From a virus (lineage: Duplodnaviria; Caudoviricetes): DNA of 64,000 nucleotides. The stretch is taken from IMG/VR virus record IMGVR_UViG_3300037010_001838; one strand, written 5' to 3'. Of this stretch, positions 1 to 64,000 are shown one piece after another. Below the pieces are notes generated by a model. It was given only the letters and a program-made list of their open reading frames with translations. It made no database searches and was not told the origin of the DNA. The position numbers and the translations under genes were made by a program. Within the stretch, counting starts at the first letter, position 1, and each line of letters starts with the position of its first letter.

Positions 1-162
1 ATCGACACTGATGCTGAAACGGCTGAAGTGAAAATTAATAATAAATGTTGACACCAACTGATGTTTAATAGATAATGGGTTATCTTTTGTTCCATGTGTT
101 CGCAAAACACAAAGGTTCGCCAAACCACGAGCAAGAATTCTTAACTTTAAAGGTAAAAATAA

Positions 163-612
163 ATGTCTCTTATTGAACAAATTAAAACTGACCAAATTGT
201 TGCACGTAAATCTAAATCCGACGCTGCAAGTTTGTTGACCACACTTTACAGTGAAGCGTTGATGGTTGGAAAAAATGCTACACCACCTAGAGACCCAACC
301 GATGCAGAAGTTATAAACACAATTAAAAAATTCCTTAAAGGTGTCAACGAAAATATATCTTACGCTGGTGACCGACAGGATGCTGACTGGCGTGACGCGT
401 TAGAAATTGAACGAGAAATTTTGGAATATTACCTTCCGAAACAACTTTCCGTTGAAGAATTGACTTCTATTATTACTAAATTTATTTTAAATGGTGGGAT
501 TGCAACCCCAAAAGGAACAGGTCTTATTATGCAATATCTAAAAAATACATACGAGGGCATGTATGACGGGAAAGTTGCATCTGATATTATTAAAGGATTA
601 CTAAAACAATGA
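163..612 (+). CDS. yqeY: GatB/YqeY domain protein (tRNA-binding-like)
   Basis: 149 aa; MSLIEQIKTDQIVARK start and E.EILEYYLPKQLS.EEL motif typical of YqeY. Confidence 0.75.
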   Translation: MSLIEQIKTDQIVARKSKSDAASLLTTLYSEALMVGKNATPPRDPTDAEVINTIKKFLKGVNENISYAGDRQDADWRDALEIEREILEYYLPKQLSVEELTSIITKFILNGGIATPKGTGLIMQYLKNTYEGMYDGKVASDIIKGLLKQ

Positions 613-878
613 TAACTCAATATTACAAAATAAAAGCAACTCAAGAGAATATTGAGCATGGATATCCTGGATGTTTCGTCCTAGACGATTCTGATGATAA
701 AATCGTCGGTTTCGTTGATTTTGTTTCTGATTGTGAAATGGCTATTATGTTATTTGAACCAATGGATATAAACGTCCCAGGAATGGTAAATATTAGTTCA
801 ACATGTGACTGGGAAAAACGTCTTGTTGATATATTAGAGAACGATGTCGATATGGCACTCCAGTGGCTTTCACACTGA
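609..878 (+). CDS. hypothetical protein
   Basis: 89-aa ORF, ATGA overlap with upstream gene. Confidence 0.6.
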   Translation: MITQYYKIKATQENIEHGYPGCFVLDDSDDKIVGFVDFVSDCEMAIMLFEPMDINVPGMVNISSTCDWEKRLVDILENDVDMALQWLSH

Positions 879-884
879 ATTCTG

Positions 885-1217
885 ATGAATGAAGAAAAAA
901 CTTTTGACTATTGGATGAATCTATTCAAGGATAATCCAACAGAGTTCAACAAACAACGTAATGAAGCAATTCATGATGCTGTTATGGGGTGGCAAGAAGA
1001 CCCCGATAAACAGAAACAAATGGAAGCTAAAATATTCAACATGAACCTCCGATTAGACCGTATTCATGATTCAACAGAACGGTTCAATAAGGTTCAATCT
1101 ATATTTTGGACCCAATTCTATGCGTTTCAGTATGAGATGCAAGTGTTTAGTGGGGAAATTCGTTCCAATGTAGAACAGTCAAGATTAAGGATTGTTGTTG
1201 ACAACACAAAACAGTAA
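885..1217 (+). CDS. hypothetical protein (DUF3135-like)
   Basis: 110 aa; FDYWMNLFKDNPTEF start resembles the DUF3135 family. Confidence 0.5.
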   Translation: MNEEKTFDYWMNLFKDNPTEFNKQRNEAIHDAVMGWQEDPDKQKQMEAKIFNMNLRLDRIHDSTERFNKVQSIFWTQFYAFQYEMQVFSGEIRSNVEQSRLRIVVDNTKQ

Positions 1218-1226
1218 AGGAAAATC

Positions 1227-1691
1227 ATGCTTGAAATGAAAGATGGCTCACCAATAGAAGTTTCAATATCAAACGGCTTTAAATTAACCGAAGCACTCCC
1301 CGTTGTTCGAAAGTTCTTGCGGGGTCGTGATTATATTCGCCTATACGGAACTACAGTAATTTCACTTGAAGGTGTTCAAACAGTTGTTGATGATTGTGTT
1401 GTTATGTTTGACGATTTTAATACAATGACCGGTTATCCTGTTGGCCAAAGCTCTTTTGACAAATATGAAATTATGAACGATTCGAATGGAACAAACCCCG
1501 GAACAGCAACAAAAAGAGATACTACGATTTATCTTTCCAAACAATTCAAAGAAGACACATTTAGGTGTTCTATTTGGAATGGTAGTGTTTTGGAAAGTAT
1601 TCCAAGTGATTATCTGGTTGCAAATGTAAGCAATGAAGACTATCGAGTTTTAAAAAGCAATATTTTTGATATTTCGTACAAAGCAATATAA
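1227..1691 (+). CDS. hypothetical protein
   Basis: 154-aa ORF with AAGGA RBS. Confidence 0.6.
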   Translation: MLEMKDGSPIEVSISNGFKLTEALPVVRKFLRGRDYIRLYGTTVISLEGVQTVVDDCVVMFDDFNTMTGYPVGQSSFDKYEIMNDSNGTNPGTATKRDTTIYLSKQFKEDTFRCSIWNGSVLESIPSDYLVANVSNEDYRVLKSNIFDISYKAI

Positions 1692-1815
1692 CAATTTCAA
1701 TGTATAACTGGCCGCCTTGGTTATATTGGATTTGGGGACAAACGATTCGAACGATTCTTTTACCCTTGGTGTTGATTGTTAGATTGTTTGAGTGGGTTTA
1801 TAAATACACTAACAT

Positions 1816-1892
1816 GCGGGAGTAGCTCAGTTGGTTAGAGCGCAACTTTGCCAAAGTTGAGGTCGAGAGTTCAAGTCTCTTTTCCCGCTCCA
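1816..1892 (+). tRNA. tRNA-Gly(GCC)
   Basis: full cloverleaf, CAACT-TTGCCAA-AGTTG, encoded CCA; TATAAATA at 1799-1806. Confidence 0.95.
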
Positions 1893-2083
1893 AAAATTCT
1901 TTCTTAATGGAGATAAACATTAAGTGGTGGGTTGACTTTAAACGGGCTTCGGTCCGTTTTTTGTTATCTGTTGACATCACAGTGATTTAAGTGTAAAATT
2001 CAGTTATGTTCAAAATTACAGAGATAATCTGATGATTCGTTACGCCGTTCAATATACGCACACTTCCTCAAATAAGATTTGTT

Positions 2084-2545
2084 ATGAGTCCATTGGTAAG
2101 GGTTCATCAGAGAACCGCCAAGATGCTCACCTTTACACAAACTCCAACCTCGCTAACGACAAAGTTAGGTATTATTCAACAACACCCCCAGTGGTATACA
2201 AACGTCGAGGTTGTTCCCGTTGAAGCAATTTGTCTTGACGACAAATTTCATTTAATGAATGATGAACTAATGATGATTAATCACAAATGTATGAAAGAAG
2301 AGTGGCACGATCGCTGTTGTTGTAACTGTTTCTGGCGATGGACAGATTATGGTCACCCCTGGACAAACAAAACTAGCGTTACTACTCCAAGAGGTTATGT
2401 TTGTGCTAGTCCTGAGCTTTGGCGTGATGGTGAAATGAGTGTGTTGAGTGAATGGGGTGAACACGGACTTTGTGAAGTTTGGACTGGAAAAGATGAAGTA
2501 GTGTTAACGATTGATTATAAACAAAGAAACAAAAATGAATCTTGA
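2084..2545 (+). CDS. hypothetical Cys-rich protein
   Basis: 153-aa ORF; true start may be further downstream. Confidence 0.45.
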   Translation: MSPLVRVHQRTAKMLTFTQTPTSLTTKLGIIQQHPQWYTNVEVVPVEAICLDDKFHLMNDELMMINHKCMKEEWHDRCCCNCFWRWTDYGHPWTNKTSVTTPRGYVCASPELWRDGEMSVLSEWGEHGLCEVWTGKDEVVLTIDYKQRNKNES

Positions 2546-3017
2546 AATCGAACGAAAGTTTCTAGTAAAAAACGATAATTGGAAGAACAATATCGTTCGA
2601 ACTTTTCATATTAAACAAGCATACATTGCTCCGAATACTCGAGTTCGGATAAAGACTGAATCTGTTCCCCAGGTCCTGTCTTGGTACAGAATGACTATTA
2701 AAAAAGACACTGGTGATATGTTGAGGCGGGAGGAATTCGAATTTGATATCGAACCAACGTTAGCCAAGGAGTTATTTTCAGCCTTTGAACATAATTCCAT
2801 AGAGAAGGTTCGCTACATTGTTAAAAATAATTATCACTTGTGGGAAGTTGATGTGTTTAGGGGAAAACACGAGGGGCTTATCGTAGCCGAAATCGAGTTT
2901 AATCAAAACAAATCTCAGCTAGAAATTGATAGTTTAATTTTACCAGATTGGGTTGGTGAAGAAGTTACGAACGACCACCAATACACTAACAGTTGTATTG
3001 CTTTTAATAGGGTCTAA
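2535..3017 (+). CDS. CYTH-domain protein (triphosphatase/adenylate cyclase-like)
   Basis: N-terminal EIERKFLV, plus WEVDVF and IVAEIE motifs. Confidence 0.9.
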   Translation: MNLEIERKFLVKNDNWKNNIVRTFHIKQAYIAPNTRVRIKTESVPQVLSWYRMTIKKDTGDMLRREEFEFDIEPTLAKELFSAFEHNSIEKVRYIVKNNYHLWEVDVFRGKHEGLIVAEIEFNQNKSQLEIDSLILPDWVGEEVTNDHQYTNSCIAFNRV

Positions 3018-3018
3018 T

Positions 3019-3273
3019 ATGATGAATACAGAAATTTTTAAATTTGCGGCTCAATATACCATATTCGACCCTTCTAATCGTGAACATAGGACAATTGTTT
3101 ATGAATTTTTACGAACGAAATCCTGGCGGCACACAAATGTTCGTTTTGTGTTGGAACGTTCCTATTCGGATGTAATCCGCATGATTACAGAAAAATTGGC
3201 TGACTATTACATGAAAAACGAGTTTAATTTTTCCAAAAATGAACCCACTATTCATGCGGGAATTGGTATTTAA
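3019..3273 (+). CDS. hypothetical protein
   Basis: ORF contiguous with the CYTH gene. Confidence 0.55.
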   Translation: MMNTEIFKFAAQYTIFDPSNREHRTIVYEFLRTKSWRHTNVRFVLERSYSDVIRMITEKLADYYMKNEFNFSKNEPTIHAGIGI

Positions 3274-3364
3274 AGTCAGCGAACTCCTTGTTTATAGTAA
3301 ATAAATTCAATGAGAAACATTTGTTGACATTATTTAAAAGAACAAGTAATATTAGCAAATGATT

Positions 3365-3438
3365 GCTCAATTGGCTTAATGGTAAAGCAGGTGCTTCTAA
3401 AACACTTGACCGTCGGTTCGATTCCGACATTGGGCACC
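3365..3438 (+). tRNA. amber suppressor tRNA (CUA anticodon)
   Basis: acceptor GCTCAAT/ATTGGGC, D stem GCTT/AAGC, loop TT-CTA-AA (3395-3401) with a C31-A39 mismatch, T arm GTCGG-TTCGATT-CCGAC. Confidence 0.75.
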
Positions 3439-3612
3439 GAGAAGTTAGAAAAGGGTGTGGTTCAATTCCACAGGAAGGGATCCGAAGCTCTATAAAGGAC
3501 CGAGCGTTTCTAACGATGATTAAAAGTGTAGTAAATTGGAGATAACATCAATGATCAGGACTGGTACGCCATTCTTTAGTGAAAAACAGACCGTCTACAC
3601 TTTCGTATTAAT

Positions 3613-3688
3613 TGCGGGGTAGAGGAGGTAGTTCATCACCGGTCTCATAAGCCGAAATAGGTCAGTGCAAGTCTGACCCCCGCTACCA
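3613..3688 (+). tRNA. tRNA-Met(CAU), initiator-like
   Basis: loop CT-CAT-AA, unpaired 1:72, CCA end. Confidence 0.85.
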
Positions 3689-3950
3689 ATTTCTTACTAT
3701 AGAAAGATGAATGGTATATGACGACCCGTCTTGGTACGAAAAAGTGTGAAATGAAGGACCGTTTTTATTTCACGTGTGAACGTGAGTTTACATCGGTTTT
3801 ATCAAAGATTAGAGAATACCATAATGTAGTTGTGGAAATTGGGCGACTGGTTACGTAACAGACGATGAAGAAATAGAATGTGATTTTGAAGTTAGTACAA
3901 AATTAGTTGTTGACAATACGAAATAAAGTAGTAAAATAGACTTTGAGTTG

Positions 3951-4087
3951 TTTTTGTTGTGTTGTGCTCTCGCAAGGAGCTCACCCAGGTTGGGTTAGTT
4001 TGGATTGTTCTTCGAAATCAACCAGGAGAAGGCAAGGTGGTTACTCCAAGTGTAAGAGAACATGAGGAGTAAACAATACAACAAAAA
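3951..4087 (+). ncRNA. candidate small structured RNA
   Basis: terminal pairing TTTTTGTTGTGTTG/CAATACAACAAAAA, GCAA-capped hairpin, sigma70-like promoter upstream; shares AACATGAGGAGT with the large RNA. Confidence 0.5.
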
Positions 4088-4139
4088 TAATTTAAATATC
4101 TGTTGACTTAATGAAGAAGTTAGTATAAAGTATACAGAT

Positions 4140-5190
4140 AGTATTAAGAAAGTCACTCTTTTAATTAGTTCTGTGAATTCAGAACGTTTCATCAGAAACA
4201 ATTTAAAAGATAAAGAATTACGCGCTTGTGCAAAGTAACCAACAGCGATGTTGTGAAAGCGGTAGGTCCTACAACTACCGCGCCCTGTAAGGGGTACAAA
4301 CAAGCAAGCCTGACCTACTCCGAAAGGAGCTGATTATCGCCAACGGTAGTCATATGAGGGAAGTTAGGGGTGTGGAAAGAACGAATGTTTACAAGCCTGC
4401 TCTGCAGGGAACTTGGGCATTTGGAGAGTAACGGGTTGTGCCGACCTCACGCCTACACAAACTAGCCATCTCAAAAGGTAAAGGGTAGTACAGTGGTCCG
4501 AACCCGCAAGTAAGGGCTGTTGTGCAAGTTGAGGGGGTTTTGGTACCTGTAATAGGGTGTCACGATTCCTGAAAACTGGTTGAGTAGTCGGCAGATGAAA
4601 AACATGAGGAGTGTGGTATTTTTATACTCAAAAGGTATGAAATCCACTGGAAACGCACTTCTTGGTAGGTTTAACAATGTTAGGGTTAACAGCCCATATA
4701 AATTTGGATTATATTACATAAAACGCAAAGACGTTTCCAGTGTAAAGTGAAAATGGCTTAATCCTTCAGCCGCAAGGTAATGAAGGCGTCCAAAACTCGC
4801 AAGGTCGAGGATGTTGAAAGAAAGTCGCACGCAGAGAGTTAGCGCTCTTGTACAGCTCGCAAGGTTGGCGGTAGACAGATAATCGAGTAGCTTTACATGT
4901 TGGTGGAAAAGCAACCACTTAAAAAATGCAGTCATGTTGATAGACATAGTTGTGCGAAAGCTGATTATGTGGATAAGAGAAGAACTCTAGCTGTAGCAGG
5001 TGATGAGATAATGTCTCGAAGGTATCAATAGTATAGGTTTAATCTCAACCTTATACAAAGTAAATGCCTCGATTGGGGTGTCTGCTTTAAACAATCTGTG
5101 TAGAACCTCCCTTGTAAAAGGGGTTAGAGAGTTGGTAATGTAGATTGTTTAAAGCAGACTTATGAACTGCCACTTTGAAAAAAGAGAGTA
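4140..5190 (+). ncRNA. large ornate ncRNA candidate (GOLLD/ROOL-like class)
   Basis: ~1 kb without a credible ORF, raised GC, many GNRA-capped hairpins, perfect 18-bp (5080-5097/5142-5159) and 11-bp (4645-4655/4732-4742) helices, next to tRNAs; boundaries approximate. Confidence 0.65.
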
Positions 5191-5307
5191 CACGCTCTTG
5201 ATAAATCGTGTCAATGGGCCAGACCATTGGGAAAAATTTTCCGATAACTGCGAATAATATCGTTGATTTTTGATTTTAATCACCGTAAAATGTCTTTATT
5301 GAAGTTT

Positions 5308-5407
5308 GAGACACATATAGCAAACCAAAATTCTGCGCTTCACGGCGCACATTGGAGTGTGATCCACTTAAAACATCGGCTGATTGGACCTTCCAGTTGG
5401 TGTCTCG
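5308..5407 (+). ncRNA. stem-ACAGCAA family RNA copy E0
   Basis: GAGACAC-ATATAGCAA...GTGTCTC-G terminal helix with internal hairpins. Confidence 0.55.
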
Positions 5408-5417
5408 TAAAAAGTTT

Positions 5418-5574
5418 AAGACGCACACAGCAATCTTTTGACTTTGAGAAGTTGTGGAGAATCTGGGAAGTGGAGGAGCTTGCTCTTGTGAAGCTTCCCA
5501 GTGGAGACTACAACAAAAACGTGCTACCGTGTTTCAATACGGTAGGTGTTGACCGAGCTTCGGTTGGCGTCTTG
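5418..5574 (+). ncRNA. stem-ACAGCAA family RNA copy E1
   Basis: AAGACGC-ACACAGCAA...GCGTCTT-G terminal helix with several internal hairpins. Confidence 0.6.
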
Positions 5575-5597
5575 TTAAATTAACGAAAAGGATCAAA

Positions 5598-5819
5598 ATG
5601 ACTACCAAAAAAGCAAAGAAAGATCAAGCAGTTGCAGTGATTATTGGAAAACCCAACCGGCATTTTAAGTTACCAGGATCAATTAAGCGTGTGATGGTTT
5701 CAATTGAAGATAAGCATGCACGTGGAGCATATAAACGTGCTATGATTTCAGCTGAATTGACATACCAAGCAAACAAAAAGAAGCGTGTTGAACGAACTGA
5801 TACTAGTAAAGATGAATAA
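5598..5819 (+). CDS. small basic hypothetical protein
   Basis: 73 aa, AAAGGA RBS, Lys/Arg-rich. Confidence 0.7.
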   Translation: MTTKKAKKDQAVAVIIGKPNRHFKLPGSIKRVMVSIEDKHARGAYKRAMISAELTYQANKKKRVERTDTSKDE

Positions 5820-6043
5820 TGGATTCTCAACCAGTTATTAATTTTAACACCGTATTGGTGGAAATTTCAAAACTGGAACTTAATCCAGGTGATGTTTTAG
5901 TCATAAAAGTTCATGACGATTCTCTATTTAAGAAGAGTAACATAATAGAAATTTCGAACGCACTTGACAAAGCGTTGCCTAAAGACGTAAAAGCAGTTAT
6001 AGTTCCATCACAATATGAATTTCAAGTTATAAGAAATCTTTAA
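5819..6043 (+). CDS. hypothetical protein
   Basis: 74-aa ORF overlapping the upstream stop. Confidence 0.6.
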   Translation: MDSQPVINFNTVLVEISKLELNPGDVLVIKVHDDSLFKKSNIIEISNALDKALPKDVKAVIVPSQYEFQVIRNL

Positions 6044-6050
6044 TAGTTTA

Positions 6051-6113
6051 AAGACACTAACAGCAATCGCATAATACATTAGACATTTAATCTAACCAGT
6101 AAAATGTGTCTTG
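6051..6113 (+). ncRNA. stem-ACAGCAA family RNA copy E2
   Basis: AAGACAC-TAACAGCAA...GTGTCTT-G directly before the RBS of the TROVE-like gene. Confidence 0.6.
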
Positions 6114-6129
6114 ATAAAAGGAGAAACAA

Positions 6130-7632
6130 GTGAGCAAAGAATTTGTGGATGCCCTTTCTATTACAACCAATGTAGCGCACACGGAAAATGGTGCTGTTGC
6201 ATTTGATACAACCAAATCAGCTATGTTGGATTTGTTTGCACAAGGGGGTGCACTCCGCAATCGTGCTGATGATGAAATTCTTCGTTTGTTTTCAAAAGCT
6301 TATGCAGAAAATGCATTGTTTGCCACTCGTGCTATGTTCTATTTCAGGGACGCTCGTGGTGGTCAAGGTGAACGCGATACATTTAGAAAGCAATTAAAGT
6401 GGTTGATTAACGTTAACCCTGACGCTGTCCGTAAAAACATTAAACTTATTCCATACTTTGGACGTTGGGATGATTTGTATGTGTTATTTGATACAGAACT
6501 TGAAACAGATGCAATTACACTAATCTTTACACAGATTGCCGAAGACACGGCATCTGAACATCCCTCGTTGCTTGCAAAATGGTTGAAAAGTGAAAACGCT
6601 TCTTCAAAAGAAACGAAACGACTTGCAACAAAAACTCGTATAGGTCTTAAATTAAGTTCCAAAGCATATCGCTTGATGTTGAGCACTCTTCGTAAGAAAA
6701 TTAACATCGTTGAACGGTTGGTGTCTGCCAATCAGTGGGATAGTATTGAATACAGTGCCGTTCCTTCTCAAGCTAACTTGTTATATGGGAAAGCTTTCTT
6801 CACGCATGACGCTGAACGCCGTAAGAAATTCTTGGATTCTTTAAAGACTGGCGAAAAGAAAATCAATGCGAGTGTTCTTTTTCCATATGAAATCGTCCAT
6901 AAAGCACTTACGGTGGGCAGGAACACACCACAACACGAACGCCAACTCATAGATGCGTTGTGGGACGCTCTTCCAAACTATATTGGAGATAAACAAGAAA
7001 ATGCTCTTGCTGTAGTTGATGTGTCTGGTTCTATGGCTGGTCTTCCATTGGAAGTTGCTATTTCGGTTGGAATGTATTTGGCTGAACGTAACACTTGTGA
7101 AGCTTATCATAACAAGTTCATTACTTTTAGCTCTACACCTCAACTACTTAAAATTCAGGGAGCTGACCTTGTTGAAAAAATAGCTAATATGAATAGTTCT
7201 GCATGGGAAATGAATACAGATATTCAAGCTGTGTTCCGTTTGATTCTTACTGTTGCCAAACAAAACAAGTTAGCACAATCTGAATTACCACAGAAGTTGT
7301 ATATCATTTCTGATATGGAATTTGATGCCGCTATAAGCAACGCTAGATATTCTTATAAGAATCAATGTCGGGGTGTGGTTGACGAAAAATTTTTCCAAAC
7401 AATTTCTAAAGAATTTAGTGAGTGTGGATATACAATGCCCAATTTGGTGTTTTGGAATGTTGATGCTCGGAACCAACAGTTTCCAATGAGTATGGATGAG
7501 CGTGGTTTTCAAATGGTTAGTGGATGTAGTCCGTCTATCTTTAAGCACACAATAGGTGGAGAATTTATGTCTGCTTATGATTTGATGCTTGATGTTATTA
7601 ACAGTGAACGTTATCAACTCGTTACAATTTAA
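6130..7632 (+). CDS. TROVE/Ro60-related vWA protein (DUF2828-like)
   Basis: TENGA, RDARGGQGER and vWA MIDAS VVDVSGSM motifs; ISDMEFD; FWNV. Confidence 0.85.
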   Translation: MSKEFVDALSITTNVAHTENGAVAFDTTKSAMLDLFAQGGALRNRADDEILRLFSKAYAENALFATRAMFYFRDARGGQGERDTFRKQLKWLINVNPDAVRKNIKLIPYFGRWDDLYVLFDTELETDAITLIFTQIAEDTASEHPSLLAKWLKSENASSKETKRLATKTRIGLKLSSKAYRLMLSTLRKKINIVERLVSANQWDSIEYSAVPSQANLLYGKAFFTHDAERRKKFLDSLKTGEKKINASVLFPYEIVHKALTVGRNTPQHERQLIDALWDALPNYIGDKQENALAVVDVSGSMAGLPLEVAISVGMYLAERNTCEAYHNKFITFSSTPQLLKIQGADLVEKIANMNSSAWEMNTDIQAVFRLILTVAKQNKLAQSELPQKLYIISDMEFDAAISNARYSYKNQCRGVVDEKFFQTISKEFSECGYTMPNLVFWNVDARNQQFPMSMDERGFQMVSGCSPSIFKHTIGGEFMSAYDLMLDVINSERYQLVTI

Positions 7633-7635
7633 CTT

Positions 7636-8001
7636 TTGAAATATAATATGAGTAAATATACACCAGATTGTTGGGTTAAGGTCAAATTCACAAATGATGA
7701 ATTTGGAGAAATAGAAAAGATTTTTGCAGGTTGGTATGGTGGATACCTTAATGGTGACAGTTGGAAGTTAAGTTCAGGTATTACACAACAAGAAGAATTC
7801 GATGACCGTTATGAATTTACAAATTCTTCTGGTTCCGTGTATGTTTGTTATAAGGGGTCTGAACGTATGAGTGGTATAATGGGTAGTGTGTATGCGTCAT
7901 TTGCGGAACAGATTCGAGAAGCAAATGAAAAAAACTCAACGAACAAAACTTTAATGGAAATTATTCCTGTAACAGGAGATGGCGATGTTGTAACGAGTTA
8001 A
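7636..8001 (+). CDS. conserved phage hypothetical protein
   Basis: YTPDCWV...KIFAGWYGGYLNGDSWKLSSGI resembles a recurrent T4-like phage ORF. Confidence 0.7.
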   Translation: MKYNMSKYTPDCWVKVKFTNDEFGEIEKIFAGWYGGYLNGDSWKLSSGITQQEEFDDRYEFTNSSGSVYVCYKGSERMSGIMGSVYASFAEQIREANEKNSTNKTLMEIIPVTGDGDVVTS

Positions 8002-8089
8002 AGAGGGAGATTGGTTTGGAAAGAAACTAGTCGATGTGTTGGAGAAAGAATTTGTTGTTGGGGACAAAGTTGTTCGAGTAAATAGTATC

Positions 8090-8177
8090 GGAAGTATGCC
8101 AGAGCGGCTTATTGGCGCTGCCTTGAAAGCAGATGGTCCGAAAGGGCACGTGGGTTCAAATCCTACTACTTCCGCCA
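8090..8177 (+). tRNA. tRNA-Ser(UGA)
   Basis: loop CT-TGA-AA, long variable arm, G73, CCA. Confidence 0.95.
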
Positions 8178-8383
8178 AACACAACAGAAGTAAATCATGC
8201 AAATAAATCAAGATTGTCGTCCTTGATGTATCAACAAAGACAAAATTCGCCCTGGATACGAAATTCACGATTGTCCAAATATGAAAAGAGACCCAAAAGA
8301 TAAAGACATGGACACAGAAGGATATAAATGTGATGTGTGCGGACGGCGCGATTGGTTATATTATAGTGAGATGAGTTAAATAG

Positions 8384-9172
8384 ATGAAATTTCTTATTCA
8401 ACACAATTTAATGGATAAAGAACAACTTCAGTTAACAAAAGCTGCTGTTGAACAATACCCACATGAATTTGTTGGATTAATTCCTTTCTCTCGAGAAATA
8501 ACTTCAACCGAACCATTAACAGGAACCAAATACATTCCTTATGGTTCAACACTATTAACAAACCTTGCTTATGAATTAAAATGGGAAGGTCTCTATTTTG
8601 ATTTAGCTAAATTCAATTACGAAGCTGCTGCATCCAACCGTGACGATATGATGAATGCACAGTTCATTAAACCATTGAACGTGACGATTGAGTTTTTACA
8701 CACGAGACCAGATAACGAACTTTGGTTTATTCGTCCTTCAGAAGATCTGAAACAATTTTCTGGACAAATTATTGAAGCGAAAGAATGTAGAGAATGGCTC
8801 AAAGATGCAATGGAATGTGACATGTCTGGTACTTATAAAATGGAACCGGAAACGATGATTGTTCTTGCTGAACCACAGACGATTCAAGCTGAATGGCGTT
8901 GGTTTGTTGTTGGAGGGGAAATTGTTGACGGTTCCATGTACCGTGCAAATGGACAATTAATTAAAAATCATGAAACGGAAACTGGCGTTATAAAAGAAGC
9001 ACAAAAATTCGCCGATAAATGGGTACCAAGTCCGTGTTGTGTTATGGACACAGCTCTTGTCGATGACAAAATAAAGGTTATAGAATTTAACTGTATTAAC
9101 TCATCAGGTTTTTACAATCATAACGTATCAAAAATATTTTCAGCCTTATATGATTACTCAATCAATCGTTGA
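8384..9172 (+). CDS. ATP-grasp domain protein (DUF4343/R2K-like)
   Basis: FIRPSEDLKQFSG, EWRWFVVGGEIV, VMD, VIEFNCINSSGFY. Confidence 0.8.
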   Translation: MKFLIQHNLMDKEQLQLTKAAVEQYPHEFVGLIPFSREITSTEPLTGTKYIPYGSTLLTNLAYELKWEGLYFDLAKFNYEAAASNRDDMMNAQFIKPLNVTIEFLHTRPDNELWFIRPSEDLKQFSGQIIEAKECREWLKDAMECDMSGTYKMEPETMIVLAEPQTIQAEWRWFVVGGEIVDGSMYRANGQLIKNHETETGVIKEAQKFADKWVPSPCCVMDTALVDDKIKVIEFNCINSSGFYNHNVSKIFSALYDYSINR

Positions 9173-9207
9173 AAGGTTTGCGGTGTTAGTTTAAAATGTA
9201 ATTTTTT

Positions 9208-9798
9208 ATGGAGTTTCTTGAAAATAAGACAAACGAATTTGAATTAAATAATAAATTTGCTGACTTAAGTAGGTTATTTGTTTATTACAATGAACGCAAC
9301 ATGGAAGGAACAATTACTAAAGATGCTGGTGCAAGAATTTGTGATGGAATCCAAACGTTAGCAACATTTGGTGTGTGTTCAGAAGATGTTTGGCCATACT
9401 TAACTTAGCGTTTCGCCATTAAACCTGTTGATTCCGCTTATTCTGGTGCACTCTCAAGAAAAAATTTCAGCTTATGCTCGTGTGGATCGTTCAAACGGTG
9501 TAAACGGTATTAAACAAGTTTTGGCTTCAGGTTATCCTATCATATTCGGGTTTACAGTTTTCGGTAGTTTTGAAAGTGATCAAGTAGCCCAAACGGGAAT
9601 ACTGAATATGCCTGTTGATGGTGAACAATGTCAAGGAGGACACGCTGTTCTTATGGTGGGATATGATAATGCTACTCAACGAGTAATCGTCCGCAATTTT
9701 TTGGGGGGCAAGTTGGGGGCAGGGTGGATACTTTACAATGCCATATCAATACGTGGTAGATCGAAATTTAGCAAGCGATTTGTGGACAATAACCAAAT
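9208..9798 (+). pseudogene. papain-like (C1A) cysteine protease, disrupted
   Basis: LSRLFVYYNER, GGHAVLMVGYD and RNxWG remnants; in-frame TAG at 9406, frameshifts in homopolymer runs, catalytic-Cys N-terminus not found. Confidence 0.75.
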
Positions 9799-9938
9799 AA
9801 AATATAACATTACTCACACAAAAAGGCGCTTTGGCGCCTTTTTTGTTGATCACTGCGTTGACCTTAAATATTTTTTAATATATTATATTAACAATGAGAA
9901 CTAACCTCATTTAACCAGCAACGAAAGGAAAACAAATT

Positions 9939-10424
9939 ATGACGAACATTTCAATTACAAATCTCTCTTGGGGTCAGCGTTTTGCCCTAATTAACGCATA
10001 CCATCCATCTGACGATCAAGCATGTACGGTTCTTGGGGTTACTTCTCAAGAACTTAATACTGCAAAAGCACTAATTTCAAAGGGCGTTTTTCAAGTAGAT
10101 ACAACTTTAAACGTTGAACCTTATGGAGTTTTATTTGGGCGTGTAAGTTCCAATAAACCAAAAATCAAAAACATAGCTTCCACGACTACCGAAAAAAAGC
10201 GCGGGCGTAAGGGTGATAAAATTCAAACAGCGTTCTTAGCCATCACCGAAACTCCTGTTCCTGCAGAACAATTCATCGAAAAATATGGAATTTCGATGCC
10301 TGTTCTTCGCCAATTCAAACGGTTTGATAAAACAGGACTTCCAGGGCACGTAAACGTTCGAAAACAGGAAGGTGTTTTAATGGTTTGGCGCAGTGTGGAT
10401 CCAACACCCGAAACACAAACGTAA
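9939..10424 (+). CDS. hypothetical basic protein, possibly DNA-binding
   Basis: 161 aa, AAGGA RBS, KKRGRK patch. Confidence 0.7.
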   Translation: MTNISITNLSWGQRFALINAYHPSDDQACTVLGVTSQELNTAKALISKGVFQVDTTLNVEPYGVLFGRVSSNKPKIKNIASTTTEKKRGRKGDKIQTAFLAITETPVPAEQFIEKYGISMPVLRQFKRFDKTGLPGHVNVRKQEGVLMVWRSVDPTPETQT

Positions 10425-10509
10425 CCAAGCGTTATGTTGGAGAGTGGATTTATTTAAACAACTGTTTGACTTTAGTATAAATACGTTCACTCTCTATACT
10501 GGAAACAAA

Positions 10510-10746
10510 ATGAAATTAAACCAACTCCTCGAAACCACCAAAGATGAATACTCAAATGTATCAGAAGCAGACTATAAGTTATGGGTCGAGACATTAGCGG
10601 ACATGATCGAGAATGATAAAATGTCCTTCGACGAAGCGATAGACGTAATGCTTGACAATGATCCTAAATTCGAACACCTATCTACATCTGCTCAAAAGAA
10701 ATGTATTTCTAACATAAAGAAACGATACTACGATTCTATTCATTAA
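10510..10746 (+). CDS. late protein with capsid-targeting-like N-terminus
   Basis: TATAAATA at 10476-10483; starts MKLNQLLE. Confidence 0.65.
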   Translation: MKLNQLLETTKDEYSNVSEADYKLWVETLADMIENDKMSFDEAIDVMLDNDPKFEHLSTSAQKKCISNIKKRYYDSIH

Positions 10747-10931
10747 GGAGTTTATATGCGGGATAGGGTAAGTTGTGATATTTTACAGCTATACCTCGCG
10801 AAGGGAATTGCTCTTCATCCAACGTATTACTCTGATTTTCTTAACCAAATATGTTTTTTACATAGAAAGGGACTGGTTTCACCAGTCCCTATTGCTTTAC
10901 TTGATAGTTACAACATGAAAACCAAACACGG

Positions 10932-11288
10932 TTAATACATGTAATCAGAACCAATCGAAAAATTATCAAAATTACTTCCACTCCAATCATCAGACGTCCA
11001 ACGAGTTGTTGAATAACTATCCATCACGGAACCATAATCTTCTTCTATTTCAGGTAAAGAATTTTTTGATATACCCTTTTCAGGGAATTCTTCTAAATTT
11101 GTATTAGGTTGAACTTTTAAATTAATTTGATTCTTACGAGGACGTCCTCGAGGACGCTTTTCTTTAACTTCAACCAACTCTATTGGTATTTTACGAGGAC
11201 GTCCTCGAGGACGTTTTTCTGTTTGAACTACTTCGATAACATTTTCTTTATTTCTGTTCTTGCTACCTTTTGGTCTAGCCATACACAA
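10932..11288 (-). CDS. AT-hook repeat protein
   Basis: two EKRPRGRPRK repeats, an ARPKGSKN motif and an acidic C-terminus. Confidence 0.7.
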   Translation of the reverse strand: MCMARPKGSKNRNKENVIEVVQTEKRPRGRPRKIPIELVEVKEKRPRGRPRKNQINLKVQPNTNLEEFPEKGISKNSLPEIEEDYGSVMDSYSTTRWTSDDWSGSNFDNFSIGSDYMY

Positions 11289-11344
11289 CTCCTAAATGTC
11301 AAATTAAATGATAAAACATATAAATTAAAACGTCAACATAATTT

Positions 11345-11352
11345 TATAAATA
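11345..11352 (+). promoter_or_regulatory. T4-type late promoter TATAAATA (representative copy)
   Basis: exact motif upstream of the tail-fibre-like gene; other exact copies at 1799, 10476, 33792, 39569, 57353, 60694. Confidence 0.75.
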
Positions 11353-11385
11353 TCTTATGTGAAGTGTAATGATTAGGAGCCGTAT

Positions 11386-14300
11386 ATGCAGTTATCTTTT
11401 AGACAGGGGTTGGTTCAATATCAATCAAATTTTTTATCTTGGTCAACTGTTAGAAGTGATAGTATCTCTCTTTCAACAACGAACAAACCTGTAACCGTAA
11501 CATTTTCTCAACAAAGTTCAGAATATCTTCTCGTTGAACCATTGGGCCAGAATGCGACTGTACGTTGGACTGGTCTTCCTGTTTCTAACAGTTCCGATTT
11601 TTGGATTTTTTGGGACATAGATAATCTTACAGCTCTCGTAACGTATGGTTTCACGACAGTAGCTCCCGTGTTCGGTCCTATTGACCCATTTCAAACTACT
11701 ATCCCGTTCCCAACAATTCCAGCAACTGGACAACATTGGTTTGATACTTCTTCAATGACAATGAAGGTATGGAGTGGTTCGTCTTGGACTCCAAAGATTA
11801 GAGTATTTGCTGCAAAAATTGAAAATGGTTCTATCATTGTTCCATATCCTCCTGGAACACAAGTGGGGGTTGCGTCTCCTATTAAATCAGGACGCATTTT
11901 ACGAGACGGTACTGGAACTCCAATTAAAAAAGCTAACAAGACTTTCGTCACATCAGAAGATAGGTTTTTTATAGAAAATTCTGATGTTCGGACGGCAGAA
12001 CTTGAAACTTCTATTGTTGTCGGGATTGCAAGAGAAAGTATTCCTTCTTATTCAGCAGTGAAGTTAGAAGATTTCAATGATTATTATTTGGCTAACTATG
12101 AAGACACAACAGCTGGGTTTATAGGTATGGCTATTGATAGTGCAACATACGGAGAAAGTTTATTTGTTACAATCCAAGGAATGATTACTAATCCTGCTTG
12201 GGATTGGCAAACACCAAATGCAAAAATATGGATTGACTCTAACGGTCAACTAACTGATGTAAATCCCGGGATAGCCACCCCTACGAGAGGTTTTCAACAG
12301 CCAATTGCCAGAGTGATATCACCAACCTCAATTATATTTGGTCAAGGATATTTCAATGATGCGGGTACTGTAACCAATACTGTCGTAACTCAAAAAGCTT
12401 CTGGTTCTATTATTGGTATCACTGAATTATCTCTAGATCCACTTAATTTAAACACTCCAATCGCTGTTGGAGATAATGACCCAAGAATGTCGGATGCGAG
12501 AACACCACTGGCTCACACACACCAATCAACTGATGTTTTCTATCAAGGAACCCCCTTAGATACAACGTTAAATCTAATTATGTCAGACCTCTCTGGTAAG
12601 GTCTCCAAATCTGGCGACACGATGACGGGTTTCTTGACTTTGAATGCAAACCCAGTTGCTAATCTACAAGCTGCTACAAAACAGTACGTCGATAGTGCCG
12701 CTAATCAAACAATTACCTTGTCGGGTGATATTAGTGGTTCGGGTACAAGTGGTATTACAACTACTCTTTCAAACAGCGGAGTTACAGCTGGAACATATAA
12801 CAACAGTGCTCTAACTTCTACCCCATTTACCGTCGACGCGAAAGGACGTGTAACAGCAACAGGAACCCCTATTACAATTACTCCTGATTGGGCTTCTGTA
12901 TTATGGAAACCTACAACTCTTGCTGGTTATGGGATAACCGACGGTCAACCACTCAACGTTGATTTAACAGCAATTTCTAATCTCGCAACCGGAACAACAG
13001 GTGTATTAACAAAAACCGGACCAGGAACTTGGACACTTGGAGCTGCATCATCCGGTGCAAGTAACACGATTTTTCAAGAAGATACATCATTAACGATTAC
13101 AGATTCTGGAACTAATGGAACTATGTCATACGTTGTTGATGGTAGACTCGTTATGACAACTGATACAAGAAATATTCGGTTTTTCAGTGGAGCACCAGAT
13201 TCTTGGGTATCTGTTGTTGAAAGTGGAGCATTTACATTGGACAACACTGGAGGTTCAACTGTAAAAATTGACAGTTTGGGAAACATTATAACTCTTGGTT
13301 CTGTAAATCAAAGTTCTCTTACAAGTGTATTGGTAATTAAGGTCGATTCTACAGGAAATACTATATGGCAACGACTTATAAGTGATAATAATGGGACATC
13401 TGGAGCAACAGCAGATGCTAGTGCGATTGACTCTCAAGATAACATAATTATGGCAGTAAATGTTAATCATTATGGTACATCGGATACGCAACCCATACTT
13501 AAATTAGATTCAGATGGTAACATCTTATGGCAGGTAGGTGTTACTCAAAACATTGATATAAATTCTCCCCCAGGAACGTATCAACCCCAAATCACAGACA
13601 TTGTAGTCGATTCCTCAAATGACGTTTACGCTGGTGGATTTTTAATAATTCAAAATCCAGACAATCCAGGACTTCGAACGAACGCTGGTTTAATTGTAAA
13701 ACTGTCGGGTATCGATGGTTCCGTTATGTGGCAACAGTTGATTCAAGATTCAACATCATCGAGGGGTGATTGTCATTTAACAGGAATAACATATAATCCT
13801 TCTCTGAATCAGATATATGTGTGTGGAAATTTACTTACTAAGGATTCATTTTCCAATTCCAGTAACAACGGTTTTGTTGCAGCTTATGATTCTGCAGGAA
13901 ATAGACAGTGGATTAGCTTAAGTGATGTATCTGGAGACACTACTCACATAAACGATCAAGCGTATGATGCGCATGGTAACTTAGTTAACTATAAGACATT
14001 TTCGGGTATAACTCTTGGGGTTGGAAGTACATTACACAACTCTGGGGGAACTTCAATTTATGTGTGTGGACAAGCTTTCACTCCAAGATTGACCAACTTC
14101 TGTATATGTGAATATATTGCCACACAAGGTGCAGGAATAACAGCTACGATAGGTGAGTTGGTGACATCTCGAACATATGACAATTCTTATGGAAATCATA
14201 GTCAACTCTATGAAATTGTGGCAACTCCAACTGAATTAATAGCTGTTGGAAATCCTCAAACGAATACATTTGGTAGTGACTGGTCAATACTAAAAATAAG

Positions 14301-14520
14301 TCTTCCAAGTCTAACTCTTGATTGGTCTTCCGATATAGGTTTTGCAAGTTCAGAAGGTTTGTTATGGAATTTCTCAAATCGTTGTTTGGATGTTCGTAAT
14401 AATCAAGTAGCAGTTACAGGATACACGTACCAAAATGGAGCAGGAACAAATAATAGCCAAATGATGACTGTGAAAATACCGGTTGCCAACGTATTATTTT
14501 CTGTGGGGAATTGTAAATAA
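11386..14520 (+). CDS. large tail-fibre/virion structural protein
   Basis: 1044 aa, Ser/Thr/Gly-rich; fibre motifs (KVSKSGDTMTGFLTL, AATKQYVD, VDAKGRVT, KPTTLAGYGITD); propeller-like repeats at the C-terminus. Confidence 0.8.
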   Translation: MQLSFRQGLVQYQSNFLSWSTVRSDSISLSTTNKPVTVTFSQQSSEYLLVEPLGQNATVRWTGLPVSNSSDFWIFWDIDNLTALVTYGFTTVAPVFGPIDPFQTTIPFPTIPATGQHWFDTSSMTMKVWSGSSWTPKIRVFAAKIENGSIIVPYPPGTQVGVASPIKSGRILRDGTGTPIKKANKTFVTSEDRFFIENSDVRTAELETSIVVGIARESIPSYSAVKLEDFNDYYLANYEDTTAGFIGMAIDSATYGESLFVTIQGMITNPAWDWQTPNAKIWIDSNGQLTDVNPGIATPTRGFQQPIARVISPTSIIFGQGYFNDAGTVTNTVVTQKASGSIIGITELSLDPLNLNTPIAVGDNDPRMSDARTPLAHTHQSTDVFYQGTPLDTTLNLIMSDLSGKVSKSGDTMTGFLTLNANPVANLQAATKQYVDSAANQTITLSGDISGSGTSGITTTLSNSGVTAGTYNNSALTSTPFTVDAKGRVTATGTPITITPDWASVLWKPTTLAGYGITDGQPLNVDLTAISNLATGTTGVLTKTGPGTWTLGAASSGASNTIFQEDTSLTITDSGTNGTMSYVVDGRLVMTTDTRNIRFFSGAPDSWVSVVESGAFTLDNTGGSTVKIDSLGNIITLGSVNQSSLTSVLVIKVDSTGNTIWQRLISDNNGTSGATADASAIDSQDNIIMAVNVNHYGTSDTQPILKLDSDGNILWQVGVTQNIDINSPPGTYQPQITDIVVDSSNDVYAGGFLIIQNPDNPGLRTNAGLIVKLSGIDGSVMWQQLIQDSTSSRGDCHLTGITYNPSLNQIYVCGNLLTKDSFSNSSNNGFVAAYDSAGNRQWISLSDVSGDTTHINDQAYDAHGNLVNYKTFSGITLGVGSTLHNSGGTSIYVCGQAFTPRLTNFCICEYIATQGAGITATIGELVTSRTYDNSYGNHSQLYEIVATPTELIAVGNPQTNTFGSDWSILKISLPSLTLDWSSDIGFASSEGLLWNFSNRCLDVRNNQVAVTGYTYQNGAGTNNSQMMTVKIPVANVLFSVGNCK

Positions 14521-14581
14521 TAGCCAAACGATGACTGTAAAAATACCGGTTGCCAACGTATTATTTTCTGTGGGGAATTGT
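14448..14581 (+). repeat. 67-nt tandem duplication at the 3' end of the fibre gene
   Basis: 14448-14514 and 14515-14581, 2 mismatches. Confidence 0.95.
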
Positions 14582-14622
14582 GCGGTTGGTGGCGGTGGAT
14601 AACAATAAAAGGAGAATGACAA

Positions 14623-15471
14623 GTGCCAATATCAGTACCACCAACAAGTCCAATAGTAGGATCTTTTAATTTTTGCTCTTTTCACATTTTACCAGATGAT
14701 TTTATTGAAACAAGTGTAGATACACTACTTTCCAATAACATAAATTCGTTAATATCGGGGGAAGAGTGGTTATTAACAGCTGTAGCGTCAGGACCTACAA
14801 CCTTTGTAACTCCTTCAGCAGTGTCATATTCAATTGATGCTTCTCAATATAGCACATTAGAGATTGACACTTTACCTTTCTCTTCAACGGTTTATACATT
14901 AACCGTTGATACAATTAACTCTTCAACTATTGTTAATGGAACTTTAACTTCTGATAATATAACATCTACTAATATAACCAATTCAGGAATTATAAGCACT
15001 AATACATTGAATGTTACTACTGGTATTAATTTTGGAACAAATACAACAAGTCCTCCAAACACAGTTATAATATCTGATTCAGGTGGACACCAACTTTGGG
15101 CAAATCCAAGTAGTTTGATAACGTCTCAATCTAATATATGGACAGCAGGCCAACGTGGACAATATGTTTATTTGGTTTCTTCTGGAGGAATTATCAATCT
15201 AGATATGGATTCAGGAAACAACTTCTCCGTTGTTATGACAGAAAATTCAACACTCAACTCTCCTGTTAATTCTGGTGCTGGTCAGAGTGGAATAATCGTA
15301 ATTCAAAATGGAACAACTCCGAGCACTTTAACCTTTAATTCATACTGGAAGTTTGCTGGTGGTGTTGCTCCAACGTTAACACCAACAGCAAACGCAGTTG
15401 ATGTGTTGAGTTATATGGTAAGTCCATCAGGAAATTTTGCAATTTGTCAAATTCTGAATGATATAAAATGA
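14623..15471 (+). CDS. tail-fibre-associated protein
   Basis: Thr/Asn/Ser-rich; C-terminal WKFAGGVAPTLT...VDVLSY module typical of fibre proteins. Confidence 0.65.
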   Translation: MPISVPPTSPIVGSFNFCSFHILPDDFIETSVDTLLSNNINSLISGEEWLLTAVASGPTTFVTPSAVSYSIDASQYSTLEIDTLPFSSTVYTLTVDTINSSTIVNGTLTSDNITSTNITNSGIISTNTLNVTTGINFGTNTTSPPNTVIISDSGGHQLWANPSSLITSQSNIWTAGQRGQYVYLVSSGGIINLDMDSGNNFSVVMTENSTLNSPVNSGAGQSGIIVIQNGTTPSTLTFNSYWKFAGGVAPTLTPTANAVDVLSYMVSPSGNFAICQILNDIK

Positions 15472-15706
15472 TACCTGGAATCTTTGTACCACTTTGGGGG
15501 AAAATCAGGAACATGTGATAAACTTTGGAACAAAGTTTTCTATTGTTTATGGAAATGGAAAATTTGTAACTGTTGGTTATGGAGCAACAAAAGTTTCAGC
15601 TGTAAGTCCTGATGGAATAAATTGGACGCAATCTGGGTTACCTGTTGCAAGTACATATAGTTCTATTGCACACGGAAACGGACATAAATATCCTTGTCCT
15701 TTATGA
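15468..15706 (+). pseudogene. fragment of a virion propeller-repeat gene
   Basis: IVYGNGKFVTVG/SPDGINWT/SIAHGNG repeats in a short, frameshifted ORF. Confidence 0.5.
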
Positions 15707-15812
15707 AAGATAGAACTCAATATGTTAATTATGAAACTCATACGAGCACATTTGACGTTTATTATTCCTCCATACTGTCAAACATGTTCTTATTTAAAAG
15801 GTAAAAAATAAA

Positions 15813-16448
15813 ATGAATAAAATAGACGTTCACATATGTAGGTTTGGTGATTATGATAAAAAACTATATGAACAGTGTCTAAAATCTATAGAACCTGCTT
15901 CACATTTAATAAACATACATTTCGTTGATGATATATCACCTCTCAAAAAAGCCCGATACGTAGGCTATGGTACAGGTTCGGCTGAATACATTTGTCACGT
16001 AGACCACGACGATTATGTGTTTCCAGAAGCATTTCAAGCGTGTTTGGAAGAAATAGAAAAAGATAAAACGCTTTCAGGTGTATATACTAACTCTTTTATA
16101 GTCAATCCGTATAAAAACATAAGAAGACAATTTTACAGTGAAACAACAGAGTGGACAAGAGAGTATCACATTCAAACACCAATTCCTGTTCATCCATTAT
16201 GCATAATGAGACGTTCTGTGTTCGATAAAGTGAAAGACGAATATTTAGAACATGGGTTAGAATTTCGTACAGACCAATATCTTTTTACGTTGATGGCTCG
16301 AGAAGGAGATTTTAAATTTCTTGGAAAAAAATATGGATACGCATGGAGAGATTTTAAAACCGGACACCATGTAAAAAACAACTCCCCAAAAGATAAACAA
16401 CATTTGATAGAATTCAAGAGACAAGTTCTTGGACCTTCCAAAAATTAA
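15813..16448 (+). CDS. glycosyltransferase family 2-like
   Basis: AEYICHVDHDDYV DxD-type motif, GT-A fold pattern. Confidence 0.75.
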   Translation: MNKIDVHICRFGDYDKKLYEQCLKSIEPASHLINIHFVDDISPLKKARYVGYGTGSAEYICHVDHDDYVFPEAFQACLEEIEKDKTLSGVYTNSFIVNPYKNIRRQFYSETTEWTREYHIQTPIPVHPLCIMRRSVFDKVKDEYLEHGLEFRTDQYLFTLMAREGDFKFLGKKYGYAWRDFKTGHHVKNNSPKDKQHLIEFKRQVLGPSKN

Positions 16449-16507
16449 TCATTGACAGATAACTATAAAACGAGTACAATATTAAAAATTTTATAGACTG
16501 AATTGAT

Positions 16508-16885
16508 GTGTCTGATATACTTGAACAAAATTCGAATACCGAAAACGTCGAAGATATAGATTTAAACATTCAACGTTTTATACAAGCATTTAACAAAGCA
16601 CGAACCGTTATTTTAACGGCTATAGTATATCTGTATCCAGAAAACTGGTCTGCAAGGTGTTCATTAGCAGACACCAAATTTGATAACACAATTTGGGCTT
16701 TTGATATTTTAAATGAAAACGGTGAAGTTCACGCGCAATACCTTATTGATGATATTGTGGCTGTATTAAATACGGCGCGTGAAGAAGCAACAGAATTACT
16801 CGAAAAGAACCCACACTATAAAGATACAAAATATCTTATTGGTGTGGGAACTGAAAGAGCGTTACAACAATTTAATGTTAACTGA
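16508..16885 (+). CDS. hypothetical protein
   Basis: 125-aa ORF after a sigma70-like promoter. Confidence 0.55.
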   Translation: MSDILEQNSNTENVEDIDLNIQRFIQAFNKARTVILTAIVYLYPENWSARCSLADTKFDNTIWAFDILNENGEVHAQYLIDDIVAVLNTAREEATELLEKNPHYKDTKYLIGVGTERALQQFNVN

Positions 16886-17157
16886 ACACCAAGAATGAAG
16901 ACCCTGGACCGGCGTCGGTTGTTACTTGATTTTCATAATGCAATACCCTAAATACAGATGTGGTAATTGACCCTACGGTATACAGCAAAAACGACCGATG
17001 GTGTTCCAATAACATAATATCTGGATACGGATGTATATGTTGGAATAGTACCAAATGTTTGGAGTGGGGTTGTGTTTATTGCTGGCATGATGTATTTTTC
17101 TTAAAACTTAATAATAAATATAAAGGTATAAACGACAAACTTAAAAGGAACAATCAA

Positions 17158-17709
17158 ATGAAATTAAAAGACCTAATTCCTCTAACAGAAAATACTACAG
17201 ACTGGGTTGTGTATAAAGTTACCAACTCTAACAACCATAGCACTTATTATGGGTATGGAAAGGGTAATTTAAGACAGACGTTCTTAGCTGGTGCTAATCG
17301 GAACGCTGCCGATAGAACAGAAGCAAAATATGTGAACGCAGCAGGTGGAATTGATAATTGCAAATTTAAAGAGATGGAAATTTTTGATAGCGAATATGAA
17401 GCTTTTATGGAACGAAACGATCTTCGTTCAAAAGATCCAGATTCAATCACAGGGCCATCACGTTTACCATCAGGAATGTTCGAACGTGCCCTAAAAGAAA
17501 ATCCAAAACGAGTTAGTGGATGGAAATTAGGAGCTAGTATTAATGACGAGACTGCAAGAGGAGCCATGAAGAATTTTCCTGAAGAATGTGTGTATGATAC
17601 TAAGAGACTGAGAGATCTTGTTGGAACAGATAAAAAATTAGAAGCTCAAGTTAAAAAAGATTTGGACAGTATGACTTATCCTGCATTTATAAAGAAGTAC
17701 AACCTGTAA
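17158..17709 (+). CDS. GIY-YIG-like protein with capsid-targeting-like N-terminus
   Basis: MKLKDLIPLTE start; VYKVTN..NHSTYYGY and FDSEYEAFMER resemble GIY-YIG motifs. Confidence 0.55.
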   Translation: MKLKDLIPLTENTTDWVVYKVTNSNNHSTYYGYGKGNLRQTFLAGANRNAADRTEAKYVNAAGGIDNCKFKEMEIFDSEYEAFMERNDLRSKDPDSITGPSRLPSGMFERALKENPKRVSGWKLGASINDETARGAMKNFPEECVYDTKRLRDLVGTDKKLEAQVKKDLDSMTYPAFIKKYNL

Positions 17710-17794
17710 CTTATATTATTATAGTGAACTGGACATCAACGGATGTATCAAGTTGACTCTTTGATTAAAAAGATATATAATATTTTATTGATTT

Positions 17795-18027
17795 GTGGTG
17801 CCCGAATCCCTTTATGGTAAAGACACCACGAAAATAGTCCAGTGGACCTCAGAAACGGTGTATGTGTAGTGGTAGGCGCTAAACGTTGATACATACACTA
17901 GCCGTAAGGACCTCCTGAAGTAACAGGACACCTTGGATATTGCGGGTTAAGAACCTGTTGCCAAGGATGCGATAGTGTGAAGCCGACGAAGACGGGCTCA
18001 AACCTGGCAAGGAAGTGGAAAGCTTCC
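17795..18027 (+). ncRNA. candidate structured ncRNA
   Basis: own promoter (TTGACT 17753, TATAAT 17776), six hairpins, no ORF. Confidence 0.5.
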
Positions 18028-18042
18028 AAATTTAAACTTTTT

Positions 18043-18098
18043 TGTTGACTTTTATAAATAAGTCATATATACTTGTATCAACAGTTGAGCAAAGTGCT
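18043..18098 (+). promoter_or_regulatory. tRNA-cluster promoter A with TGACTT-N8-AAGTCA palindrome
   Basis: TTGACT(18045)-17 nt-TATACT(18068); 56-nt block identical to 31399-31454. Confidence 0.9.
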
Positions 18099-18127
18099 CA
18101 ATAAATTTAATTAATGGAGATTTGCAA

Positions 18128-18226
18128 ATGATTTTTACGACTTTCTTTACAGCGTTTACAACCCCTGAGGCATGGCATGCCCCAGAGATGGCTGTGTGCG
18201 CTCTTGAGGAAGGTTGGAAAAACTAA
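18128..18226 (+). CDS. attenuator leader peptide A (MIFTTFFTAFTTPEAWHAPEMAVCALEEGWKN)
   Basis: GGAG RBS, 32 codons rich in Phe/Thr/Ala/Pro/Glu, followed by a terminator. Confidence 0.85.
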   Translation: MIFTTFFTAFTTPEAWHAPEMAVCALEEGWKN

Positions 18227-18244
18227 AAAGTTTCCAGAAATTCT

Positions 18245-18276
18245 AAAAAGGGCGCTCCGAAAAAGCGCCCTTTTTT
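18245..18276 (+). terminator. attenuator terminator A
   Basis: AAAAAGGGCGCT-CCGAAAA-AGCGCCCTTTTTT; 5' arm can instead pair with GCGCTCTT at 18198-18205. Confidence 0.9.
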
Positions 18277-18310
18277 ATTGTTTGTTGATTTTGTAGTAAA
18301 TGTTTTAAAC

Positions 18311-18326
18311 TGTTCATTAACAATTT
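18311..18326 (+). promoter_or_regulatory. boxA-like antitermination element A
   Basis: TGTTCATTAACAATTT versus rrn boxA TGCTCTTTAACA. Confidence 0.7.
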
Positions 18327-18338
18327 GGATTCGTTTGT

Positions 18339-18412
18339 CAGGGTGTGGGAAAGTTTGGTAATCCGCGAGTTTTGGAAACTCGAGACCACTGGTTCAAATC
18401 CAGTCATCCTGA
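18339..18412 (+). tRNA. tRNA-Pro(UGG)
   Basis: CGAGT-TTTGGAA-ACTCG; no encoded CCA; flanks extend the acceptor pairing. Confidence 0.9.
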
Positions 18413-18440
18413 CAAACGAATTCTAAACAAAAAATATTAT

Positions 18441-18516
18441 CTCTGTGTGGTGCAATCTGGTAGCATAGCTGGTCCGGAGCCAGGCGATCAAGGTTCAAAT
18501 CCTTGCATGGAGACCA
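18441..18516 (+). tRNA. tRNA-Pro(CGG)
   Basis: loop TC-CGG-AG with non-canonical C33; CCA. Confidence 0.75.
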
Positions 18517-18523
18517 AACGAAT

Positions 18524-18602
18524 GGGGTTAGGGACTGCTTGGCGTGGTCGCCGCACTTGCAATACGGAAAACAGCTCGGTTCAAATCCGAGTAGCTCCAC
18601 CA
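18524..18602 (+). tRNA. tRNA-Ala(UGC)
   Basis: loop CT-TGC-AA, G3:U70, CCA. Confidence 0.9.
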
Positions 18603-18605
18603 AAT

Positions 18606-18744
18606 GGGTGATTCGGGTGGCTAAGGCGGGTTCGATTCCCGTATGCTCCACCAAAAGAACTTTTAAATGTTGAAGTTCTTTTAATGGGGGCATGATGGTT
18701 GCTGCCGACGGGCAAGACGAGTTCGATTCTCGTATCGTCCACCA
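18606..18744 (+). other. two truncated tRNA-like units (T arm plus CCA end)
   Basis: 18606-18653 and 18686-18744 have a T arm and TCCACCA end but no anticodon arm. Confidence 0.55.
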
Positions 18745-18793
18745 AAGTTTGTAAACCAAAGTTTGTAATTAGAGTGTGCTAAAACTAAAAAAT

Positions 18794-18880
18794 GCACGGG
18801 AAGTCAGATGGATTGGACACCACCCTTTCAAGGTGGCAGGTGAAAACCGTTTGCGGGTTCGAGTCCCGTTCCGTGCTCCA
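18794..18880 (+). tRNA. tRNA-Glu(UUC) with long variable arm
   Basis: CCACC-CTTTCAA-GGTGG, ~16-nt variable region, CCA. Confidence 0.85.
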
Positions 18881-18901
18881 ATTTTCACAAGTAAAACAAC
18901 T

Positions 18902-18971
18902 TTCAGTATAGTGTAATGGTTAGCACGACCCCGTTGGTGGGTTAGAGTGTGGTTCGATTCCCACCTGAATA
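18902..18971 (+). tRNA. degenerate tRNA (Gln UUG-like)
   Basis: D and T arms present; loop CG-TTG-GT and weak acceptor stem. Confidence 0.4.
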
Positions 18972-19042
18972 TGACAACTAGAGAGCAAGCTACTCTTTCA
19001 TTGGTGGTCTGATCAACTAAGATGACAAGTGAAACGATTAAC

Positions 19043-19120
19043 GTAACTGTAGCTCCAATCACGCAGAGCATTTGTCTAAAAAGCAAAGTGTTGCGGGTCC
19101 GAATCCTACTGGTTACACCA
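19043..19120 (+). tRNA. tRNA-Phe-like pseudogene with 6-nt anticodon loop
   Basis: TTTGT-CTAAAA-GCAAA (CTGAAAA lacking G34); CCA. Confidence 0.55.
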
Positions 19121-19149
19121 AACGAATTTACTTACAAATTCGTTATAAA

Positions 19150-19225
19150 GCCGCTATAGCAAAGATGGTCTATGCGACGGACTGAAAATCCGAGGATCTC
19201 CGATCGTTACGGAGTGGCGGCGCCA
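19150..19225 (+). tRNA. tRNA-Phe(GAA)
   Basis: loop CT-GAA-AA, CCA; atypical T loop. Confidence 0.85.
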
Positions 19226-19490
19226 AACAACGCTCCAACAAGTGCTGTGGGTAAGCCTATCGTTAAAAAACGAGATTGAAATCTCGGCTGAGGTTTCATT
19301 GAGTTTTACAAAACGGTGAAAATTCTAGACAGGGTTCGATTCCCTACGAGTGACCAACAACGGACACTAGACATTTGACATAGTGTCCACTGAATTAAAT
19401 CTTGGTTTTCTAGTATACTAAGAGTATAATTAACATTATATTTGTAATTTGCGTTTTCGAATAAATATACCACTTGTTGGAAAAATTAAC

Positions 19491-20093
19491 ATGATCAAAA
19501 ATTTTATGTTTTTAATGATGCTGGTTGTTTCAACACATGTTTACGCTCTTAGTTATTCTATTGTAAATTGGAGACTGATATTGTCGGGTGATATCACGAA
19601 AAAAGATTTAACCGAAATGCCAAAATATCTGACAAATCAAATAGATACAGTTGTGTTTGATAGTGTAAATGGAGGAGATGCTGGAACGACTTTAGAGTTG
19701 CTTCCATTATTTGAAGCAAGACCGAGAGTTCATATCGTTTCTGGGTTTTGTGAAAGTTCCTGTGTAATTATGTTTTTAGCCGGAACAGATAGAATATCTT
19801 ATGGTATAATTGGACTCCATTCTGTATATTCGTATGACACAAACAAGATAAACCCCCATCTAAGCCATCTCTTTAATAAGTATGTTGAAAAAAGACTTGG
19901 TTCAAAGTATGACAAGCAGTTATTTTCTTTTGTTTTTAATAAAATGATAGACCACAATGAATTGTTGATTTTTAGCAAAAATGATTTTGGAAAATTGTGT
20001 GGTTCTGATTCTTGTGGGACACCAATCGCAAGAACTGCTGAAGAACTGGGATTGACAACAGATAAACATTTTATGTTAACATCCAACTGGTAA
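19491..20093 (+). CDS. exported protein, Clp/crotonase-like fold
   Basis: signal peptide ending VYA; DSVNGG and GFCESSC...FLAG motifs. Confidence 0.55.
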   Translation: MIKNFMFLMMLVVSTHVYALSYSIVNWRLILSGDITKKDLTEMPKYLTNQIDTVVFDSVNGGDAGTTLELLPLFEARPRVHIVSGFCESSCVIMFLAGTDRISYGIIGLHSVYSYDTNKINPHLSHLFNKYVEKRLGSKYDKQLFSFVFNKMIDHNELLIFSKNDFGKLCGSDSCGTPIARTAEELGLTTDKHFMLTSNW

Positions 20094-20098
20094 CAAAC

Positions 20099-20172
20099 GC
20101 CGCCTTCGTATAATGGTATTACGCAACCTTTGTAACGTTGATATGTCAGTTCGATTCTGACAGGTGGCTCCA
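20099..20172 (+). tRNA. tRNA-Thr(UGU)
   Basis: loop TT-TGT-AA, CCA. Confidence 0.85.
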
Positions 20173-20266
20173 AATTGATTGTAAAATTTGACTTGCAAGC
20201 AACCGAGTTGGAATAGCTGGAGTGACTCTGGTAGACGGTTCAATTCCGTATCAATCAATTAACAAT

Positions 20267-20342
20267 GGTGACCATAGTGTAAAGGTAGCATTTCTCGCTG
20301 TGAACGAGGAGGAGTGGGTTCAATTTCCCACTGGTCACCCCA
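20267..20342 (+). tRNA. tRNA-His(GUG)
   Basis: loop CT-GTG-AA, G-1:C73, CCA. Confidence 0.9.
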
Positions 20343-20386
20343 ATTCAATCGTTGACTTTTTATAATAAATCTGTAAAATTAGTTTT

Positions 20387-20443
20387 AAGACACTAACAGC
20401 AACTCAAAAAACTTTCTATGCTAAGGAAACTAAACGTGTCTTG
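20387..20443 (+). ncRNA. stem-ACAGCAA family RNA copy E3
   Basis: AAGACAC-TAACAGCAA...GTGTCTT-G directly after a TTGACT/TAAAAT promoter. Confidence 0.6.
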
Positions 20444-20567
20444 TTCACAAAAACAGTAACTAAAACAAGGAGGGTAGGGAAATGCTAAACGCAAACAAAA
20501 ATGGAAGAAACACTTCGGTCTAAGACAAGTAGGAATAACTACCGACAACAAACCAGTTATCAGTGGT

Positions 20568-20804
20568 TTGGATGTATTCAAACACACAGAAACTCTTGGT
20601 ATCCCTCTCGAATTTATAATTGACCATATTAAAGAAAACAACTGTGTTGTAAATTGGTTGGAGTTTTTAACTGTGTCGATTGAGCACGGGTGGAACATAA
20701 AATCAACAATAACAAAAATTGAATATGCTCTCGTTGATGTATACGATAAGGTGTATGCAAACGAAGTAATTTCAAGGTTAAAACAACTAATCGCTTTCAA
20801 TTAG
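20568..20804 (+). CDS. hypothetical protein
   Basis: FKHTETLGIPLE motif; real start probably upstream (~20481) across a frameshift. Confidence 0.5.
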   Translation: MDVFKHTETLGIPLEFIIDHIKENNCVVNWLEFLTVSIEHGWNIKSTITKIEYALVDVYDKVYANEVISRLKQLIAFN

Positions 20805-20899
20805 TAAGGAACATTAAATTCAAATTTCCCCTAAACTGGTTTGATAAATATAAAATGGTTTGATAAATAGTGCTACAATATCGACCCAAAGGAAATCAA

Positions 20900-21946
20900 A
20901 TGTCAAAAGTTCTATTTATATTGAAGCGAAAAGAAAATTACGGTGTGGCTAATTTTCATGAACCAAGAGGATTGTCAACGGGTTTACTAAATTCAGCGTC
21001 ATATGTAAGTGATATGTTAAACAGTATTGGAATTTCATCAGAGATTGAAATTGCTGTCGATAATAATTGCATTGACAGGATTGTAACACAACACAAACCT
21101 TCCGTTGTGATTATAGAAGCTTTGTGGGTTGTTCCAGAAAAATTTGAAATTCTTCAAAAACTTCATCCTAGTATTCGTTGGATTGTAAGACTTCACAGTG
21201 AAGTTCCGTTTATGGCTCAAGAAGGAATTGCATTCGCTTGGATTACTGACTATTTAAAATATAAAAACGTTTACGTTGGTGTCAATTCACTAAGAATGGT
21301 TAAAAGTTTAATAAACCTTCATTTGAATAGTGAGGGGGCTGAAGATAAGTTTTTGTTTATGCCAAACTATTATCCAATTTTAAACACAAAAACAAAAGTT
21401 CCTGATTATAAATCAGAGGAACTCAACATTGGATGCTTTGGGGCTGTTAGACCATTGAAAAATCATATACACCAAGCACTAGCAGCAATTCACTTTGCTG
21501 ACAAAGAAAACAAAAAACTTAATTTTCACATTAACGCTAACAGACTTGAAATGAAAGGGGAACCAATTCTCCACAATTTACGAAGAATGTTTGACCGTCA
21601 GAAACAACATGGTCATAAATTAGTCGAACACGCATGGCAACCAAGAGAAGAATTTTTGGAATTGTGCGGGCAAGTGGATGTTGGAATGCAGGTGTCTTTT
21701 AGTGAAACGTTTAATATTGTTGGGGCGGACCTTATAAATCAAGGGATTCCAGTTGTTTCTTCAAGTGAAATTCCATGGGCAGTAGGATTTTTTGGTGCAA
21801 GTCCAGTAGACCAAGATTCCATCGAACGTGGGTTAAGTAGAGCATATCATTGTCCGAGAACGAATAGATATCTCAACTTCTTGAAATTACATTCTTATTC
21901 AGAAAATAGTTTAAGTGTGTGGAAAAAATTATTTTCTAATGTGTAA
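20900..21946 (+). CDS. glycosyltransferase (GT-B, family 1/4-like)
   Basis: NIGCFGAVRPLKN and VSFSETFNIVGAD motifs. Confidence 0.75.
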   Translation: MSKVLFILKRKENYGVANFHEPRGLSTGLLNSASYVSDMLNSIGISSEIEIAVDNNCIDRIVTQHKPSVVIIEALWVVPEKFEILQKLHPSIRWIVRLHSEVPFMAQEGIAFAWITDYLKYKNVYVGVNSLRMVKSLINLHLNSEGAEDKFLFMPNYYPILNTKTKVPDYKSEELNIGCFGAVRPLKNHIHQALAAIHFADKENKKLNFHINANRLEMKGEPILHNLRRMFDRQKQHGHKLVEHAWQPREEFLELCGQVDVGMQVSFSETFNIVGADLINQGIPVVSSSEIPWAVGFFGASPVDQDSIERGLSRAYHCPRTNRYLNFLKLHSYSENSLSVWKKLFSNV

Positions 21947-21980
21947 TTAATTGAATTAACCACGAGGAGATTAAAGAACT

Positions 21981-22349
21981 ATGAAGATTGAAGAGTTAAT
22001 GGAAAGTTTGGTTGTTTGGAAACCAATTGACGGTTGGTCAAACTATGAAGTTTCTAACACAGGACAAGTTCGTTCGACTAAAACAAATAAAGTTTTGGCC
22101 CAAGAAGAACACTACGGTCACGACAAAAAATCTCCGTATATGAGAGTTCACTTGTCACAAAATGGAGTCAAAAAACACCTTAGAGTGAACAGGTTAGTTG
22201 CATATGCTTTTATTGGACCACCACCAGATCGTAATATGCACGTAGACCATAAAGATAATAACACCAGAAATAACAAATCAACAAATCTTCAGTGGCTTAC
22301 TCCTACTGAAAATTTAAAAAAACGTCTAGCACATAAGTCAGAACATTAA
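21981..22349 (+). CDS. NUMOD4/HNH homing endonuclease
   Basis: WKPIDGWSNYEVSNTGQVRS; VDHKDNNTRNNKSTNLQW. Confidence 0.9.
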   Translation: MKIEELMESLVVWKPIDGWSNYEVSNTGQVRSTKTNKVLAQEEHYGHDKKSPYMRVHLSQNGVKKHLRVNRLVAYAFIGPPPDRNMHVDHKDNNTRNNKSTNLQWLTPTENLKKRLAHKSEH

Positions 22350-22375
22350 TTACAAAAACTGTTTCTATTTCAAAA

Positions 22376-22452
22376 GCCACATAAGCAGAACTGGTGATGC
22401 GCCTGTTTCGTAATCAGGAAATACGTTGGGTTCAAGTCCCCGATGTGGCACC
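22376..22452 (+). tRNA. tRNA-Thr(CGU)
   Basis: CCTGT-TTCGTAA-TCAGG. Confidence 0.85.
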
Positions 22453-22469
22453 TACACAAAAATAACTAA

Positions 22470-22765
22470 ACCTTCTATATCTATAAATTTATCGATAATA
22501 GCGTCTTCAATTAAAGATTTGTTTCCAGAAAAGGTGTCTCATCAAATAGTTGGTCTTGAACTTATTGGTGATGAATTAATCGCAACGCTTGAAACTTTGG
22601 ATACACCAGAAGGAATTGAAGTCAAAACACTGATTGAGAATGTCCCCACTGAATGTCGACCAACCGGAGTTGGGTATATCGTTGATGACCCAACAGGACA
22701 ATCATCTGGAATAATTAAAGAAGAATTTAGGATTTACGAATGTTGCGATAGTTCCAAAAGATTAA
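22470..22765 (+). pseudogene. prohead-protease (gp21-like) domain remnant
   Basis: VSHQIVGLELIGDELIATLETLDTPEG resembles the T4 gp21 VSH...LDTP.G motif; no clear start; boundaries approximate. Confidence 0.4.
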
Positions 22766-22766
22766 T

Positions 22767-22840
22767 AGACCACAAGTGTTACGGTAGCACAGCGGCCTCC
22801 AAAGCCGCGGGTCGGGGTTCGACTCCCTGGTGGTCTGCCA
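22767..22840 (+). tRNA. tRNA-Trp(CCA)
   Basis: GCGGC-CTCCAAA-GCCGC, CCA. Confidence 0.95.
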
Positions 22841-22918
22841 AATGGATGAAAATGTATAGATTTGAAGTGTACGTGATAGATCGAGAAGGTTTTGGTCCAC
22901 ATGGTGCAAGATAATATT

Positions 22919-22995
22919 GGTGATGTGGGTGAAAAGGTAATACCGCCTTGCTCATAACGAGGAACATTCCAGTTCGATTCTGGACATCACCACCA
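22919..22995 (+). tRNA. tRNA-Met/Ile2(CAU)
   Basis: loop CT-CAT-AA, paired G1:C72, CCA. Confidence 0.9.
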
Positions 22996-23024
22996 AGACA
23001 TTAAAACGCAAAAAACGTGTCTTG
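22995..23024 (+). ncRNA. minimal or degenerate stem-ACAGCAA copy E4
   Basis: AAGACAT-TAAAACGCAA-AAAAC-GTGTCTT-G between two tRNAs. Confidence 0.35.
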
Positions 23025-23028
23025 TTGC

Positions 23029-23102
23029 GCCCTTATAGTATATTGGTATTACTCTTCTCTGGTATAGAAGGAAATGCAGTTCAATTCTGCATGAGGGCAC
23101 CA
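23029..23102 (+). tRNA. tRNA-Thr(GGU)
   Basis: CTTCT-CTGGTAT-AGAAG, CCA. Confidence 0.9.
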
Positions 23103-23129
23103 TAAATAATAAAAACTGGAGAATCTAAC

Positions 23130-23366
23130 ATGAAAATTCGTGATTTCTTAAATGAAACTGTTTACAATTTAAATAAAACTGATGATATAGATAAAGGAAA
23201 TATTGATCCAGAGAAATATTATGTGTTTATCAGAACTGTTGACCCAACACTTGTCGGACCTTTTAACACATCAAGTGAAGCACATAAATACATGAATGGA
23301 GAGTATGTTACTGATCGTGTAGAAAAGATCGTTGTAAGTGGAACTGAAGCAAAAAGATTATTTTAA
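23130..23366 (+). CDS. late protein with capsid-targeting-like N-terminus
   Basis: TAAATA upstream, GGAG RBS, MKIRDFLNE. Confidence 0.65.
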   Translation: MKIRDFLNETVYNLNKTDDIDKGNIDPEKYYVFIRTVDPTLVGPFNTSSEAHKYMNGEYVTDRVEKIVVSGTEAKRLF

Positions 23367-23395
23367 ACGAATCCAACTTGTTTGTTGATATTAGT

Positions 23396-23510
23396 GTTGT
23401 TGTATATCAGTTGGTTAGAGATAACGTCTGCTCGAGGGTGTAGCCCCCGGTAAAGGACCGCAACGCTGCAGATAAAACGTTCGCCGATGGTTCGAGTCCA
23501 TCCAACAACA
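23396..23510 (+). tRNA. tRNA-like gene with ~41-nt structured insertion in the anticodon loop
   Basis: normal acceptor, D and T arms; AACGT-CTG[insert]ATAA-AACGTT. Confidence 0.7.
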
Positions 23511-23519
23511 CTAGATTTT

Positions 23520-23593
23520 GGGGCTGTAGTATAAAGGGATTACGGAAGCTTTGCAAGCTTTTTATCGGGGTTCGATTCCCCGCAGTTCCACCA
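23520..23593 (+). tRNA. tRNA-Ala(UGC)
   Basis: loop TT-TGC-AA, G3:U70, CCA. Confidence 0.9.
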
Positions 23594-23742
23594 AATTTTA
23601 CAATACAGGAAAGTAACGGAACCGAGAGCCTGTATCTCTCCGACGTTCCAGCCTTTTAATTCAGTTGTCTTCAAATTTAACATCTGGTATAATCTCTTAT
23701 AATAAATACTTTACAAATATAACTATAATGGAGAACAATATT

Positions 23743-24096
23743 ATGTCAATAAAAGAACTTGTAGCAATAAGTGATACACCATCAAAGATAGAAAAGGTGG
23801 AAAAGATATCTTCTGACATTTTAATAATTGTTCGAGATATGATAGCAACTATGGAACACCATAACCTCAAATATATTACAGCTCCAGACATTGGTGTTAA
23901 CCAACAAATTATCGCAGTTGATGTTACAGATCACGAACTTGGTATTTTAATAGCAGTAAATCCTGAAGTTGTGTACGATGAAGATGAGGTGTTAATTGTT
24001 GAATATGTTGATTTGTCAGGTCAAGTACAATCATCAGTATTCCACAAAAAACTCGCTAGTTTTATTCGCCACGCGTTATATGAAATTGGGGTATAA
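23743..24096 (+). CDS. peptide deformylase-like protein, catalytic motifs degenerate
   Basis: YITAPDIGVNQQIIAVD...AVNPEV matches the PDF N-half; EGCLS missing; HEXXH replaced by HALYE. Confidence 0.7.
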   Translation: MSIKELVAISDTPSKIEKVEKISSDILIIVRDMIATMEHHNLKYITAPDIGVNQQIIAVDVTDHELGILIAVNPEVVYDEDEVLIVEYVDLSGQVQSSVFHKKLASFIRHALYEIGV

Positions 24097-24098
24097 CA

Positions 24099-24359
24099 AT
24101 GTTGAAAGTAGCTTTTTTACAAACATGGAAACGTCACAGCTTTGAATTCGTTTTATTAATGATAATATCTGTCCTTTCTTTGAAATTCATTTTCTTGGAA
24201 ATTGACTGTACTAAAGGAATTACTACAGCGGAATTGTTGATAGCAGGGTTTTTTTGGTTAGTAACTGTATTATATCCCATATTGTCGTTTTTAACTTTTT
24301 ATTTTCAAGCTAAAATAGATCGATTACAAGAGGAGATTGACGAAAATGGCAAAGTTTGA
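24099..24359 (+). CDS. small membrane protein
   Basis: two hydrophobic segments. Confidence 0.6.
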   Translation: MLKVAFLQTWKRHSFEFVLLMIISVLSLKFIFLEIDCTKGITTAELLIAGFFWLVTVLYPILSFLTFYFQAKIDRLQEEIDENGKV

Positions 24360-25218
24360 GTGGAGTGAAGTTTTTACTTCAATAGAAGGTGAAGGACCTT
24401 ATGCTGGTGTACCAACAGCATATATCCGATTCACAAAGTGCAACTTTATGTGTAAAGGTTTTAATAATCCAACCCACATAGATACCGAAACAAACATAGG
24501 GTTAGGATTTGACCCCACGAAATTTAAAACATTAAAAGAACTACCACCAATTACTCTTGGGTGTGATAGCATTTATGCTTGGGACAATCGTTTTGCTCAT
24601 TTGTGGCAGTCTGGAAATGAGGAACAATTAATTGATGCTGTATTAGATACTATTCCCCACAAATCTTGGGTTCATCCTGTAACTGGACAACCAGTCATCT
24701 TGAGTTTAACAGGTGGAGAACCAACTCTCCGTCAAAAACAACTTTCTGCTTTGTTAAATCATCCAAAGATGGACGATTGTAAACATCTATTAATTGAAAC
24801 AAATTGTTCAGTTCCTATACGTGATGATTTCATTAATTTACTAAATTCGTGGTGGAAACCTGGACGAAAGATCACATTTGCCAATTCACCAAAACTCCGG
24901 GCAAGTGGAGAAAAATGGGAAGATGCGATTAAACCAGAGGTCGCGTTAGCGCAACAAAGAGTAAAGCGTGCTGAACAATATTTTAAATTTGTGTGTGATG
25001 CAAATGCAGAAGATTTTGATGAAGTTGAACGAGCGATGAAAGTTTATTGGGATGCTGGTGTTGTTCAACTAAATAATGTTCTAATTATGCCAACCGCGTG
25101 TACTGAAGAGCAACAAACAAACATAGCGGCGACTGTTGCTAATATGTGTATTGAAAAAGGGTATACATTCTGTTATAGAGTGCATGTTCCTGTATTTAAG
25201 AACGCAATTGGAACTTAA
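24346..25218 (+). CDS. queE: 7-carboxy-7-deazaguanine synthase (radical SAM)
   Basis: SEVFTSIEGEGPYAGVPTAYIRFTKCNFMC...GCDS; LTGGEP; LIETN. Confidence 0.85.
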   Translation: MAKFEWSEVFTSIEGEGPYAGVPTAYIRFTKCNFMCKGFNNPTHIDTETNIGLGFDPTKFKTLKELPPITLGCDSIYAWDNRFAHLWQSGNEEQLIDAVLDTIPHKSWVHPVTGQPVILSLTGGEPTLRQKQLSALLNHPKMDDCKHLLIETNCSVPIRDDFINLLNSWWKPGRKITFANSPKLRASGEKWEDAIKPEVALAQQRVKRAEQYFKFVCDANAEDFDEVERAMKVYWDAGVVQLNNVLIMPTACTEEQQTNIAATVANMCIEKGYTFCYRVHVPVFKNAIGT

Positions 25219-25331
25219 ATGAGTGACTTATATGAAGTGTCCTGATACTAACCATCAGGCTTCCTTCTGTAGTATTGATTTATGTTGGTATTGATATTTT
25301 ACGAAACAACTCACACAAATATAGGTGAAAT

Positions 25332-26294
25332 GTGTCTCTTTCAAATGTTAAGATTTTCGCTGGAAATTCAAATATTGAATTCGCCACAAAGATAGCAAGT
25401 AGGATGGGGTTAGCACTCGGTAAGGCTAAAGTAAGTAAGTTCAAAGACGGTGAAACATCTGTTGAAATTGAAGAGTCGGTTAGAGGAAGTGTTGTATTTG
25501 TTATTCAGTCAACGTGCAATCCTGTTAACGACAATTTAATGGAATTATTGACAATGACAGACGCATTAAGAAGAGCTGCTGCAAAACGCATTATTGCAGT
25601 TGTTCCTTATTATGGATATTCCAGACAAGATAGGCGTCCAGGATTTAGCCGTGGACCAATTACTTCCCGTCTTGTAGCAGATGTGATTCAAGCAGCTGGT
25701 ATTGACCATTTAGTATCGGTTGATATTCATTCTCTTCAACAACAAGGGTTTTTTACGATTCCCTTTACTAACATTTCCGCTTCCGTTGAATTCATTAAAG
25801 ATATCAGAATGATGTATCGTAAAGAAAAAGAAGAAAAAACACTTATGGTTGTTTCTCCTGATATCGGTGGAGTATTACGTTCTAGACAAATTGCAGAACA
25901 GTTAAACGGTGACACTCAATTAGCTATTGTGGATAAACGTCGCCCACGAGCTGGTGAATCAGAAGTTATGAACATCATCGGTGACGTAGAGGGAAAAGTT
26001 TGTATTATGGTTGATGATATTGTAGATACAGCTGGAACTTTATGTAAGGCTGCGAAATCTTTAAAGGACCATGGTGCTCTTAAAGTTGTTGCTTATGCCA
26101 CTCACCCTGTATTATCAGATAATGCTTACGAGAATTTAACTCATTCAGTGTTAGACGAATTAGTAGTAACAGATACAATTCCACTAATAGGCAATGTTCC
26201 AAATAACATCAGACAATTATCAATTAGTGATTTGGTTGCAGAAACTATACGAAGAATGAGGTCCAAGCAGTCTGTTAGTCAAATATATGTTTAA
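25332..26294 (+). CDS. prs: ribose-phosphate pyrophosphokinase
   Basis: FKDGET, PYYGYSRQDRR, VSPDIGG, MVDDIVDTAGT. Confidence 0.97.
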   Translation: MSLSNVKIFAGNSNIEFATKIASRMGLALGKAKVSKFKDGETSVEIEESVRGSVVFVIQSTCNPVNDNLMELLTMTDALRRAAAKRIIAVVPYYGYSRQDRRPGFSRGPITSRLVADVIQAAGIDHLVSVDIHSLQQQGFFTIPFTNISASVEFIKDIRMMYRKEKEEKTLMVVSPDIGGVLRSRQIAEQLNGDTQLAIVDKRRPRAGESEVMNIIGDVEGKVCIMVDDIVDTAGTLCKAAKSLKDHGALKVVAYATHPVLSDNAYENLTHSVLDELVVTDTIPLIGNVPNNIRQLSISDLVAETIRRMRSKQSVSQIYV

Positions 26295-26346
26295 AATATT
26301 TTAAAATTGCTGTATAGTTCTACAACAATTAAATTGGAGAAAAAAA

Positions 26347-27309
26347 ATGATAACACAAATCCCAGATAGTTTCAAAGAACCAGAATCATCAACAATGTTT
26401 CTCAGCAATTTAACCGTTGTTGATCACGCCTATATTGATAACGAAGGCTGTGTTAAAGGTGGGTCTTTCAATCCCAGTTTTATCGTATCTGGTCGTCCTG
26501 ACCCAACAGAAAAAGTCGTTGTAGACTTTTCCACTATTAAAAAAGATATTAAAACTGCTATTGATAAACACGAATTTGATATACACAAAAATGGTTTTGA
26601 TCATAAATTGTGGATAATTGAAGGATATTCGAACGTTGTCTCTATTGATGATAGTTCCGACGATGTTGTTACAATTGTAACACCAAATATGACTTTAATT
26701 TTGGCAAAAGACGCTGTTCGAGTCATAGAACAAGAAATGAACACAAATTCAGAATACAGTGTCTACTATATTGGTGATGCTTTTCAACGACACGTTCAAA
26801 CATATCTACAAACAAAGTATCCAGATATTAATGTAAAGGTTCAATGTTTTAATAATGTGGATGAACATTTAATTGACATTATGGTTGCTACAGCCACATT
26901 TCACTACGTTCACGGATTAAAAGATTCAACATCGTTTGGTTGTCAAAACATTGCTCATGGTCATCGTTCGTTTATCCATACCGATAACGTAAGTTATAAT
27001 AGTTTGGTATATGATGAATTGTGTGAAATTGCTAAAGAGTTGGACGACACAGTGTTTGTTCGTAAAGATAACGTATTATCAATTACACCCAACGAAATAG
27101 TGATTGGTTATTCAACCGAACAGCGTGGACGTTTCAAAATGACACTGAACACTGATTATCATAAAGTTGTAGTTCTTCCTACTGAAACAACCGTTGAGTT
27201 TTTAGCTGCGTATATTAAGCAATATTATAGTACGAAATTGAAAGTCCTTGGAGCACGAGAAATTTATGTTAGCGAAGGACTTTCCAAAGGTGCTGTTGAA
27301 CATCTATAA
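26347..27309 (+). CDS. QueD/6-pyruvoyl-tetrahydropterin synthase-like tandem-domain protein
   Basis: VVDFSTIK, FDHKL, YVHGLKDSTSFGCQNIAHGH, ETTVE, VSEGLSKG. Confidence 0.75.
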   Translation: MITQIPDSFKEPESSTMFLSNLTVVDHAYIDNEGCVKGGSFNPSFIVSGRPDPTEKVVVDFSTIKKDIKTAIDKHEFDIHKNGFDHKLWIIEGYSNVVSIDDSSDDVVTIVTPNMTLILAKDAVRVIEQEMNTNSEYSVYYIGDAFQRHVQTYLQTKYPDINVKVQCFNNVDEHLIDIMVATATFHYVHGLKDSTSFGCQNIAHGHRSFIHTDNVSYNSLVYDELCEIAKELDDTVFVRKDNVLSITPNEIVIGYSTEQRGRFKMTLNTDYHKVVVLPTETTVEFLAAYIKQYYSTKLKVLGAREIYVSEGLSKGAVEHL

Positions 27310-27490
27310 TTATGACAGTTAAAATCTTCAAATATCTAATGTATTTGATGGTTTGTGAAGTGATCGTATGGAATTCTTAAAACTACTACTTCTCATATTT
27401 GAAACTGAAGGAATGGTAATTGTGGTATTTCTATTATTTATGTGGTTAGTTGCACCCAAATTAAGGTTTGAGAAAGACGAAGAAAGTTAA

Positions 27491-27682
27491 ATGCCTCTTT
27501 ATACTTATCAATGTTCATCGTGTCATTCGAAAGAAGATGTGCTCGAAAAAGTCCAAGAATCCAATGAACCAAAAATTTGTCCATCTTGTGGAAAACCAAC
27601 GTTTTTGAGAATTATCTCACAAGGAATACCCTTTCATCTAAAAGGTGAAGGGTATTACGAAACTGACTTTAAAAACAAGTAG
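27491..27682 (+). CDS. FmdB-family zinc-ribbon protein
   Basis: MPLYTYQCSSC...CPSCG...FHLKGEGYYETD. Confidence 0.9.
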   Translation: MPLYTYQCSSCHSKEDVLEKVQESNEPKICPSCGKPTFLRIISQGIPFHLKGEGYYETDFKNK

Positions 27683-27869
27683 TCAATCGCGTTCTTTGTT
27701 CAATGGCTTCGGAGATGAACGTGATCAACTCCGTATACTCTGTCGGATCATACACCATTACTACCGTTGTTTTTAGTGGGCTGGTTTGTCTAAAATAGTC
27801 GTCCACCACCACATCAAACAATTGATTGTCAACATAATCAATTGTCCAAGTGGTTTCCCCAAATAGCAA
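27669..27869 (-). CDS. hypothetical protein
   Basis: ORF in the repeat-bounded segment. Confidence 0.35.
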   Translation of the reverse strand: MLFGETTWTIDYVDNQLFDVVVDDYFRQTSPLKTTVVMVYDPTEYTELITFISEAIEQRTRLTTCF

Positions 27870-27880
27870 ATACTGCGGTA

Positions 27881-28051
27881 CTATTCTGTGGGTGACTTAA
27901 TTTTGATTCTGTATTTTGAGTGAGGTGATCCTGTAGGCTCGGTTCTCACCCAGAGAACAGTTCCTGGTGGGAGGCCTGTATTGTGGGAGGAAAAGTTTAA
28001 CATCTCATACAGAGATGGTTCAAAGTATTCATTCAATTCTGTTAATTTCAT
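27881..28051 (-). CDS. small protein with capsid-targeting-like N-terminus, possibly truncated
   Basis: MKLTELNE start. Confidence 0.5.
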   Translation of the reverse strand: MKLTELNEYFEPSLYEMLNFSSHNTGLPPGTVLWVRTEPTGSPHSKYRIKIKSPTE

Positions 28052-28083
28052 GTGGTCATTATACCACCAACTGATGACGAAAG

Positions 28084-28374
28084 TCAACCACCTTCTCTGA
28101 TCTTACGAATTGCTTCGTCTCGGTCAGATGATTCTTTCTTCATCTGGTATGCAGCTTCTGTGCAATCGTCAACGCTGACCATACCCGTTGCAATCGCAAC
28201 CACGCACAGTGCCCGGATTTCATCTGAGTGCAGCGAAATGTGTTTTTGATCGTCAAAGTTGAATGTCAATCCTTCACCGTTCCACCATTCAGAAAAGTGA
28301 ACGCTAACGGGGACGAGGCTTGTGTCATCTTCGAACAATCCGGAGATCGTGTTATATCGTATGTCTTTTGTCAT
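28084..28374 (-). CDS. hypothetical protein
   Basis: 96 aa, coupled to neighbouring ORFs. Confidence 0.55.
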   Translation of the reverse strand: MTKDIRYNTISGLFEDDTSLVPVSVHFSEWWNGEGLTFNFDDQKHISLHSDEIRALCVVAIATGMVSVDDCTEAAYQMKKESSDRDEAIRKIREGG

Positions 28375-28616
28375 TCAGTTGAATCCCGATCGTCTGTTAC
28401 GTGTGCCTTCAACTGTTTAAGAATTTTATTGATAGCTTGTTGGTCGTGCACTCTGCACGACGTTATGATGGTTGGGTGAAATACTCTACCCGAATCACTT
28501 TCTTCTGTCATATCAAGGTAGTAGAAGAATTCTTTCACCAATTGCTTTAATGTGTCCTGACCAGTCGCTGTTACTTCAGCAAGGTCTGTTAGCGTTTTAT
28601 CAGTGTACATATTCAT
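28371..28616 (-). CDS. hypothetical protein
   Basis: 81 aa, coupled to the downstream ORF. Confidence 0.55.
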   Translation of the reverse strand: MNMYTDKTLTDLAEVTATGQDTLKQLVKEFFYYLDMTEESDSGRVFHPTIITSCRVHDQQAINKILKQLKAHVTDDRDSTE

Positions 28617-29071
28617 TTAGAATTCAATTTCAAGTGCGTTTGCAAACACGTTGGCATCTGCAATTGCGCGTGTAGAAAGGTGTTGAAGTTTGATCACAAA
28701 TACTCCAGATAAAATAACAGGATGAAGCAATCATCTCACATTCACCCCATAAAGTCAACAATCACTTTTTCAACGGTAAAAACACAACGGTAAAGGATGT
28801 ATTCCAGAGTATGGTTTTGTTCCTGATGCTTTTTCCACTCATCGTGAAACTTCCACTCAAGAGGTTCACGCGATAAGCGGTGGACGTTCTTACCGTCGTG
28901 CGCCATTACTCTGTAACCTCTTCTTCTGTGAACAGTACCCAAGTTCCTGGTGCGTATGCAACAGCAACCAGGCCAGATTCCATCAAAATGTTTTTGAGAA
29001 TTATCTCACAAGGAATACCCTTTCATCTAAAAGGTGAAGGGTATTACGAAACTGACTTTAAAAACAAGTAG

Positions 29072-29608
29072 TCAATCGCGTTCTTTGTAAAATGTAAGGT
29101 GCTTTGTTTTTAACACTTCAACAAAACTTGGAGATACTGCCCAAGAAGGTGTAACTCGTTCATCGTGAAAATGTGTAGCACCGTGTGTTATATCTGTACG
29201 TTGTTGAATTACAAATGCGTGCATAATACTTGCAGCAATTTCTTGAGCACTGGCCCATTTATCAGATTCCGTGTTTATGTCTTTATCCCCCTCACATTGA
29301 TATGAGAATTGACACACGTGCTTTCCGGACCGAGTTTTGGTTGTTTGATGTGTAACTGCACACACTGTTTTAGGATAGTCTGAATCTATTACACGATTTA
29401 TTACTACGTTTGCAACAGCAAGTTGTGATTTTTTATAATCTGCAGCTTCAAAATATATTGTTTCAGCTAAACAGTATCGTTGTTTGTCAATAGAGCTTTT
29501 ATTTGTATCAATAAGTTGTTGTAAATTGTTCTGTTTTTCTTGGTATTCAGAACCCGCGTAAACTGTAGATGTAACTAACAAAAAAATGGACAATAGTATC
29601 CCTCTCAT
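29072..29608 (-). CDS. SleB-like cell wall hydrolase
   Basis: CLAETIYFEA, AVANVVINRV, YPKTVCAV, CQFSY, GATHFH. Confidence 0.9.
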   Translation of the reverse strand: MRGILLSIFLLVTSTVYAGSEYQEKQNNLQQLIDTNKSSIDKQRYCLAETIYFEAADYKKSQLAVANVVINRVIDSDYPKTVCAVTHQTTKTRSGKHVCQFSYQCEGDKDINTESDKWASAQEIAASIMHAFVIQQRTDITHGATHFHDERVTPSWAVSPSFVEVLKTKHLTFYKERD

Positions 29609-29800
29609 GTTTTCTCCTTAATTAAGAAAATGTATCATCACAAAATCTGATGATGAGAAGGGGCTTGTTGGAGCCCTCTGTTGAAGTATATGGTAATTAT
29701 ATTTTATATTTTATATTTATACAACTAATAAATATGTTGACTTTCATTGGGGAATGTGTATGATTCACTCACTCGAATTAAGATTTAATAAGGAAAATGT

Positions 29801-30106
29801 ATGACGACAAACACAGAAGTATATGATGAAGCTGAATTGGCTGAATTTACAGAACGAGCAGAACGCGAGTCTGGTGTAAATGAAATTCGATCAAAGGTGT
29901 TCCAGGGAACGAAAGAAGAAGCAGCAAAATTGGCCGACCCAAACAAATTATGTCAAGACTGTGAATTACCAATTCCTGTTGAACGACAGTTGGCATATCC
30001 AACAGCAAAATTTTGCATTGATTGCCAAGAGTGGCACGATGCAACAGAAGAACGCAAACGTCGTATGACTGGAACTGGATTTAATGTTTTGGGAGTATTC
30101 GGATGA
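29801..30106 (+). CDS. DksA/TraR C4 zinc-finger protein
   Basis: CQDCELPIPVERQLAYPTAKFCIDCQ. Confidence 0.85.
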   Translation: MTTNTEVYDEAELAEFTERAERESGVNEIRSKVFQGTKEEAAKLADPNKLCQDCELPIPVERQLAYPTAKFCIDCQEWHDATEERKRRMTGTGFNVLGVFG

Positions 30107-30366
30107 GTTGTCATTGGAATCATCGATTGGTTCAGTGTGAAAGTGGTGGTGAAGTTTACTTTGAAATTCGTGAAGTATACTACAACAATGCTGGAAATGT
30201 TACAGCAATGACCGAAGACGCTATCGGAGTTGGAGGATACAGTGTTGAAGAAATTCTTGTGACTCTAGAACGAATGAAAGTTGCGTGTTCTAAAGAAGTC
30301 ATTATTGAAAAAGATTTTGTATACGATAAGTGGGATGATGAATTTGAACACGGAGATGATGATTAA
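30103..30366 (+). CDS. conserved phage hypothetical protein
   Basis: WNHRLV...EIREVYYNNAG motif. Confidence 0.65.
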   Translation: MSCHWNHRLVQCESGGEVYFEIREVYYNNAGNVTAMTEDAIGVGGYSVEEILVTLERMKVACSKEVIIEKDFVYDKWDDEFEHGDDD

Positions 30367-30426
30367 GACAGCAACGTATCCGACTCAAACTCCTGACACA
30401 ATAAAGCATGTTCTGCTATTAATGAG

Positions 30427-30849
30427 TTGAAAGTTAAACTAAACAATGAGGGAGGACCAGATGAGTTTTGGAACGAATTTTTAGTATCTCTGTCAACAGC
30501 ATCCATGTTTGTTGCTAACAATCTTGAACGGAGATATATGGAGATAACTGAAACTGAACGTCAGATTTTATTGAGAGGTCTTCTCTATTCCATAAAAATG
30601 AGTAATAATTTGATTAAAACTCATAAAGACATAGCGCTGTGGATTGCGTTAGAAGATTTTATCGGAGATAAAGATTTCTCTTTCCGAATAGCTCTAACAG
30701 TGCCGAATGCTTGTGAATATTCAAGAGACGCATCAGGAATTCTCCATTTATATTCTGAAGATAGTGCGCACCGTTTGTTAACAAGGAAAAGAATGTCTTT
30801 TTATGTTCAAGGACGAAGAAGTGAATTTCTTAAAAGGGATGTAATATGA
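30427..30849 (+). CDS. hypothetical protein
   Basis: 140-aa ORF; 5' end probably frameshifted from an ATG near 30359. Confidence 0.5.
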   Translation: MKVKLNNEGGPDEFWNEFLVSLSTASMFVANNLERRYMEITETERQILLRGLLYSIKMSNNLIKTHKDIALWIALEDFIGDKDFSFRIALTVPNACEYSRDASGILHLYSEDSAHRLLTRKRMSFYVQGRRSEFLKRDVI

Positions 30850-30993
30850 GCTGCCCAATGTGCGACGATGGTCATTTTCCAAACAAAGTAATGATTCCTG
30901 TAAAAGACAAAAAGACAGGCGAGTGAATTTGGTTGAGTGTGAAATCAGAAACTTATTCTAAATTAGAAAAATCAATTCAAGAAATATATAAAA

Positions 30994-31296
30994 ATGGCAG
31001 AAAATGATTTATGTCCATTGTGTGGAAGAACACTGGGTGACATTAATGTGGATTTCCACCATTTAATTCCAAAGACGTTTAAAGGGAAAGATGGAGTTAT
31101 GCTCCACCGTGTTTGCCATAGATATATCCACGCCACATTCAGTGAACGTGAATTGGCTAATTATTATCACACGATTGAACGTTTATTGGAGTATGAAAAC
31201 ATCCAAAAGTTTGTTAAGTGGATTACAAAAAAACCACCTGAATATTATGTAAGTGCTAATGAAAGCATTGAACGAAAAAAGAAAAGAAAAAGATAA
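30994..31296 (+). CDS. small HNH-family protein
   Basis: CPLCGR...HHLIPK...HRVCHRYIH. Confidence 0.8.
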   Translation: MAENDLCPLCGRTLGDINVDFHHLIPKTFKGKDGVMLHRVCHRYIHATFSERELANYYHTIERLLEYENIQKFVKWITKKPPEYYVSANESIERKKKRKR

Positions 31297-31398
31297 ATCG
31301 TTAGTTTAAAAATACTATATCTTTTAAGGAGACATAAGATGTCAACGACGTATATGATGCTCCAAGCACCAGATGTGTTCTTGAGATTGATAAATAAA

Positions 31399-31454
31399 TG
31401 TTGACTTTTATAAATAAGTCATATATACTTGTATCAACAGTTGAGCAAAGTGCT
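31399..31454 (+). promoter_or_regulatory. tRNA-cluster promoter B with palindrome
   Basis: identical to 18043-18098. Confidence 0.9.
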
Positions 31455-31468
31455 TAACTAAATAGTTA

Positions 31469-31564
31469 GGTGTTGAAAGCTAGGACGTCCCGGTACTAAC
31501 AAAACATAGAAATATGTGGGTGCGTAGAAGCGTATATTAAGCAGACGATAAAGTAGTAAACACC
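31469..31564 (+). ncRNA. structured 5'-UTR element upstream of leader B
   Basis: GGTGTT/AACACC closing helix, ACATA-GAAA-TATGT hairpin. Confidence 0.4.
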
Positions 31565-31587
31565 ATTTAATTTAAGGAGCTTTACAA

Positions 31588-31683
31588 ATGTTCGTAACCA
31601 GACAACAACAGAGTATTAGTATCATTCGCCGACGCCAAGTGCGTCGCGACAGTGATATTATTATGTCTGGAGGCTGGGTATAG
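31588..31683 (+). CDS. attenuator leader peptide B (MFVTRQQQSISIIRRRQVRRDSDIIMSGGWV)
   Basis: AAGGAG RBS, 31 codons rich in Gln/Arg/Ile/Ser/Asp/Val. Confidence 0.9.
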   Translation: MFVTRQQQSISIIRRRQVRRDSDIIMSGGWV

Positions 31684-31706
31684 CATAAAGCTAAATTCTT
31701 AAAAAG

Positions 31707-31739
31707 AAAAACCCAGTTTCCAAAAGAGACTGGGTTTTT
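31707..31739 (+). terminator. attenuator terminator B
   Basis: AAAAACCCAGTTTC-CAAAA-GAGACTGGGTTTTT; alternative pairing with GGAGGCTGGGT at 31669-31679. Confidence 0.9.
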
Positions 31740-31750
31740 CGTTTTACAAC

Positions 31751-31766
31751 TGTTCATTAAAAATTT
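31751..31766 (+). promoter_or_regulatory. boxA-like element B
   Basis: TGTTCATTAAAAATTT. Confidence 0.65.
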
Positions 31767-31776
31767 GAAAATATAT

Positions 31777-31851
31777 TGGGAAGAAGCCGATTGGTCGAGG
31801 CGGTGCGTTCTGAGCGCATTCGTATAGAGTTCGATTCTCTACTTCCTAGCC
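31777..31851 (+). tRNA. tRNA-Gln(CUG)
   Basis: GTGCG-TTCTGAG-CGCAT. Confidence 0.85.
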
Positions 31852-31857
31852 TTTAAT

Positions 31858-31931
31858 TGGCCCGTGGTGTAGCGGTAGCACAGAAGATTTTGAATCTTCT
31901 AGTCCAAGTTCAACTCTTGGTGGGCTTGCCA
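31858..31931 (+). tRNA. tRNA-Gln(UUG)
   Basis: GAAGA-TTTTGAA-TCTTC, CCA. Confidence 0.9.
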
Positions 31932-31944
31932 TTTGAAGTATAAT

Positions 31945-32019
31945 ACCGTCGTAGCTCTCGGGGAGAGCATCTCACTGTCTATGAGATTCAGGTGGGTTCG
32001 AGTCCCATCGGCGGTGCCA
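31945..32019 (+). tRNA. tRNA-Asp(GUC)
   Basis: TCTCA-CTGTCTA-TGAGA, G73, CCA. Confidence 0.9.
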
Positions 32020-32026
32020 AAACAGA

Positions 32027-32103
32027 TGCCCCGTTCATCTGGTGATGACGCAAGGTTTTGACCCTTGTTGATTTTTCGAGTCCGATTCTCGACGGGGTTG
32101 CCA
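32027..32103 (+). tRNA. tRNA-Gln(UUG)
   Basis: CAAGG-TTTTGAC-CCTTG, CCA; atypical D and T loops. Confidence 0.75.
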
Positions 32104-32303
32104 AAAAGGACGAAGTAAAATGAGCAAAGAAGATAAAAAGTAGCAAAAAATGCGTGGGCAGTTGAATAGATTAGAAACAGAATTAAAAAAGGCCCTAATA
32201 AAAAGTCTTCCAACGTTGCTGAAATTGACGTTTCTGAGTATAATAGGTATAATAGAAGGATTCAAGATTTAAGAAAGAAATTGGGGATGTAATGATTTGA
32301 TAT

Positions 32304-32380
32304 GCCCTTGTATATCAGTGGACTAGATTGTCTCGCTTCGAACGAGAAGGTCGGGAGTTCGAATCTCTCCAAGGGTACCA
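32304..32380 (+). tRNA. tRNA-Arg(UCG)
   Basis: TCTCG-CTTCGAA-CGAGA, CCA. Confidence 0.9.
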
Positions 32381-32436
32381 GTATTGTAATAACAGAACTC
32401 TAATATGAGTTAAACGATTTTTTAACCACAAAGGAA

Positions 32437-32799
32437 ATGATGATGAAACAATACTTTTTAGGAAATTTTGGTGATGTAGAAGACGTTGAACACAAATTTC
32501 AGATAGCACTGAATGATGGTGAAAAGATCTTATTAGCTTGGTATTCGTACGAAGATTATAGTGGATCCGCGTTTGTGTTGTATGAGCAAAACGGTAAACT
32601 GTATGAGGTTAATGGATCACACTGTTCGTGTTATGGTTTGGAGGAACAGTTCCAACCAGAAGAAACGTCAGTAGAAGCGTTGGAATATAGAATGAATAAA
32701 GGTACTTTGGGTCGTCGTGTATATTACAGCGAAGAAGGTTCCTTCAAAAATGAATTGTGTGATGTGTTGCAATTATATAAACAAAGACACAGAAAGTAA
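32437..32799 (+). CDS. conserved phage hypothetical protein
   Basis: YSYEDYSGSAFVL...LYEVNGSHCSCYGLEEQFQPE motif. Confidence 0.75.
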   Translation: MMMKQYFLGNFGDVEDVEHKFQIALNDGEKILLAWYSYEDYSGSAFVLYEQNGKLYEVNGSHCSCYGLEEQFQPEETSVEALEYRMNKGTLGRRVYYSEEGSFKNELCDVLQLYKQRHRK

Positions 32800-32823
32800 C
32801 AAACGGACAAAAAATCGTTCAAT

Positions 32824-32899
32824 GGGACCATAACTCAGTTGGTAGAGTATCTGCCCTACAAGCAGACTGTCATCGGTTCGAACCCGGTTGGTCCTACCA
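32824..32899 (+). tRNA. tRNA-Val(UAC)
   Basis: TCTGC-CCTACAA-GCAGA, CCA. Confidence 0.85.
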
Positions 32900-32905
32900 A
32901 ACAAC

Positions 32906-32990
32906 ACCACTGTGGCCGATAGGTTAGGCACAGGACCGATAATCCTGGAGGGAAACCTCGAAGTTGGTTCGATTCCAACCGGTGGTACCA
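32906..32990 (+). tRNA. tRNA-Ile(GAU) with long variable arm
   Basis: CAGGA-CCGATAA-TCCTG; V arm GAGG-GAAA-CCTC; CCA. Confidence 0.8.
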
Positions 32991-33084
32991 AATCAACACC
33001 GTCAAATAGCATTCGGTCTGCTATACCGAAGATGACGAAAGGGTGTGTACAACCTGACAGTAGTAGCGTGTTGTTTTAACTTTT

Positions 33085-33164
33085 GGGTGTGGGGACTGCA
33101 TGGCGTGGTCACCGGACTGTCACTTCGGAAAATCAGGAGGGTTCAATTCCCTTCACACCCGCCA
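33085..33164 (+). tRNA. tRNA-Asp(GUC)
   Basis: CCGGA-CTGTCAC-TTCGG, G73, CCA. Confidence 0.9.
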
Positions 33165-33172
33165 AAAATTAT

Positions 33173-33244
33173 CTCTCATCTAGGGGAACTAGCTTATTGA
33201 CTACGAATCAATTCTGGATCGTTCAACTCGGTCATGGGGGGCCA
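33173..33244 (+). tRNA. tRNA-Arg(ACG)
   Basis: TTGA-CTACGAA-TCAA, CCA; weak D arm. Confidence 0.7.
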
Positions 33245-33324
33245 ACATCATAAACAAATGTTGATATTAGTCTTTGTATTCAATACAATACAATGAGAGA
33301 ACAAACTTTTAAAGATTATTAACT

Positions 33325-33594
33325 ATGTCTAACACATTAAGACACAAAGAGAAGAATAAATCCAAAAGAGCAATACGTCAATATCGGGAAGATACAGATT
33401 GCTCTACCGAACACCCGTTTTGGATAGGTAAAGAAGAATTGGAAAACCCTGAACTGTTAAACATATTATACGATTTTTTGAATAAACCAGGGACTCGGCA
33501 TGGAAACAAAAGACGCTTTGAAGCATACATGAAGTGGAAAAAACGAAAGAAACAAAGAATTAAGTTAAACAAATTAGTTGATGAAATAGAATAA
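33325..33594 (+). CDS. basic hypothetical protein
   Basis: 89 aa, Lys/Arg-rich. Confidence 0.5.
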   Translation: MSNTLRHKEKNKSKRAIRQYREDTDCSTEHPFWIGKEELENPELLNILYDFLNKPGTRHGNKRRFEAYMKWKKRKKQRIKLNKLVDEIE

Positions 33595-33599
33595 TTATT

Positions 33600-33685
33600 G
33601 GAAGATGAACTGTTCTGGTGTTCAGGTTCGTTTGCTAAACGAAACGCTCCGCAAGGGGTGGGGTCCGATTCCTCCGTCTTCCGCC
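33600..33685 (+). tRNA. tRNA-Ser(GCU)
   Basis: TTCGT-TTGCTAA-ACGAA, long V arm, G73. Confidence 0.9.
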
Positions 33686-33840
33686 TGGCACGCAAGATAG
33701 ATATACCGGTTGTCTCTAGTTGGAAATGATGTGAAAAATATTTGTGCACAAATATTGTAGCACGTTTTCATTAACTTTTATGCCGCCAAATTATAAATAT
33801 TCGTTTAATTAAAACACTTTAAAGTAATGCACCTTTATTC

Positions 33841-33912
33841 CCCCTTGCCAATGGAGTGGTGGGACGCCTTCTAAGCGACCTTATGCCTGTTCGATTCAGG
33901 CCAAGGGGACCA
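33841..33912 (+). tRNA. tRNA-Arg(UCU)
   Basis: loop CT-TCT-AA, CCA; compact D arm. Confidence 0.7.
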
Positions 33913-34026
33913 ATACACAATTCTGTGTATTTCTGTAGTACAAATACAACAATGGGGTTTTAGTGTAAACGTGAAAGCACGAGTCAACAGACGAAGAAAA
34001 AAGTCCACAACTTTTTATATCCCACC

Positions 34027-34250
34027 CCAAAAAAGGAATTTTATCATGAACGTTAAAGAGTTAGTGAAAGACCAAACTGTACATTTTCAGTTTTGAATTA
34101 TGGTATAAAACAAATAATGGATTTGAATTTCCTGTTCCAGTATCAGACACAGGGGATGGAGTATTTAACGATTCCGACAAAGCAATATTGTTTATGCGTT
34201 ACATTAGAAAACATTTAGATAATATTGAACAAGGGAAAATTAACAATTAA
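34027..34250 (+). pseudogene. frameshifted small phage gene
   Basis: MNVKELVKDQTVHFQF, then ELWYKTNNGFEFPVPVSDTGDG...AILFMRYIRKHL in another frame. Confidence 0.55.
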
Positions 34251-34678
34251 CCTTTTGTAAAATAATATAGTTCTTTGGTTTTAAACGTTTCCTTATACAT
34301 TTTCCACCCTGGAACTTTAATAGATTGAGCCATTCGGTTGTATAATTTTACTCTGGATGGTTCATCTAATTTTGCAGAAAAGAAGAACGTAACAACTTTT
34401 GGATATAATTCAATCCATTTTTTAATACACTGGATAACAGCAGCCATAACTTGAGAAGCATTTCCGGAACCCGTTATTCCGTGTGACGTTTGATTTCCTT
34501 TTTGAGCACGGAATGCAACGTTCCAAACCTGATTTCCTTTGTCATCATTCGTTTGTGTCTCATAAGCATGGAAAACATATTCCATCTCCCCAACCACGAA
34601 AAACATTTTACATTCCTCATATGTTTTAACGTCAACATGTATTTCTACACTCGAATTAAAAATCTCATTCAATCTCAT
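34247..34678 (-). CDS. late protein with capsid-targeting-like N-terminus
   Basis: MRLNEIFN start; GITGSGNASQVMAAV...SRVKLYNRM. Confidence 0.65.
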   Translation of the reverse strand: MRLNEIFNSSVEIHVDVKTYEECKMFFVVGEMEYVFHAYETQTNDDKGNQVWNVAFRAQKGNQTSHGITGSGNASQVMAAVIQCIKKWIELYPKVVTFFFSAKLDEPSRVKLYNRMAQSIKVPGWKMYKETFKTKELYYFTKG

Positions 34679-35035
34679 TTCATGTCCCAATCGTTATATA
34701 ATATTTATGTTGTCTTTTAACATTAGTGTAAGTATGATGTCGATATAGCAATTTTAGGATAAATCATGAACCAAGGAACTAAAACGTGGGTTAGTACAAA
34801 GACAAAGATGCTGTCGGTGACCATTACGTAATTATGGAATTTTCGTCGAGAACTATACCTGGACTGGTGTGATAAGTTTTTCTTTGGGATGGCTTGGACA
34901 TAACTTATATGTGTATAATACAACACTGAACACCATGGCGCGGTAGCTTCACAAGAATGTGATTCAGTGTGAAAAAGACCTTCCAAGGAACCAACACTGC
35001 ATTGCAACAATAATTATTACGCCAGGAAAAATCAA

Positions 35036-35395
35036 ATGAGAAAGAATGACTTGATTAAAATGTTAACAGAACTTGAAGGCAATCCTGAAGTCGTGTTGTG
35101 GAATGGTATGGTCGGCGATTATATGCACATCGATTCCAAATTCATTGAAGGAAGTTTAGTTAGAATGACATTCGAAAATTACATGAAACAGTGTCAATTT
35201 GAAGAAGGTAGACACCAAAATAACATGAACTTTCAATTTACACCTGAAGAGGTTAAAGAACTGAAAAATTCTTACAAAAGATATGTTGATTGGGAAGACG
35301 ATGCATACGTTACTGACAAGGATATTGCTGAAAAACGATATAGCAGCAAACGAGTTGTATATATCAATTCAAAGCCTCGAGGTATTACATCTTGA
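35036..35395 (+). CDS. hypothetical protein
   Basis: 119-aa ORF with RBS. Confidence 0.65.
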   Translation: MRKNDLIKMLTELEGNPEVVLWNGMVGDYMHIDSKFIEGSLVRMTFENYMKQCQFEEGRHQNNMNFQFTPEEVKELKNSYKRYVDWEDDAYVTDKDIAEKRYSSKRVVYINSKPRGITS

Positions 35396-35495
35396 GACCG
35401 CCTTGGAAGTATAGAGTATTAATATACACTTAAAGAAAATTTAAATGGTGCTCAAAAGTATACAACCGATATGTAACTATAACAGGTGACCCAGA

Positions 35496-35783
35496 ATGAA
35501 CATTTTTGATAAACGTTGGTTAAATGCACGCAAATTCACTGAAAAGGTTAATTCTATTATTTCTGAAAATGAAGACTGCTTTGTGTTTTTTGATGGAGAA
35601 TCGTTTGATGAAATTAAGATCGATGAAGAACATCGGGAAATTTTATTAGTCTCAACTAATTGTGTTGTGTGCATTTACAATGGCGATAAAGATTGCGATG
35701 AAGGTGCTCATACTACATCAAAAGAATGGTTAACGGACACAAAACAACGATTACAAATTTTCAAAGAAATTCAGATTGAGTAA
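35496..35783 (+). CDS. hypothetical protein
   Basis: 95-aa ORF. Confidence 0.55.
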   Translation: MNIFDKRWLNARKFTEKVNSIISENEDCFVFFDGESFDEIKIDEEHREILLVSTNCVVCIYNGDKDCDEGAHTTSKEWLTDTKQRLQIFKEIQIE

Positions 35784-35794
35784 GGAATTTTAAC

Positions 35795-36160
35795 ATGACA
35801 CACAAAATAGCCATAATACACGTCGTTGGTGGGCATTGTAGAGACTACAATGATTATGACAATAAAATTGTTTCAAGTATTTCTGAATGGGAAGATGTAG
35901 ACGATGATACGTTTAATCTATTAGTTAACTCTACCAATCACTTAACAAATAATTATCAAATCATAGAACACGTTAAGACAGACGATATTTTTGTTATAAA
36001 AAATGTTAAACAGTATATTAAGATGGTTGAAGAACAAAAACGTCGAGAAGATGAGGCAGAAGTAGAACGGGCAAAAAAGCACAACTTCGAGCTCAAAAGG
36101 CAAAAGAACGAAAGTTACAAAAACTTAGAAAAGATAAAGAATCTAGGCGTTTATTGTTAG
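35795..36160 (+). CDS. hypothetical protein
   Basis: 121-aa ORF with AAGGA RBS. Confidence 0.6.
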   Translation: MTHKIAIIHVVGGHCRDYNDYDNKIVSSISEWEDVDDDTFNLLVNSTNHLTNNYQIIEHVKTDDIFVIKNVKQYIKMVEEQKRREDEAEVERAKKHNFELKRQKNESYKNLEKIKNLGVYC

Positions 36161-36206
36161 AACAACTTCAAAAAGAATTTAAAGTTGACACCAAAAAGGA
36201 ATAAAA

Positions 36207-36413
36207 ATGGATAAGCGAAAAGTAAAACAAGCAGTAAAACCAGCACCAGTTCCAGGGATTTTTGAAAACCCGATAAATCAGGAGCGGTGGGAATGCAACG
36301 ACATCTATGACATTCGTTCAATCGACGGAGTTGAGTTTCTTCAAGTTCATAAGTATGGAAATGATAGAACAGTGTTAATGCGCAAAGATGCTTTAAAAAA
36401 GGTTAAGAAGTAA
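36207..36413 (+). CDS. hypothetical protein
   Basis: 68-aa ORF with AAGGA RBS. Confidence 0.65.
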   Translation: MDKRKVKQAVKPAPVPGIFENPINQERWECNDIYDIRSIDGVEFLQVHKYGNDRTVLMRKDALKKVKK

Positions 36414-36421
36414 GACTCTTT

Positions 36422-36497
36422 CTCGTCGAAGCCAAAGGGAAAGGCAATAGTTTCCTAAACTATTATTTTGTCAGTTCGAATCTGACCGACGGGACCA
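36422..36497 (+). tRNA. tRNA-Arg(CCU)
   Basis: ATAGT-TTCCTAA-ACTAT, CCA. Confidence 0.85.
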
Positions 36498-36514
36498 ATT
36501 TATGGAGATGAAAA

Positions 36515-36802
36515 ATGAACAACGATATCAGATATACGACGTGTAAAAAATGTGGACAAGTTCATTTTAGTGTATCATTAGCATATGTTCAAAATATTGT
36601 TAACACTTTTAATGAATATTTCGATACACTATCGATTGAAGATCAACAAACATTATATAATGGACAAAGATCTTCAATAACTCCATATACAAAATGTGTT
36701 GTTTGTGGTAACCCATACACAAATTTTAAACTTTTTGAAAATAACGATTGCCCTTCTGGTGTAACTATTAATCCAATCTTGGAAAGGAATGAAAAACTAT
36801 GA
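36515..36802 (+). CDS. zinc-finger hypothetical protein
   Basis: two CxxC pairs, GGAG RBS. Confidence 0.65.
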   Translation: MNNDIRYTTCKKCGQVHFSVSLAYVQNIVNTFNEYFDTLSIEDQQTLYNGQRSSITPYTKCVVCGNPYTNFKLFENNDCPSGVTINPILERNEKL

Positions 36803-37017
36803 CTGAACAATTTATTATCAATGATAAAGAAGTAAATGTTAATTCGTTGGAGGTTGATGGAGTTGATTCTTTAGATTATCCTGATTTCTGTGATGCTTAT
36901 TTCTGTTCAGGTACGTTTGAAGATGGGTCAAATATGTCTGATGATGAATTGAATGAGTTTTCCGATAAATATGGGTATATTTTAAATGAAAAGGCCCATG
37001 AAAGCCTTCAAGGATAA
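36799..37017 (+). CDS. conserved phage hypothetical protein
   Basis: DGVDSLDYPDFCDAYF motif. Confidence 0.7.
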   Translation: MTEQFIINDKEVNVNSLEVDGVDSLDYPDFCDAYFCSGTFEDGSNMSDDELNEFSDKYGYILNEKAHESLQG

Positions 37018-37166
37018 GTCAAATGGTAATTAAAACAACGTCTTTAAAAGCAATGGCAACCGTGATTCGGTTTTTACGTGGTAAAAATCATGTTTTATAT
37101 AATCACTTTATGATTATTGGAAACCAACACGCTTAATAATAAATACTCGAATAACCGAGAAAAATA

Positions 37167-37406
37167 ATGAAATTAAAACAATTGTTTGAAACTGAATTAT
37201 ATAAGTTTTATTGTTCAAAGTCCAATGGATTTATCACGAGTGCTGCTAGTCTTACACCAGAAGTGATTTCGACAATGAAGAAACATTCTGAAAAGACGGG
37301 ATACCCTGTCGAAGTAAAGAAAGATGGAAAGGTTGTTGGAAAGATTACGAAGAGTGGTATGGAAAAGTTGAATGAAAGTGAAATCACAAAAGGTAAGACA
37401 AAATAG
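37167..37406 (+). CDS. late protein with capsid-targeting-like N-terminus
   Basis: TAAATA upstream; MKLKQLFE. Confidence 0.65.
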   Translation: MKLKQLFETELYKFYCSKSNGFITSAASLTPEVISTMKKHSEKTGYPVEVKKDGKVVGKITKSGMEKLNESEITKGKTK

Positions 37407-37638
37407 TTGTGTGAAGCTGCAACCCATTTAATGTCCGAAAGAGTGGAAGATACACAAGCGGATTTAGTAGACGAGTTTACTGAACTATCAAAAAAACATA
37501 GGAACCACGCCGACTTCGTACGCTTGAAAAACAATTTGACAGAGGTATGAGGGATTTCAAAAAGGATATGAAAAAGATGACGAAGATTTGAAAAAATCTA
37601 AAGATTATGAAGTTGCAACAGTTATCTGTAAACTTTTG

Positions 37639-37667
37639 TTGACTTTCATAAATAAGTCATATATACT
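37639..37667 (+). promoter_or_regulatory. tRNA-cluster promoter C with palindrome
   Basis: TTGACTTTCATAAATAAGTCATATATACT, one base different from promoters A and B. Confidence 0.9.
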
Positions 37668-37703
37668 TATAACACTAACTTAACAAACTTAAAGAATTTA
37701 CAA

Positions 37704-37805
37704 ATGTTCGATTCAACAAAACCAATTTTTATCAATAATGTAAACGTTAATAATAAACGTTCACACGCTGAGGCATTGACTGTTGAAATCAAACTAATCA
37801 TCTGA
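37704..37805 (+). CDS. attenuator leader peptide C (MFDSTKPIFINNVNVNNKRSHAEALTVEIKLII)
   Basis: 33 codons with an NNVNVNNK core; weak RBS; same TTTACAAATG start context as leader B. Confidence 0.8.
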   Translation: MFDSTKPIFINNVNVNNKRSHAEALTVEIKLII

Positions 37806-37825
37806 AAGTAAACAAAAGTTAATAG

Positions 37826-37858
37826 GCCTCGGCAGAGAAATCTCCCGAGGCTTTTTTT
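37826..37858 (+). terminator. attenuator terminator C
   Basis: GCCTCGG-CAGAGAAATCTC-CCGAGGC-TTTTTTT; alternative pairing with GCTGAGGC at 37767-37774. Confidence 0.9.
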
Positions 37859-37859
37859 A

Positions 37860-37875
37860 TGTTCTTTAAAAATTT
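37860..37875 (+). promoter_or_regulatory. boxA-like element C
   Basis: TGTTCTTTAAAAATTT. Confidence 0.7.
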
Positions 37876-37878
37876 AAT

Positions 37879-37952
37879 AGTCCCTTAACTCAATGGTAGA
37901 GTGCTGTCGTGACATGGCAGATACAGAAGTTCAATTCTTCTAGGGACTACCA
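37879..37952 (+). tRNA. tRNA-Val(GAC)
   Basis: CTGTC-GTGACAT-GGCAG, CCA. Confidence 0.85.
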
Positions 37953-37965
37953 AAGTTTCACTTGC

Positions 37966-38050
37966 TCCGGTCGGACTGGCTTGGTGAAGGTCTCGCACTG
38001 TTAATGCGAAGGCTCCGAAAGGAGGCGAGGTTCGATTCCTCGGACCGGAG
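37966..38050 (+). tRNA. tRNA-Asn(GUU) with long variable arm and extended acceptor helix
   Basis: TCGCA-CTGTTAA-TGCGA; V arm CTCC-GAAA-GGAG; flanks pair from 37957 to 38059; no CCA. Confidence 0.8.
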
Positions 38051-38065
38051 CAAGTGGAATTTAAT

Positions 38066-38140
38066 GGGGTGTTAGTGTCAGCGGAAGCACAGAAGACTTT
38101 TAATCTTTTAGGCTGGATTCGAATTCCAGGCGCCCTACCA
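38066..38140 (+). tRNA. tRNA-Lys(UUU)
   Basis: loop CT-TTT-AA, CCA. Confidence 0.9.
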
Positions 38141-38149
38141 AAATATAAT

Positions 38150-38223
38150 GCACCGCAAGCATTAAGGTGATGCAATAGGCTCTTACCCTGTAGAACACGG
38201 CTCAATACCGTGGCGGTGTACCA
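38150..38223 (+). tRNA. tRNA-Lys(CUU)
   Basis: ATAGG-CTCTTAC-CCTGT, CCA; atypical T loop. Confidence 0.8.
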
Positions 38224-38228
38224 TATTT

Positions 38229-38312
38229 CCATCCGACACCGAACTGGTACGGTACGAGACTTTTAATCTCGCGTCTTTGACTATGAGGGTTCGAATCCCT
38301 CCGGGTGGACCA
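38229..38312 (+). tRNA. tRNA-Lys(UUU) with variable-arm hairpin
   Basis: CGAGA-CTTTTAA-TCTCG; V region GTC-TTT-GAC; A73, CCA. Confidence 0.8.
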
Positions 38313-38433
38313 ACATATATAACAAGGAAACGAGGTAGTTGACTATCAAAACGATTCTAACTATAATATTTTAAGAAGCATTTGGGGTTTTCTTAGTTGA
38401 GAGATTGATAAATACTCAAAATTGGAGTATTGT

Positions 38434-39072
38434 ATGAAGTTATTTGAAATTATTGGAGGAGAAGCTCTTCGAAAATCTGATAGTGTTAAAGTTAGAAATG
38501 GTTACACAGACACAGATTCATTAAAACGCCTTGGGGTTGGCCTTCAGGCTGTTGTAGTCGATAGAATAAAGAAGCCTGGAGTGGTAACAAAAGTCTTTGG
38601 TTTTAACACAGAAGAAGATGGGTATCTTCAATTCCTGCGGTTTATTCAAAAACACCAAAATAACCCCTTTTTACCTCGAATTTATAAAATTCGTCTGTAT
38701 CGGAAAGAGTTTGATATATACATCAATAGAACAGATTCTGTTTATGATAATACAGGAGTTGTTGACATGGAAAAATTATTACCATTAAATTCTCCTAAAA
38801 TTAAAGATGCTATTTCTCATCAACTTCAGGCACTCGGAATGAATGAACAGTTTGCCGAAAGTCTTGCAACGAGCCAATTGATTAATTATTATCATGATGC
38901 TGTTGTTAACAAAAAAATTGAGCGCAACGCTCAATTTGAAGAAGTTGTTAATTTCTTACGCACGTATGGTGCTATAGCAGATTTAGACTTACATTCAGGA
39001 AACATTATGGCAAGGTTAACTTCTGTTGGTCCCCAGTTAGTTCTAATTGACCCTATTTGGAAACCTGATTAA
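38434..39072 (+). CDS. protein-kinase-like protein with capsid-targeting-like N-terminus
   Basis: LGVGLQAVV, VVTKV, DLHSGNIM, LVLIDP; MKLFEI start after TAAATA. Confidence 0.75.
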   Translation: MKLFEIIGGEALRKSDSVKVRNGYTDTDSLKRLGVGLQAVVVDRIKKPGVVTKVFGFNTEEDGYLQFLRFIQKHQNNPFLPRIYKIRLYRKEFDIYINRTDSVYDNTGVVDMEKLLPLNSPKIKDAISHQLQALGMNEQFAESLATSQLINYYHDAVVNKKIERNAQFEEVVNFLRTYGAIADLDLHSGNIMARLTSVGPQLVLIDPIWKPD

Positions 39073-39122
39073 AAATATCTGTTGACCCTTTAATCGTTTC
39101 TGTATATAATATTCCTTAATAT

Positions 39123-39198
39123 GTCCCGTTAGCTCAGTTGGATAGAGCACTTGTGTGACATGCAATATACGGCAGTTCAATTCTGCCGGGGACTACCA
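39123..39198 (+). tRNA. tRNA-Val(GAC), acceptor stem out of register
   Basis: loop GT-GAC-AT as at 37879; CCA; imperfect acceptor. Confidence 0.55.
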
Positions 39199-39208
39199 AA
39201 GTTTCAAG

Positions 39209-39326
39209 TGTTCCAGTTGAGCCGCGGGGTGTGGCAGCGGACTGATGCAAAAGCCCCTTCTAACGAGGAGGCTTTGATTAATCCGTGACGAAAGTCTAGT
39301 TTGGTTCGACACCAAAAACTGGAGCA
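39209..39326 (+). ncRNA. atypical tRNA-like RNA with 10-bp acceptor and elongated central arm
   Basis: TGTTCCAGTT/AACTGGAGCA, D-like CCGC/GCGG, GAC-GAAA-GTC arm, T arm TTTGG-TTCGACA-CCAAA. Confidence 0.6.
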
Positions 39327-39341
39327 GTTGGAATTTTATAT

Positions 39342-39457
39342 GGAGGTCTAGCCTAGTGGATAGGCACCGGACTTATTCGAGCATCTGCGAAATCGGGTGT
39401 TCCTGTTAATCCGGACCGTAATGGTATAGCGTGAGTTCGAATCTCCGGGCCTCTACC
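39342..39457 (+). tRNA. tRNA-Asn(GUU)-like with 31-nt hairpin insertion in the anticodon loop
   Basis: CCGGA-CT[39374-39404]GTTAA-TCCGG; V arm hairpin; imperfect T stem. Confidence 0.7.
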
Positions 39458-39466
39458 GAATTATTT

Positions 39467-39530
39467 GGATTGCAAGCATTAAGATGGTGCAGTGAGCTTT
39501 CACCTCACAGAACACGGATTGTTGTTGTGG
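39467..39530 (+). pseudogene. tRNA-Glu(UUC)-like 5' portion, 3' end lost
   Basis: GTGAG-CTTTCAC-CTCAC anticodon arm intact; no acceptor 3' strand. Confidence 0.55.
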
Positions 39531-39601
39531 AAGTATACCAGTGTAACGGATAACACACTCGTCTTTCGTATAAATAAATAAATACAAATCGGAAGATCGT
39601 A

Positions 39602-40426
39602 TTGGTGAGAAGAAACAAGCAGTGTGATAAGTGTGGAGATTTAATCTCACTATCGAATATATCAAAACACGAGAAATCGTGTAATGGGACGGGTAAAACA
39701 AATAAACCAAAATTGTTATGTTGTCCGTATTGTAACATAAACTTGGCCGAACACTACCTAACTACACCCAGTCGCCGAGCAAATCACGTTAGGTGGTGTA
39801 TTGATAACCCAAAGCATGATGAATATATAGATAACCTTAACATTCACCTTGATAACGCACGTCGCACAGTAATATCCACCCCAGAAGAAGTTAAACGCCG
39901 GGCTTTACTTGTATCACAAAGACACAAAGAAGGTCGATATGAGCAAGCACACAAAGATAGAATAGGTAAAACAGGTAAAAAACATACCCCTGAGACAAAA
40001 GCAAGATTATCAAACATCAGAAAAGAATGGCTTAAAAACAATCCAGACAAACATCCGTGGAAACGTCCTGGAAAAAATATATCAAAACCTTGTGAAGATT
40101 TTAAACAGTTGTTAACAAATAATGAATATGAATATACGTCAGAATTTCAACCGTTGCAAACAAGATATTTCTCTATTGATATTGTATTCCCTCAGTATAA
40201 AGTAGGAATAGAAATAAACGGAAACCAGCACTACAACAGAGATGGTACACTGAAGACATATTACCAAAACAGGCATGATCTAATAGTAACTGATGGTTGG
40301 GTGTTGTTTGAATTGCCATATTATGAAGTATACAGTCAGGATTCAGTTGACATTATGATGTGTTTACTGGATAATCTACTTATATTAAATGGAAATAACC
40401 AGGCTCTTCTAAAGCCTCATTCGTGA
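39602..40426 (+). CDS. putative homing endonuclease (Zn finger, NUMOD3-like, DUF559/Vsr-type domain)
   Basis: GKKHTPETKARLS; YFSIDIVF...IEINGNQHY. Confidence 0.8.
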   Translation: MVRRNKQCDKCGDLISLSNISKHEKSCNGTGKTNKPKLLCCPYCNINLAEHYLTTPSRRANHVRWCIDNPKHDEYIDNLNIHLDNARRTVISTPEEVKRRALLVSQRHKEGRYEQAHKDRIGKTGKKHTPETKARLSNIRKEWLKNNPDKHPWKRPGKNISKPCEDFKQLLTNNEYEYTSEFQPLQTRYFSIDIVFPQYKVGIEINGNQHYNRDGTLKTYYQNRHDLIVTDGWVLFELPYYEVYSQDSVDIMMCLLDNLLILNGNNQALLKPHS

Positions 40427-40448
40427 TTCGATTCCACGGCGGGGCCAC
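40375..40448 (+). pseudogene. tRNA-Arg(UCU) remnant overlapping the endonuclease 3' end
   Basis: AGGCT-CTTCTAA-AGCCT and a T-like arm; 5' acceptor strand lost. Confidence 0.5.
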
Positions 40449-40766
40449 TTACAACACATGAAGGTCACACGAAACACACTACTATTCCAGCAGGTTATCG
40501 GTTGACAGTCAAATCTTGGGAAAACGATGGAGACCACAACAAAACTACAGTAACAGCAGGTCTCTCAAATGGACGAAATTGTTGATCTAACACTAAGATA
40601 CTACGACCAGATCGCTATAAGGTCAGCAGTGAAACTGTTTTGAGATATAGGTAAAAATCAACAACTACTAACTAATTTTGTAGTTCTAGTAGTTGGTCTT
40701 CTTTTGATTCGGATTCCAGTAGTGCGTCATTTGACTGACGGTGGTGGTTCTTCAGAAGGATGGTAA

Positions 40767-41339
40767 TTAAGACGGTTTTGTAATTGATAAAAACACCTTC
40801 ATTATTTCAGGATCGAATTTAGTTCCAGTTTCTGTTTTTAAGGTTTCAATTGCTTCTTCGTGTGTCAATGAACAATGGTACGTTCTATGAGATACTAAAG
40901 CATCATATGCGTCAACAATACTAACAATTCGGGAATTTAGCGGGATATCCTTACCAACGAGTTGGTCGGGGTATCCTTCCCCGTTAAACCATTCGTGATG
41001 ATGCCGAACAATTGTTCCTGCTTCAATACACCCTTCAACACCCAAAGCATTGACAATCTGTTGACCAATAACTGTATGGGTTTTCATCTTCTCCCACTCT
41101 TTTTCAGTTAATGAAGATGTTTTTAATAAAATACTATCAGGTATCCCTATTTTTCCAATGTCATGAAAACATGCCCCCATTTTAAGAACATGAAAATCCT
41201 TTTCTGTAATCTTAAGTTCTTGTGCTAATAATCTCGCAAGTTCACACACTCGTTCAGAATGAAGTCCTGTAACGATGTCCCGTTCCTTTAATGCTAATGA
41301 TAAACTGTGGACAGTCGTGTCCAAAACTGTTTTCTTCAT
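40767..41339 (-). CDS. HD-GYP cyclic-dinucleotide phosphodiesterase
   Basis: HSERV, FHDIGKIGIPDSILLK, HHHEWFNGEGYP, IVDAYDAL. Confidence 0.95.
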   Translation of the reverse strand: MKKTVLDTTVHSLSLALKERDIVTGLHSERVCELARLLAQELKITEKDFHVLKMGACFHDIGKIGIPDSILLKTSSLTEKEWEKMKTHTVIGQQIVNALGVEGCIEAGTIVRHHHEWFNGEGYPDQLVGKDIPLNSRIVSIVDAYDALVSHRTYHCSLTHEEAIETLKTETGTKFDPEIMKVFLSITKPS

Positions 41340-41663
41340 AAGTTGACTTTAATGTTTAAATAGTGTATAATATTTATTGAATTGTAACAAAATAATTTAT
41401 ATGTAAGGAGTGTTAAGTGTTAGTAATATTCACGAGAGGATGTTAAATTGACAAATTATAAACTCAACAACTTTATAAAATCTTAAGGAAACAAAAAATG
41501 ATTATTTTTTCACTTGTAACATTTATTATTTTATATGTTTTTGTAAGTGTTGGTTGGTTCATTACAACCAACAGTAAGACACTTGCTAATGCCCCTTTGT
41601 GGTGGGAACGGATTTTAGCCGCACCTGTTTTCGCTATTCTGCGGGCAGCAAGTAAACTCATGG

Positions 41664-41942
41664 GTGATGAATAATATGACAATATTTTGGGTTATATTAG
41701 GAATTTTAATATACACAGGATTAAACATTTGGTGGTTTTTAAGTATGATGGGATATAAATTTCGTAAAGGTGAATGTACAGATTGGATTTTTGGTTTTCC
41801 AACATATGTAATCGCATGCTGTTTTGGTCTTTATTATAAGATAAGAGAGAAAAATAATATGTTACTTAATTTGTTCCCTTTTGATCCAGCGAAACAAGCT
41901 GGAAGATATGCTGGAACACCAAAACCAACAGGATGTGTATAG
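41664..41942 (+). CDS. small membrane protein
   Basis: hydrophobic N-terminus. Confidence 0.45.
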   Translation: MMNNMTIFWVILGILIYTGLNIWWFLSMMGYKFRKGECTDWIFGFPTYVIACCFGLYYKIREKNNMLLNLFPFDPAKQAGRYAGTPKPTGCV

Positions 41943-42146
41943 ATGAAACAACCAAAATACCTTTTCTATTTTTCAGGATATGTTACGACTTCCGACAAAA
42001 CTCGAGGAACAGAAATTGGTGAAGATGATATACAAGCTGTGATATCAACAGACACAGAAGACCCAAGAAATTCATGTTCTTTAAATTCTCCTGTGTTTAT
42101 CAGTAAACTGTTGCTTAACAGCGATTGGTGAACAAGGAGAATTAAT

Positions 42147-42368
42147 ATGGGGTGGTGTGGCGGAACAATCGTGTTTGATAAGGTTTGTGACATTTTAATA
42201 GGTGAAAATCCTGTTACAGACAAAAAACAGTTTTTACGACATTTAATTAGCGAACTTGAAGATATGGATTGGGACTGTGAAAGTGACAGCAATTATTGGG
42301 AAAATCCACTAGTTCGAGAAGTGTTCAAAGAATTACACCCAAATTGGTTCGAAGAGGATGAAGAATGA
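42147..42368 (+). CDS. hypothetical protein
   Basis: AAGGAG RBS; DMDWDCESD motif. Confidence 0.7.
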   Translation: MGWCGGTIVFDKVCDILIGENPVTDKKQFLRHLISELEDMDWDCESDSNYWENPLVREVFKELHPNWFEEDEE

Positions 42369-42613
42369 TGTTTACGCTTGATGAAAAACAACTAGAAAGA
42401 CTTTACGTGTGGCAGGATGAAATATACGAAAAAGCTTTTAACTCTCAATCAGACCTACCTCCTGGACTTTCAATGAAAGGAGCTCCATATTATGGGGTGA
42501 TTGGAGGTGGGTTAACTTACAAGTTTACTCCAACCAGTCTTGGGATAATTGTGAAAGTTCAAGAGGCAGTAACTGGAGAAGAAATTGATCTCACAGATTA
42601 CGATTCGTGGTAA
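42365..42613 (+). CDS. conserved phage hypothetical protein
   Basis: GVIGGGLTYKFTPTSLG...IDLTDYDSW motif. Confidence 0.75.
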   Translation: MMFTLDEKQLERLYVWQDEIYEKAFNSQSDLPPGLSMKGAPYYGVIGGGLTYKFTPTSLGIIVKVQEAVTGEEIDLTDYDSW

Positions 42614-42646
42614 GATAAATATATTATCCATACAAAGGAAACTACC

Positions 42647-42934
42647 ATGAAACTAAAACAACTTTTTGAAAATAACAGAGCAGAAACTGTACCAGTTGAA
42701 ATTGATTACACCCACGAAACTGAAAATGAAAACGATAAGATTACTTTTGAACTTGAAGTAACAATTACCCCCGATGGTTATGGTACTGGTGATAGTCCCA
42801 CAGATTATCAAGTCCACATTACAGACGCTTTTTATAAAAACGACCACGCAAAAAAATTCAATTGGAAAAAAGAATTGAACAGCAAAGAAGTTACATGGAT
42901 TGAAGATAAAGCTATTAGGAAAGCTCAATCATAA
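42647..42934 (+). CDS. late protein with capsid-targeting-like N-terminus
   Basis: TAAATA upstream; MKLKQLFE. Confidence 0.7.
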   Translation: MKLKQLFENNRAETVPVEIDYTHETENENDKITFELEVTITPDGYGTGDSPTDYQVHITDAFYKNDHAKKFNWKKELNSKEVTWIEDKAIRKAQS

Positions 42935-43504
42935 ATGTCACAAATCATATTTATAGACATCGACGGACCACTACTTCCACGTAGAGCTTGGTGTCTACCT
43001 GAAAATATTCAACTTTTAAATGAATCCCGAAAATCTGGAAATCATCCCTTTAGACACAAGGATTTACACAACATTGTTAAATTTGACCCAATTGCCGTCA
43101 GTTTCTTTAACACGTGGACAGAGAACAATGATGTTGTTGGAGTTATTTCATCAAACTGGTTTCATTATGCGTCTCGAGAACAAATTGAACTGACGTTCAA
43201 AAACAACAATTTGAAAATTCAGTTACACCAAAATTGGCACACACCAAGAGCCGGTGATGGTGGGAGAACTGAAGAAATAAAACGTTGGTTGGATGTTCAT
43301 TATGTTGACAATTTCATCATCGTTGATGATGACCCTGACTTAATAAGTCCGTCTGCTTCCATATTAATACCTGATATTGAATCACATCTACTTTATATAC
43401 AGTATGAGATTGGCTTGACATTGGAACACCACGCTCGGGCTTGTAACCTACTAAACGTGGATTTTTCCCATCAAGGATTACCGAAATTAACATATCAAAT
43501 ATAA
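42935..43504 (+). CDS. HAD-superfamily phosphatase (RNA-repair-associated type)
   Basis: IFIDIDGPL, ISSNW, R.EEIKRWL, FIIVDDD. Confidence 0.8.
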   Translation: MSQIIFIDIDGPLLPRRAWCLPENIQLLNESRKSGNHPFRHKDLHNIVKFDPIAVSFFNTWTENNDVVGVISSNWFHYASREQIELTFKNNNLKIQLHQNWHTPRAGDGGRTEEIKRWLDVHYVDNFIIVDDDPDLISPSASILIPDIESHLLYIQYEIGLTLEHHARACNLLNVDFSHQGLPKLTYQI

Positions 43505-43511
43505 ATTAAAA

Positions 43512-44633
43512 GTGGAACATTTACACGATATTTATACCAAAAAAGGTGACACCTATTTGGATAATCTTTTGAATGATACTGTGGTTATCAACGTGAAGAT
43601 TGACCAGTGTGCATTTGTAATTAAGAAGAATGATGGAATATTTTCTTACCACGGAAGAGAAGGTCGTGGGGAAATTAATAACATAAAACGTTCAACGATG
43701 GACATTTATGAAGATTGCATTCATCATGTTGAGCCTCTTTTATCCAACAAAATTCCAGATAATTCTGAAATATATTTGGAATTGTTTAACGAAAAACTAA
43801 AAACTAAAGTCCAATATTCAACTAAACCCAAAAACAACTTAATATTGTCATATATTAATCAGAGTGGTTCTACACTATTACCAACTAACCCTGAAAATAA
43901 ACGTATTGCATCTCTATTAGACATTTCTGAACCTCCTGTGTTGTTCAGTGGAAAATTATCAGAAAACCAGAAAAAACAAATTAAATCATTTGTTATAACG
44001 TCAGCAGAAGAACGAAAACACAAATATGGTGGAAAAGAGTTTATAGAATATATTATGTCTATATTCAAAACACCAGAACATTTAAGTTGGTTACACGAAG
44101 GGGGATATGAGGGGCTTGTATTTTACTTTGAAAACAATAAATGTTCTGCAAAACTTGTGGACCCACTGTTTACTTCAGATAAACAAGAAGAACGATATAA
44201 TGAAATGAGTGACTTTAAGAAACTGTTAACGGATATTATATTTCAACATTTAGAAGAGGACGTGGATCTATGTATAAAACATACTACATTCTCACTAGAC
44301 GAAACCACAGATGACACTTTTATTTACTTTATATCAAGATTAACGTTGTTAATGTGTATGATACACAGTGAAGAACTTAAAAACCTTAACCAATTTATGT
44401 TAGTTCAAAAGGAGCAACGTTTTTCTAACATAACGTATTCACTTCTTCCGTTGTTTATGGGTCCATTAATTAATAATTATCATTGGTGGGCTGAAGAATT
44501 ATACATCACTCTTGCCAATCTTTTACAAAAAGAAAAGAAAAGAATAAATATAAAACAAGGGTTAACACAAGAGCGAAAAGAAACTATTAATAGAATAGTT
44601 TCAGTGCTTCGTGAACAAGGAATAGTGAAATGA
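43512..44633 (+). CDS. ligase-like nucleotidyltransferase-fold protein
   Basis: VKIDQ (KxDG-like), YLELF, YEGLVF and AKLV resemble ligase motifs I/III/IV/V. Confidence 0.45.
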   Translation: MEHLHDIYTKKGDTYLDNLLNDTVVINVKIDQCAFVIKKNDGIFSYHGREGRGEINNIKRSTMDIYEDCIHHVEPLLSNKIPDNSEIYLELFNEKLKTKVQYSTKPKNNLILSYINQSGSTLLPTNPENKRIASLLDISEPPVLFSGKLSENQKKQIKSFVITSAEERKHKYGGKEFIEYIMSIFKTPEHLSWLHEGGYEGLVFYFENNKCSAKLVDPLFTSDKQEERYNEMSDFKKLLTDIIFQHLEEDVDLCIKHTTFSLDETTDDTFIYFISRLTLLMCMIHSEELKNLNQFMLVQKEQRFSNITYSLLPLFMGPLINNYHWWAEELYITLANLLQKEKKRINIKQGLTQERKETINRIVSVLREQGIVK

Positions 44634-45415
44634 TAAAGACGTTTAAACAGTATCTCATTGAAGAAGGACAAGAATATGATTTATTTGTGGGACGATTCCA
44701 ACCGTTCCACAAAGGGCACACTTCTATAATTGAATCTATGAAGAATCCTATAATCGCAGTTATTAGAGGCAAAAAATCTTCAGAAGATAAAGTTAACAAT
44801 CCATTATCGTTTAAACAACAAAAATCGTTAATACATGAAGTATTTCCTTCTGCAATTGTAATCGAAGTAATGAACGCTAACTTAAATGGAATGTTGTTTC
44901 ATTTAAAAAACGAAGGAAAACAAATTCGTGCAATTTATGCTGGTGAAGATAGAATTAAGCGATATAGAGAAATTGTTGAAGAAAGTAACAAAAAGACAGG
45001 ATTGAATATTCAAGTAAAACAAACACCCCGAATTACATCCGCAACAGATGTAAGAGAAGCAATTCGGTCGAATAATTTCGAAGAATATATACAGTTAATG
45101 CCTATGCAATTAGCTAATGAAGACACATTTATGAAATTACAATCATCTATGCTAATCGAACAACGAAATTCAGAATATCGTGCTTGGTCTGATATGAACG
45201 ATAGAGTAAAACTACGCCGGAAAGAATCAAGAGAAGAAGTAGAACAACGTGTAATTAAACAAATGCAAGACAGTAGAAGAGCGGCGGAACAAGAACGACT
45301 TAAAAGGGAATTAGAAGTTCACAAAACGGCTTTATCAAAAACAAAGCCTGGAACTCCTGCTCACGAAATAATCAAAAAGAAAATTGCACAACATGAACAA
45401 AAAATGAATAGTTAA
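44630..45415 (+). CDS. HxGH cytidylyl/adenylyltransferase-like protein
   Basis: FVGRFQPFHKGH, NPLSF, AGEDR, SATDVR. Confidence 0.85.
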   Translation: MIKTFKQYLIEEGQEYDLFVGRFQPFHKGHTSIIESMKNPIIAVIRGKKSSEDKVNNPLSFKQQKSLIHEVFPSAIVIEVMNANLNGMLFHLKNEGKQIRAIYAGEDRIKRYREIVEESNKKTGLNIQVKQTPRITSATDVREAIRSNNFEEYIQLMPMQLANEDTFMKLQSSMLIEQRNSEYRAWSDMNDRVKLRRKESREEVEQRVIKQMQDSRRAAEQERLKRELEVHKTALSKTKPGTPAHEIIKKKIAQHEQKMNS

Positions 45416-45463
45416 CTGTTCATTTTTTGTTTGTAAATACAATCAACGACAAACAAAGCAAAC

Positions 45464-45712
45464 ATGAACACACGCCTATTAACAGACTTAATCACAGACT
45501 TAATTGAGTCTATCAAGAACAACGACGATTATATGTCAAAATCACGAAAGTTCAATGAACTGGCACGATATATTGGTCCAGTTGAGTTAAATGGTCTTCG
45601 TGAAGCATGGGGATACTTTGAAGCTCCAAGTTCTATGGTATATTCATATGCGTTTGACGACACTTTCGATTATCTCCTCCAAAAATATAAGGGTATACAA
45701 ATTAGCAGTTGA
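45464..45712 (+). CDS. hypothetical protein
   Basis: 82-aa ORF. Confidence 0.5.
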   Translation: MNTRLLTDLITDLIESIKNNDDYMSKSRKFNELARYIGPVELNGLREAWGYFEAPSSMVYSYAFDDTFDYLLQKYKGIQISS

Positions 45713-45755
45713 CATTTCTTCGTTTGAGGGGTAAGGTATTATCGCATTATTAACT

Positions 45756-46097
45756 ATGATAATACTCTCTATGAAAACCCACACATTACGAAAATCAAAA
45801 ACACCAGGGCGTAAAATTCTTACGTTCACGCCCGGTTTTGTAGAAACAATCGTTGAAGCCCATCCTTGGGCAGCGCGGGCCTTTATTGGTTGTGTTCTCG
45901 AAGAGATTGACGCGTCTCTTGATATGGATCAACAACTTTTATTAACAGAACGAATTAAACCAATACCCACAACATCTTACGAACAACACACGACACTACA
46001 CTGGTTACAACAAGGTATACGTGTTCTTGATACTACATTACCAGTTTTATTATCAACACTGGATTTTGCTGCAAAAAGGATCTTTGGTGAAAATTGA
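45756..46097 (+). CDS. hypothetical protein
   Basis: 113-aa ORF after a promoter. Confidence 0.5.
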   Translation: MIILSMKTHTLRKSKTPGRKILTFTPGFVETIVEAHPWAARAFIGCVLEEIDASLDMDQQLLLTERIKPIPTTSYEQHTTLHWLQQGIRVLDTTLPVLLSTLDFAAKRIFGEN

Positions 46098-46731
46098 TTT
46101 TAAAAGAACGTGCCCAATTAAGTTATTCCCAATTATTACAGTACTAAACGCATTTTCTGACAACAATTACGTTGTGGGGGGAGCGACTCGTGATTTGTTG
46201 ATGGGAAAAACTCCAAATGATTACGACATCGTTACGGATATCCCAATGAAACGGTTAATCGAACTGTTTGAAGACGGTGGATTTGAAGTGTCTTTGACTG
46301 GTGTCGCACACTTTGTGCTTAACGTCCATTTCAGTAGTTATACCGTTGAAGTCAGCAATTTCCGAAAAGATGTGGTATGTGATGGTCGCCACGCGGAAGT
46401 TGAATTGGGAACAATCGATGATGATGCTCACCGTCGCGATTTTACCGTAAACGCGTTATACATTAACACCAAAACGATGGAGCTTATTGACCCAACTGGT
46501 ATGGGGATGGACGATATTAAAACGAGAACGTTACGTTTTGTTGGAAAACCCAAAGACCGTATCAAAGAAGACTACTTGAGGGTAATCCGTTTTTACAGAT
46601 TTGTTGGCCGTGGATTTACTCCAGACCCGAAATCTTTAAAGGCTTGTCGAGAAATGTTCAACGAAGCATACACCAGTGTCGCAGCCGAACGCGTTCGGGT
46701 TGAAATTGAAAAAATCGTTGGGATTGATTAG
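46087..46731 (+). CDS. cca: class II tRNA nucleotidyltransferase (CCA-adding/poly(A) polymerase head domain)
   Basis: VVGGATRDLLMG..PNDYDIVT, DAHRRDFTVNAL, EDYLRVIRFYRF. Confidence 0.85.
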   Translation: MKIDFKRTCPIKLFPIITVLNAFSDNNYVVGGATRDLLMGKTPNDYDIVTDIPMKRLIELFEDGGFEVSLTGVAHFVLNVHFSSYTVEVSNFRKDVVCDGRHAEVELGTIDDDAHRRDFTVNALYINTKTMELIDPTGMGMDDIKTRTLRFVGKPKDRIKEDYLRVIRFYRFVGRGFTPDPKSLKACREMFNEAYTSVAAERVRVEIEKIVGID

Positions 46732-46938
46732 GAAGAATAATGAAAAAAACACAAATTTAGTATTAACCGAATAAAATGAAATGTCCTAATTGTGGAGCTG
46801 CGTTTGTTTTTAGGAACAAAAACTTAACAGTTAATACGTATACAACAGATGAACAATCTATTAATGTTATCATTAAATGTACAATCTGTTATCACAGATA
46901 TCAAATACCTATTTCAATTGACGACGGTATTGATTTAG

Positions 46939-47166
46939 ATGAAGGGAAATAAAATGGAATGTGAAGAACACCGAGAACAAGTATCAAAGTTTTTTGAACA
47001 AGATGACCCCGAGTTAGTCGGTAATCTCTCCGAAGCGTTATATGCGATGGATGAATTTGGTCTGTGGCCTGATGATGTAACTGTAAGTGAAGAACAAGCT
47101 ATTACATGTTGGGCGGTCGTGGAAAAATTACGAAAAAAGAAGTTTCCAAAAAAACTAGTAATGTAG
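46939..47166 (+). CDS. hypothetical protein
   Basis: 75-aa ORF. Confidence 0.45.
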   Translation: MKGNKMECEEHREQVSKFFEQDDPELVGNLSEALYAMDEFGLWPDDVTVSEEQAITCWAVVEKLRKKKFPKKLVM

Positions 47167-47229
47167 TCGTTGACCCTTATGTCTTCATGATGTATAATTT
47201 TATTTGATATAAAATTTGGGGTTTACATC

Positions 47230-47643
47230 ATGACGACTAATTGGGTTAAAGCAACAGGGAAACTTGTATATGAACCAAAACGTCCAGAACTTCGGAAAAC
47301 TCGCCAAAACGATGATTGGTGGTTAATCGTCGAAACGGACCCCCGTATTGCAAATTATTACAATTGGTGGGTTGAAAGAATGTGGGGGCTTCGACTTCAA
47401 CTTCCAGCGTGGAAAGCTCATGTCACAGTTCTTGATGGACGGTATCCAGTTAAGCCTGAATTTCGAAACATGTGGAAAGCTCATGCTGGTGAAATCATCA
47501 CGTTCGAATACAATGTTGAATTTGAACAACATTGGAAGTTCTTCGCACTTCCTGTTCGTAGCAAAAAATTAAACGACTATAGAAAAGAACTTGGATTCAA
47601 ACCAATTAACAATATGCATATTACTTTTGGGAGAATGGTGTGA
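47230..47643 (+). CDS. 2H-phosphoesterase-like protein
   Basis: two HxT motifs (AHVTV, MHITF) about 70 aa apart in 137 aa. Confidence 0.7.
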   Translation: MTTNWVKATGKLVYEPKRPELRKTRQNDDWWLIVETDPRIANYYNWWVERMWGLRLQLPAWKAHVTVLDGRYPVKPEFRNMWKAHAGEIITFEYNVEFEQHWKFFALPVRSKKLNDYRKELGFKPINNMHITFGRMV

Positions 47644-47793
47644 ACGACACAAAAGTTGACTTTATTACGGAAAAAGACGAAAATAGGTGGAGGGTCGTAT
47701 TATCTACAAAGAACGATATTACGCTTTACCTATAGATGTTGTGCTTGACTACAAAAGGTTGAAAGATAAAGAACTTAAAGAATTGGAGAATAA

Positions 47794-49938
47794 ATGAAAC
47801 AGGAAGTAATTCAGAAAACTGTTGAACGTGGTGGCAATTTTACTGAAAAAGCTTTTACTATTAAAGCTGACGCTAAAATGTTTAACCTTTTATCAGATAA
47901 AATATATGCCGATAAAACAGGAGCTGTAATACGAGAGCTTGCAAGTAACGCAAAAGATGCTCATACAGTAGCAGGAAAAGAAAATATTCCTTTTGACATT
48001 CATGTTCCGAATGAAATGTATCCTCACTTCTCTGTTCGTGATTATGGAAAAGGTTTAACTCACACGGAAATGTTTGACATCTATACTACATATTCGGAGA
48101 GTACTAAAAATTTATCCAACAGAGAAATTGGAGCTTTTGGGGTTGGTGCGAAGAGTCCGTTTGCGTATACAGATAATTTTACAATCGTGTCCCGAATCGA
48201 ACAATTTAAACGAACATACACTGCTTATATTGGCGAAGAAGGAATCCCAGTTCTTGCTCTAATAAACGAAGAACCGAGTGACGAACCTTCTGGTTTGGAA
48301 GTAATCGTTCCAATTAAACAATACGATTTTAAAGTATTTCAACTCAAGGTTTTTTCTGTATTACAATATTTTACTCCTTTACCAAACATAAAGGGACTTG
48401 CACCTGAACGAGTTGTGTTCGACAGTCATGAATATCTTATAAGAGGAACAAACTGGGGATTGAGAACAAAACGATTTGGAGGTCCACGAGTAATTCAAGG
48501 TGGGGTTTTTTACCCAGTTAATTTTAATTCAGTATACAAACAAGATATTCCAGACTGTGTTAGCTCACTGATAAATTCTCCAATAGATTTCTATTTTGAT
48601 ATGTTTGATGATAACAATGAACGTGGAAATCTAGACGTTGCATTGTCACGTGAAGCACTTTCTTATGATGCTTACACGTGTGAACAATTAAAAAAGACTC
48701 TCGTTTCAACTCGAAATGAAATTATCGACAAAATGGTTAAAGATTTAGACACTCTACCCACCTATTGGGAAGCCTGCAAACAGTTCACTACACTTTTCCG
48801 TTCGTTTGGAAGCATTCTCCCCCACGACTTAAAATGGAAAAATGGTAAAGCATTAGATGTTCAGTTTGATTTTAAACAATCTTTAACTATAAAGACACAT
48901 ATTACAATAAAAGTGTTTGCAAACCGACGAGGACACCGAACTGGAAAATATTTATCAAATGAAGTACGCGGAGAATATTCCAATTCTCACTTTTTTCTTA
49001 ATAATAGTTCAAAGGGTGCGGGAATTCGAATTAAAGAACACGCAAAGAAACAACCAGGAGAACTGTATCTAATTTCTCTGGATTCGAATTCAGACGAGGC
49101 AAAACGAGCATATGATGAATTAATTGATTTACTAGGAAACCCTCCAATAAAAAACGTTGAAGAGTTGCCGCTCCCCGTTGTCACACAAACGACGAAGGTT
49201 AGAGTTGTTAATCAGCCAGGAACGATAAATTGTTATGAACGGAATGACAGAACGTGGGTTAACAAACGGGACATGTGGAATTCTGTTTCTGTTGATATAA
49301 AGGATGGTGGGCATTATGTTGAACTAGATAGGTTTGGTGTTGTAATCAAAGATTCTGGTTCAACAGCTAACATTGATGACCTAGTGCAATTAATGTCACG
49401 CCTTAACCTCATTAAACCAAACATAACAGTCTATGGTGTAGGGCCAAGAGTTTTGAAACAACTCAAGAAAGAAAAAAATTGGGTCAATTTAGTCGAATTA
49501 GCCCAACGATCTTGTGAAGATCCAAGTGCTAAAAAAATGATATACACCAAGATGGTGTATGATCAACTCAGGGCACAGTCACTTCCCCTACTCAAACTCT
49601 TTTTAAGACTTGGTCTTGTCGAAAAACGAAAATCTTTCAAACAGTTTTCAGTGGATATAAAGGATAAAGATGTAAAAGAATTCTTTACATCTTTATCACA
49701 AGAACATCAATATAACGATGATACAATATCTTATTGGAGCCGGTTGGGAAATATAGTTCAAGCAAAAACTGATTCAAAGGAAAATATTTATAAAGTGGGA
49801 AAATCCAAAGTAGACTTTTACCAAAAATTATGGGATAATATTATCATTAAATACCCAATATTAAAATATTTAGATTTTGAACAAATGATAGATGAGAATT
49901 TTGATACTGATTTCATACAATTCATTAACGGAGATTAA
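47794..49938 (+). CDS. rIIA: rIIA-like protein (GHKL ATPase N-terminus)
   Basis: IRELASNAKDAH, VRDYGKGL, GAFGVGAKSPFAY, SREALSYD. Confidence 0.85.
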   Translation: MKQEVIQKTVERGGNFTEKAFTIKADAKMFNLLSDKIYADKTGAVIRELASNAKDAHTVAGKENIPFDIHVPNEMYPHFSVRDYGKGLTHTEMFDIYTTYSESTKNLSNREIGAFGVGAKSPFAYTDNFTIVSRIEQFKRTYTAYIGEEGIPVLALINEEPSDEPSGLEVIVPIKQYDFKVFQLKVFSVLQYFTPLPNIKGLAPERVVFDSHEYLIRGTNWGLRTKRFGGPRVIQGGVFYPVNFNSVYKQDIPDCVSSLINSPIDFYFDMFDDNNERGNLDVALSREALSYDAYTCEQLKKTLVSTRNEIIDKMVKDLDTLPTYWEACKQFTTLFRSFGSILPHDLKWKNGKALDVQFDFKQSLTIKTHITIKVFANRRGHRTGKYLSNEVRGEYSNSHFFLNNSSKGAGIRIKEHAKKQPGELYLISLDSNSDEAKRAYDELIDLLGNPPIKNVEELPLPVVTQTTKVRVVNQPGTINCYERNDRTWVNKRDMWNSVSVDIKDGGHYVELDRFGVVIKDSGSTANIDDLVQLMSRLNLIKPNITVYGVGPRVLKQLKKEKNWVNLVELAQRSCEDPSAKKMIYTKMVYDQLRAQSLPLLKLFLRLGLVEKRKSFKQFSVDIKDKDVKEFFTSLSQEHQYNDDTISYWSRLGNIVQAKTDSKENIYKVGKSKVDFYQKLWDNIIIKYPILKYLDFEQMIDENFDTDFIQFINGD

Positions 49939-49940
49939 AA

Positions 49941-50927
49941 ATGGCTTACCCTTATATTATGACAGACACGTTTATATCAATTACGATTGATTCAAAAGCG
50001 TACACAATTGACCAGACTCACCGGAATTTCACTGAAGTCTATAACGCTATTCGCAACCAAGATTGGGAAAACATTGAATCACTTCTTAATATCAAACCTT
50101 GGTTTGATAGACAAATGAACCAACAACAAAATAATTTATTTGACATAGATTTTGACTACGAAGTCGTTACGTATGGTGGTAAAACGATTCACAATACACT
50201 CACTTCCCGAATTTTTAAAATGTGGAAAGATGGTTTTGATGTTAAACCAATGGTGGAGTTTTTAGCAAATTTATTACAAAATCCGAGTTCAACGGCCGTT
50301 AATGAATTATATGATTTTTTGGAATCTGGAAATATGCCAATTACTGAAGATGGTTGTTTTCTTGCTTACAAAAAAGTTGGATTAGATTATAAAGATATAT
50401 ACTCTGGAACTTTTGACAATTCTGTAGGAAGTATATGTGAGATGCCAAGGAACCAAGTTGACGACAATCGAAATAATACCTGCTCAAAAGGATTACACTT
50501 CTGTTCTCAATCATACCTCGAAAATTACGGTGGTAATCCTAATTATACAAGAGTTGTTTTAGTTAAAATCAACCCAGCAGATGTCGTATCTATTCCGAGG
50601 GACTACAACAACACTAAAGGACGTTGTTGGAAATATGAAGTTTATGGAGAAGTTGATTCTGTAACAGCCCACAAACAAGATGTTTTTGAACAAAGTGTGT
50701 ATCCAACTAAACAATCTGGAGACCGTATAGATATTAAACAAATTGAAAACAAACTGAATAATTTAACCAATGGTGAACTTGTTAAATTGTTCAACAACTT
50801 AACCTATTCACATTTGGTGAAATTTAGAGATAAAGCAACTGGTATTAAAAGAATACTGCGCTGGGTGGAACTTGAAAACGAATCTTCCTCGCGAGTTGAG
50901 ACGTTAAAGCAATATCTGGACTTATAA
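49941..50927 (+). CDS. rIIB: rIIB-like protein
   Basis: NPSSTAVNELYDF, ITEDGCFLAYK, CSKGLHFC, VKINPADVVSIP. Confidence 0.9.
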   Translation: MAYPYIMTDTFISITIDSKAYTIDQTHRNFTEVYNAIRNQDWENIESLLNIKPWFDRQMNQQQNNLFDIDFDYEVVTYGGKTIHNTLTSRIFKMWKDGFDVKPMVEFLANLLQNPSSTAVNELYDFLESGNMPITEDGCFLAYKKVGLDYKDIYSGTFDNSVGSICEMPRNQVDDNRNNTCSKGLHFCSQSYLENYGGNPNYTRVVLVKINPADVVSIPRDYNNTKGRCWKYEVYGEVDSVTAHKQDVFEQSVYPTKQSGDRIDIKQIENKLNNLTNGELVKLFNNLTYSHLVKFRDKATGIKRILRWVELENESSSRVETLKQYLDL

Positions 50928-50998
50928 TTCGGTTGACTTTTTAAGGTAAAGTGAGATAATGGGGTTATTAACCCCATTTTCTATTAGGAGATTGAAAA

Positions 50999-51493
50999 AT
51001 GAAAAGTATTCTATTAAGCGTGTTGTTACTGTCGAGTAGTTTGTGTTATGCGGAAACAGAATACGTTCACGTTCTCGCCTCAAAACCTCAATTTGGAACT
51101 ACAGGTATGAGACAAGTATGCGTCAACGATTATCAAACAGGAAAAGCACCACAACAATACATCCAACAAAATTCAAATATTGGAGCAGTTCTTGGAGCAA
51201 TTGCTGGTGGTGTTATTGGACACTCAATTGGTGGAGGTAGTGGAAAATTGATTGCAACGGGTGTTGGTGCTGCCGTTGGAACAGTCACTGGGCAAGAACT
51301 GGCAAGTCCACAAACTCCTTACTCACCCCAACCAGTTGTTCATTGTAACATGATTCCTGGAGATACAGTTATTATTGGTTATGTGCTAACAGTTCGTTCA
51401 CATGGGAAATTAAATACAGTTACATCTACAGAAAATATTCCAGTTGGTTCTCTTATTCCCGTCGAAACCAGTCTTTCCTTATCAACAAATTAA
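50999..51493 (+). CDS. exported glycine-zipper protein
   Basis: signal peptide; GAVLGAIAGGVIGHSIGGGSG zipper. Confidence 0.8.
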   Translation: MKSILLSVLLLSSSLCYAETEYVHVLASKPQFGTTGMRQVCVNDYQTGKAPQQYIQQNSNIGAVLGAIAGGVIGHSIGGGSGKLIATGVGAAVGTVTGQELASPQTPYSPQPVVHCNMIPGDTVIIGYVLTVRSHGKLNTVTSTENIPVGSLIPVETSLSLSTN

Positions 51494-51548
51494 TAGTTGA
51501 ATTTTTATTCAAAATCCCATATAATATCTAAAATGTAAAGGATATTAT

Positions 51549-51953
51549 ATGGGAATAAAATCATTCATCTATGTAAAAACTCAAAAAGAAGGAATACACT
51601 GTTATCCAGCAGCGTTAACAGATCCTTTACTCAATACAAAGGATGACCCCGAGAATGCTTGGAAAGATGTAAGTTTTTTAGGACACTTACATAGGCACAT
51701 TTTCCATATTGAAGTAACCATAGAAGTTTACCACGCAGACAGAGATATCGAATTTATCCAATTTAAACGTTGGATTGAAAGACTTTATGACCAGAAAACA
51801 CTTGATTTGGATTATAAAAGTTGTGAGATGCTCGCCCACGAATTACTAAAACATATTCAAAATGAGTACGGATTTGATCGAACCGTGCATGTTAATGTAA
51901 GTGAAGATAACGAAAATGGGGCAATTATTAAATACGTTCGAGACTCCATATAA
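51549..51953 (+). CDS. QueD-like T-fold protein
   Basis: EGIHCYP, HLHRHIFH, DRDIEFIQFK, SCEMLA, VSEDNENG. Confidence 0.6.
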   Translation: MGIKSFIYVKTQKEGIHCYPAALTDPLLNTKDDPENAWKDVSFLGHLHRHIFHIEVTIEVYHADRDIEFIQFKRWIERLYDQKTLDLDYKSCEMLAHELLKHIQNEYGFDRTVHVNVSEDNENGAIIKYVRDSI

Positions 51954-51962
51954 GGATTATAC

Positions 51963-52817
51963 ATGAAAAAACAATTAAAAGATTACACCCCATCATTCTG
52001 TTTTATAGCTCCAACTAATTATATTGAAATGTCAGCTTTGTCATCTACACATTTGGTGTTAGCTCATCTCGTAGAAAAAGACAAAACGTATGCATCAATC
52101 TACAAAAATTTCAGTGAATCAGACGACTTAATTATCATGGACAACTCAGCCTATGAACTCAAAGAACCATATTCACCTGAAAAATTAATTGAATTGGGAC
52201 ACGAGTGTGGGGCTGATGTTATAGTTCTTCCAGATTATCCTTTTCAACATTCATCGAAAACGATTGATGCTGCAAGAGAATTTATTCCATTATTCAAAGA
52301 TGCTGGATTTGGAACTTTCTTCGTTCCACAATCTGTAACCGGAGATACGGTGGATTGGATTGCCTCATACGATTGGGCTGCTAACAATTCCGATGTTGAC
52401 ATTATTGGAATGTCTATTCTTGGTGTTCCAAACGCTATTCCTTGGTGTGACCCATCTTACTCAAGAGTCGTAATGACTCAAATGTTGATTGACAGAGGGT
52501 TGTTTAATTTCAACAAACACCACCATTATCTTGGATTAAATTCTGGACCAGCATTGGAAATTCCCACACTAATGAGAATGCAAGCATTAGATACGATTGA
52601 TTCGTCTGGACCTGTGTGGGCTGCAATTCTCGGTCATGAATATACAACAAATTCCGATAGTTATATGGCAACAAAGAAGTTAAAGATGCCTGTTAAATTT
52701 GATTATCCTTTAACAAAAGACAAAGAAACTTTAAAAAGAATTGAACATAATGTAAAAATGACTATTGATTTATTTGATACAGTGCAAGACAGTGCAGTTT
52801 GGTATGCACAAGAATGA
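51963..52817 (+). CDS. TGT/DpdA-like TIM-barrel protein (tentative)
   Basis: IIMDNSAYE (DSG-like), VLPD, HYLG, TIDSS motifs. Confidence 0.45.
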   Translation: MKKQLKDYTPSFCFIAPTNYIEMSALSSTHLVLAHLVEKDKTYASIYKNFSESDDLIIMDNSAYELKEPYSPEKLIELGHECGADVIVLPDYPFQHSSKTIDAAREFIPLFKDAGFGTFFVPQSVTGDTVDWIASYDWAANNSDVDIIGMSILGVPNAIPWCDPSYSRVVMTQMLIDRGLFNFNKHHHYLGLNSGPALEIPTLMRMQALDTIDSSGPVWAAILGHEYTTNSDSYMATKKLKMPVKFDYPLTKDKETLKRIEHNVKMTIDLFDTVQDSAVWYAQE

Positions 52818-52820
52818 TAT

Positions 52821-52983
52821 GTGTGGTTTAACTGCATTTGGTATTTCTTTGGTATTCGGGAGTGTGGGGTTCTTTGGGTTGTATGGTGGGCCGTTAAATG
52901 CAGAAACGTCAGTTGTGTATGCTTTAGGGGTCTTTCTTGGATCTATAAGTATGTGGACACTTATGACCTGGATTCGAGAATAA
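52821..52983 (+). CDS. small membrane protein
   Basis: two hydrophobic helices; start approximate. Confidence 0.4.
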
Positions 52984-53047
52984 TAAGTACTAGAATAATA
53001 AAAAGGTTCACAGAAGTATAATAACAATAATAAAAAGGAGTTAAGTT

Positions 53048-53563
53048 ATGAGTATGGTTCATGCTGCATCATCAAAAAGTAAAACGGAATTAACAAATTT
53101 AGACGCAGATTGTATTCAACAAAACGCTGTTGATCTTCGATTGAAAACAGTTCGCCGAATCAAGCCGACGTTATTCGTAATTGACGAAGAATCAAAAATA
53201 CATCGTGAGACAGAAGAAGTAGCGTTGGATGAAGAAGGTTATTGGTTTCTTGAACCTGGAACTTACGAAATTACAACCAATCATATTATCAAAATGGGTG
53301 AAACAGAAGCCGGTTTTGTTATTACACGATCAACACTAAACCGTAATGGTGTATTCATTACATCAGGAAATTATGATAGTGGGTACAATGGTTCAATGGC
53401 TGGATGTTTACATGTTCATGGTGGACCAATGAAGATTAAACCGGGAACAAGAGTAGGTCAAATGCTATTATGGGAAGCAGAAGCACTATCTCAATATAAT
53501 GGAGATTACGGTTTCAACGAAGACGGAACTCCAAAAACCATGGAACAGAAATACCACAAATAA
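53048..53563 (+). CDS. dUTPase/dCTP deaminase family protein
   Basis: AVDLRL, RSTLNRNG, YDSGYNG, RVGQM. Confidence 0.85.
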   Translation: MSMVHAASSKSKTELTNLDADCIQQNAVDLRLKTVRRIKPTLFVIDEESKIHRETEEVALDEEGYWFLEPGTYEITTNHIIKMGETEAGFVITRSTLNRNGVFITSGNYDSGYNGSMAGCLHVHGGPMKIKPGTRVGQMLLWEAEALSQYNGDYGFNEDGTPKTMEQKYHK

Positions 53564-53565
53564 AT

Positions 53566-53841
53566 ATGAAATATTCAACAGCCTCCCAAACGGAAATTTT
53601 TCTCATTGCAACTCAACTTCATGATGAACTTCAACAGTTGTTATCAAAAGCTTCTGATTATTATATAGATGGGTTCAATTCGGCATTCCGAAAAGCGAAC
53701 AAAAAGCCGAATCCCCCAGAAGCTTGTCCTGATGAAGATCAAAACAGACAAGAAGAATTCATGAAAGGCTTCACGTTTGGAGTCGCTTTAAGAGCAATTA
53801 TTCGACGAAAACACATTGGAATTGTTGATGAAGATGAATGA
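53566..53841 (+). CDS. hypothetical protein
   Basis: 91-aa ORF. Confidence 0.55.
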   Translation: MKYSTASQTEIFLIATQLHDELQQLLSKASDYYIDGFNSAFRKANKKPNPPEACPDEDQNRQEEFMKGFTFGVALRAIIRRKHIGIVDEDE

Positions 53842-53904
53842 GCGTTGATTTCAACAAACATATAGTGTAATATTTAAAATATACTGACATCTGAATGATA
53901 TTAA

Positions 53905-55065
53905 ATGAGCATCTCAATTAAAATTCCCGACCAATTTTATGTAGGTTTAAAACAACAACATAAAGCCGAATCGTCTTTGCCTCTTGGATTTGCTACTCCA
54001 TACGAACCAGGAACGAAAGCATACGAAAAAAGAAAAGAGACTGTTGACAGGTGGGCAAACTTCAATACCCGGGGAACCACACCTGATTCTATAAACCCCG
54101 TTATTATTAACAACACACCTGTAGCAGGTTTTAAGATTGCAGAAAGTGTTCGCCGTGTTTATTGGGGTGGAGGGAATGTTGTTTGGAGAATCGTCGACCC
54201 TCGTGGATTCGAATTAGAAATTTCTTCGTCAAACTTTGCAAAAATCATTGACTGCACGACCATAGAAAACGGTGAAATCAAGATGGAGTGTGTTTGGGGT
54301 AGAGATAAAGCTCAAAATGTTTTACTTCCAATTAATTCAGAACCATACGAACAAGCTATAGTGAACACAAAACGTGTTAAGACGCGAGTCCCAATTAAAG
54401 ATGTTAACATCGGTGATATTATTTTACTTCACAGTGGATTAGAATGTGAATACGTCGGTGCATATAATTTGGTTTCCACAGACGAGAAATCAAGCCATAT
54501 GTCCACCACAGATTTGTGTAACGTAAAACGAAAGTTCTGTATAAAACGAATCGTTGACCCAACTAACATATGGAACTATATTAACATTAAAGAGGGTGAT
54601 CCGGTTTTTGAATTTTATTCTGATTTAAGCGTTTCAGAAATTATTACAAAAATCCAAACACCAAAGCAGCCTCCCTTAAAAGAATTAAACCTTTTTATTG
54701 AAAAAGATCGTTATACACTTGTGTATTTTATCACGGATAAACCAGTTAAGCGAAATAATATAGAAGTTATATTCCAACCCGTTGGAAAGGAACGCGTTCA
54801 AGAATTTTATGAAAAATTCCGTATTCCTATTTTTATCACAAGGCAATATTACGCTATCAAACCAGCATTTGGGTATACAGGAGCCAGATTTCAATTAGTA
54901 TCAATAAACACCACGAATGTTGAAAAAACTAAACTGGTTGTTATATCACGAGGTGTCCAAAATTATTGGGATCACAGTGAATCAAAGGACTTAAGTGTAG
55001 AAGAAATTCATCAAATTAATGTAAAAATTGGTGGAGAAATATATACTCCACACATAGGTGTATAA
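53905..55065 (+). CDS. conserved phage hypothetical protein
   Basis: PLGFATPY...WRIVDPRGFELEISSSN motif recurrent in large phages. Confidence 0.75.
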   Translation: MSISIKIPDQFYVGLKQQHKAESSLPLGFATPYEPGTKAYEKRKETVDRWANFNTRGTTPDSINPVIINNTPVAGFKIAESVRRVYWGGGNVVWRIVDPRGFELEISSSNFAKIIDCTTIENGEIKMECVWGRDKAQNVLLPINSEPYEQAIVNTKRVKTRVPIKDVNIGDIILLHSGLECEYVGAYNLVSTDEKSSHMSTTDLCNVKRKFCIKRIVDPTNIWNYINIKEGDPVFEFYSDLSVSEIITKIQTPKQPPLKELNLFIEKDRYTLVYFITDKPVKRNNIEVIFQPVGKERVQEFYEKFRIPIFITRQYYAIKPAFGYTGARFQLVSINTTNVEKTKLVVISRGVQNYWDHSESKDLSVEEIHQINVKIGGEIYTPHIGV

Positions 55066-55083
55066 TTATAAAGGACACAAGGA

Positions 55084-55698
55084 ATGAGTAACGCATCAAC
55101 AAAAGGATATTTTGGAAAAGTTCTTGCAATGGACTGTGAAACAAGTGGGTTAGCTGTTAATAGCGATGACCCGTCAATAGGCTATCAAGCTGTGTCTTGG
55201 GGATTGGTAGTAGCAGATGCTTCCACGCTGAAACAAATTGACGAACTCTATGTTGAAATCAAGTGGAATGGTGAATCAAAGTGGGACAAAAAGGCGGAAG
55301 CCGTTCACGGTTTAACGAAACAACATTTAGATACTTTCGGACTATCCGAAGAAGATGCACTTGTTCAAATTGCAAATTTCGTTTATAAACATTGGGACCC
55401 CAAATCCGAATTCAGTTCTCAGCGATCTGTTAGATGTTTGGGGCATAATGTAGCTACATTTGATATTTGGTTTATGCGTCAACTATTCCGAAAATTTGAT
55501 CTTGAATTTAAAAGTGGAAACAGGTTTATTGATACCAGTACAGTGGGATGGACAGTATTTGATTGCTTTAATTCTGATGACGTGTTTGAACTTGTAGGTG
55601 TTCAAAGAGCAGCACACAACGCTCTTGAAGATGCAAAAGCTTCACTGGCTGTAGTGAGAACAGCAAAAACACTATGTAGATCATTTTTGGAAGATTAA
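55084..55698 (+). CDS. DEDDh 3'-5' exonuclease
   Basis: MDCETSG, GHNVATFD, HNALEDA. Confidence 0.9.
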   Translation: MSNASTKGYFGKVLAMDCETSGLAVNSDDPSIGYQAVSWGLVVADASTLKQIDELYVEIKWNGESKWDKKAEAVHGLTKQHLDTFGLSEEDALVQIANFVYKHWDPKSEFSSQRSVRCLGHNVATFDIWFMRQLFRKFDLEFKSGNRFIDTSTVGWTVFDCFNSDDVFELVGVQRAAHNALEDAKASLAVVRTAKTLCRSFLED

Positions 55699-55701
55699 CA
55701 A

Positions 55702-56277
55702 ATGGAAAAAATGTATCAAGATAAAAAAACTGGGAACTGTACTTTGGTTAATGATGGTAAGTATGAAGGTGCATTGGCATATCACAAAAGAAAACAGAAT
55801 GAAAATGTACCTTTAATTCTATCTCATCCAACATATGATTACATTCACGCATTAAGTATTAAAATATGGGATGATATTCAAACACAAAAAACGAATTTTG
55901 ATTTGATTGTTGGGTTATCAAGAGGAGGACTACTTCCAGGTGTTATAATTTCTCATCAATTTGATATCCCATTTAAACCATTGGAATACTCATCAAAAAA
56001 AGGACAAGGTGGAAAACAGTCGTTAAATAATATACCAAAATGGATATTACACAATAAATATAATCTCAAACCAACAAAAGTTCTTCTGGTTGATGATATT
56101 GTTGATAGTGGACACACGTTTAAAGAAATCGTTGATATTTTAAAGTCACAAAAATTTGAAGTTACTACAGCTGCTTTGTATCATAAAGAATCAGCAATAT
56201 TCGCCCCAGATTATGTAGGACACATAATCCCCAAAGATTTTGGATGGGTGGTATTTCCATTCGAAAAAGAAGTTTAA
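55702..56277 (+). CDS. purine phosphoribosyltransferase-like
   Basis: VGLSRGGLLPG, LLVDDIVDSGHT, WVVFPFE. Confidence 0.9.
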   Translation: MEKMYQDKKTGNCTLVNDGKYEGALAYHKRKQNENVPLILSHPTYDYIHALSIKIWDDIQTQKTNFDLIVGLSRGGLLPGVIISHQFDIPFKPLEYSSKKGQGGKQSLNNIPKWILHNKYNLKPTKVLLVDDIVDSGHTFKEIVDILKSQKFEVTTAALYHKESAIFAPDYVGHIIPKDFGWVVFPFEKEV

Positions 56278-56299
56278 CAACTAATAAAAAGGAAACAGT

Positions 56300-56509
56300 A
56301 TGAAAGTTTATGTAAAAGAAAATGAAAACATCGATCGCGCCATTCAACGTTTTAAGAGAGTTGTAGATCAATCTGGTTTACTCAAAGAACTTCGAGCGAG
56401 AGAATCTTATGAAAAACCAACAGTTGAACGTAAACGAAAAAAAGCGGCGGCGGTAAGCAGACAACTTCGTGAACTCCAAAAACACCAGTTAATCAAAAAA
56501 TTGTATTGA
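56300..56509 (+). CDS. rpsU: ribosomal protein bS21
   Basis: AIQRFKR...[24 protein letters not shown]. Confidence 0.95.
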
Positions 56510-56583
56510 TGTTTCACAAAATAATGAAATCCCTGAAGGGATTTCATTATTTTCATAAATAATTTTAATATTGGGGTTATTAT

Positions 56584-56979
56584 ATGAAACATTATGGTAT
56601 TGAAATTGCTGAAGGGGCAGACGTCGTCAATTTAACGATTGACCACAATTCATCTTTCCCTGGAACACCAAATGTTGGGGAATTATTTTTCAAGACGGGA
56701 AGCGGTGCTGGATTATATTTACACGACGGAACAAACTGGAATCAAGTCGTTTCAGGAAATACTACTGGATTTGTGGGGACCGTAACAACACTTTCTTCTT
56801 CATGGTCTATTAATCATAATTTAAACAACTCAAACTTACAATTTACGGTATATGTAGACGATGGGGCTTCTCAAGTAATAATTTCCCCCTTATCAATTAC
56901 TGTAATAGACGCTAACAACATTCAAATTGATTTCACTAAAACTTATACAGGAAAAGTTGTTATTATTGCAGTTCTATAG
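56584..56979 (+). CDS. virion structural protein (tentative)
   Basis: WSINHNLNN...VYVDD module seen in fibre/baseplate proteins; TAAATA upstream. Confidence 0.55.
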   Translation: MKHYGIEIAEGADVVNLTIDHNSSFPGTPNVGELFFKTGSGAGLYLHDGTNWNQVVSGNTTGFVGTVTTLSSSWSINHNLNNSNLQFTVYVDDGASQVIISPLSITVIDANNIQIDFTKTYTGKVVIIAVL

Positions 56980-56987
56980 GAAATATT

Positions 56988-57323
56988 ATGATAACAGAAA
57001 GCATAAAAAAGATGAACTTATTGAAACTTGCTGGAAGCATGTTAGTTTCAGTGGTGGGTATTTTCGTAGCTGTTAATACAGTGGATGATAGATATGCTCA
57101 TGCAACTGACGTCAACAAACAATTCCAACAAGAAGATCAAAAGCAGATCGAAATCCAAAAACAAGTAAGGTCCGTAGGAATTGAGATGAGACGGAAACAA
57201 CTTGACGACTACATTTTCACATATGAATATAAAGTTCAAACTAAACAAGCTACTCCACTTGACAAAGCATTGTTGGATAGATATAAACGTGAAATGCAAA
57301 CTCTTCCAATTCCTCAAAATTAA
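56988..57323 (+). CDS. membrane-anchored coiled-coil protein
   Basis: single transmembrane segment followed by a Gln-rich helix. Confidence 0.55.
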   Translation: MITESIKKMNLLKLAGSMLVSVVGIFVAVNTVDDRYAHATDVNKQFQQEDQKQIEIQKQVRSVGIEMRRKQLDDYIFTYEYKVQTKQATPLDKALLDRYKREMQTLPIPQN

Positions 57324-57368
57324 CTGTTGATCTTTCCCCCAAAAAGGGCTACTATAAATAGATATTAT

Positions 57369-57459
57369 GGTGAATAATCCCTTGTGGTCTTGGGGGGCTG
57401 TTTCGAAAACAGATCGATCTTGAAAAACAGGTTGGGGTTCAATTCCTCTATTCACCGCC
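57369..57459 (+). tRNA. tRNA-Ser(CGA)
   Basis: loop TT-CGA-AA, long V arm, G73; TATAAATA at 57353. Confidence 0.85.
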
Positions 57460-57495
57460 CTCCGGAACAACTTTATTTAATATTGGAGAAGTAAA

Positions 57496-58071
57496 TTGAG
57501 CGCACCGTTGATCTTAACTTTAGACACATCAGGAATGCCGCGACAGTGGGTTACGTGGCAAGATGCAATTGTTTATCATGCAAAAGGTCTTGTTGCTTGG
57601 CAACATGGCCAGAGTGACTATACCTTTATGGGTGGAACTTCACGTATGACAGGAGAACGTTCCAAAATTTCAACACAAAGCATCATTGCTGTTGATGGTA
57701 TGGACGTTGGGAAAACATGGAAAAGAGTTGCAAAGGAACCACCATTGTCAAGTAAATTAATTTTTCGTCGAGATCGCCACATCTGTGCGTACTGTGGACG
57801 TCCTTTCTCGGAAGATAGTTTAACTCGTGACCACATCATCCCCCAACGGATGCATGGAAAAGACACGTGGATGAATTTGGTATCCGCTTGCAAAAGTTGT
57901 AATCATAGGAAGGCTGACAGAACTCCTCAAGGTGCAAACATGGAATTGTTGTATGTTCCATATGTCCCCGTAAAGAGTGAATTTTTGATTCTTGCAAACA
58001 GAAAGATTCTGGCTGACCAAATGGAATATTTAATGCAGAATGTTCCAGAAACCAGTAGACTGCATAGTTAA
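57496..58071 (+). CDS. HNH endonuclease (McrA-like)
   Basis: RDRHICAYCG, TRDHIIP, NLVSACKSCNHRKAD. Confidence 0.9.
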   Translation: MSAPLILTLDTSGMPRQWVTWQDAIVYHAKGLVAWQHGQSDYTFMGGTSRMTGERSKISTQSIIAVDGMDVGKTWKRVAKEPPLSSKLIFRRDRHICAYCGRPFSEDSLTRDHIIPQRMHGKDTWMNLVSACKSCNHRKADRTPQGANMELLYVPYVPVKSEFLILANRKILADQMEYLMQNVPETSRLHS

Positions 58072-58096
58072 AAGGGGGGCCTAGGCCCCCCTTTTA

Positions 58097-59089
58097 TTAA
58101 CTCAACCCAACACCTGACTTCAGAGATTTATTAATAAATCCTACCGCGAAGTTAGCATTCAGTGCTTCAAAGTGACATAATCCTACTGAAAAATCCACGA
58201 TTCTTGGTTCATCGTTGAGACCTTTCCAGAACTTTCTCAACAAATCTTCAATAAACCCGATTGCGTCATTACTACCAACCATTTGAGCCATACTAAATTC
58301 ACCAACACGAGTTACAATACCCGATAATACTTCTGATGGCTGAATTTTACGACAAAGATCAACAATATCTTCAATCCACAATAAATCATTACAATATGGA
58401 TCAAATTCAATCTTAATAGTTGCTTCACTTCGTTGTGAATGAGAAATTGCTGGTGTATCCAGTTGTTCACGAGAATAACGTGCCAATTCATATGAACACG
58501 GACAGGCACTGTTATATGTGTAAACGATAGTTATGTATGTTTTCAGTACACCGTCAACGTCTTGAATTTCGAATTCAGTTGGATAGTATAACCAACCGGA
58601 ATGTTCTTCACGCCAGTGTTTCTGTTTATATGGATAATCAAAGCGAACTTTCAAATATCCTTCAACTGCTGGTAACTTTTCCTTATAATCTTCGACGACT
58701 TTAATCAAATCAAGTAATTCAATACTTCCTTTCCCGTCTACGTGGTCATAAAAACAACGTGCTAACCGTGACATATTAATACCCCGAGCATGAACATCGT
58801 CTAATGATACGTAAGCACTTATATCACCCTTAACAGTAATAACATCTCCAGCACGACGCTTAACGTTTAGTGGAAGCACCAAACTCTTAATTCCAACTTT
58901 TGGAATCCTAACTTGGGCGTGTTCATTAAAATGTAAATTTTGTGGATCTGGAATATCATCTTTTGTAACTTTTAAATCCCAATCAAACGATTTAAGTTGC
59001 GACTTTTGATGTTGAATATCTGAAAGATTGTTTTCAGTTGATGAATCCACACAATTACCACAGCATCCTGTTCCTTCGCTACATGACAT
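58097..59089 (-). CDS. folE2: GTP cyclohydrolase I type B
   Basis: RGINMSR, SACPCS, SHSQRS, HFEALN. Confidence 0.9.
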   Translation of the reverse strand: MSCSEGTGCCGNCVDSSTENNLSDIQHQKSQLKSFDWDLKVTKDDIPDPQNLHFNEHAQVRIPKVGIKSLVLPLNVKRRAGDVITVKGDISAYVSLDDVHARGINMSRLARCFYDHVDGKGSIELLDLIKVVEDYKEKLPAVEGYLKVRFDYPYKQKHWREEHSGWLYYPTEFEIQDVDGVLKTYITIVYTYNSACPCSYELARYSREQLDTPAISHSQRSEATIKIEFDPYCNDLLWIEDIVDLCRKIQPSEVLSGIVTRVGEFSMAQMVGSNDAIGFIEDLLRKFWKGLNDEPRIVDFSVGLCHFEALNANFAVGFINKSLKSGVGLS

Positions 59090-59102
59090 ATATTTCTCCT
59101 TA

Positions 59103-59714
59103 TTATTTTGTCTTATTTTTCCAATTATATTCACTTTGTGTTGCAATTATATTAATACGTTCTTCCAAATCTGGTGTTTGAATGGTGTTGATCTTACTAT
59201 TCATCGTCATCTGTTGAGTATAATCTAACATAACCAAATCAACCATTCGACTGTAATGTTTACCTGCCCCACGAACCCCATCGCTTACAACATTAAAATA
59301 TCCTGCACGTAAGTAATAAACATGCTCGTAATGTTGTTGAAATAACATACATCTTTTGTAATACTCATTTAACCAGTCTGAATATTTGTTGTCTTTTCCC
59401 AAAGAAATAAGCGCATATGTAAATAAATCCGCATACGTCCGTTCTCCATAATACAACTGGGAAGAATTAACTGCATCACATTCGTCGTTATATTTACGAA
59501 GAATAATCTCGTCTTGAAATTTAAGCGTAAGATCAGGGTTGTTATTAACTTCTTCTAGAGTGACATTCCATTCAGAGAGAATAGACCGCGAAGTTTTTCT
59601 ATCAATCGTTTTTGCGTGAACATATTCTTGTCCATCATGGAACTCTCGTTTCACTAACTCATTAATAATGGTAGATTTACCACTACCTTGACTCCCGGAA
59701 ATAGCAATTAGCAT
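59103..59714 (-). CDS. P-loop dNMP kinase-like protein
   Basis: ISGSQGSGKST, ERT..D. Confidence 0.75.
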   Translation of the reverse strand: MLIAISGSQGSGKSTIINELVKREFHDGQEYVHAKTIDRKTSRSILSEWNVTLEEVNNNPDLTLKFQDEIILRKYNDECDAVNSSQLYYGERTYADLFTYALISLGKDNKYSDWLNEYYKRCMLFQQHYEHVYYLRAGYFNVVSDGVRGAGKHYSRMVDLVMLDYTQQMTMNSKINTIQTPDLEERINIIATQSEYNWKNKTK

Positions 59715-60103
59715 TATTCCACCTCTACTAATTCTTCTTTTATTTCAGCTAACTTTTTTTCAACAGCAGCTTGTTTTTGAACTCTGAATCGTTCATAGAA
59801 TGATAATGCTTGTTCGATTATTGGTGTAATGTGTTGAATTTTCTTTGAAAAATACTTTCGTTTAGCTGACGTCTTCGCTTCACTGAACTTTGATCTATAT
59901 TCGACAACTTGTTTAAGCATTGACATTATTTCAGTTTCAACTTGTTCTTCAACTGTTAACTTATCTGTTGTTTCCACAGATTCTTGAATGGAATCGCTTA
60001 TTAATTCATAGGAAAACTCATCATTTTCAATGATAGAAGGTTTATCATTCATGTTTTGCCTCTTCAAAATATAACATATATTATACAATAAAGACAAAAA
60101 CAA
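59714..60103 (-). CDS. hypothetical protein
   Basis: 129-aa ORF; start may be downstream. Confidence 0.55.
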   Translation of the reverse strand: MFLSLLYNICYILKRQNMNDKPSIIENDEFSYELISDSIQESVETTDKLTVEEQVETEIMSMLKQVVEYRSKFSEAKTSAKRKYFSKKIQHITPIIEQALSFYERFRVQKQAAVEKKLAEIKEELVEVE

Positions 60104-60111
60104 ATCTACGA

Positions 60112-60642
60112 TTAATTTGGTAATCCTTCAATTTTTATCATCTGAACGTTTCCAGAAGTCCACAAAGAATATGTTTGTGTTCCATCTTCTGATGCTGTAT
60201 TATCAATTGGAATATCTGTTCCGGCCAGTATATTTTTTCGAATTTTAAATTCATCTGTTCGTTGGTCACCAATCTTATATACCCACAATTCTGAAAAAGT
60301 TCCATCTTCTGACTCACGTTTATACACCAGGTGAGCACCTTTAACAACACGGATGGCTCCCTGTCTATTAGGATCTTGTTCATCTACTGTCGTTTGTTGT
60401 GGGTCCATCTGATCTTGATCTTCAGTATTTTCTACATCTAACTGTAATAAATCATCATCTTCTTCATTGTCTTCGTCTGGTAATGTTGAAGATATAGAAC
60501 CACCCACAACATCACCAATCTGTTGTTTATTGTGTGGATTATTATAACCAGCATAATAACCAGAACCAGCGTTTGCTTGATTTCGATTAATAGGATTAGT
60601 AATAGAATTTTTGCTCAAATAGTCTTTAAAGGTTAGAGGCAT
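60112..60642 (-). CDS. hypothetical late/virion protein
   Basis: acidic linker; LTFKDYL start motif. Confidence 0.6.
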   Translation of the reverse strand: MPLTFKDYLSKNSITNPINRNQANAGSGYYAGYNNPHNKQQIGDVVGGSISSTLPDEDNEEDDDLLQLDVENTEDQDQMDPQQTTVDEQDPNRQGAIRVVKGAHLVYKRESEDGTFSELWVYKIGDQRTDEFKIRKNILAGTDIPIDNTASEDGTQTYSLWTSGNVQMIKIEGLPN

Positions 60643-60730
60643 ATTTTTTCTTTTCAATTTATTATATTTATTTATCACTATTCGTTCCTACACTATAAAT
60701 AACCCGTGAAGAACAATTACAGAGAACAAC

Positions 60731-61132
60731 ATGATAGTAGAAACACATCCAGAAGAGTATAACGGTTATTCATTTATCACACTGATTCAGTTTAACGAAA
60801 AACATTTATTAACAATAATCGACAATTGTGACAAAAAAACAATAAAAGCATATGTATTGGACTTTTGTGAAGTAGCAAACGTAGATGAAATTGAAATTAT
60901 TAATGTTGCAAATGAGTGGTGGAATAGTAAAAATCCTCCATATCCAGTATCAATAGAGTTTGCAAAAAAAGGATTAACATCCGAAGCATCCAAAATATAT
61001 CGTTCGTATGCTGTGGATTCCGTGTCCCGGGTTATTGGCCCAATTCCTTCCTTTGATATGGATAATATTCAAAAGATTCGTAGGAAACGACGAGTTTCCC
61101 CAAGTAACATTATTACCTTTCGAGCAACATAA
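60731..61132 (+). CDS. conserved phage hypothetical protein
   Basis: TATAAATA at 60694; ANEWWNS..PVSI motif. Confidence 0.65.
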   Translation: MIVETHPEEYNGYSFITLIQFNEKHLLTIIDNCDKKTIKAYVLDFCEVANVDEIEIINVANEWWNSKNPPYPVSIEFAKKGLTSEASKIYRSYAVDSVSRVIGPIPSFDMDNIQKIRRKRRVSPSNIITFRAT

Positions 61133-61502
61133 GATAATTTTTAAACGAAATGTGAAAAGTTTCGTTTGACAGTTGTTGATTTTGAGGAGAAGCAGATTCT
61201 TTAGTGGTGGAAGGAGTTTCTCCTTTTGCATATTGTTTACCTATATCTGTAAGTTGTCCTGTTTCATCCAAAATGCCTTCCTCTTGCATTAGAACTATTG
61301 CTGTATCTGTAAGATTCATTAATTCGGTTTCTGTATCAAATGTAATTAAATTAAGTTTCAATAAAAATTCTTTTGCACTACTCAATTTATCACTATCAAT
61401 ATGAATTTTTTTTCCACCATTAGGGGATTCTGGTGCATTTGCTATTTTAGCAAGTAGCATTTTTTGGTGATTGGTTAAGTTAACCGTTGGCATGACACGC
61501 AT
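61113..61502 (-). CDS. hypothetical protein
   Basis: GGAG RBS, TATAAATA on the minus strand at the IS junction. Confidence 0.55.
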   Translation of the reverse strand: MRVMPTVNLTNHQKMLLAKIANAPESPNGGKKIHIDSDKLSSAKEFLLKLNLITFDTETELMNLTDTAIVLMQEEGILDETGQLTDIGKQYAKGETPSTTKESASPQNQQLSNETFHISFKNYLMLLER

Positions 61503-61536
61503 TATATTCTCCAAGATTTAATATATTTATACTGAA

Positions 61537-62736
61537 CTACCACTTGTCCAAAGAACAAGTGGGGTCACCCAATGGCAACGCAATTCCTGTTTCATTGATA
61601 TTAGAATCAATATCTCTGCAGGCGTAAATTCGGCTAGTTCCCAGCCTATATAATTCAGATAACCCAAATGAACGAATATTAACAGCTGCATTAATGTCTC
61701 TATCGTGTTTAACGCCACATTCACAATCCCACTCTCTATCGTTCAGAGTTAGATTGTTGTTAAGCGTTCCGCACGATGAACACATTTTAGAACTAGGGGA
61801 GTATCTATCAATTTCAACTAATATTCCACCGGTTTCAGCTAATTTATGTTGGAGTTTTGTTTTAAATAACCCCCAACTAGCGGAACTGATTGATTTAGCC
61901 AATTTCCTGTTCTGAACCATGCCTTTAATATTCAGGTCTTCCATGCAAACAACTTGATAGTTTTTGGTTATCGAACTAACAAGTTTCCATTGGAAGTCTT
62001 TTCTTTGATTTGCCACATGTCTATGTAGCTTATTTAATTTCTTCTTTGCTTTTGTTCTATTTGAGCTACCTTTCACCTTTTTTGAGAGCGATTTCTGTTT
62101 GTGTTTTAACAGCTTTTCGCTCTTTTGAAGGTGTTTTGGGTTTGAATATTTAACACCTGTGTTAAGAACAGCAAAATCTTTGATTCCGACATCAATGCCA
62201 ATAACTTCTTGTTCTGTAAAGATATTTCTAACTGGAACGTCGGGTAATTCGCAGGTAATATATCCAAACCACTTATCATCGACGCATTTAACTACTATTC
62301 GTTTTGCTTTTCCCTCAAATTCTCGCTGTTTGTTGTATTTAATTCGACCAATTTTAGGTAATTTAATGCTTCTATTGCAAATATTAAAGTGTTGTGGCAC
62401 CGCAAATGTAGCAACTGATGTGTGTTTGCTTTTAAATTTAGGAAATCCCACTGCTTTCTTATTTTTAATTTTTCTGGTGATTGCGTTGTTTAAATTAATC
62501 ACTTGTTCTTGTAGAGATTGGCTGTTTGTCTCACTTAGCCAAGGATATGTTGCCTTCAGCTCAGGCAATAACTTGCTCATTTCAAAACGAAACACAAACT
62601 GCTTGTCAGCCTCATATTTCTTAATATTTAAATCAAGCATTTGGTTCCATAACCAACGAACAGAACCACAGTGTTGTTTGAACAACACAATTTGATCTTC
62701 ATTTGGTAACAATTGAACCTCAAAGGTTTTGATCAT
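61537..62736 (-). CDS. tnpB: TnpB RNA-guided nuclease
   Basis: HTH start, RuvC GIDVG / MEDL / DRDINAAVNI, Zn finger CSSCG..CECG. Confidence 0.95.
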   Translation of the reverse strand: MIKTFEVQLLPNEDQIVLFKQHCGSVRWLWNQMLDLNIKKYEADKQFVFRFEMSKLLPELKATYPWLSETNSQSLQEQVINLNNAITRKIKNKKAVGFPKFKSKHTSVATFAVPQHFNICNRSIKLPKIGRIKYNKQREFEGKAKRIVVKCVDDKWFGYITCELPDVPVRNIFTEQEVIGIDVGIKDFAVLNTGVKYSNPKHLQKSEKLLKHKQKSLSKKVKGSSNRTKAKKKLNKLHRHVANQRKDFQWKLVSSITKNYQVVCMEDLNIKGMVQNRKLAKSISSASWGLFKTKLQHKLAETGGILVEIDRYSPSSKMCSSCGTLNNNLTLNDREWDCECGVKHDRDINAAVNIRSFGLSELYRLGTSRIYACRDIDSNINETGIALPLGDPTCSLDKW

Positions 62737-62796
62737 AAATATTTAGCACAAGTGAATTAATTTCATATAGAGGTATTTACGCTAGATCATTCGAAG

Positions 62797-63207
62797 TTGT
62801 CCAGTAACTACAAAAGAGGTAGTCATTACAAGCATCATTTATCTATCCACTTGATTTTAACAGTAAAATATAGAAGGGATATCTTGAAGCACGTTGGTGC
62901 TGAGTTGATTGAAAAGATAAATGATATAGCAACAACGCAAAACTTTAAGGTAAAACAAGCACAACATGATAACAACCACATTCATCTACTGATTGATTTT
63001 GACCCAAAAGTATCTGTCTCCTCAATTTGTCGCAAAATCAAAGCAGAAACCACAATATGGGTTTGGGCTACACATGAGGGAACTTGTCGTAAATATTTTT
63101 GGAAACCAGGTAGAAAATTATTGTGGGCAGATGGGTATTTTGTCTGCACGACTGGAGATGCAAGTCGCGAAAAGCTGGTTGAATATGTTGCAAATCAGGG
63201 CAAATAG
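62797..63207 (+). CDS. tnpA: IS200-type Y1 (HUH) transposase
   Basis: HLILTVKYRR, NHIHLL, LWADGYFV, YVANQ. Confidence 0.92.
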   Translation: MSSNYKRGSHYKHHLSIHLILTVKYRRDILKHVGAELIEKINDIATTQNFKVKQAQHDNNHIHLLIDFDPKVSVSSICRKIKAETTIWVWATHEGTCRKYFWKPGRKLLWADGYFVCTTGDASREKLVEYVANQGK

Positions 63208-63257
63208 CTCCTTTTCATCCATTTGTCTAAAGAACAAGTGGGATTCAGTAGATCTAA

Positions 63258-63842
63258 CTAAATTTCAATTCCTACGTTTATTAAATGGAGTTGGAGTACA
63301 ATATTGTGGGCGTAAGCAACAGAATGACTTCTTTTAAACCAAATGGCATTCTTTTTGGTTGGTGTTTTATACAACTCATCGCGAACAATATCTCTGTCTT
63401 TAATATAATCTTCTAACAAGTATTTTTTCCCAGGACGAATTAAAGCGAGAACGTCAGCCAACTCTTGGATGGACCTTGGGGCAATTCTAGAAACAACATC
63501 ATAGTGGTTCGATAAGTGAAACAGTTTACTAACAACAGATGGAATCTTCAATAAATCCCAATTTGGTTCTTTTTTCAATAACACTCTAATTTCATTCTTG
63601 TTTTCAAAATAATCAAGTAATGACAGGTGCAAGAAATCAACTTTAAAATATCCCAAGTCTTCAGCATCTTTATATGGTATAGCTGATAAACCTGTTACTT
63701 TATCTTTCGGAATTTCTTGGAAATACGTTCCAACTGGATGTCGTACAAGTTCTTCATTTTTTACCATAGAAGCAGCAACAGAAGTTTTAAAAACACTCTG
63801 TGCGTCGAATGAGGTTTGAGTATCAATATCAATATCAGGCAT
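63258..63842 (-). CDS. DNA polymerase III alpha (DnaE)-like fragment
   Basis: starts MPDIDID; HPVG.Y, GYFKVDFL, LALIRPG, FKRSHSVAY. Confidence 0.8.
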   Translation of the reverse strand: MPDIDIDTQTSFDAQSVFKTSVAASMVKNEELVRHPVGTYFQEIPKDKVTGLSAIPYKDAEDLGYFKVDFLHLSLLDYFENKNEIRVLLKKEPNWDLLKIPSVVSKLFHLSNHYDVVSRIAPRSIQELADVLALIRPGKKYLLEDYIKDRDIVRDELYKTPTKKNAIWFKRSHSVAYAHNIVLQLHLINVGIEI

Positions 63843-64000
63843 ATTTTAATTATACCTAATATTGAAAAAATTGTCAAGAAAGACTATCTAATTGTAAAAA
63901 TATGTTTTGTATAACATTATCGACACATTCTTTAGTTTCACAAACAAAAATTTTGCTATACGCTTGTTTTCTAATTTTTTCTGTTTGTGCAGCTATATTT

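What the first reader, a model, noticed from the sequence alone, without database searches (positions are those of the whole stretch)
4140..5190. About 1-kb ornate non-coding RNA candidate
This is a GC-enriched stretch with no credible ORF, following a sigma70-like promoter (~4103). It has repeated CGCAAG/CGAAAG tetraloop hairpins and perfect long helices (18 bp 5080-5097/5142-5159; 11 bp 4645-4655/4732-4742). Size and position beside phage tRNAs fit the GOLLD/ROOL class of giant RNAs of unknown function. I cannot tell by eye whether it is a known family or a new one. No group I/II intron or tmRNA hallmarks were seen.
Basis: partly seen in the sequence, partly recalled or inferred. Interest (0 to 1): 0.7.

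Follow-up and report, generated by a model that had tools for sequence, protein, structure and literature searches.

The report
GOLLD giant RNA in jumbo phage

Summary
Window 4222-5062 (+) is a full-length, two-domain GOLLD RNA (Rfam RF02032). The Rfam model, which covers only the conserved 3' domain, matches 4606-5051 end to end at 198.8 bits (cut-off 150; E 1e-54). The 5' half (4222-4605) is homologous end to end with GOLLD RNAs on about 40 IMG/VR phage contigs. On a 32-sequence alignment, 96.7% of pair cells form standard pairs, against 36-43% when partners are slid. 153 of 193 pairs show compensatory double changes.

The 18-bp helix (5080-5159) lies outside GOLLD. It sits where 18 related loci carry a covarying 17-bp hairpin.

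This copy differs in three ways. Its linker has no embedded tRNA, whereas 24 of 32 relatives have one. It appears to have its own sigma70-like promoter. It sits beside a Ro60-like gene instead of a tRNA.

Function is inferred from published cryo-EM of another GOLLD: a self-assembling 14-mer nanocage. Expression could not be tested.

The scan had already flagged this same stretch in an overlapping window (e1-5376524).

Verdict: new member of a known kind; modest interest.

The parts
4103..4131 (+). sigma70-like promoter candidate (TTGACT, 17 nt, TAAAGT), about 90 nt upstream of the conserved RNA
   Evidence: Consensus scan, 9 of 12 matches. A TTGACT/TATAAT site also precedes the GOLLD of L008, read by eye from alignment A1. 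No transcript data.
4140..4221 (+). AT-rich leader, not conserved in relatives
   Evidence: Homology to L008/L009/L010 starts at about 4222-4301. The fold is weak, z = -2.3.
4222..4605 (+). GOLLD 5' domain (forms the cage cap in the published structure)
   Evidence: nhmmer finds end-to-end homology with about 40 viral contigs. Helices 2-19 of alignment A2 covary.
4606..5062 (+). GOLLD 3' domain (Rfam match 4606-5051 plus a conserved tail)
   Evidence: RF02032 scores 198.8 bits on model positions 1-416 of 416, untruncated. Helices 20-38 covary.
4664..4731 (+). variable linker (J13/15 of the literature), here without a tRNA
   Evidence: ARAGORN finds no tRNA and Rfam finds none at E<=1. The fold has z = 0.01, so it is unstructured. 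The sequence is conserved only with L009 and L008.
4645..4655 (+).
   Evidence: Perfect complement of 4732-4742. Helix 23 of A2: 7 of 7 pairs covary and 100% of cells are paired.
4732..4742 (+). 3' arm of the linker-closing helix (core 4732-4738)
   Evidence: As above. This helix crosses the outer stem 4606-4612/4657-4663 (helix 20, 99% paired), so the two form a pseudoknot.
4834..4849 (+). hairpin with loop UUAGCG; candidate for the published self-kissing loop L21a (GC at 4842-4843)
   Evidence: Helix 32 covaries. The mapping to L21a comes from position arithmetic against PMC12286853 and was not checked by alignment.
5080..5159 (+). post-GOLLD long hairpin (18 perfect bp; 22 bp in the predicted fold), outside the GOLLD model
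   Evidence: MFE -35.4 kcal/mol, z = -5.2. An analogous 17-bp hairpin with covarying outer pairs follows GOLLD in 18 related loci.

Best explanation
Window 4222-5062 (+) is a gene for a GOLLD RNA, the known giant ornate RNA of phages and prophages. It lies in an uncultured phage whose near-twin contig is 179 kb at an estimated 52% completeness.

Shown here:
- family membership of both domains;
- a base-paired architecture maintained by compensatory evolution;
- a linker enclosed by a conserved helix.

Inferred from the cryo-EM structure of another GOLLD (env-38; PMC12286853): the transcript folds into a 5' cap domain and a 3' ring domain. Fourteen copies then assemble, without protein, into a closed D7 nanocage with the linker pointing inward.

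Inferred from sequence only: it is transcribed from its own sigma70-like promoter at 4103-4131. Its 3' end is set or protected by the long hairpin at 5080-5159.

This lineage keeps the whole shell but carries no tRNA in the linker, so the selected function is most likely that of the shell itself, acting on molecules supplied in trans. It probably belongs to the phage's translation and RNA-maintenance toolkit during lytic growth. The cellular role of GOLLD is not established in the papers read here.
For: - Rfam RF02032: 198.8 bits against a cut-off of 150, full model, not truncated. The twin record G001 gives the same score.
- An HMM of 4222-5062 matches end to end on about 40 IMG/VR contigs.
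- RNAalifold on 32 sequences predicts 186 pairs, 149 of them with double changes.
- The formal count gives 96.7% paired cells against 36-43% for slid partners, 153 of 193 pairs with compensatory changes, and 0 of 500 shuffles reaching any measure.
- The window itself forms 172 of the 193 consensus pairs. Eight of the 21 misses are in the two linker helices (cols 541-575), the tRNA arms of the tRNA-bearing relatives.
- It differs from its nearest relatives by 30-49 compensatory double changes.
- Context: 32 tRNA genes in the window and membership of IMG/VR.
- The cage architecture and the inward-pointing linker come from PMC12286853 and PMC12990946.
Against: - There is no transcript evidence: no RNA run holds the stretch.
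- The promoter match is weak (9 of 12).
- The single-sequence fold is only modestly better than shuffles (z = -1.83).
- Cage assembly is extrapolated from one solved member; I could not align that sequence to this one.
- The role proposed for the 3' hairpin is a guess. It has no U-tract, and the twin phage carries a stem mismatch.
Confidence: 0.9

Rival explanations
1. It is a new class of giant ornate RNA that only resembles GOLLD.
For: By blastn the 5' half matches only some of the first GOLLD loci fetched. The cultured phage XacN1 shares only the 3' domain.
Against: The Rfam match covers the full model above the cut-off. A profile search shows the 5' half is homologous across about 40 GOLLD loci. 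A divergent 5' region is a described GOLLD property (PMC12286853).
Confidence: 0.01
2. It is a decaying, non-functional GOLLD copy that lost its tRNA cargo and its tRNA neighbours.
For: There is no tRNA in the linker and none adjacent, unlike 24 of 32 relatives. 21 of 193 consensus pairs are not formed in the window.
Against: Eight of those 21 pairs are the tRNA's own helices. The window keeps every invariant column of A2. It scores like its relatives (178.9-227 bits). It shows 30-33 compensatory double changes against L009 and L008, which share the tRNA-less linker, indicating continued structural selection.
Confidence: 0.04
3. The stretch encodes a protein, or a conserved small ORF explains the conservation.
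For: ORFs of 44-102 aa overlap it on both strands.
Against: None exceeds 102 aa. The substitutions among relatives are pairwise compensatory, and many indels are not multiples of three. No neighbouring-protein cluster maps here (one search excluded ORFs that overlap GOLLD).
Confidence: 0.01
4. The mature RNA is about 1 kb: leader, GOLLD and the 5080-5159 hairpin form one functional unit.
For: A long hairpin directly follows GOLLD in 18 related loci, and its outer pairs covary. The window's hairpin is highly stable (z = -5.2).
Against: The hairpins of the two clades share no sequence. The window's hairpin starts 17 nt further downstream. L009 and L010 have a tRNA there instead. The solved GOLLD construct is 833 nt, residues 421-833 being its 3' region. 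Whether that construct carries a comparable distal hairpin was not checked.
Confidence: 0.3

Closest known systems
GOLLD RNA (Rfam RF02032; Weinberg et al. 2009 as cited in PMC12286853; cryo-EM of env-38 in PMC12286853)
   Same: Full-model Rfam match, about 840 nt, two domains, a variable linker after the first 3'-domain hairpin, many GNRA-type loops, and a phage genome rich in tRNA genes.
   Different: The linker carries no tRNA. No tRNA lies within 780 nt. It seems to have its own promoter. The downstream neighbour is a Ro60-like gene with small RNAs.
GOLLD loci of about 350-kb uncultured jumbo phages in IMG/VR (for example L014, L017, L031)
   Same: End-to-end homology of both domains, the same helices, and a long hairpin directly 3' of the RNA.
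   Different: Those carry tRNA-Asn or tRNA-Lys in the linker and a tRNA about 100 nt downstream. An RNA-repair-type gene cassette (kinase, phosphoesterase, Rnl1-type ligase) lies 0.4-4 kb downstream.
ROOL RNA (the other phage nanocage RNA)
   Same: Large ornate phage RNA near tRNAs that forms an RNA-only cage with an internal linker (PMC12286853).
   Different: Unrelated sequence and fold. No Rfam match at E<=1 here.
GOLLD of cultured Xanthomonas phage XacN1 (AP018399.1, about 38570-38983; not annotated in the record)
   Same: The 3' domain scores 227.3 bits. It has no tRNA in the linker and tRNAs downstream.
   Different: The 5' region is not recognisably homologous to the window's. It sits next to a permuted tmRNA.

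Membership tests
GOLLD (RF02032) | Covariance-model score at or above Rfam's gathering cut-off (150 bits), over the whole model | tested here: met
   198.8 bits, model positions 1-416 of 416, untruncated, E = 1.3e-54.
GOLLD (RF02032) | A second, less conserved 5' domain upstream, giving a total length above about 800 nt | tested here: met
   841 nt in total. HMM positions 13-835 of 843 match about 40 other GOLLD loci.
GOLLD (RF02032) | Ornate secondary structure maintained by covariation | tested here: met
   153 of 193 pairs show double changes. 96.7% of cells are paired, against about 38% for slid controls.
GOLLD (RF02032) | Variable linker (J13/15) after the first 3'-domain hairpin, sometimes holding a tRNA | tested here: met
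   The linker at 4664-4731 is enclosed by a covarying helix. It holds no tRNA here, while 24 of 32 relatives have one. A tRNA is not a required feature.
GOLLD (RF02032) | Phage or prophage location near tRNA genes | tested here: met
   The near-twin is an IMG/VR viral contig. The window holds 32 tRNAs, the nearest 784 nt away.
GOLLD (RF02032) | Self-complementary GC/CG dinucleotide in kissing loop L21a (bridge B8) | tested here: inconclusive
   The loop UUAGCG at 4839-4844 holds GC. L011 and L004 have UCGA at the same alignment position. The mapping to L21a rests on position arithmetic only.
GOLLD (RF02032) | Assembly into a protein-free 14-mer cage | not testable with these tools
   Needs mass photometry or cryo-EM of the transcript.
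GOLLD (RF02032) | Expression during lytic growth | not testable with these tools
   No RNA run is listed for this DNA.
ROOL, OLE, HEARO, group I/II introns, tmRNA | Rfam covariance-model match | tested here: not met
   No match at E<=1 in 3400-6200 with permissive filters.

The most novel reading that the evidence does not exclude
GOLLD may be one module of a phage toolkit for translation and RNA damage. The gene set just downstream changes between lineages:
- a ribosomal protein S21 gene in 4 loci;
- a kinase/phosphoesterase/Rnl1-ligase repair cassette in 4-9 loci;
- a Ro60-like gene with partner RNAs here and in L009's phage.

The tRNAs held inside the cage are mostly Asn and Lys, plus Gln, His, Arg and amber suppressors. 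From my own knowledge, these isotypes overlap the usual targets of anticodon nucleases. On this reading the cage shelters or meters vulnerable tRNAs, and the tRNA-less lineage of this window does so in trans.
Probability: 0.12. Interest if true: 0.75.

Novelty: new member of a known kind. Interest (0 to 1): 0.3.

Why it matters
The physiological role of GOLLD is still unknown, although it is one of only two natural RNA-only nanocages reported in the papers read here. This copy adds no new principle, but it is a natural variant that keeps the whole shell under structural selection without a tRNA in its interior. That argues the shell works independently of carrying a tRNA in cis. The comparative by-products may help narrow the function: a covarying hairpin 3' of GOLLD that the Rfam model does not cover, recurrent S21 and RNA-repair neighbours, and an unannotated GOLLD in the cultured phage XacN1. 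XacN1 also offers an experimental system.

Tried and rejected
- Expression: no RNA holder is listed for window 4100-5300. The six listed runs are all on record as DNA; the four that hold most of the stretch are from microbial mat and sediment. Read laying was not used, because contigs cannot show transcript ends.
- General GOLLD-Ro60 linkage: the Ro60-like protein occurs in only 2 of 24 GOLLD-bearing viral records, and in none of the four that are 98-100% complete. The adjacency is therefore lineage-specific.
- Hidden tRNA in the linker: none by ARAGORN or by Rfam at E<=1. Alignment to tRNA-CTA genes is unconvincing.
- More members of the tRNA-less clade: a 20-nt linker motif found only the twin, L008, L009 and copies of L009. 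Four other hits lie outside any GOLLD in AT-rich sequence and look like chance matches.
- TAG recoding in phages whose GOLLD embeds tRNA-CTA: a crude ORF-length comparison was uninformative.
- The longest perfect Watson-Crick stem as a test for the post-GOLLD hairpin was too blunt, because the stems contain G-U pairs. It was replaced by the alignment fold.
- The XacN1 5' region is not homologous to the window's 5' domain.
- A literature search for GOLLD together with S21 found nothing. A bare 'GOLLD' search was swamped by unrelated words.

Full report
**Observation**

- The stretch is richer in G+C (0.41-0.48) than its flanks (0.33-0.38).
- No ORF on either strand exceeds 102 aa.
- A sigma70-like site lies at 4103-4131, but it matches only 9 of 12 consensus positions.
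- The two perfect inverted repeats are exactly at the stated coordinates.
- Six CGMAAG loop motifs lie on the + strand between 4321 and 4960. The whole 64-kb window has 42 on both strands.

**Identity**

Rfam's GOLLD model (RF02032) matches 4606-5051 over all 416 model positions at 198.8 bits (cut-off 150; E = 1.3e-54). With permissive filters, no other family reaches E<=1 between 3400 and 6200. That excludes ROOL, OLE, HEARO, introns and tmRNA as far as Rfam can see.

The Rfam model covers only the conserved 3' domain, so I tested the upstream half separately. Motif scans of IMG/VR returned 43 loci. An HMM built from window 4222-5062 and its nearest relatives matched about 40 of them end to end, at positions 13-835 of 843. 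Both halves are therefore canonical GOLLD.

The conserved RNA runs from about 4222 to 5062 (841 nt). The published env-38 GOLLD is 833 nt, with its 3' region starting at residue 421 (PMC12286853).

**Structure**

I aligned 32 non-identical sequences (A2).
- RNAalifold predicts 186 pairs, of which 149 show compensatory double changes.
- After adding the outer stem of the first 3'-domain hairpin as a pseudoknot, the count covers 193 pairs in 38 helices.
- 96.7% of cells form standard pairs, against 36-43% when partners are slid by 1-3 columns.
- 153 pairs have double changes, and no shuffle out of 500 reaches any measure.
- The window forms 172 of the 193 pairs. Eight of the 21 misses are in the two linker helices (cols 541-575), the tRNA arms of the tRNA-bearing relatives.
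- It differs from its closest relatives by 30-49 compensatory double changes.

Folding the single sequence gives only z = -1.83. The comparative evidence carries the argument.

The 11-bp helix (4645-4655/4732-4742) is genuine.
- Its 7-bp core (4649-4655/4732-4738) is helix 23 of A2. All seven pairs covary and none breaks in 32 sequences.
- It joins the internal bulge of the first 3'-domain hairpin to the 3' flank of the linker. It therefore encloses the linker and crosses the outer stem 4606-4612/4657-4663 (99% paired), forming a pseudoknot.
- I could not map it onto the published stem numbers. Covariation alone cannot tell whether it forms within one chain or between chains.

The 18-bp helix (5080-5159) is not part of GOLLD as modelled.
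- Homology to relatives ends at about 5062.
- It folds into a 22-bp stem (MFE -35.4 kcal/mol, z = -5.2).
- It is still not an accident of this genome. In 18 loci of the main clade a hairpin begins within a few bases of the GOLLD 3' end.
- That hairpin has a 17-bp closing stem. The ten inner pairs are nearly invariant (AAACACAUUA with UAGUGUGUUU). Several outer pairs covary, for example AU 9 with UA 8, and CG 8 with UA 8. The apical part varies over 40-70 nt.
- The window's hairpin occupies the same place with unrelated sequence.
- I read it as a 3' processing or protection element, perhaps an RNase III site. That is inference only.

**How this copy differs from its relatives**

- ARAGORN finds a tRNA inside the linker of 24 of 32 GOLLDs: Asn-GTT 11, Lys 8, amber CTA 2, and one each of Gln, His and Arg.
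- Most loci have another same-strand tRNA 9-300 nt downstream.
- The window, its twin L002, L009 and L008 share a 68-nt linker without a tRNA. It is predicted to be unstructured (z = 0.01).
- A search for further members of this clade found only copies of L009.
- The nearest tRNAs here are the amber suppressor at 3365-3438 and tRNA-Ser at 8090-8177.

**Mechanism**

The cryo-EM work shows that a GOLLD RNA forms a closed D7 14-mer about 380 A across, without protein (PMC12286853).
- The 5' domains form the caps and the 3' domains form the rings.
- The disordered linker points into the empty interior.

A 2026 review places an embedded tRNA in this linker (J13/15). It proposes 'inhibited storage' of that tRNA (PMC12990946).

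By homology I expect this RNA to build the same cage. That step is inferred, not shown. Because this lineage preserves the shell by compensatory evolution but has no tRNA in cis, I conclude that the shell has a function of its own. What it acts on remains open.

**Genomic context**

I clustered the ORFs around 37 GOLLD loci.
- A ribosomal protein S21 gene lies 24-272 nt downstream in L004, L007, L011 and L008. The window's own S21 gene is at 56300-56509 (73 bits).
- In the main clade a gene cassette lies 0.4-4 kb downstream: an AAA_33 kinase, a metallophosphoesterase, an Rnl1-type RNA ligase and a DSP-like phosphatase. The phosphatase match is below the Pfam cut-off.
- Here, and in L009's phage, a Ro60-like DUF2828/DUF7788 gene follows GOLLD at 1.07 kb and 6.8 kb.
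- That gene is absent from 22 of 24 GOLLD-bearing records, so it is not a general partner.

These phages are related, so the counts are not independent. The shared theme of translation and RNA maintenance is a lead, not a finding.

**Source**

- The nearest held record is an IMG/VR contig of 178,796 bp at 52% estimated completeness.
- Complete relatives that carry GOLLD are 340-364 kb.
- The DNA is found in microbial mat and sediment metagenomes. No RNA run is listed.
- The cultured Xanthomonas phage XacN1 has an unannotated GOLLD at 227.3 bits, which offers a laboratory system.

**Verdict**

This is a real, well-supported GOLLD RNA: a new member of a known family.

Noticed in passing
L014, L017, L018, L021, L031 and 13 more loci, 0-100 nt after GOLLD; window 5080-5159: A long hairpin directly follows GOLLD in 18 related loci. 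It has a 17-bp stem, with an invariant inner part and covarying outer pairs. The Rfam model does not cover it. The window has an unrelated-sequence analogue at the same place.
   Followed up: partly
L004, L007, L011, L008 (24-272 nt downstream of GOLLD); window 56300-56509: A ribosomal protein S21 gene sits immediately downstream of GOLLD in four loci. The window's phage also encodes S21 (PF01165, 73 bits), but 51 kb away. No paper in the library mentions both GOLLD RNA and S21.
   Followed up: partly
L014, L017, L024, L031 (0.4-4 kb downstream of GOLLD): A gene cassette follows GOLLD in the main clade: AAA_33 P-loop kinase, calcineurin-like phosphoesterase, Rnl1-type RNA ligase and a DSP-like phosphatase. 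It resembles the T4 Pnkp/Rnl1 tRNA-repair set.
   Followed up: partly
L011:2644-2718 and L004:3210-3281: Two GOLLD RNAs carry an amber-suppressor tRNA (anticodon CTA) inside the linker. Each has a second tRNA-CTA 285-949 nt downstream. In the window the tRNA-CTA (3365-3438) lies 784 nt upstream of GOLLD. A crude test gave no sign of TAG recoding.
   Followed up: partly
window 3947-4092: A strongly folded small RNA candidate (MFE -51.4 kcal/mol, z = -5.6) lies behind an 11-of-12 promoter match at 3910-3937. It shares the 12-mer AACATGAGGAGT (4059-4070) with the GOLLD domain junction (4601-4612). It is present in the twin phage with a 22-nt deletion and in no other GOLLD locus.
   Followed up: partly
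window 6130-7632 and 8384-9172: A DUF2828/DUF7788 protein of 500 aa follows GOLLD. An earlier scan note reads it as Ro60-like. It is 46% identical to Bacillus phage proteins. An R2K-clade ATP-grasp protein lies further downstream. A weak CYTH match (below the Pfam cut-off) lies at 2511-3017.
   Followed up: partly
L047 (AP018399.1 37160-40369): Cultured Xanthomonas phage XacN1 carries an unannotated GOLLD (227.3 bits). About 950 nt upstream of it is a permuted tmRNA.
   Followed up: partly
window 3690-3875 and 5263-5583: The twin phage L002 lacks most of window 3690-3875. It also has a deletion of about 117 nt inside the 106-aa ORF at 5263-5583. That fits non-coding, repeat-like RNA genes better than a protein.
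   Followed up: no

What the first reader, a model, noticed from the sequence alone, without database searches (positions are those of the whole stretch)
5308..6113. Family of stem-ACAGCAA RNAs in an operon with a TROVE/Ro60-like protein
Four clear copies (5308, 5418, 6051, 20387) and one minimal copy (22995) share an upstream AGTTT (clear copies), a 7-bp terminal helix (A/G)AGAC(A/G)C...G(T/C)GTCT(T/C)G, and an adjacent unpaired A(C/T)AGCAA. The helix shows a compensatory A-T/G-C change, and the interiors vary in length. Three copies are upstream of the TROVE/vWA gene in one apparent transcript. KNOWN: bacterial Ro60 (Rsr) binds a terminal helix of adjacent-encoded Y RNAs and is linked to RNA repair. 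INFERENCE: these are a distinct Y-RNA-like class of ligands for this protein.
Basis: partly seen in the sequence, partly recalled or inferred. Interest (0 to 1): 0.72.

Follow-up and report, generated by a model that had tools for sequence, protein, structure and literature searches.

The report
Partner RNAs of phage Ro60-like protein
Four small folded RNA genes in this giant phage belong to a widespread RNA family, absent from Rfam and the papers I searched, that occurs together with a ring-shaped Ro60-like protein in phages and bacteria and is most likely that protein's RNA partner.

Summary
Observation confirmed. Four units (5308-5407, 5418-5574, 6051-6113, 20387-20443, + strand) share a 7-bp terminal helix, an unpaired (C/U)AGCAA after the 5' arm and a G after the 3' arm. 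The fifth, "minimal" copy (22995) lacks the motif and is not supported.

The family is real and widespread. A covariance model built here gave 136 hits beside DUF2828 genes in 88 viral loci, all on the gene's strand. All 29 whole DUF2828 contigs searched have a hit. Starting from the RNA pattern alone, 19 of 19 near-complete viral genomes carry DUF2828. T4, T5 and two other tRNA-rich phages have neither. The family is also present in Felix O1-type, Listeria, Staphylococcus, Bacillus, Campylobacter, Enterococcus and mycobacterial phages and in bacterial assemblies.

The protein folds like Ro60. In phage LeBron a long member carries a YrlA-like tRNA module, which links the family to Y RNAs. No Rfam family matches the window copies, and no paper found describes the family.

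The handle closely matches the dictyostelid Class I RNAs (CCUUACAGCAA).

This scan has reported the same family before on other DNA (at least 86 genomes).

The parts
5263..5291 (+). sigma-70-like promoter match (TTGATT-N17-TAAAAT) ahead of copy 1; possible start of the RNA/protein transcript
   Evidence: This is a consensus match only; the count of such matches in the region equals the shuffle expectation.
5308..5407 (+). Copy 1, long form (100 nt): helix GAGACAC/GTGTCTC, variant motif UAGCAA, three internal hairpins, 3' G
   Evidence: (19.7 bits, E 0.07). It is absent as one exact unit from the 98%-identical relative G001.
5418..5574 (+). Copy 2, long form (157 nt): helix AAGACGC/GCGTCTT, ACAGCAA, four internal hairpins, 3' G
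   Evidence: (MFE -59.9 kcal/mol, z -3.56).
5598..6043 (+). Two small ORFs (73 and 74 aa) between copies 2 and 3 in the same apparent transcript; no family assigned
   Evidence: No Pfam or PHROG match.
6051..6113 (+). Copy 3, short form (63 nt): helix AAGACAC/GTGTCTT, ACAGCAA, a 5-bp hairpin with 7-nt loop CAUUUAA, an A-rich 3' strand, 3' G; it ends 17 nt before the start codon of the Ro60-like gene
   Evidence: (49.7 bits, E 2.4e-8).
6130..7632 (+). Ro60-like protein gene (500 aa; DUF2828 + DUF7788; HEAT-like ring plus vWA domain with an intact MIDAS motif)
   Evidence: Pfam hits at 2.3e-37 and 2.9e-46. PHROG 850 'RNA-binding protein'. AF2 model with pLDDT 80.7. The top 13 PDB matches and top 5 Swiss-Prot matches are all Ro60. 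D297, S299, S301, T363 and D395 are invariant.
20387..20443 (+). Copy 4, short form (57 nt), 14 kb away inside the tRNA island, after tRNA-His and a TTGACT-N17-TAAAAT match; same arms as copy 3; hairpin loop AUGCUA(A)
   Evidence: (49.8 bits, E 2.3e-8).

Best explanation
These are genes for small non-coding RNAs that act as the RNA partners of the neighbouring Ro60-like (DUF2828/DUF7788) protein. They are functional analogues of Y RNAs. Each RNA has a constant 'handle'. The handle is a terminal helix whose first five pairs are sequence-constrained (N-A-G-R-Y paired with R-Y-C-U-N'), the unpaired CAGCAA that directly follows the 5' arm, and an invariant G after the 3' arm. Each RNA also has a variable 'cargo': one hairpin in the short forms, several hairpins or a tRNA-like module in the long forms.

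Inferred mechanism: the RNAs are transcribed with the protein gene or within tRNA operons and cut out by tRNA-type processing. The ring protein grips the handle, as Ro60 grips the stem and CGAA bulge of Y RNAs. The cargo often copies an anticodon arm or a T arm. It presents a tRNA look-alike to enzymes that act on tRNA. In this reading the particle serves phage tRNA and RNA quality control, repair or counter-defence.

Shown here: the family, its structure, its linkage to the gene and the protein fold. Inferred: binding, processing and the role of the cargo.
For: 1. Structure. Terminal-helix pairs covary fully (A-U, U-A and G-C at pair 1; many types at pairs 5-7). In a test that did not require a helix, the 5' sequence motif occurs 183 times on the gene strand and 2 times on the other strand. 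Of the 183, 138 have a 7-bp complementary arm, against 32 for a reversed-arm control, and 132 of the 138 are followed by G.

2. Linkage, gene to RNA. There are 136 model hits at E<=0.01 in 88 viral DUF2828 loci, all on the gene strand. All 29 whole contigs searched have a hit. Of 97 hits, 95 are co-oriented with the gene, 34 lie within 500 nt and 71 within 10 kb, where 13% is expected for uniform placement. In bacterial assemblies there are 69 hits in 45 of 80 loci, all co-oriented.

3. Linkage, RNA to gene. An RNA-only pattern scan of all viral contigs gave 49 contigs that could be tested. Of these, 38 carry PF11443, including 19 of 19 that are at least 90% complete. For comparison, only 711 of 50,697 cultured phage records have the protein.

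4. Blind controls. T4, T5, MHG19 and BUCT695 have neither protein nor RNA. avDM12-TAAL has both.

5. Protein. It has the Ro60 fold and an intact MIDAS motif.

6. Bridge to Y RNAs. LeBron 7516-7643 has the same handle (GGACTC, tag, CAGCAA ... GAGTCC) around a tRNA-like module that Rfam YrlA matches at 39.8 bits, E 1.3e-6. The published Y RNA architecture is a 5'-3' stem flanking a large loop that holds a short protein-binding motif (PMC4201824; PMC12135203).

7. Cargo. Of 137 interior hairpins, 53 have 7-nt loops (shuffles: mean 8, maximum 11). They fall into CUNNNAA (anticodon-loop-like) and UUCGAUU (T-loop-like) classes.

8. Context. tRNA arrays, RtcB and RNA ligase genes lie next to the gene in cultured phages.
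Against: There is no binding or expression data.

CAGCAA is not the GNCGAA/CGAA motif of known Ro60 ligands, and no Rfam Y RNA model matches the window copies.

Linkage is not always tight. In phage CBB the hits lie about 205 kb from the gene, and in some contigs 10-50 kb away. Only 45 of 80 bacterial loci have a hit within 3 kb. Co-occurrence could therefore reflect a shared pathway rather than a complex.

Copy 1 has U in place of the otherwise invariant C.

For the look-alike Class I RNAs of Dictyostelium, the one protein shown to bind directly is an RRM protein, not a Ro-like one.
Confidence: 0.75

Rival explanations
1. The RNAs are free-standing tRNA-operon RNAs that work without the Ro60-like protein. 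They could be stable decoys or baits that mimic anticodon or T arms, or punctuation modules that guide processing of tRNA precursors. They would co-occur with the protein only because both belong to the same tRNA-protection toolkit.
For: Many units sit between or directly against tRNA genes. Their loops resemble anticodon loops and T loops. In CBB and some contigs they lie far from the gene.
Against: Concordance with the protein is near complete in both directions. A third of hits lie within 500 nt of the gene, including in genomes where the gene is not in a tRNA array (SEP9, LeBron). Processing alone does not explain the invariant CAGCAA and 3' G. tRNA-rich phages without the protein lack the RNAs.
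Confidence: 0.12
2. The units are cis-acting leader elements of the DUF2828 mRNA, for instance sites where the protein binds its own message to control translation, rather than separate trans-acting RNAs.
For: Copy 3 ends 17 nt before the start codon. The commonest position in other loci is directly upstream of the gene.
Against: Units also lie downstream of the gene (SEP9, LeBron, HY02, L014-L017). They occur in tandem arrays of 2-6 and inside tRNA arrays 10-200 kb away. Copy 4 of this window is 14 kb from the gene. This rival is compatible with the main explanation for the copy nearest the gene.
Confidence: 0.06
3. The repeats act as DNA, for example as protein-binding inverted repeats or as recombination or homing sites. 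Their RNA fold would be incidental.
For: A 98%-identical relative differs by the gain or loss of exactly one unit, so units do recombine.
Against: The strand bias is absolute: 136 to 0 and 69 to 0. The arms change by compensatory substitutions while their sequence drifts. The distance between the arms varies from 20 to 180 nt. The single-stranded motif is conserved on one strand only (183 against 2).
Confidence: 0.02

Closest known systems
Ro60 (Rsr) with Y RNAs of the YrlA/YrlB type in bacteria and mycobacteriophages (Chen et al. 2014, PMC4201824; Rfam RF02553)
   Same: The RNA genes lie beside and on the same strand as a ring-shaped HEAT + vWA protein. The 5' and 3' ends pair in a terminal stem. 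A short conserved unpaired motif sits near the 5' end. There are short and long forms, and the long forms carry a tRNA-like module (LeBron). Neighbours include RtcB and RNA ligase genes.
   Different: The protein is DUF2828/DUF7788, not Pfam TROVE, with 12-15% identity to solved Ro60s. The motif is CAGCAA, not GNCGAA(N)G. The window copies do not match any Rfam Y RNA model. Most members are minimal, about 50-70 nt, with a single hairpin. They often occur in arrays and inside tRNA operons.
Thermus phage phiLo Ro60 with Yrl1/Yrl2 (PMC12135203; PDB 9KOP, 9L5Y)
   Same: A phage-encoded Ro60 homologue with RNA genes directly upstream. The RNAs have a stem, bulge, stem architecture. These are the best structural matches of the window protein.
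   Different: The phiLo RNAs carry the CGAA motif. Binding and a complex with host PNPase were shown experimentally there; nothing is shown here.
Class I RNAs of dictyostelid social amoebae (Kjellin et al. 2021, PMC7919456)
   Same: They are about 60 nt long. A short (6-bp) terminal stem covaries. An unpaired 11-nt motif, CCUUACAGCAA, follows the 5' arm directly. The interior is variable and ends in an A-rich run. The ends are conserved: AAG at the start and CUG(U) at the end. Window copies 3 and 4 read AAGACAC-UAACAGCAA ... GUGUCUUG and meet all five near-invariant motif positions.
   Different: They are eukaryotic genes with their own DUSE promoter and were reported as unique to Dictyostelia. 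The known direct binder is the RRM protein Rnp1A. No link to a Ro-like protein has been reported. Common descent as opposed to convergence is not tested here.
gp130 of Escherichia phage Bas63 (PhageMaP preprint, PMC11482910)
   Same: A Ro60-like protein of a Felix O1-type phage, encoded directly upstream of the tRNA genes. The authors guessed that some 'tRNAs' might be Y RNAs. The related phage HY02 has at least four CAGCAA units between its tRNAs.
   Different: That work reports a phenotype (countering the Ppl defence system) but identifies no partner RNA. I did not examine Bas63 itself.

Membership tests
Y RNA (Ro60-associated ncRNA; YrlA, Rfam RF02553) | Encoded within a few kb of, and on the same strand as, a Ro60-type protein gene | tested here: met
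   Copies 1-3 lie 17-820 nt upstream of the gene. Family-wide, 95 of 97 hits are co-oriented and 71 of 97 lie within 10 kb.
Y RNA (Ro60-associated ncRNA; YrlA, Rfam RF02553) | The 5' and 3' ends pair in a terminal stem that flanks a large internal loop | tested here: met
   A 7-bp covarying helix.
Y RNA (Ro60-associated ncRNA; YrlA, Rfam RF02553) | Conserved GNCGAA(N0-1)G / CGAA Ro-binding motif | tested here: not met
   The motif here is (C/U)AGCAA. It is 100% CAGCAA in 136 aligned hits, a set gathered with a model built on CAGCAA-selected seeds.
Y RNA (Ro60-associated ncRNA; YrlA, Rfam RF02553) | Match to the Rfam YrlA or Y_RNA covariance models | tested here: not met
   No match at E<=10 in window 5000-6300. 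A long member in LeBron matches YrlA below the gathering score (39.8 against 69 bits).
Y RNA (Ro60-associated ncRNA; YrlA, Rfam RF02553) | Physically bound by the Ro60-type protein | not testable with these tools
Ro60 / TROVE protein family | Sequence match to Pfam TROVE | tested here: not met
   Only DUF2828 and DUF7788 are reported at E<=0.01. phmmer against PDB sequences finds nothing at E<=10.
Ro60 / TROVE protein family | Helical-repeat ring followed by a vWA domain (the Ro60 fold) | tested here: met
   The AF2 model has pLDDT 80.7. The top 13 PDB hits are all Ro60/TROVE, aligned over the full length, TM mostly 0.5-0.6 (two open-form entries 0.33 and 0.37). The top 5 Swiss-Prot hits are Ro60 of Deinococcus, frog, mouse, worm and human.
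Ro60 / TROVE protein family | MIDAS motif (DxSxS...T...D) in the vWA domain | tested here: met
   D297, S299, S301, T363 and D395 are invariant in 19 homologues.
Dictyostelid Class I RNA | Short terminal stem joining the 5' and 3' ends, conserved in structure but not in sequence | tested here: met
   compared with the paper's description.
Dictyostelid Class I RNA | 11-nt motif next to the 5' arm with T3, C6, C9, A10 and A11 near-invariant (CCUUACAGCAA) | tested here: met
   Copies 3 and 4 read ACUAACAGCAA, which meets all five positions. Copy 2 (GCACACAGCAA) meets four and copy 1 (ACAUAUAGCAA) three. Compared by eye with the paper's text and supplement.
Dictyostelid Class I RNA | Conserved ends: AAG at the start and CUGU at the end | tested here: inconclusive
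   Window copies start (A/G)AGAC and end CU(U/C)G, followed by U or A. This is similar but not identical.
Dictyostelid Class I RNA | DUSE promoter about 60 nt upstream; eukaryotic transcription | tested here: not met
   This is a phage genome. A sigma-70-like match stands upstream instead.
Dictyostelid Class I RNA | Match to the published Class I covariance model | not tested
   That model and the amoeba genomes are not available in these tools.

The most novel reading that the evidence does not exclude
The phage and bacterial CAGCAA-handle RNAs and the 'Dictyostelium-only' Class I RNAs are one ancient RNA family. Its conserved partner is the DUF2828-type Ro60-like protein, a family that also has eukaryotic members. 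The variable cargo displays single tRNA arms (anticodon-arm or T-arm mimics) as baits or decoys for tRNA-targeting enzymes such as anticodon nucleases. One concrete lead: the pull-down with Class I RNA DdR-21 recovered a protein of unknown function, DDB_G0281243 (bioRxiv 10.1101/2020.04.05.026054). I could not check whether it is DUF2828-like.
Probability: 0.2. Interest if true: 0.88.

Novelty: new variant of a known kind. Interest (0 to 1): 0.72.

Why it matters
Ro60 and Y RNA particles are a classic but still poorly understood RNA quality-control system. Phage relatives of Ro60 are widespread (711 cultured phage records; 398 loci among the prokaryote assemblies held), yet no partner RNA has been described for this branch.

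Naming the RNA gives a direct handle on several questions. One is what the particle does in model phages (Felix O1-type, Listeria P100-type, Staphylococcus 6ec-type, mycobacteriophage cluster L). Another is why the protein counters a bacterial defence system. A third is why it sits in tRNA and RNA-repair islands.

The tRNA-arm-like cargo suggests a testable decoy or bait function. The near identity of the handle to the dictyostelid Class I RNAs would, if it reflects descent, overturn the view that those RNAs are unique to social amoebae and point to their missing protein partner.

It also adds dozens of unannotated RNA genes to phage genomes. Some are currently called as spurious small ORFs; one example is 5856-5972 in the Enterococcus phage VRE9_2 locus (L218).

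Tried and rejected
- Rfam at gathering score on the whole window, and at E<=10 on 5000-6300: no family matches the units.
- phmmer of the protein against PDB sequences: nothing. Only fold comparison shows the Ro60 relation.
- First DNA alignment against the close relative used wrong coordinates and was uninformative. The unit-level indel was read instead.
- Promoter scan: matches no more frequent than in shuffles, so the promoter is only a suggestion.
- 'Minimal copy' at 22995: rejected as a member.
- GOLLD as a regular neighbour of DUF2828: rejected, 0 of 19 loci.
- Supplementary tables of Chen et al. 2014 are not held, so I could not see which phages they listed.
- Swiss-Prot fold search and the protein atlas gave no Dictyostelium DUF2828 protein. 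This is not informative, because organism names are hidden in the cluster library and most amoeba proteins are unreviewed.
- Complex prediction was not used because it cannot take RNA.
- Literature searches for DUF2828, Ro-like phage ncRNA and CAGCAA found no description of the family.

Full report
**What is in the window.** The window is a tRNA-rich stretch of a large uncultured phage. It has 32 tRNA genes and a full-length GOLLD RNA at 4606-5051. Downstream of GOLLD lie four units of one design, all on the + strand:
- Copy 1: 5308-5407
- Copy 2: 5418-5574
- Copy 3: 6051-6113
- Copy 4: 20387-20443

Each unit opens with a 7-nt arm ((A/G)AGAC(A/G)C). Two or three bases follow, then (C/U)AGCAA, then a variable interior, then the complementary arm and a G. 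The arms differ by two compensatory changes. Copies 1-3 precede a 500-aa gene (6130-7632) with no + strand terminator match in the non-coding stretches between them. Copy 4 lies 14 kb away, after tRNA-His. The fifth, 'minimal' copy (22995-23023) is only a hairpin with similar arms. It has no CAGCAA, my model does not detect it, and such arm pairs are expected about twice per window by chance. I drop it. A 98%-identical viral contig lacks exactly copy 1, so unit number varies between close relatives.

**Is it more than chance?** I collected 88 viral loci that encode relatives of the protein (38-95% identity). A simple descriptor was used: a stem of at least 7 bp, a linker of 0-4 nt, CAGCAA, and a 3' arm followed by G. 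It found 127 sites on the gene strand, 4 on the other strand and 6 in shuffled sequence. The arm sequences differ completely between phages while pairing is kept.

A covariance model (R1) built from 47 short members found 136 hits at E<=0.01 in these loci, all on the gene strand.

The seeds had been chosen for a helix, so I ran a test that did not require one. The 5' sequence motif alone occurs 183 times on the gene strand and twice on the other. Of the 183, 138 have a 7-bp complementary arm within 230 nt, against 32 for a reversed-arm control. Of those 138, 132 are followed by G.

The consensus from the 136 hits is:
- A (71%) before the helix
- helix N-A(92%)-G(96%)-R-Y-N-N
- a linker
- CAGCAA (about 100%)
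- roughly 8 nt with almost no G
- a variable hairpin
- an A-rich run
- the 3' arm, with C-U conserved
- G (100%)

**Linkage with the protein gene.**
- Whole-contig searches: all 29 DUF2828 contigs have a hit. Of 97 hits, 95 are co-oriented with the gene, 34 lie within 500 nt and 71 within 10 kb, where 13% is expected for uniform placement.
- Reverse test: an RNA-only pattern scanned over all viral contigs gave 49 contigs that could be tested. Of these, 38 carry PF11443, including 19 of 19 that are at least 90% complete. The 11 without it are all incomplete (13-80% by CheckV), most of them under 60 kb. Only 711 of 50,697 cultured phage records encode the protein.
- Blind controls: five tRNA-bearing phages were picked without regard to the protein. 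T4, T5, Yersinia MHG19 and Aeromonas BUCT695 have neither protein nor RNA. Aeromonas avDM12-TAAL turned out to have both.
- Cultured phages with units directly beside the gene:
  - Staphylococcus SEP9: three in tandem downstream.
  - Bacillus Thrax3: three between the tRNA array and the gene, and two inside the array.
  - Listeria LMLPA3: three upstream, with RtcB and RNA ligase downstream.
  - Campylobacter F336: two upstream.
  - Enterococcus VRE9_2: one upstream, under a spurious ORF.
  - Mycobacteriophage LeBron: three downstream.
  - Felix O1-type HY02: at least four between tRNAs downstream.
- Looser linkage: in Vibrio ValKK3 the nearest hit is 9 kb away, and in Pectobacterium CBB about 205 kb away. 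Physical adjacency is therefore common but not obligatory.
- Prokaryote assemblies: 398 loci encode the protein. In the best 80, there are 69 hits in 45 loci, all co-oriented and mostly just upstream of the gene.

**The protein.** Pfam sees only DUF2828 and DUF7788. PHROG 850 is labelled 'RNA-binding protein'. Sequence search of the PDB finds nothing. An AlphaFold model (pLDDT 80.7) has Ro60/TROVE structures as its 13 best PDB matches, aligned over the full length. They include Thermus phage phiLo Ro60, Xenopus and human Ro60, and Deinococcus Rsr. Its five best Swiss-Prot matches are also Ro60. The MIDAS residues of the vWA domain are invariant. The protein is Ro60-like by fold but is not a member of Pfam TROVE by sequence.

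**Relation to Y RNAs.** Published bacterial and phage Y RNAs have a 5'-3' stem that flanks a large loop holding GNCGAA/CGAA. They lie beside Ro60 on the same strand, and YrlA carries a tRNA-like domain (PMC4201824; PMC12135203). The present RNAs share the architecture and the genomic logic, but the motif is CAGCAA. The window copies match no Rfam model.

Mycobacteriophage LeBron provides the bridge. Downstream of its 'Ro-like' gene lie a short unit, then a 128-nt unit, then another short unit. The handle of the 128-nt unit is GGACTC-tag-CAGCAA ... GAGTCC. It encloses a tRNA-like module that Rfam YrlA matches at 39.8 bits (E 1.3e-6, below the gathering score). The family thus includes YrlA-like long forms and many minimal short forms.

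**The cargo.** I folded the interiors of 125 distinct members. Of 137 hairpins, 53 have 7-nt loops (shuffles: mean 8, maximum 11). Of these, 26 have U at loop position 2 and a purine at position 6 (shuffles: mean 1.6). The loops fall into a CUNNNAA class (anticodon-loop-like) and a UUCGAUU/UUCGAAU class (T-loop-like). In the window, copy 3 has a 5-bp stem with loop CAUUUAA, and copy 4 has loop AUGCUA(A). This agrees with a separate note on this window (e1-5376539). It suggests that the variable part presents single tRNA arms.

**Most likely mechanism.**
- Shown: a structured RNA family with a constant handle and a variable cargo, and its genomic coupling to a Ro60-fold protein.
- Inferred, from the Ro60-Y RNA precedent: the protein binds the handle.
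- Inferred, from position in tRNA operons, where units often stand within a few bases of a tRNA: the RNAs are released by tRNA-type processing.
- Inferred, from the tRNA-arm mimicry, the RtcB and RNA-ligase neighbours, and the report that the Ro60-like gp130 of Bas63 counters the Ppl defence system (PMC11482910): the particle acts in tRNA and RNA surveillance, repair or counter-defence.

I put 0.75 on 'RNA partner of the protein'. The exact activity is open.

**Rivals.**
- Free-standing tRNA-mimic or processing RNAs that merely share a pathway with the protein (0.12).
- A cis-acting leader of the mRNA (0.06; this could hold in addition for copy 3).
- DNA-level repeats (0.02; contradicted by the absolute strand bias and the compensatory changes).

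**Comparison with Class I RNAs.** Earlier notes of this scan pointed to the Class I RNAs of social amoebae, and I checked the source. The paper describes RNAs of about 60 nt. They have a 6-bp covarying terminal stem and an unpaired 11-nt motif next to the 5' arm, with T3, C6, C9, A10 and A11 near-invariant. They start with AAG and end with CUGU. Its supplement gives the motif as CCTTACAGCAA, and gives sequences such as DdR-21 with an A-rich run before the 3' arm. Window copies 3 and 4 meet all five motif positions and the overall layout. The paper reports the class as unique to Dictyostelia. Whether the likeness reflects descent is untested. The earlier preprint version lists the proteins pulled down with DdR-21: GuaB, NdkC, Rnp1A and DDB_G0281243, which has unknown function. 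I could not check the last one.

**Novelty.** The units match no family in Rfam 15, and none of the papers I could search describes them. This scan has reported the same family before on other DNA: 90 findings in at least 86 genomes. My tests are independent of those notes except for the Class I lead. I class it as a new variant of a known kind (Ro60/Y-RNA-type particles).

**Limits.** E-values from the short-calibrated model are rough. Seeds were chosen with a helix requirement, which mitigate.

Noticed in passing
window 4606-5051 (+): Full-length GOLLD RNA (RF02032, 198.8 bits) lies directly upstream of the RNA/protein operon. GOLLD is not a regular neighbour of DUF2828 genes: 0 of 19 other loci have it within 3 kb.
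   Followed up: partly
window 3365-3438 (+): tRNA with a CUA anticodon (amber suppressor; ARAGORN calls it tRNA-Pyl) in a phage that otherwise reads with the standard code.
   Followed up: no
window 22995-23023 (+): Hairpin CAAGACA...TGTCTTG starting at the CCA end of tRNA-Met. It shares the arm sequence of the family but lacks CAGCAA. It could be a remnant, a processing hairpin or chance.
   Followed up: yes
window 5302-5411 against G001:C1:48337-48358: The 98%-identical relative lacks exactly one unit (copy 1). The indel is bounded by the repeated AAGTTT(A/G)AGAC, which indicates unit gain or loss by recombination between neighbouring units.
   Followed up: partly
L212 (Mycobacterium phage LeBron) 7448-7703: Three units follow the 'Ro-like' gp53 gene. 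The middle one (7516-7643) carries a tRNA-like module that Rfam YrlA matches below threshold. A terminator follows at about 7716-7750.
   Followed up: yes
L021 2651-2778; L036 2316-2702; L026 5609-5732; L042 266-414: Rfam tRNA matches of 117-149 nt (tRNAs with large inserts) lie next to CAGCAA units. They may be further long-form members with tRNA-like cargo, or intron-bearing tRNAs.
   Followed up: no
G044:C1:134505-136408 and G057:C1:73545-75118: In two complete viral genomes the DUF2828 match is split between a short N-terminal ORF (131 and 163 aa) and a separate longer ORF about 1.3 kb away. The gene may be interrupted (intron, intein or homing endonuclease) or broken.
   Followed up: no
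L027 7129-7212; L045 928-1316: A skipping-rope RNA (RF02924, 75 bits) and a phage-borne tmRNA (RF00023) lie within 3 kb of DUF2828 genes in two viral contigs.
   Followed up: no
window 8384-9172 (+): An R2K-clade ATP-grasp protein (PF14243/PF18299; PHROG 7313, function unknown) is encoded 0.75 kb downstream of the Ro60-like gene, after a tRNA-Ser.
   Followed up: no
L218 (Enterococcus phage VRE9_2) 5856-5972: An annotated 'hypothetical protein' ORF overlaps a CAGCAA unit (5883-5954) and is probably a spurious call over an RNA gene.
   Followed up: partly

Follow-up and report, generated by a model that had tools for sequence, protein, structure and literature searches.

Candidate leader-peptide attenuators preceding the tRNA arrays of an uncultured giant phage

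The locus described here raises the question of whether a phage can adjust transcription of its own tRNA genes to the decoding of the matching codons. The source is an uncultured giant phage, and the window, meaning the whole stretch of DNA that was analysed, is 64,000 nt long. Three cassettes are found within it on the + strand, starting at 18045, 31401 and 37639 (cassettes A, B and C). In all three the order is promoter, SD and ORF of 31-33 codons, intrinsic terminator, boxA-like element and tRNA array. That the same cassette occurs three times had been claimed in a sequence-only reading, and is borne out by matches of promoter, leader, terminator, boxA-like element and array. A 30-nt promoter sequence is common to the three cassettes, and TTGACTTT(T/C)ATAAATAAGTCATATATACTT has exactly 3 matches (18045, 31401 and 37639) versus 0 expected by chance. 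An SD lies 7-10 nt 5' of each leader ORF, and all three terminators are predicted to be strong. The boxA-like sequence TGTTC(A/T)TTAA(A/C)AATTT is located at 18311, 31751 and 37860, each time between the terminator and the first tRNA, and in cassette A it agrees at 11/13 positions with the E. coli rrn boxA TGCTCTTTAACAA.

Promoter A (TTGACT-17-TATACT, 18045..18073) is part of the shared 30-nt sequence. It is followed by the SD GGAG at 18116-18119 and leader ORF A (18128..18226), which consists of 32 codons and TAA, MIFTTFFTAFTTPEAWHAPEMAVCALEEGWKN. Codons 3-22 (18134-18193), FTTFFTAFTTPEAWHAPEMA, are the longest run of residues matched to tRNAs of the cassette's own array, and include all 8 isotypes of array A. 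Region 1 of the attenuator (18149..18155; predicted fold, MFE -63.4 kcal/mol) is predicted to be paired with region 2 when the ribosome is absent. Region 2, the antiterminator strand (GCGCTCTT, 18198..18205), is also predicted to pair with AAGGGCGC at 18248-18255, the 5' arm of the terminator. The predicted intrinsic terminator (18245..18281) has a 12-bp stem and then a T tract, and precedes the boxA-like element TGTTCATTAACAATTT (18311..18326). Predicted tRNA array A (18339..23593) holds Pro x2, Ala, Glu, Phe x2, Thr, His, Thr, Trp, Met, Thr and Ala. ORFs are interspersed in this array, including an HNH endonuclease at 21981-22349.

Promoter B (31401..31429) is followed by a 155-nt 5'UTR insert (31431-31585) that is missing from a strain variant. 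The SD AAGGAG (31574-31579) precedes leader ORF B (31588..31683), of 31 codons and TAG, MFVTRQQQSISIIRRRQVRRDSDIIMSGGWV. The matched run occupies codons 5-25 (31600-31662), RQQQSISIIRRRQVRRDSDII, and includes all 6 isotypes of array B. Region 1 is predicted at about 31596-31603, and region 2 (31670..31679) is predicted to pair with 31711-31720, the 5' arm of the terminator predicted at 31707..31745. The boxA-like element TGTTCATTAAAAATTT (31751..31766) is followed by predicted array B (31777..36497): Gln x3, Asp x2, Arg(UCG), Val(UAC), Ile(GAU), Arg(ACG), Ser(GCU), Arg(UCU) and Arg(CCU), the last being distal, at 36422. The arrays are as first listed, with Ser(GCU) (33600-33685) and Arg(ACG) (33173) of array B called by relaxed ARAGORN only; Ser(GCU) is also a sub-threshold Rfam match.

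Cassette C is composed of promoter C (37639..37667), leader ORF C (37704..37805; 33 codons and TGA, MFDSTKPIFINNVNVNNKRSHAEALTVEIKLII), a predicted intrinsic terminator (37824..37858), the boxA-like element TGTTCTTTAAAAATTT (37860..37875) and predicted array C (37879..39457; Val(GAC), Asn and Lys x3). The matched run NNVNVNNK, codons 11-18 (37734-37757), includes all 3 isotypes of array C; the Pro, Ile and Phe codons directly before it have no matching tRNA in this array. Region 2 is predicted at 37767..37781, and its core GCTGAGG (37768-37774) is predicted to pair with CCTCGGC at 37826-37832. A second Val-Asn-Lys set at 39122-39457, the Asn and Lys tRNAs of which have inserts in the anticodon loop, lies 3' of a promoter-like site at 39082. 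Strong promoter-like sites (11/12) are found within arrays B and C at 32225, 38339 and 39082, through which distal tRNAs of both arrays may escape the gate and be transcribed independently.

Residues with a tRNA in the leader's own array make up 24/31 of leader A (binomial P 3e-7), 24/30 of leader B (1e-6) and 11/32 of leader C (0.04). The longest runs matched to the own array are 20 (P 1e-9), 21 (3e-9) and 8 residues (5e-5), versus 1-4 against non-cognate arrays; the content of the leaders is cluster-specific, as first claimed, and the residues said to be absent from each were correctly listed when the ORFs were checked. An out-of-sample test was provided by a fourth cassette, D, located outside the window, just 5' of it, and seen in the near-identical relative G001. 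Leader D, with the core GLGYCLSLGSLSIL, precedes Tyr, Cys, Leu, Gly, Ser and Ile(UAU) tRNAs, and its matched run is 14 residues. The amino acids missing from cassettes A-C are just Gly, Leu, Cys and Tyr, all four of which cassette D supplies. No isotype of an array is missing from the run of its leader, and the four runs together contain all 20 amino acids, with P values from 1e-9 to 5e-5 and runs of <=5 against non-cognate arrays.

Thirteen cassettes from four lineages (window/G001, G002, G003 and G006) were examined; because the relatives have common ancestry, these are not independent trials. An SD and start codon are present in 13/13. G002, G003 and G006 share the design, G003 with 33% identity on a 1044-aa protein. 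The window and G001 have three leader differences, all synonymous. Lys, Asn, Met, Trp and Thr tRNAs have shifted between arrays, and leader content has mostly shifted too. G003 has a merged B+C array behind a merged leader, TQTKRI.NVVDNQR, and carries Trp in the L array and L leader, its A-type leader having lost Trp. In G006 Lys is now in the D-type array, the leader of which has gained three Lys, and Met and Asn are in both the B-type array and the B-type leader. The leader-array match is retained while the peptide sequence changes. The correlation between leaders and anticodons that had been looked for in homologous cassettes holds, with some exceptions. Leader A of G002 retains a codon for Trp, although a Trp tRNA was not found. 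In leader B of G006 there are three codons for Thr and two for Arg, and neither a Thr tRNA nor an Arg tRNA nearby was found. The anticodons CGG, CCU and CUU have no sampling codon in their leaders. Some compensatory stem changes, likewise sought, are present between window/G001 and G002 as read by eye: antiterminator D has a single such pair (G-C to A-T), antiterminator B likewise one (T-A to C-G), and terminator B two.

Could the small ORFs be non-regulatory, either chance ORFs or peptides of another role, with a promoter before them and a leaky terminator behind, and their resemblance to tRNA sets due to coincidence or local composition? Leader C (P 0.04) and the merged leader BC of G003 (whole-leader binomial P 0.05, run P 0.17) are individually weak, as such an explanation would allow. 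However, it has to accommodate the run probabilities of four cassettes in one genome, and long runs that occur in the SD-ATG ORF frame and not in the other frames. Of the 187 small ORFs that the window contains, none but the leaders themselves reaches the scores of A and B, and the match outlasts peptide change and tracks the re-assorted arrays of G003 and G006. The statistics already strongly disfavour this explanation, which we regard as highly improbable.

Folding predicts mutually exclusive 1:2, 2:3 and 3:4 helices in the 13 cassettes. With a ribosome mask whose A site is inside the run, the terminator 5' arm pairs with region 2 (8-10 nt); with the A site past the run, the antiterminator strand is covered and the terminator 5' arm is free. 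In 13/13 cassettes the switch point is no more than a few codons from the run end. Predicted energies are -15 to -28 kcal/mol for the 2:3 state versus -15 to -19 for the terminator. Compared with dinucleotide shuffles, the complementarity of leaders B and C to their own terminator 5' arms is greater (z -5.3 each, 0/500), while that of cassette A is only marginally better (z -1.7, 32/500). Unlike in trp, region 2 lies 5' of the stop codon, by 4-9 codons, in about half of the cassettes (e.g. A, C and D); it is not under the terminating ribosome there, and termination in the fast state would rely on timing and steric exclusion. Several amino acids (His, Met, Cys and Tyr) are sampled by one codon alone, and sensitivity to a mild shortage of these would be low.

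All the sequence-level predictions of leader-peptide attenuation that we examined agreed with these observations, and the SD/ATG, the frame-specific match, the exclusive helices, the position logic and the conservation with covariation in relatives support the attenuation originally suggested. With a probability of roughly 0.78, each cassette is a ribosome-mediated attenuator of the trp/his/ilv type placed before a tRNA operon, giving negative feedback on tRNA supply. RNA polymerase would initiate at the strong sigma70-type promoter and transcribe the short translated leader. A ribosome stalled anywhere in the central run, where a tRNA of a type encoded downstream is scarce, uncharged or damaged, would disrupt helix 1:2, and the freed region 2 would pair with the terminator 5' arm (2:3). 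With the terminator blocked, polymerase would read on across the boxA-like element and transcribe the array. In fast decoding the ribosome would cover region 2, so that the terminator (3:4) forms and transcription ends; an untranslated leader would form 1:2 plus 3:4 and terminate as well. Because tRNA output would relieve slow decoding of its own codons, the product class of each array would feed back negatively on that array. Judged from the arrangement of these elements, a given tRNA set is probably made only at times when ribosomes are slow to decode its codons. Translation of the leaders, ribosome stalling, control of read-through and a role for boxA are what we infer, and host anticodon nucleases as the trigger are speculative. 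The stretch was absent from every sequencing run on record as RNA.

Leader translation might instead act other than through the intrinsic terminator, for example by modulating Rho-dependent termination or the processing or stability of the tRNA precursor, which is long and untranslated. Antitermination would then depend mainly on boxA, and the hairpin would be a partial terminator that is always active. A boxA-like element is indeed found 3' of 10/13 terminators, and the arrays, being long and for the most part untranslated, would be natural Rho targets. Such a scheme leaves unexplained why each cassette retains an antiterminator strand that is complementary to the terminator arm of that same cassette, and why in 13 cassettes this strand is located just where the matched run ends; we consider it quite unlikely.

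The same attenuator hardware could also respond to amino-acid starvation, that is to uncharged tRNA, tying phage tRNA transcription to host amino-acid status. A stalled ribosome cannot distinguish absent from uncharged tRNA, the closest known systems (ilvGMEDA, thr and his) sense charging, and codon-level specificity beyond the amino-acid level is modest: the own array can read 66/76 in-set codons, where 59.8 +/- 2.8 would be expected (P 0.02), and anticodon coverage shows no excess beyond amino-acid content (P 0.2). However, extra tRNA gives no relief from amino-acid starvation, so the feedback loop would stay open, and the leaders are partitioned by tRNA array rather than by metabolic family. 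Where an isotype is split between arrays (Ser, Ile, Val and Lys), the codons used are moreover those read by the own-array anticodon. Leader B has AGT with Ser(GCU) and leader D has TCN with Ser(AGA, UGA); ATT/ATC accompany Ile(GAU) and ATA accompanies Ile(UAU), and in G003 AAG accompanies Lys(CUU) and AAA Lys(UUU). Starvation as the signal is unlikely in our view.

The cassettes have recognisable counterparts among known systems. Enterobacterial attenuators can be multivalent, with ilvGMEDA sensing Ile/Leu/Val and thr sensing Thr/Ile; trpL, hisL, pheL and leuL belong to the same group. Like these, the phage cassettes have an SD-led short ORF in the 5' leader, clustered regulatory codons, several amino acids per leader, and (predicted here) 1:2, 2:3 and 3:4 helices with an intrinsic terminator. 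Unlike them, they would regulate tRNA genes rather than biosynthetic enzymes, have boxA after the terminator, and partition all 20 amino acids among four phage-encoded leaders, each of which would sense 3-8 amino acids, often by 1-2 codons, where the operons have long runs of 1-3 amino acids. Sequence homology to the operon attenuators is lacking, and weak Rfam matches of His_leader on cassette C and Thr_leader on cassette B are both below threshold. The pheST attenuator of E. coli, with its Phe-codon leader, likewise controls a component of the translation apparatus and not biosynthesis, yet it is cellular, senses one amino acid and controls phenylalanyl-tRNA synthetase rather than tRNA genes. 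T-box riboswitches of Firmicutes also sense the tRNA pool and choose between terminator and antiterminator before translation-related genes; they differ in binding uncharged tRNA directly, ribosome-free, through one specifier codon and the T-box sequence. The phage cassettes have an SD-ATG ORF and no T-box motif, and there was no T-box among the matches listed in a sub-threshold Rfam scan of the region. As in rrn-type (NusB/NusE) processive antitermination, a boxA-like TG(C/T)TC(A/T)TTAA(A/C)AA heads a long untranslated stable-RNA operon, although unlike in rrn it is placed after a leader-peptide attenuator.

In a search of the literature we found no report of tRNA genes being controlled in this way. 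Phage tRNAs are described as replacing host tRNAs depleted or cleaved in infection (anticodon nucleases, PARIS; PMC10264068, PMC11464382), and the cassettes resemble these systems in having phage-encoded tRNAs; a text search of PMC10264068 gave no mention of attenuators, leaders, terminators or promoters. If the attenuation proposed here is true, it would add a sensor and a feedback layer to such phage tRNA countermeasures (PMC10264068, PMC11464382).

The window carries 32 to 35 tRNA genes (ARAGORN and Rfam), all on the plus strand, and most of them lie in three arrays located by the same two programs at 18339-23593, 31777-36497 and 37879-39457. The same cassette is found at the head of each array (cassettes A, B and C, respectively). 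It opens with a 30 nt promoter, TTGACTTT(T/C)ATAAATAAGTCATATATACTT, which occurs exactly three times in the window, at 18045, 31401 and 37639, where 0 occurrences are expected by chance. The leader ORFs are located at 18128-18226 (A, MIFTTFFTAFTTPEAWHAPEMAVCALEEGWKN), 31588-31683 (B, MFVTRQQQSISIIRRRQVRRDSDIIMSGGWV) and 37704-37805 (C, MFDSTKPIFINNVNVNNKRSHAEALTVEIKLII). Across 13 cassettes from four phage lineages, described below, the leader ORF is 18-35 codons long and is always preceded, 7-10 nt ahead of an ATG or GTG, by a Shine-Dalgarno (SD) sequence (GGAG, AAGGA or AAGGAG). Strong intrinsic terminators follow at 18245-18281 (A), 31707-31745 (B) and 37824-37858 (C); in the ten cassettes measured, a stem of 9-12 bp and then a T tract are situated 16-25 nt past the leader stop codon. 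Downstream of the window terminators is a boxA-like element, TGTTC(A/T)TTAA(A/C)AATTT. The boxA consensus of rrn operons is TGCTCTTTAACAA, and the elements within the cassettes agree with it at 9 to 12 of 13 positions. They are always placed between the terminator and the first tRNA, which starts a few to approximately 12 nt further on. The sequence-only reading had described this arrangement, and its description was correct in every particular checked, including the residues absent from the leaders and the presence of a Ser tRNA in array B. The latter gene, Ser(GCU) at 33600-33685, was found only by relaxed ARAGORN settings and as a sub-threshold Rfam match. The Arg(CCU) tRNA is located 2.5 kb past the remainder of array B. 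Two of the arrays have promoter-like sites inside them, at 32225 in B and at 38339 and 39082 in C, each with 11 of 12 matches, and the tRNAs distal to these sites may be independent of the gate.

Several features of the cassette surroundings are of note in their own right. Cassette B contains a 155-nt structured insert between promoter and SD (31431-31585, plus strand; fold z -2.0), in place of which a strain variant in one sequencing run (X4) has a short 31-nt spacer, as in the other cassettes. Transcripts of cassettes A and B start with an identical hairpin, GTTGAGCAAAGTGCT(C/T)AA (18084-18102 and 31440-31458, plus strand), which is also found in all three cassettes of the related record G006 and is absent from cassette C and from the fourth cassette, D, discussed below. 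The promoter spacers of the window, G003 and G006 have an ATAAATA motif in common. Directly upstream of cassette A (17753-18032, plus strand) is a near-consensus promoter, TTGACT-17-TATAAT, followed by approximately 250 nt that lack any long ORF, fold with moderate stability (z -2.0) and match nothing in Rfam; this region may be a small RNA gene.

Unusual tRNA genes and tRNA-like pieces were also identified, and many of the genes are larger than usual. The Asn and Lys copies at 39212-39325 and 39342-39457 carry inserts of 31-33 nt in the anticodon loop, and one run X4 contig skips 33 nt at 39244-39278, corresponding to the absence of one such insert. Genes for Glu, Ile, Asn and Lys tRNAs that possess an extra arm and span 84-87 nt are located at 18794-18880, 32906-32990, 37966-38051 and 38229-38312. 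Array A encloses two truncated tRNA-like pieces (18606-18653 and 18686-18744, plus strand), which consist of an acceptor stem and T arm with a CCACCA end and match tmRNA models weakly. A tRNA with the anticodon CUA, an amber suppressor labelled Pyl by ARAGORN, is found at 3365-3438 (plus strand). Because the leader B stop codon is TAG, amber suppression would extend leader B through the terminator. Recoding of TAG, as suggested by the CUA tRNA, was considered and rejected, since ORF lengths in this region lend it no support. Of the three stop codons, TAG is the least used (6 of 62). A full-length GOLLD RNA (4606-5051, plus strand; Rfam RF02032, 198.8 bits, E 1e-54) is interspersed with scattered tRNA genes ahead of the arrays, and adjoining the GOLLD RNA and tRNAs is a gene whose 500-aa product contains the domains DUF2828 and DUF7788 (6130-7632, plus strand). 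Other genes include a peptide deformylase-like gene directly 3' of array A (23665-24096, plus strand), a ribose-phosphate pyrophosphokinase gene between arrays A and B (25332-26294, plus strand) and an IS605 OrfB/TnpB-type gene with a Cas12f-like TNB domain (61537-62736, minus strand).

The content of each leader corresponds to the array that it precedes. With background amino-acid frequencies taken from the long ORFs of the phage, a tRNA within the leader's own array exists for 24 of 31 residues in leader A (binomial 3e-7), 24 of 30 in leader B (1e-6) and 11 of 32 in leader C (0.04). The longest matched runs, defined as unbroken stretches of residues whose tRNAs lie in the own array, measure 20 residues in A (P 1e-9), 21 in B (P 3e-9) and 8 in C (P 5e-5), whereas the same leaders scored against the other arrays give runs of only 1-4, or at most 5 for non-cognate arrays when cassette D is included. 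Long runs are confined to the frame set by the SD and ATG, runs in the two remaining frames and on the antisense strand being 2-5 residues long. Of the 187 ORFs in the window that begin with ATG and have 25-40 codons, none but the leaders themselves attain the scores of A and B. The array-specific leader content proposed from the sequence is thus upheld by the contrast between cognate and non-cognate runs and by its restriction to the ORF frame. Moreover, no isotype of an array is missing from the run of its leader: F, T, A, P, E, W, H and M in A; R, Q, S, I, V and D in B; N, V and K in C. Leader C is weak beyond its eight-codon core, and contains Pro, Ile and Phe codons where stalling should likewise open attenuator C.

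A fourth cassette offers an out-of-sample test of this correspondence. The nearest record to the window is G001 (IMG/VR, 179 kb, estimated to be half complete, approximately 94% protein identity), which carries cassettes A-C and an additional one, D, expected in the window's own genome a few kb before position 1. Its leader, MNTNGLGYCLSLGSLSILDKSQVAVWGITKM, precedes tRNAs for Tyr, Cys, Leu(UAG, UAA, CAA), Gly, Ser(AGA, UGA) and Ile(UAU), and its matched run comprises 14 residues (P 3e-6). The amino acids missing from A-C are exactly Gly, Leu, Cys and Tyr, and as all four are served by cassette D, the four leaders partition all 20 amino acids.

Where an isotype is present in two arrays, each leader mostly uses codons read by the anticodon of its own array. 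For Ser, the run in B has AGT three times, with Ser(GCU), and that in D has TCA, TCT and TCC, with Ser(AGA, UGA). For Ile, B uses ATT/ATC with Ile(GAU), and D uses ATA with Ile(UAU); for Val, B uses GTA/GTG with Val(UAC), and C uses GTT twice with Val(GAC). In total, the own array can read 66 of 76 in-set codons, compared with an expectation of 59.8 +/- 2.8 when synonymous codons are resampled by phage usage (P 0.02). By the same resampling, anticodon coverage (32 of 35 sampled, CGG, CCU and CUU being the exceptions) shows no excess over that implied by amino-acid content (P 0.2). The codon-level signal is real but modest, and the amino-acid level is the main signal.

Folding of the leader transcripts was analyzed with and without a ribosome. 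In the ribosome-free state, every leader is predicted to form an extended hairpin within the ORF (helix 1:2, weak in cassette C) together with the terminator (3:4). For the masked folds, RNA was hidden up to the front edge of the ribosome (A site plus 12 nt), and the RNA used was that made by polymerase just before the terminator 3' arm emerges; we assumed no pairing between RNA behind the ribosome and RNA ahead of it. When the A site is within the matched run, 7-10 nt of the terminator 5' arm are predicted to pair with the antiterminator strand (region 2), located a few codons downstream of the run. Once the A site has moved beyond the run, the ribosome covers region 2 and the terminator 5' arm is freed. 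In all 13 cassettes, ten from the window, G001, G002 and G003 and three from G006, no more than a few codons separate the predicted switch point from the end of the run, and these modelled folds support the attenuation reading advanced from the sequence. The mask assumption matters because region 2 precedes the stop codon, by 4-9 codons, in about half of the cassettes, unlike the trp attenuator, in which region 2 lies under the terminating ribosome.

An antiterminator overlapping the terminator 5' arm, which the sequence-only reading had also noted, is predicted as a 2:3 pairing in all cassettes. Its predicted energy (-15 to -28 kcal/mol) and that of the terminator hairpin (-15 to -19) indicate comparable stability. 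Complementarity between leader and own terminator arm exceeds that of dinucleotide shuffles (z -1.7 to -5.3); the real pairing was equalled by 0-1 of 500 shuffles in six cassettes and by 4-32 of 500 in the four weakest. When terminator arms were swapped between paralogous cassettes the own arm did not always score highest, because several of the GC-rich arms resemble each other.

Four lineages carrying the same cassette design were found in all: the window with the near-identical G001 (64 kb and 179 kb), G002 (56 kb; same promoter, leader DNA approximately 60% identical), G003 (379 kb, plus a metagenome near-copy; 33% identity on a 1044-aa protein) and G006 (257 kb; reached via a conserved HNH protein, 73% identity). 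The leader-array match is also present in G002, G003 and G006. The leaders of the window and G001 differ by three nucleotides, all synonymous. Over greater distances the peptides drift yet stay inside the amino-acid set of their array, as in the A-type leaders FTTFFTAFTTPEAWHAPEMA, TFTTVFTFEHTPAEAWHAPAMP, AAEHTFAEAFTAPAEP and TTFTTFFAPEHTPATTWFAAEP. G003 has one merged array in place of B and C (starting Val, Thr, Val, Lys, Arg, Ile, Arg, Asn, Gln, Asp), behind one leader, TaTQTKRIaNVVDNQR, which uses AAG, and the array has Lys(CUU). The Trp and Lys(UUU) tRNAs of this phage are grouped with Leu and Tyr tRNAs behind the leader LLtLLKLWLgYK, which has W and AAA, and its A-type leader has lost W. 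In G006, Lys tRNAs are found in the D-type array, with the leader LKSKSYCSKLLGGLS (run 15, P 2e-7), and Met and Asn tRNAs are in the B-type array, whose leader contains M and N. Leader content thus appears to move with re-assorted tRNAs, which is more telling than peptide drift within a set. The co-variation of leaders with anticodons in relatives, proposed as a check on the sequence-only reading, is therefore seen in G002, G003 and G006, with content mostly following the moved tRNAs. Mismatches are also evident: leader A of G002 retains a Trp codon for which the G002 fragment yielded no Trp tRNA, and leader B of G006 contains Thr and Arg codons for which no tRNA was found close by. Because the lineages share ancestry, the 13 cassettes cannot be counted as separate trials, and it is the within-genome specificity and the re-assortments that carry the independent information.

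Compensatory changes in the stems, the other comparative check proposed, could be confirmed in part. Window/G001 and G002 were compared by eye. Antiterminator D contains one compensatory pair (G-C to A-T), where the terminator itself has a mismatch; in antiterminator B, T-A changes to C-G once, and the terminator 3' arm has changed to match; terminator B contains two compensatory pairs. Automatic-alignment covariation was unreliable, terminator B being off by one base; because indels shift the helices, we relied on a separate fold for each homologue and on the pairs found by eye.

Not every terminator or pattern match proved to be a cassette. Terminators just upstream of a tRNA at 38104 in G002 and 45019 in G001 are the end of a gene or structured RNA, and one around position 9771 in the reversed piece of G003 (its first 20 kb, reverse strand; L036), before a Thr tRNA, is likewise not a leader cassette. 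The last closes an ORF-free, GC-rich stretch of approximately 400 nt (about 9350-9770 in the same coordinates), which may be a large structured RNA. In G006, a Met(CAU) tRNA stands under the same promoter type with neither leader ORF nor terminator (L048, 2260-2490). If this is the initiator tRNA, an ungated supply would make sense, because leaders need initiation to work. Searches of IMG/VR with the leader-A, leader-B and leader-D DNA patterns matched only G001, G002 and G003. In metagenome contigs the leader-A pattern retrieved the near-copy of G003 (L041) and a false positive (L039) in a GC-rich coding region devoid of leader features, and the promoter pattern gave no match. No relative was found among GenBank phages, contigs matched to the window were strain variants only, and no sequencing run recorded as RNA was found to contain the stretch.

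Ribosome-mediated attenuation of the trp/ilv type is the most likely reading, to which we assign a probability of nearly 0.8; under it, the leaders would be translated and read-through would be regulated. Classical leader-peptide attenuators share the same hardware, and the phage cassettes display every structural feature of that family open to in silico testing. Closest among them are the multivalent leaders of ilvGMEDA and thr, together with the attenuator of pheST as a case in which a translation component is controlled. There is no sequence homology between these and the phage cassettes, the Rfam matches to His_leader (C) and Thr_leader (B) being below threshold. An identity as T-box riboswitches was rejected, as the sub-threshold Rfam results for 17500-40000 (E up to 0.5) include no T-box match. 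At the sequence level, the cassettes also possess a candidate rrn-type boxA site, with a close match to the consensus near the start of a stable-RNA operon. What is new is the use of tRNA arrays as the regulated genes, the phage setting, the way in which four leaders divide the entire genetic code between them, and the placing of a boxA behind the terminator. No description of attenuation of tRNA genes was found in PubMed Central or bioRxiv full text or in one phage-tRNA paper.

If the cassettes act as attenuators, slow decoding at any codon of the run would leave region 2 free, the terminator would be blocked and polymerase would enter the tRNA array. The boxA-like element would probably then protect polymerase from premature termination along the long untranslated transcript. 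Since the output is the same tRNA class whose shortage stalls the ribosome, the circuit would constitute negative feedback on tRNA supply. The leaders sample many amino acids once or twice, not one amino acid many times, an arrangement better suited to detecting severe loss of any one tRNA than graded amino-acid starvation. Host anticodon nucleases, suggested as the trigger by the sequence-only reading, are compatible with these data. Equally compatible is a simple homeostat, in which the tRNA pool is filled early in infection and then shut off. We put forward more tentatively, as possible though rather doubtful, that the four attenuators form a complete decoding-capacity sensor, largely at the isoacceptor level, by which the phage would induce only the block whose host counterparts are depleted, whether by host anticodon nucleases, by other tRNA-targeting defences or by the phage's own host shut-off. 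The arsenal would then be an inducible, self-limiting counter-defence, not a constitutive supplement.

Phage tRNA genes have been the subject of a fifty-year debate between codon compensation and replacement of tRNAs destroyed by host defences, and to our knowledge they have been treated as constitutively expressed cargo. The leaders would offer compact natural sensors of tRNA availability, of potential use in synthetic biology. If attenuation of these arrays is true, a textbook mechanism would be extended to a new output class, stable RNA genes, and the leaders would give a direct read-out of the tRNAs that limit infection, by which the depletion hypothesis becomes testable. Uncultured giant phages of four lineages, from mats, sediments and vents, keep the design, and if attenuators do gate the arrays, such a phage would measure decoding capacity per codon class and make its tRNAs on demand.
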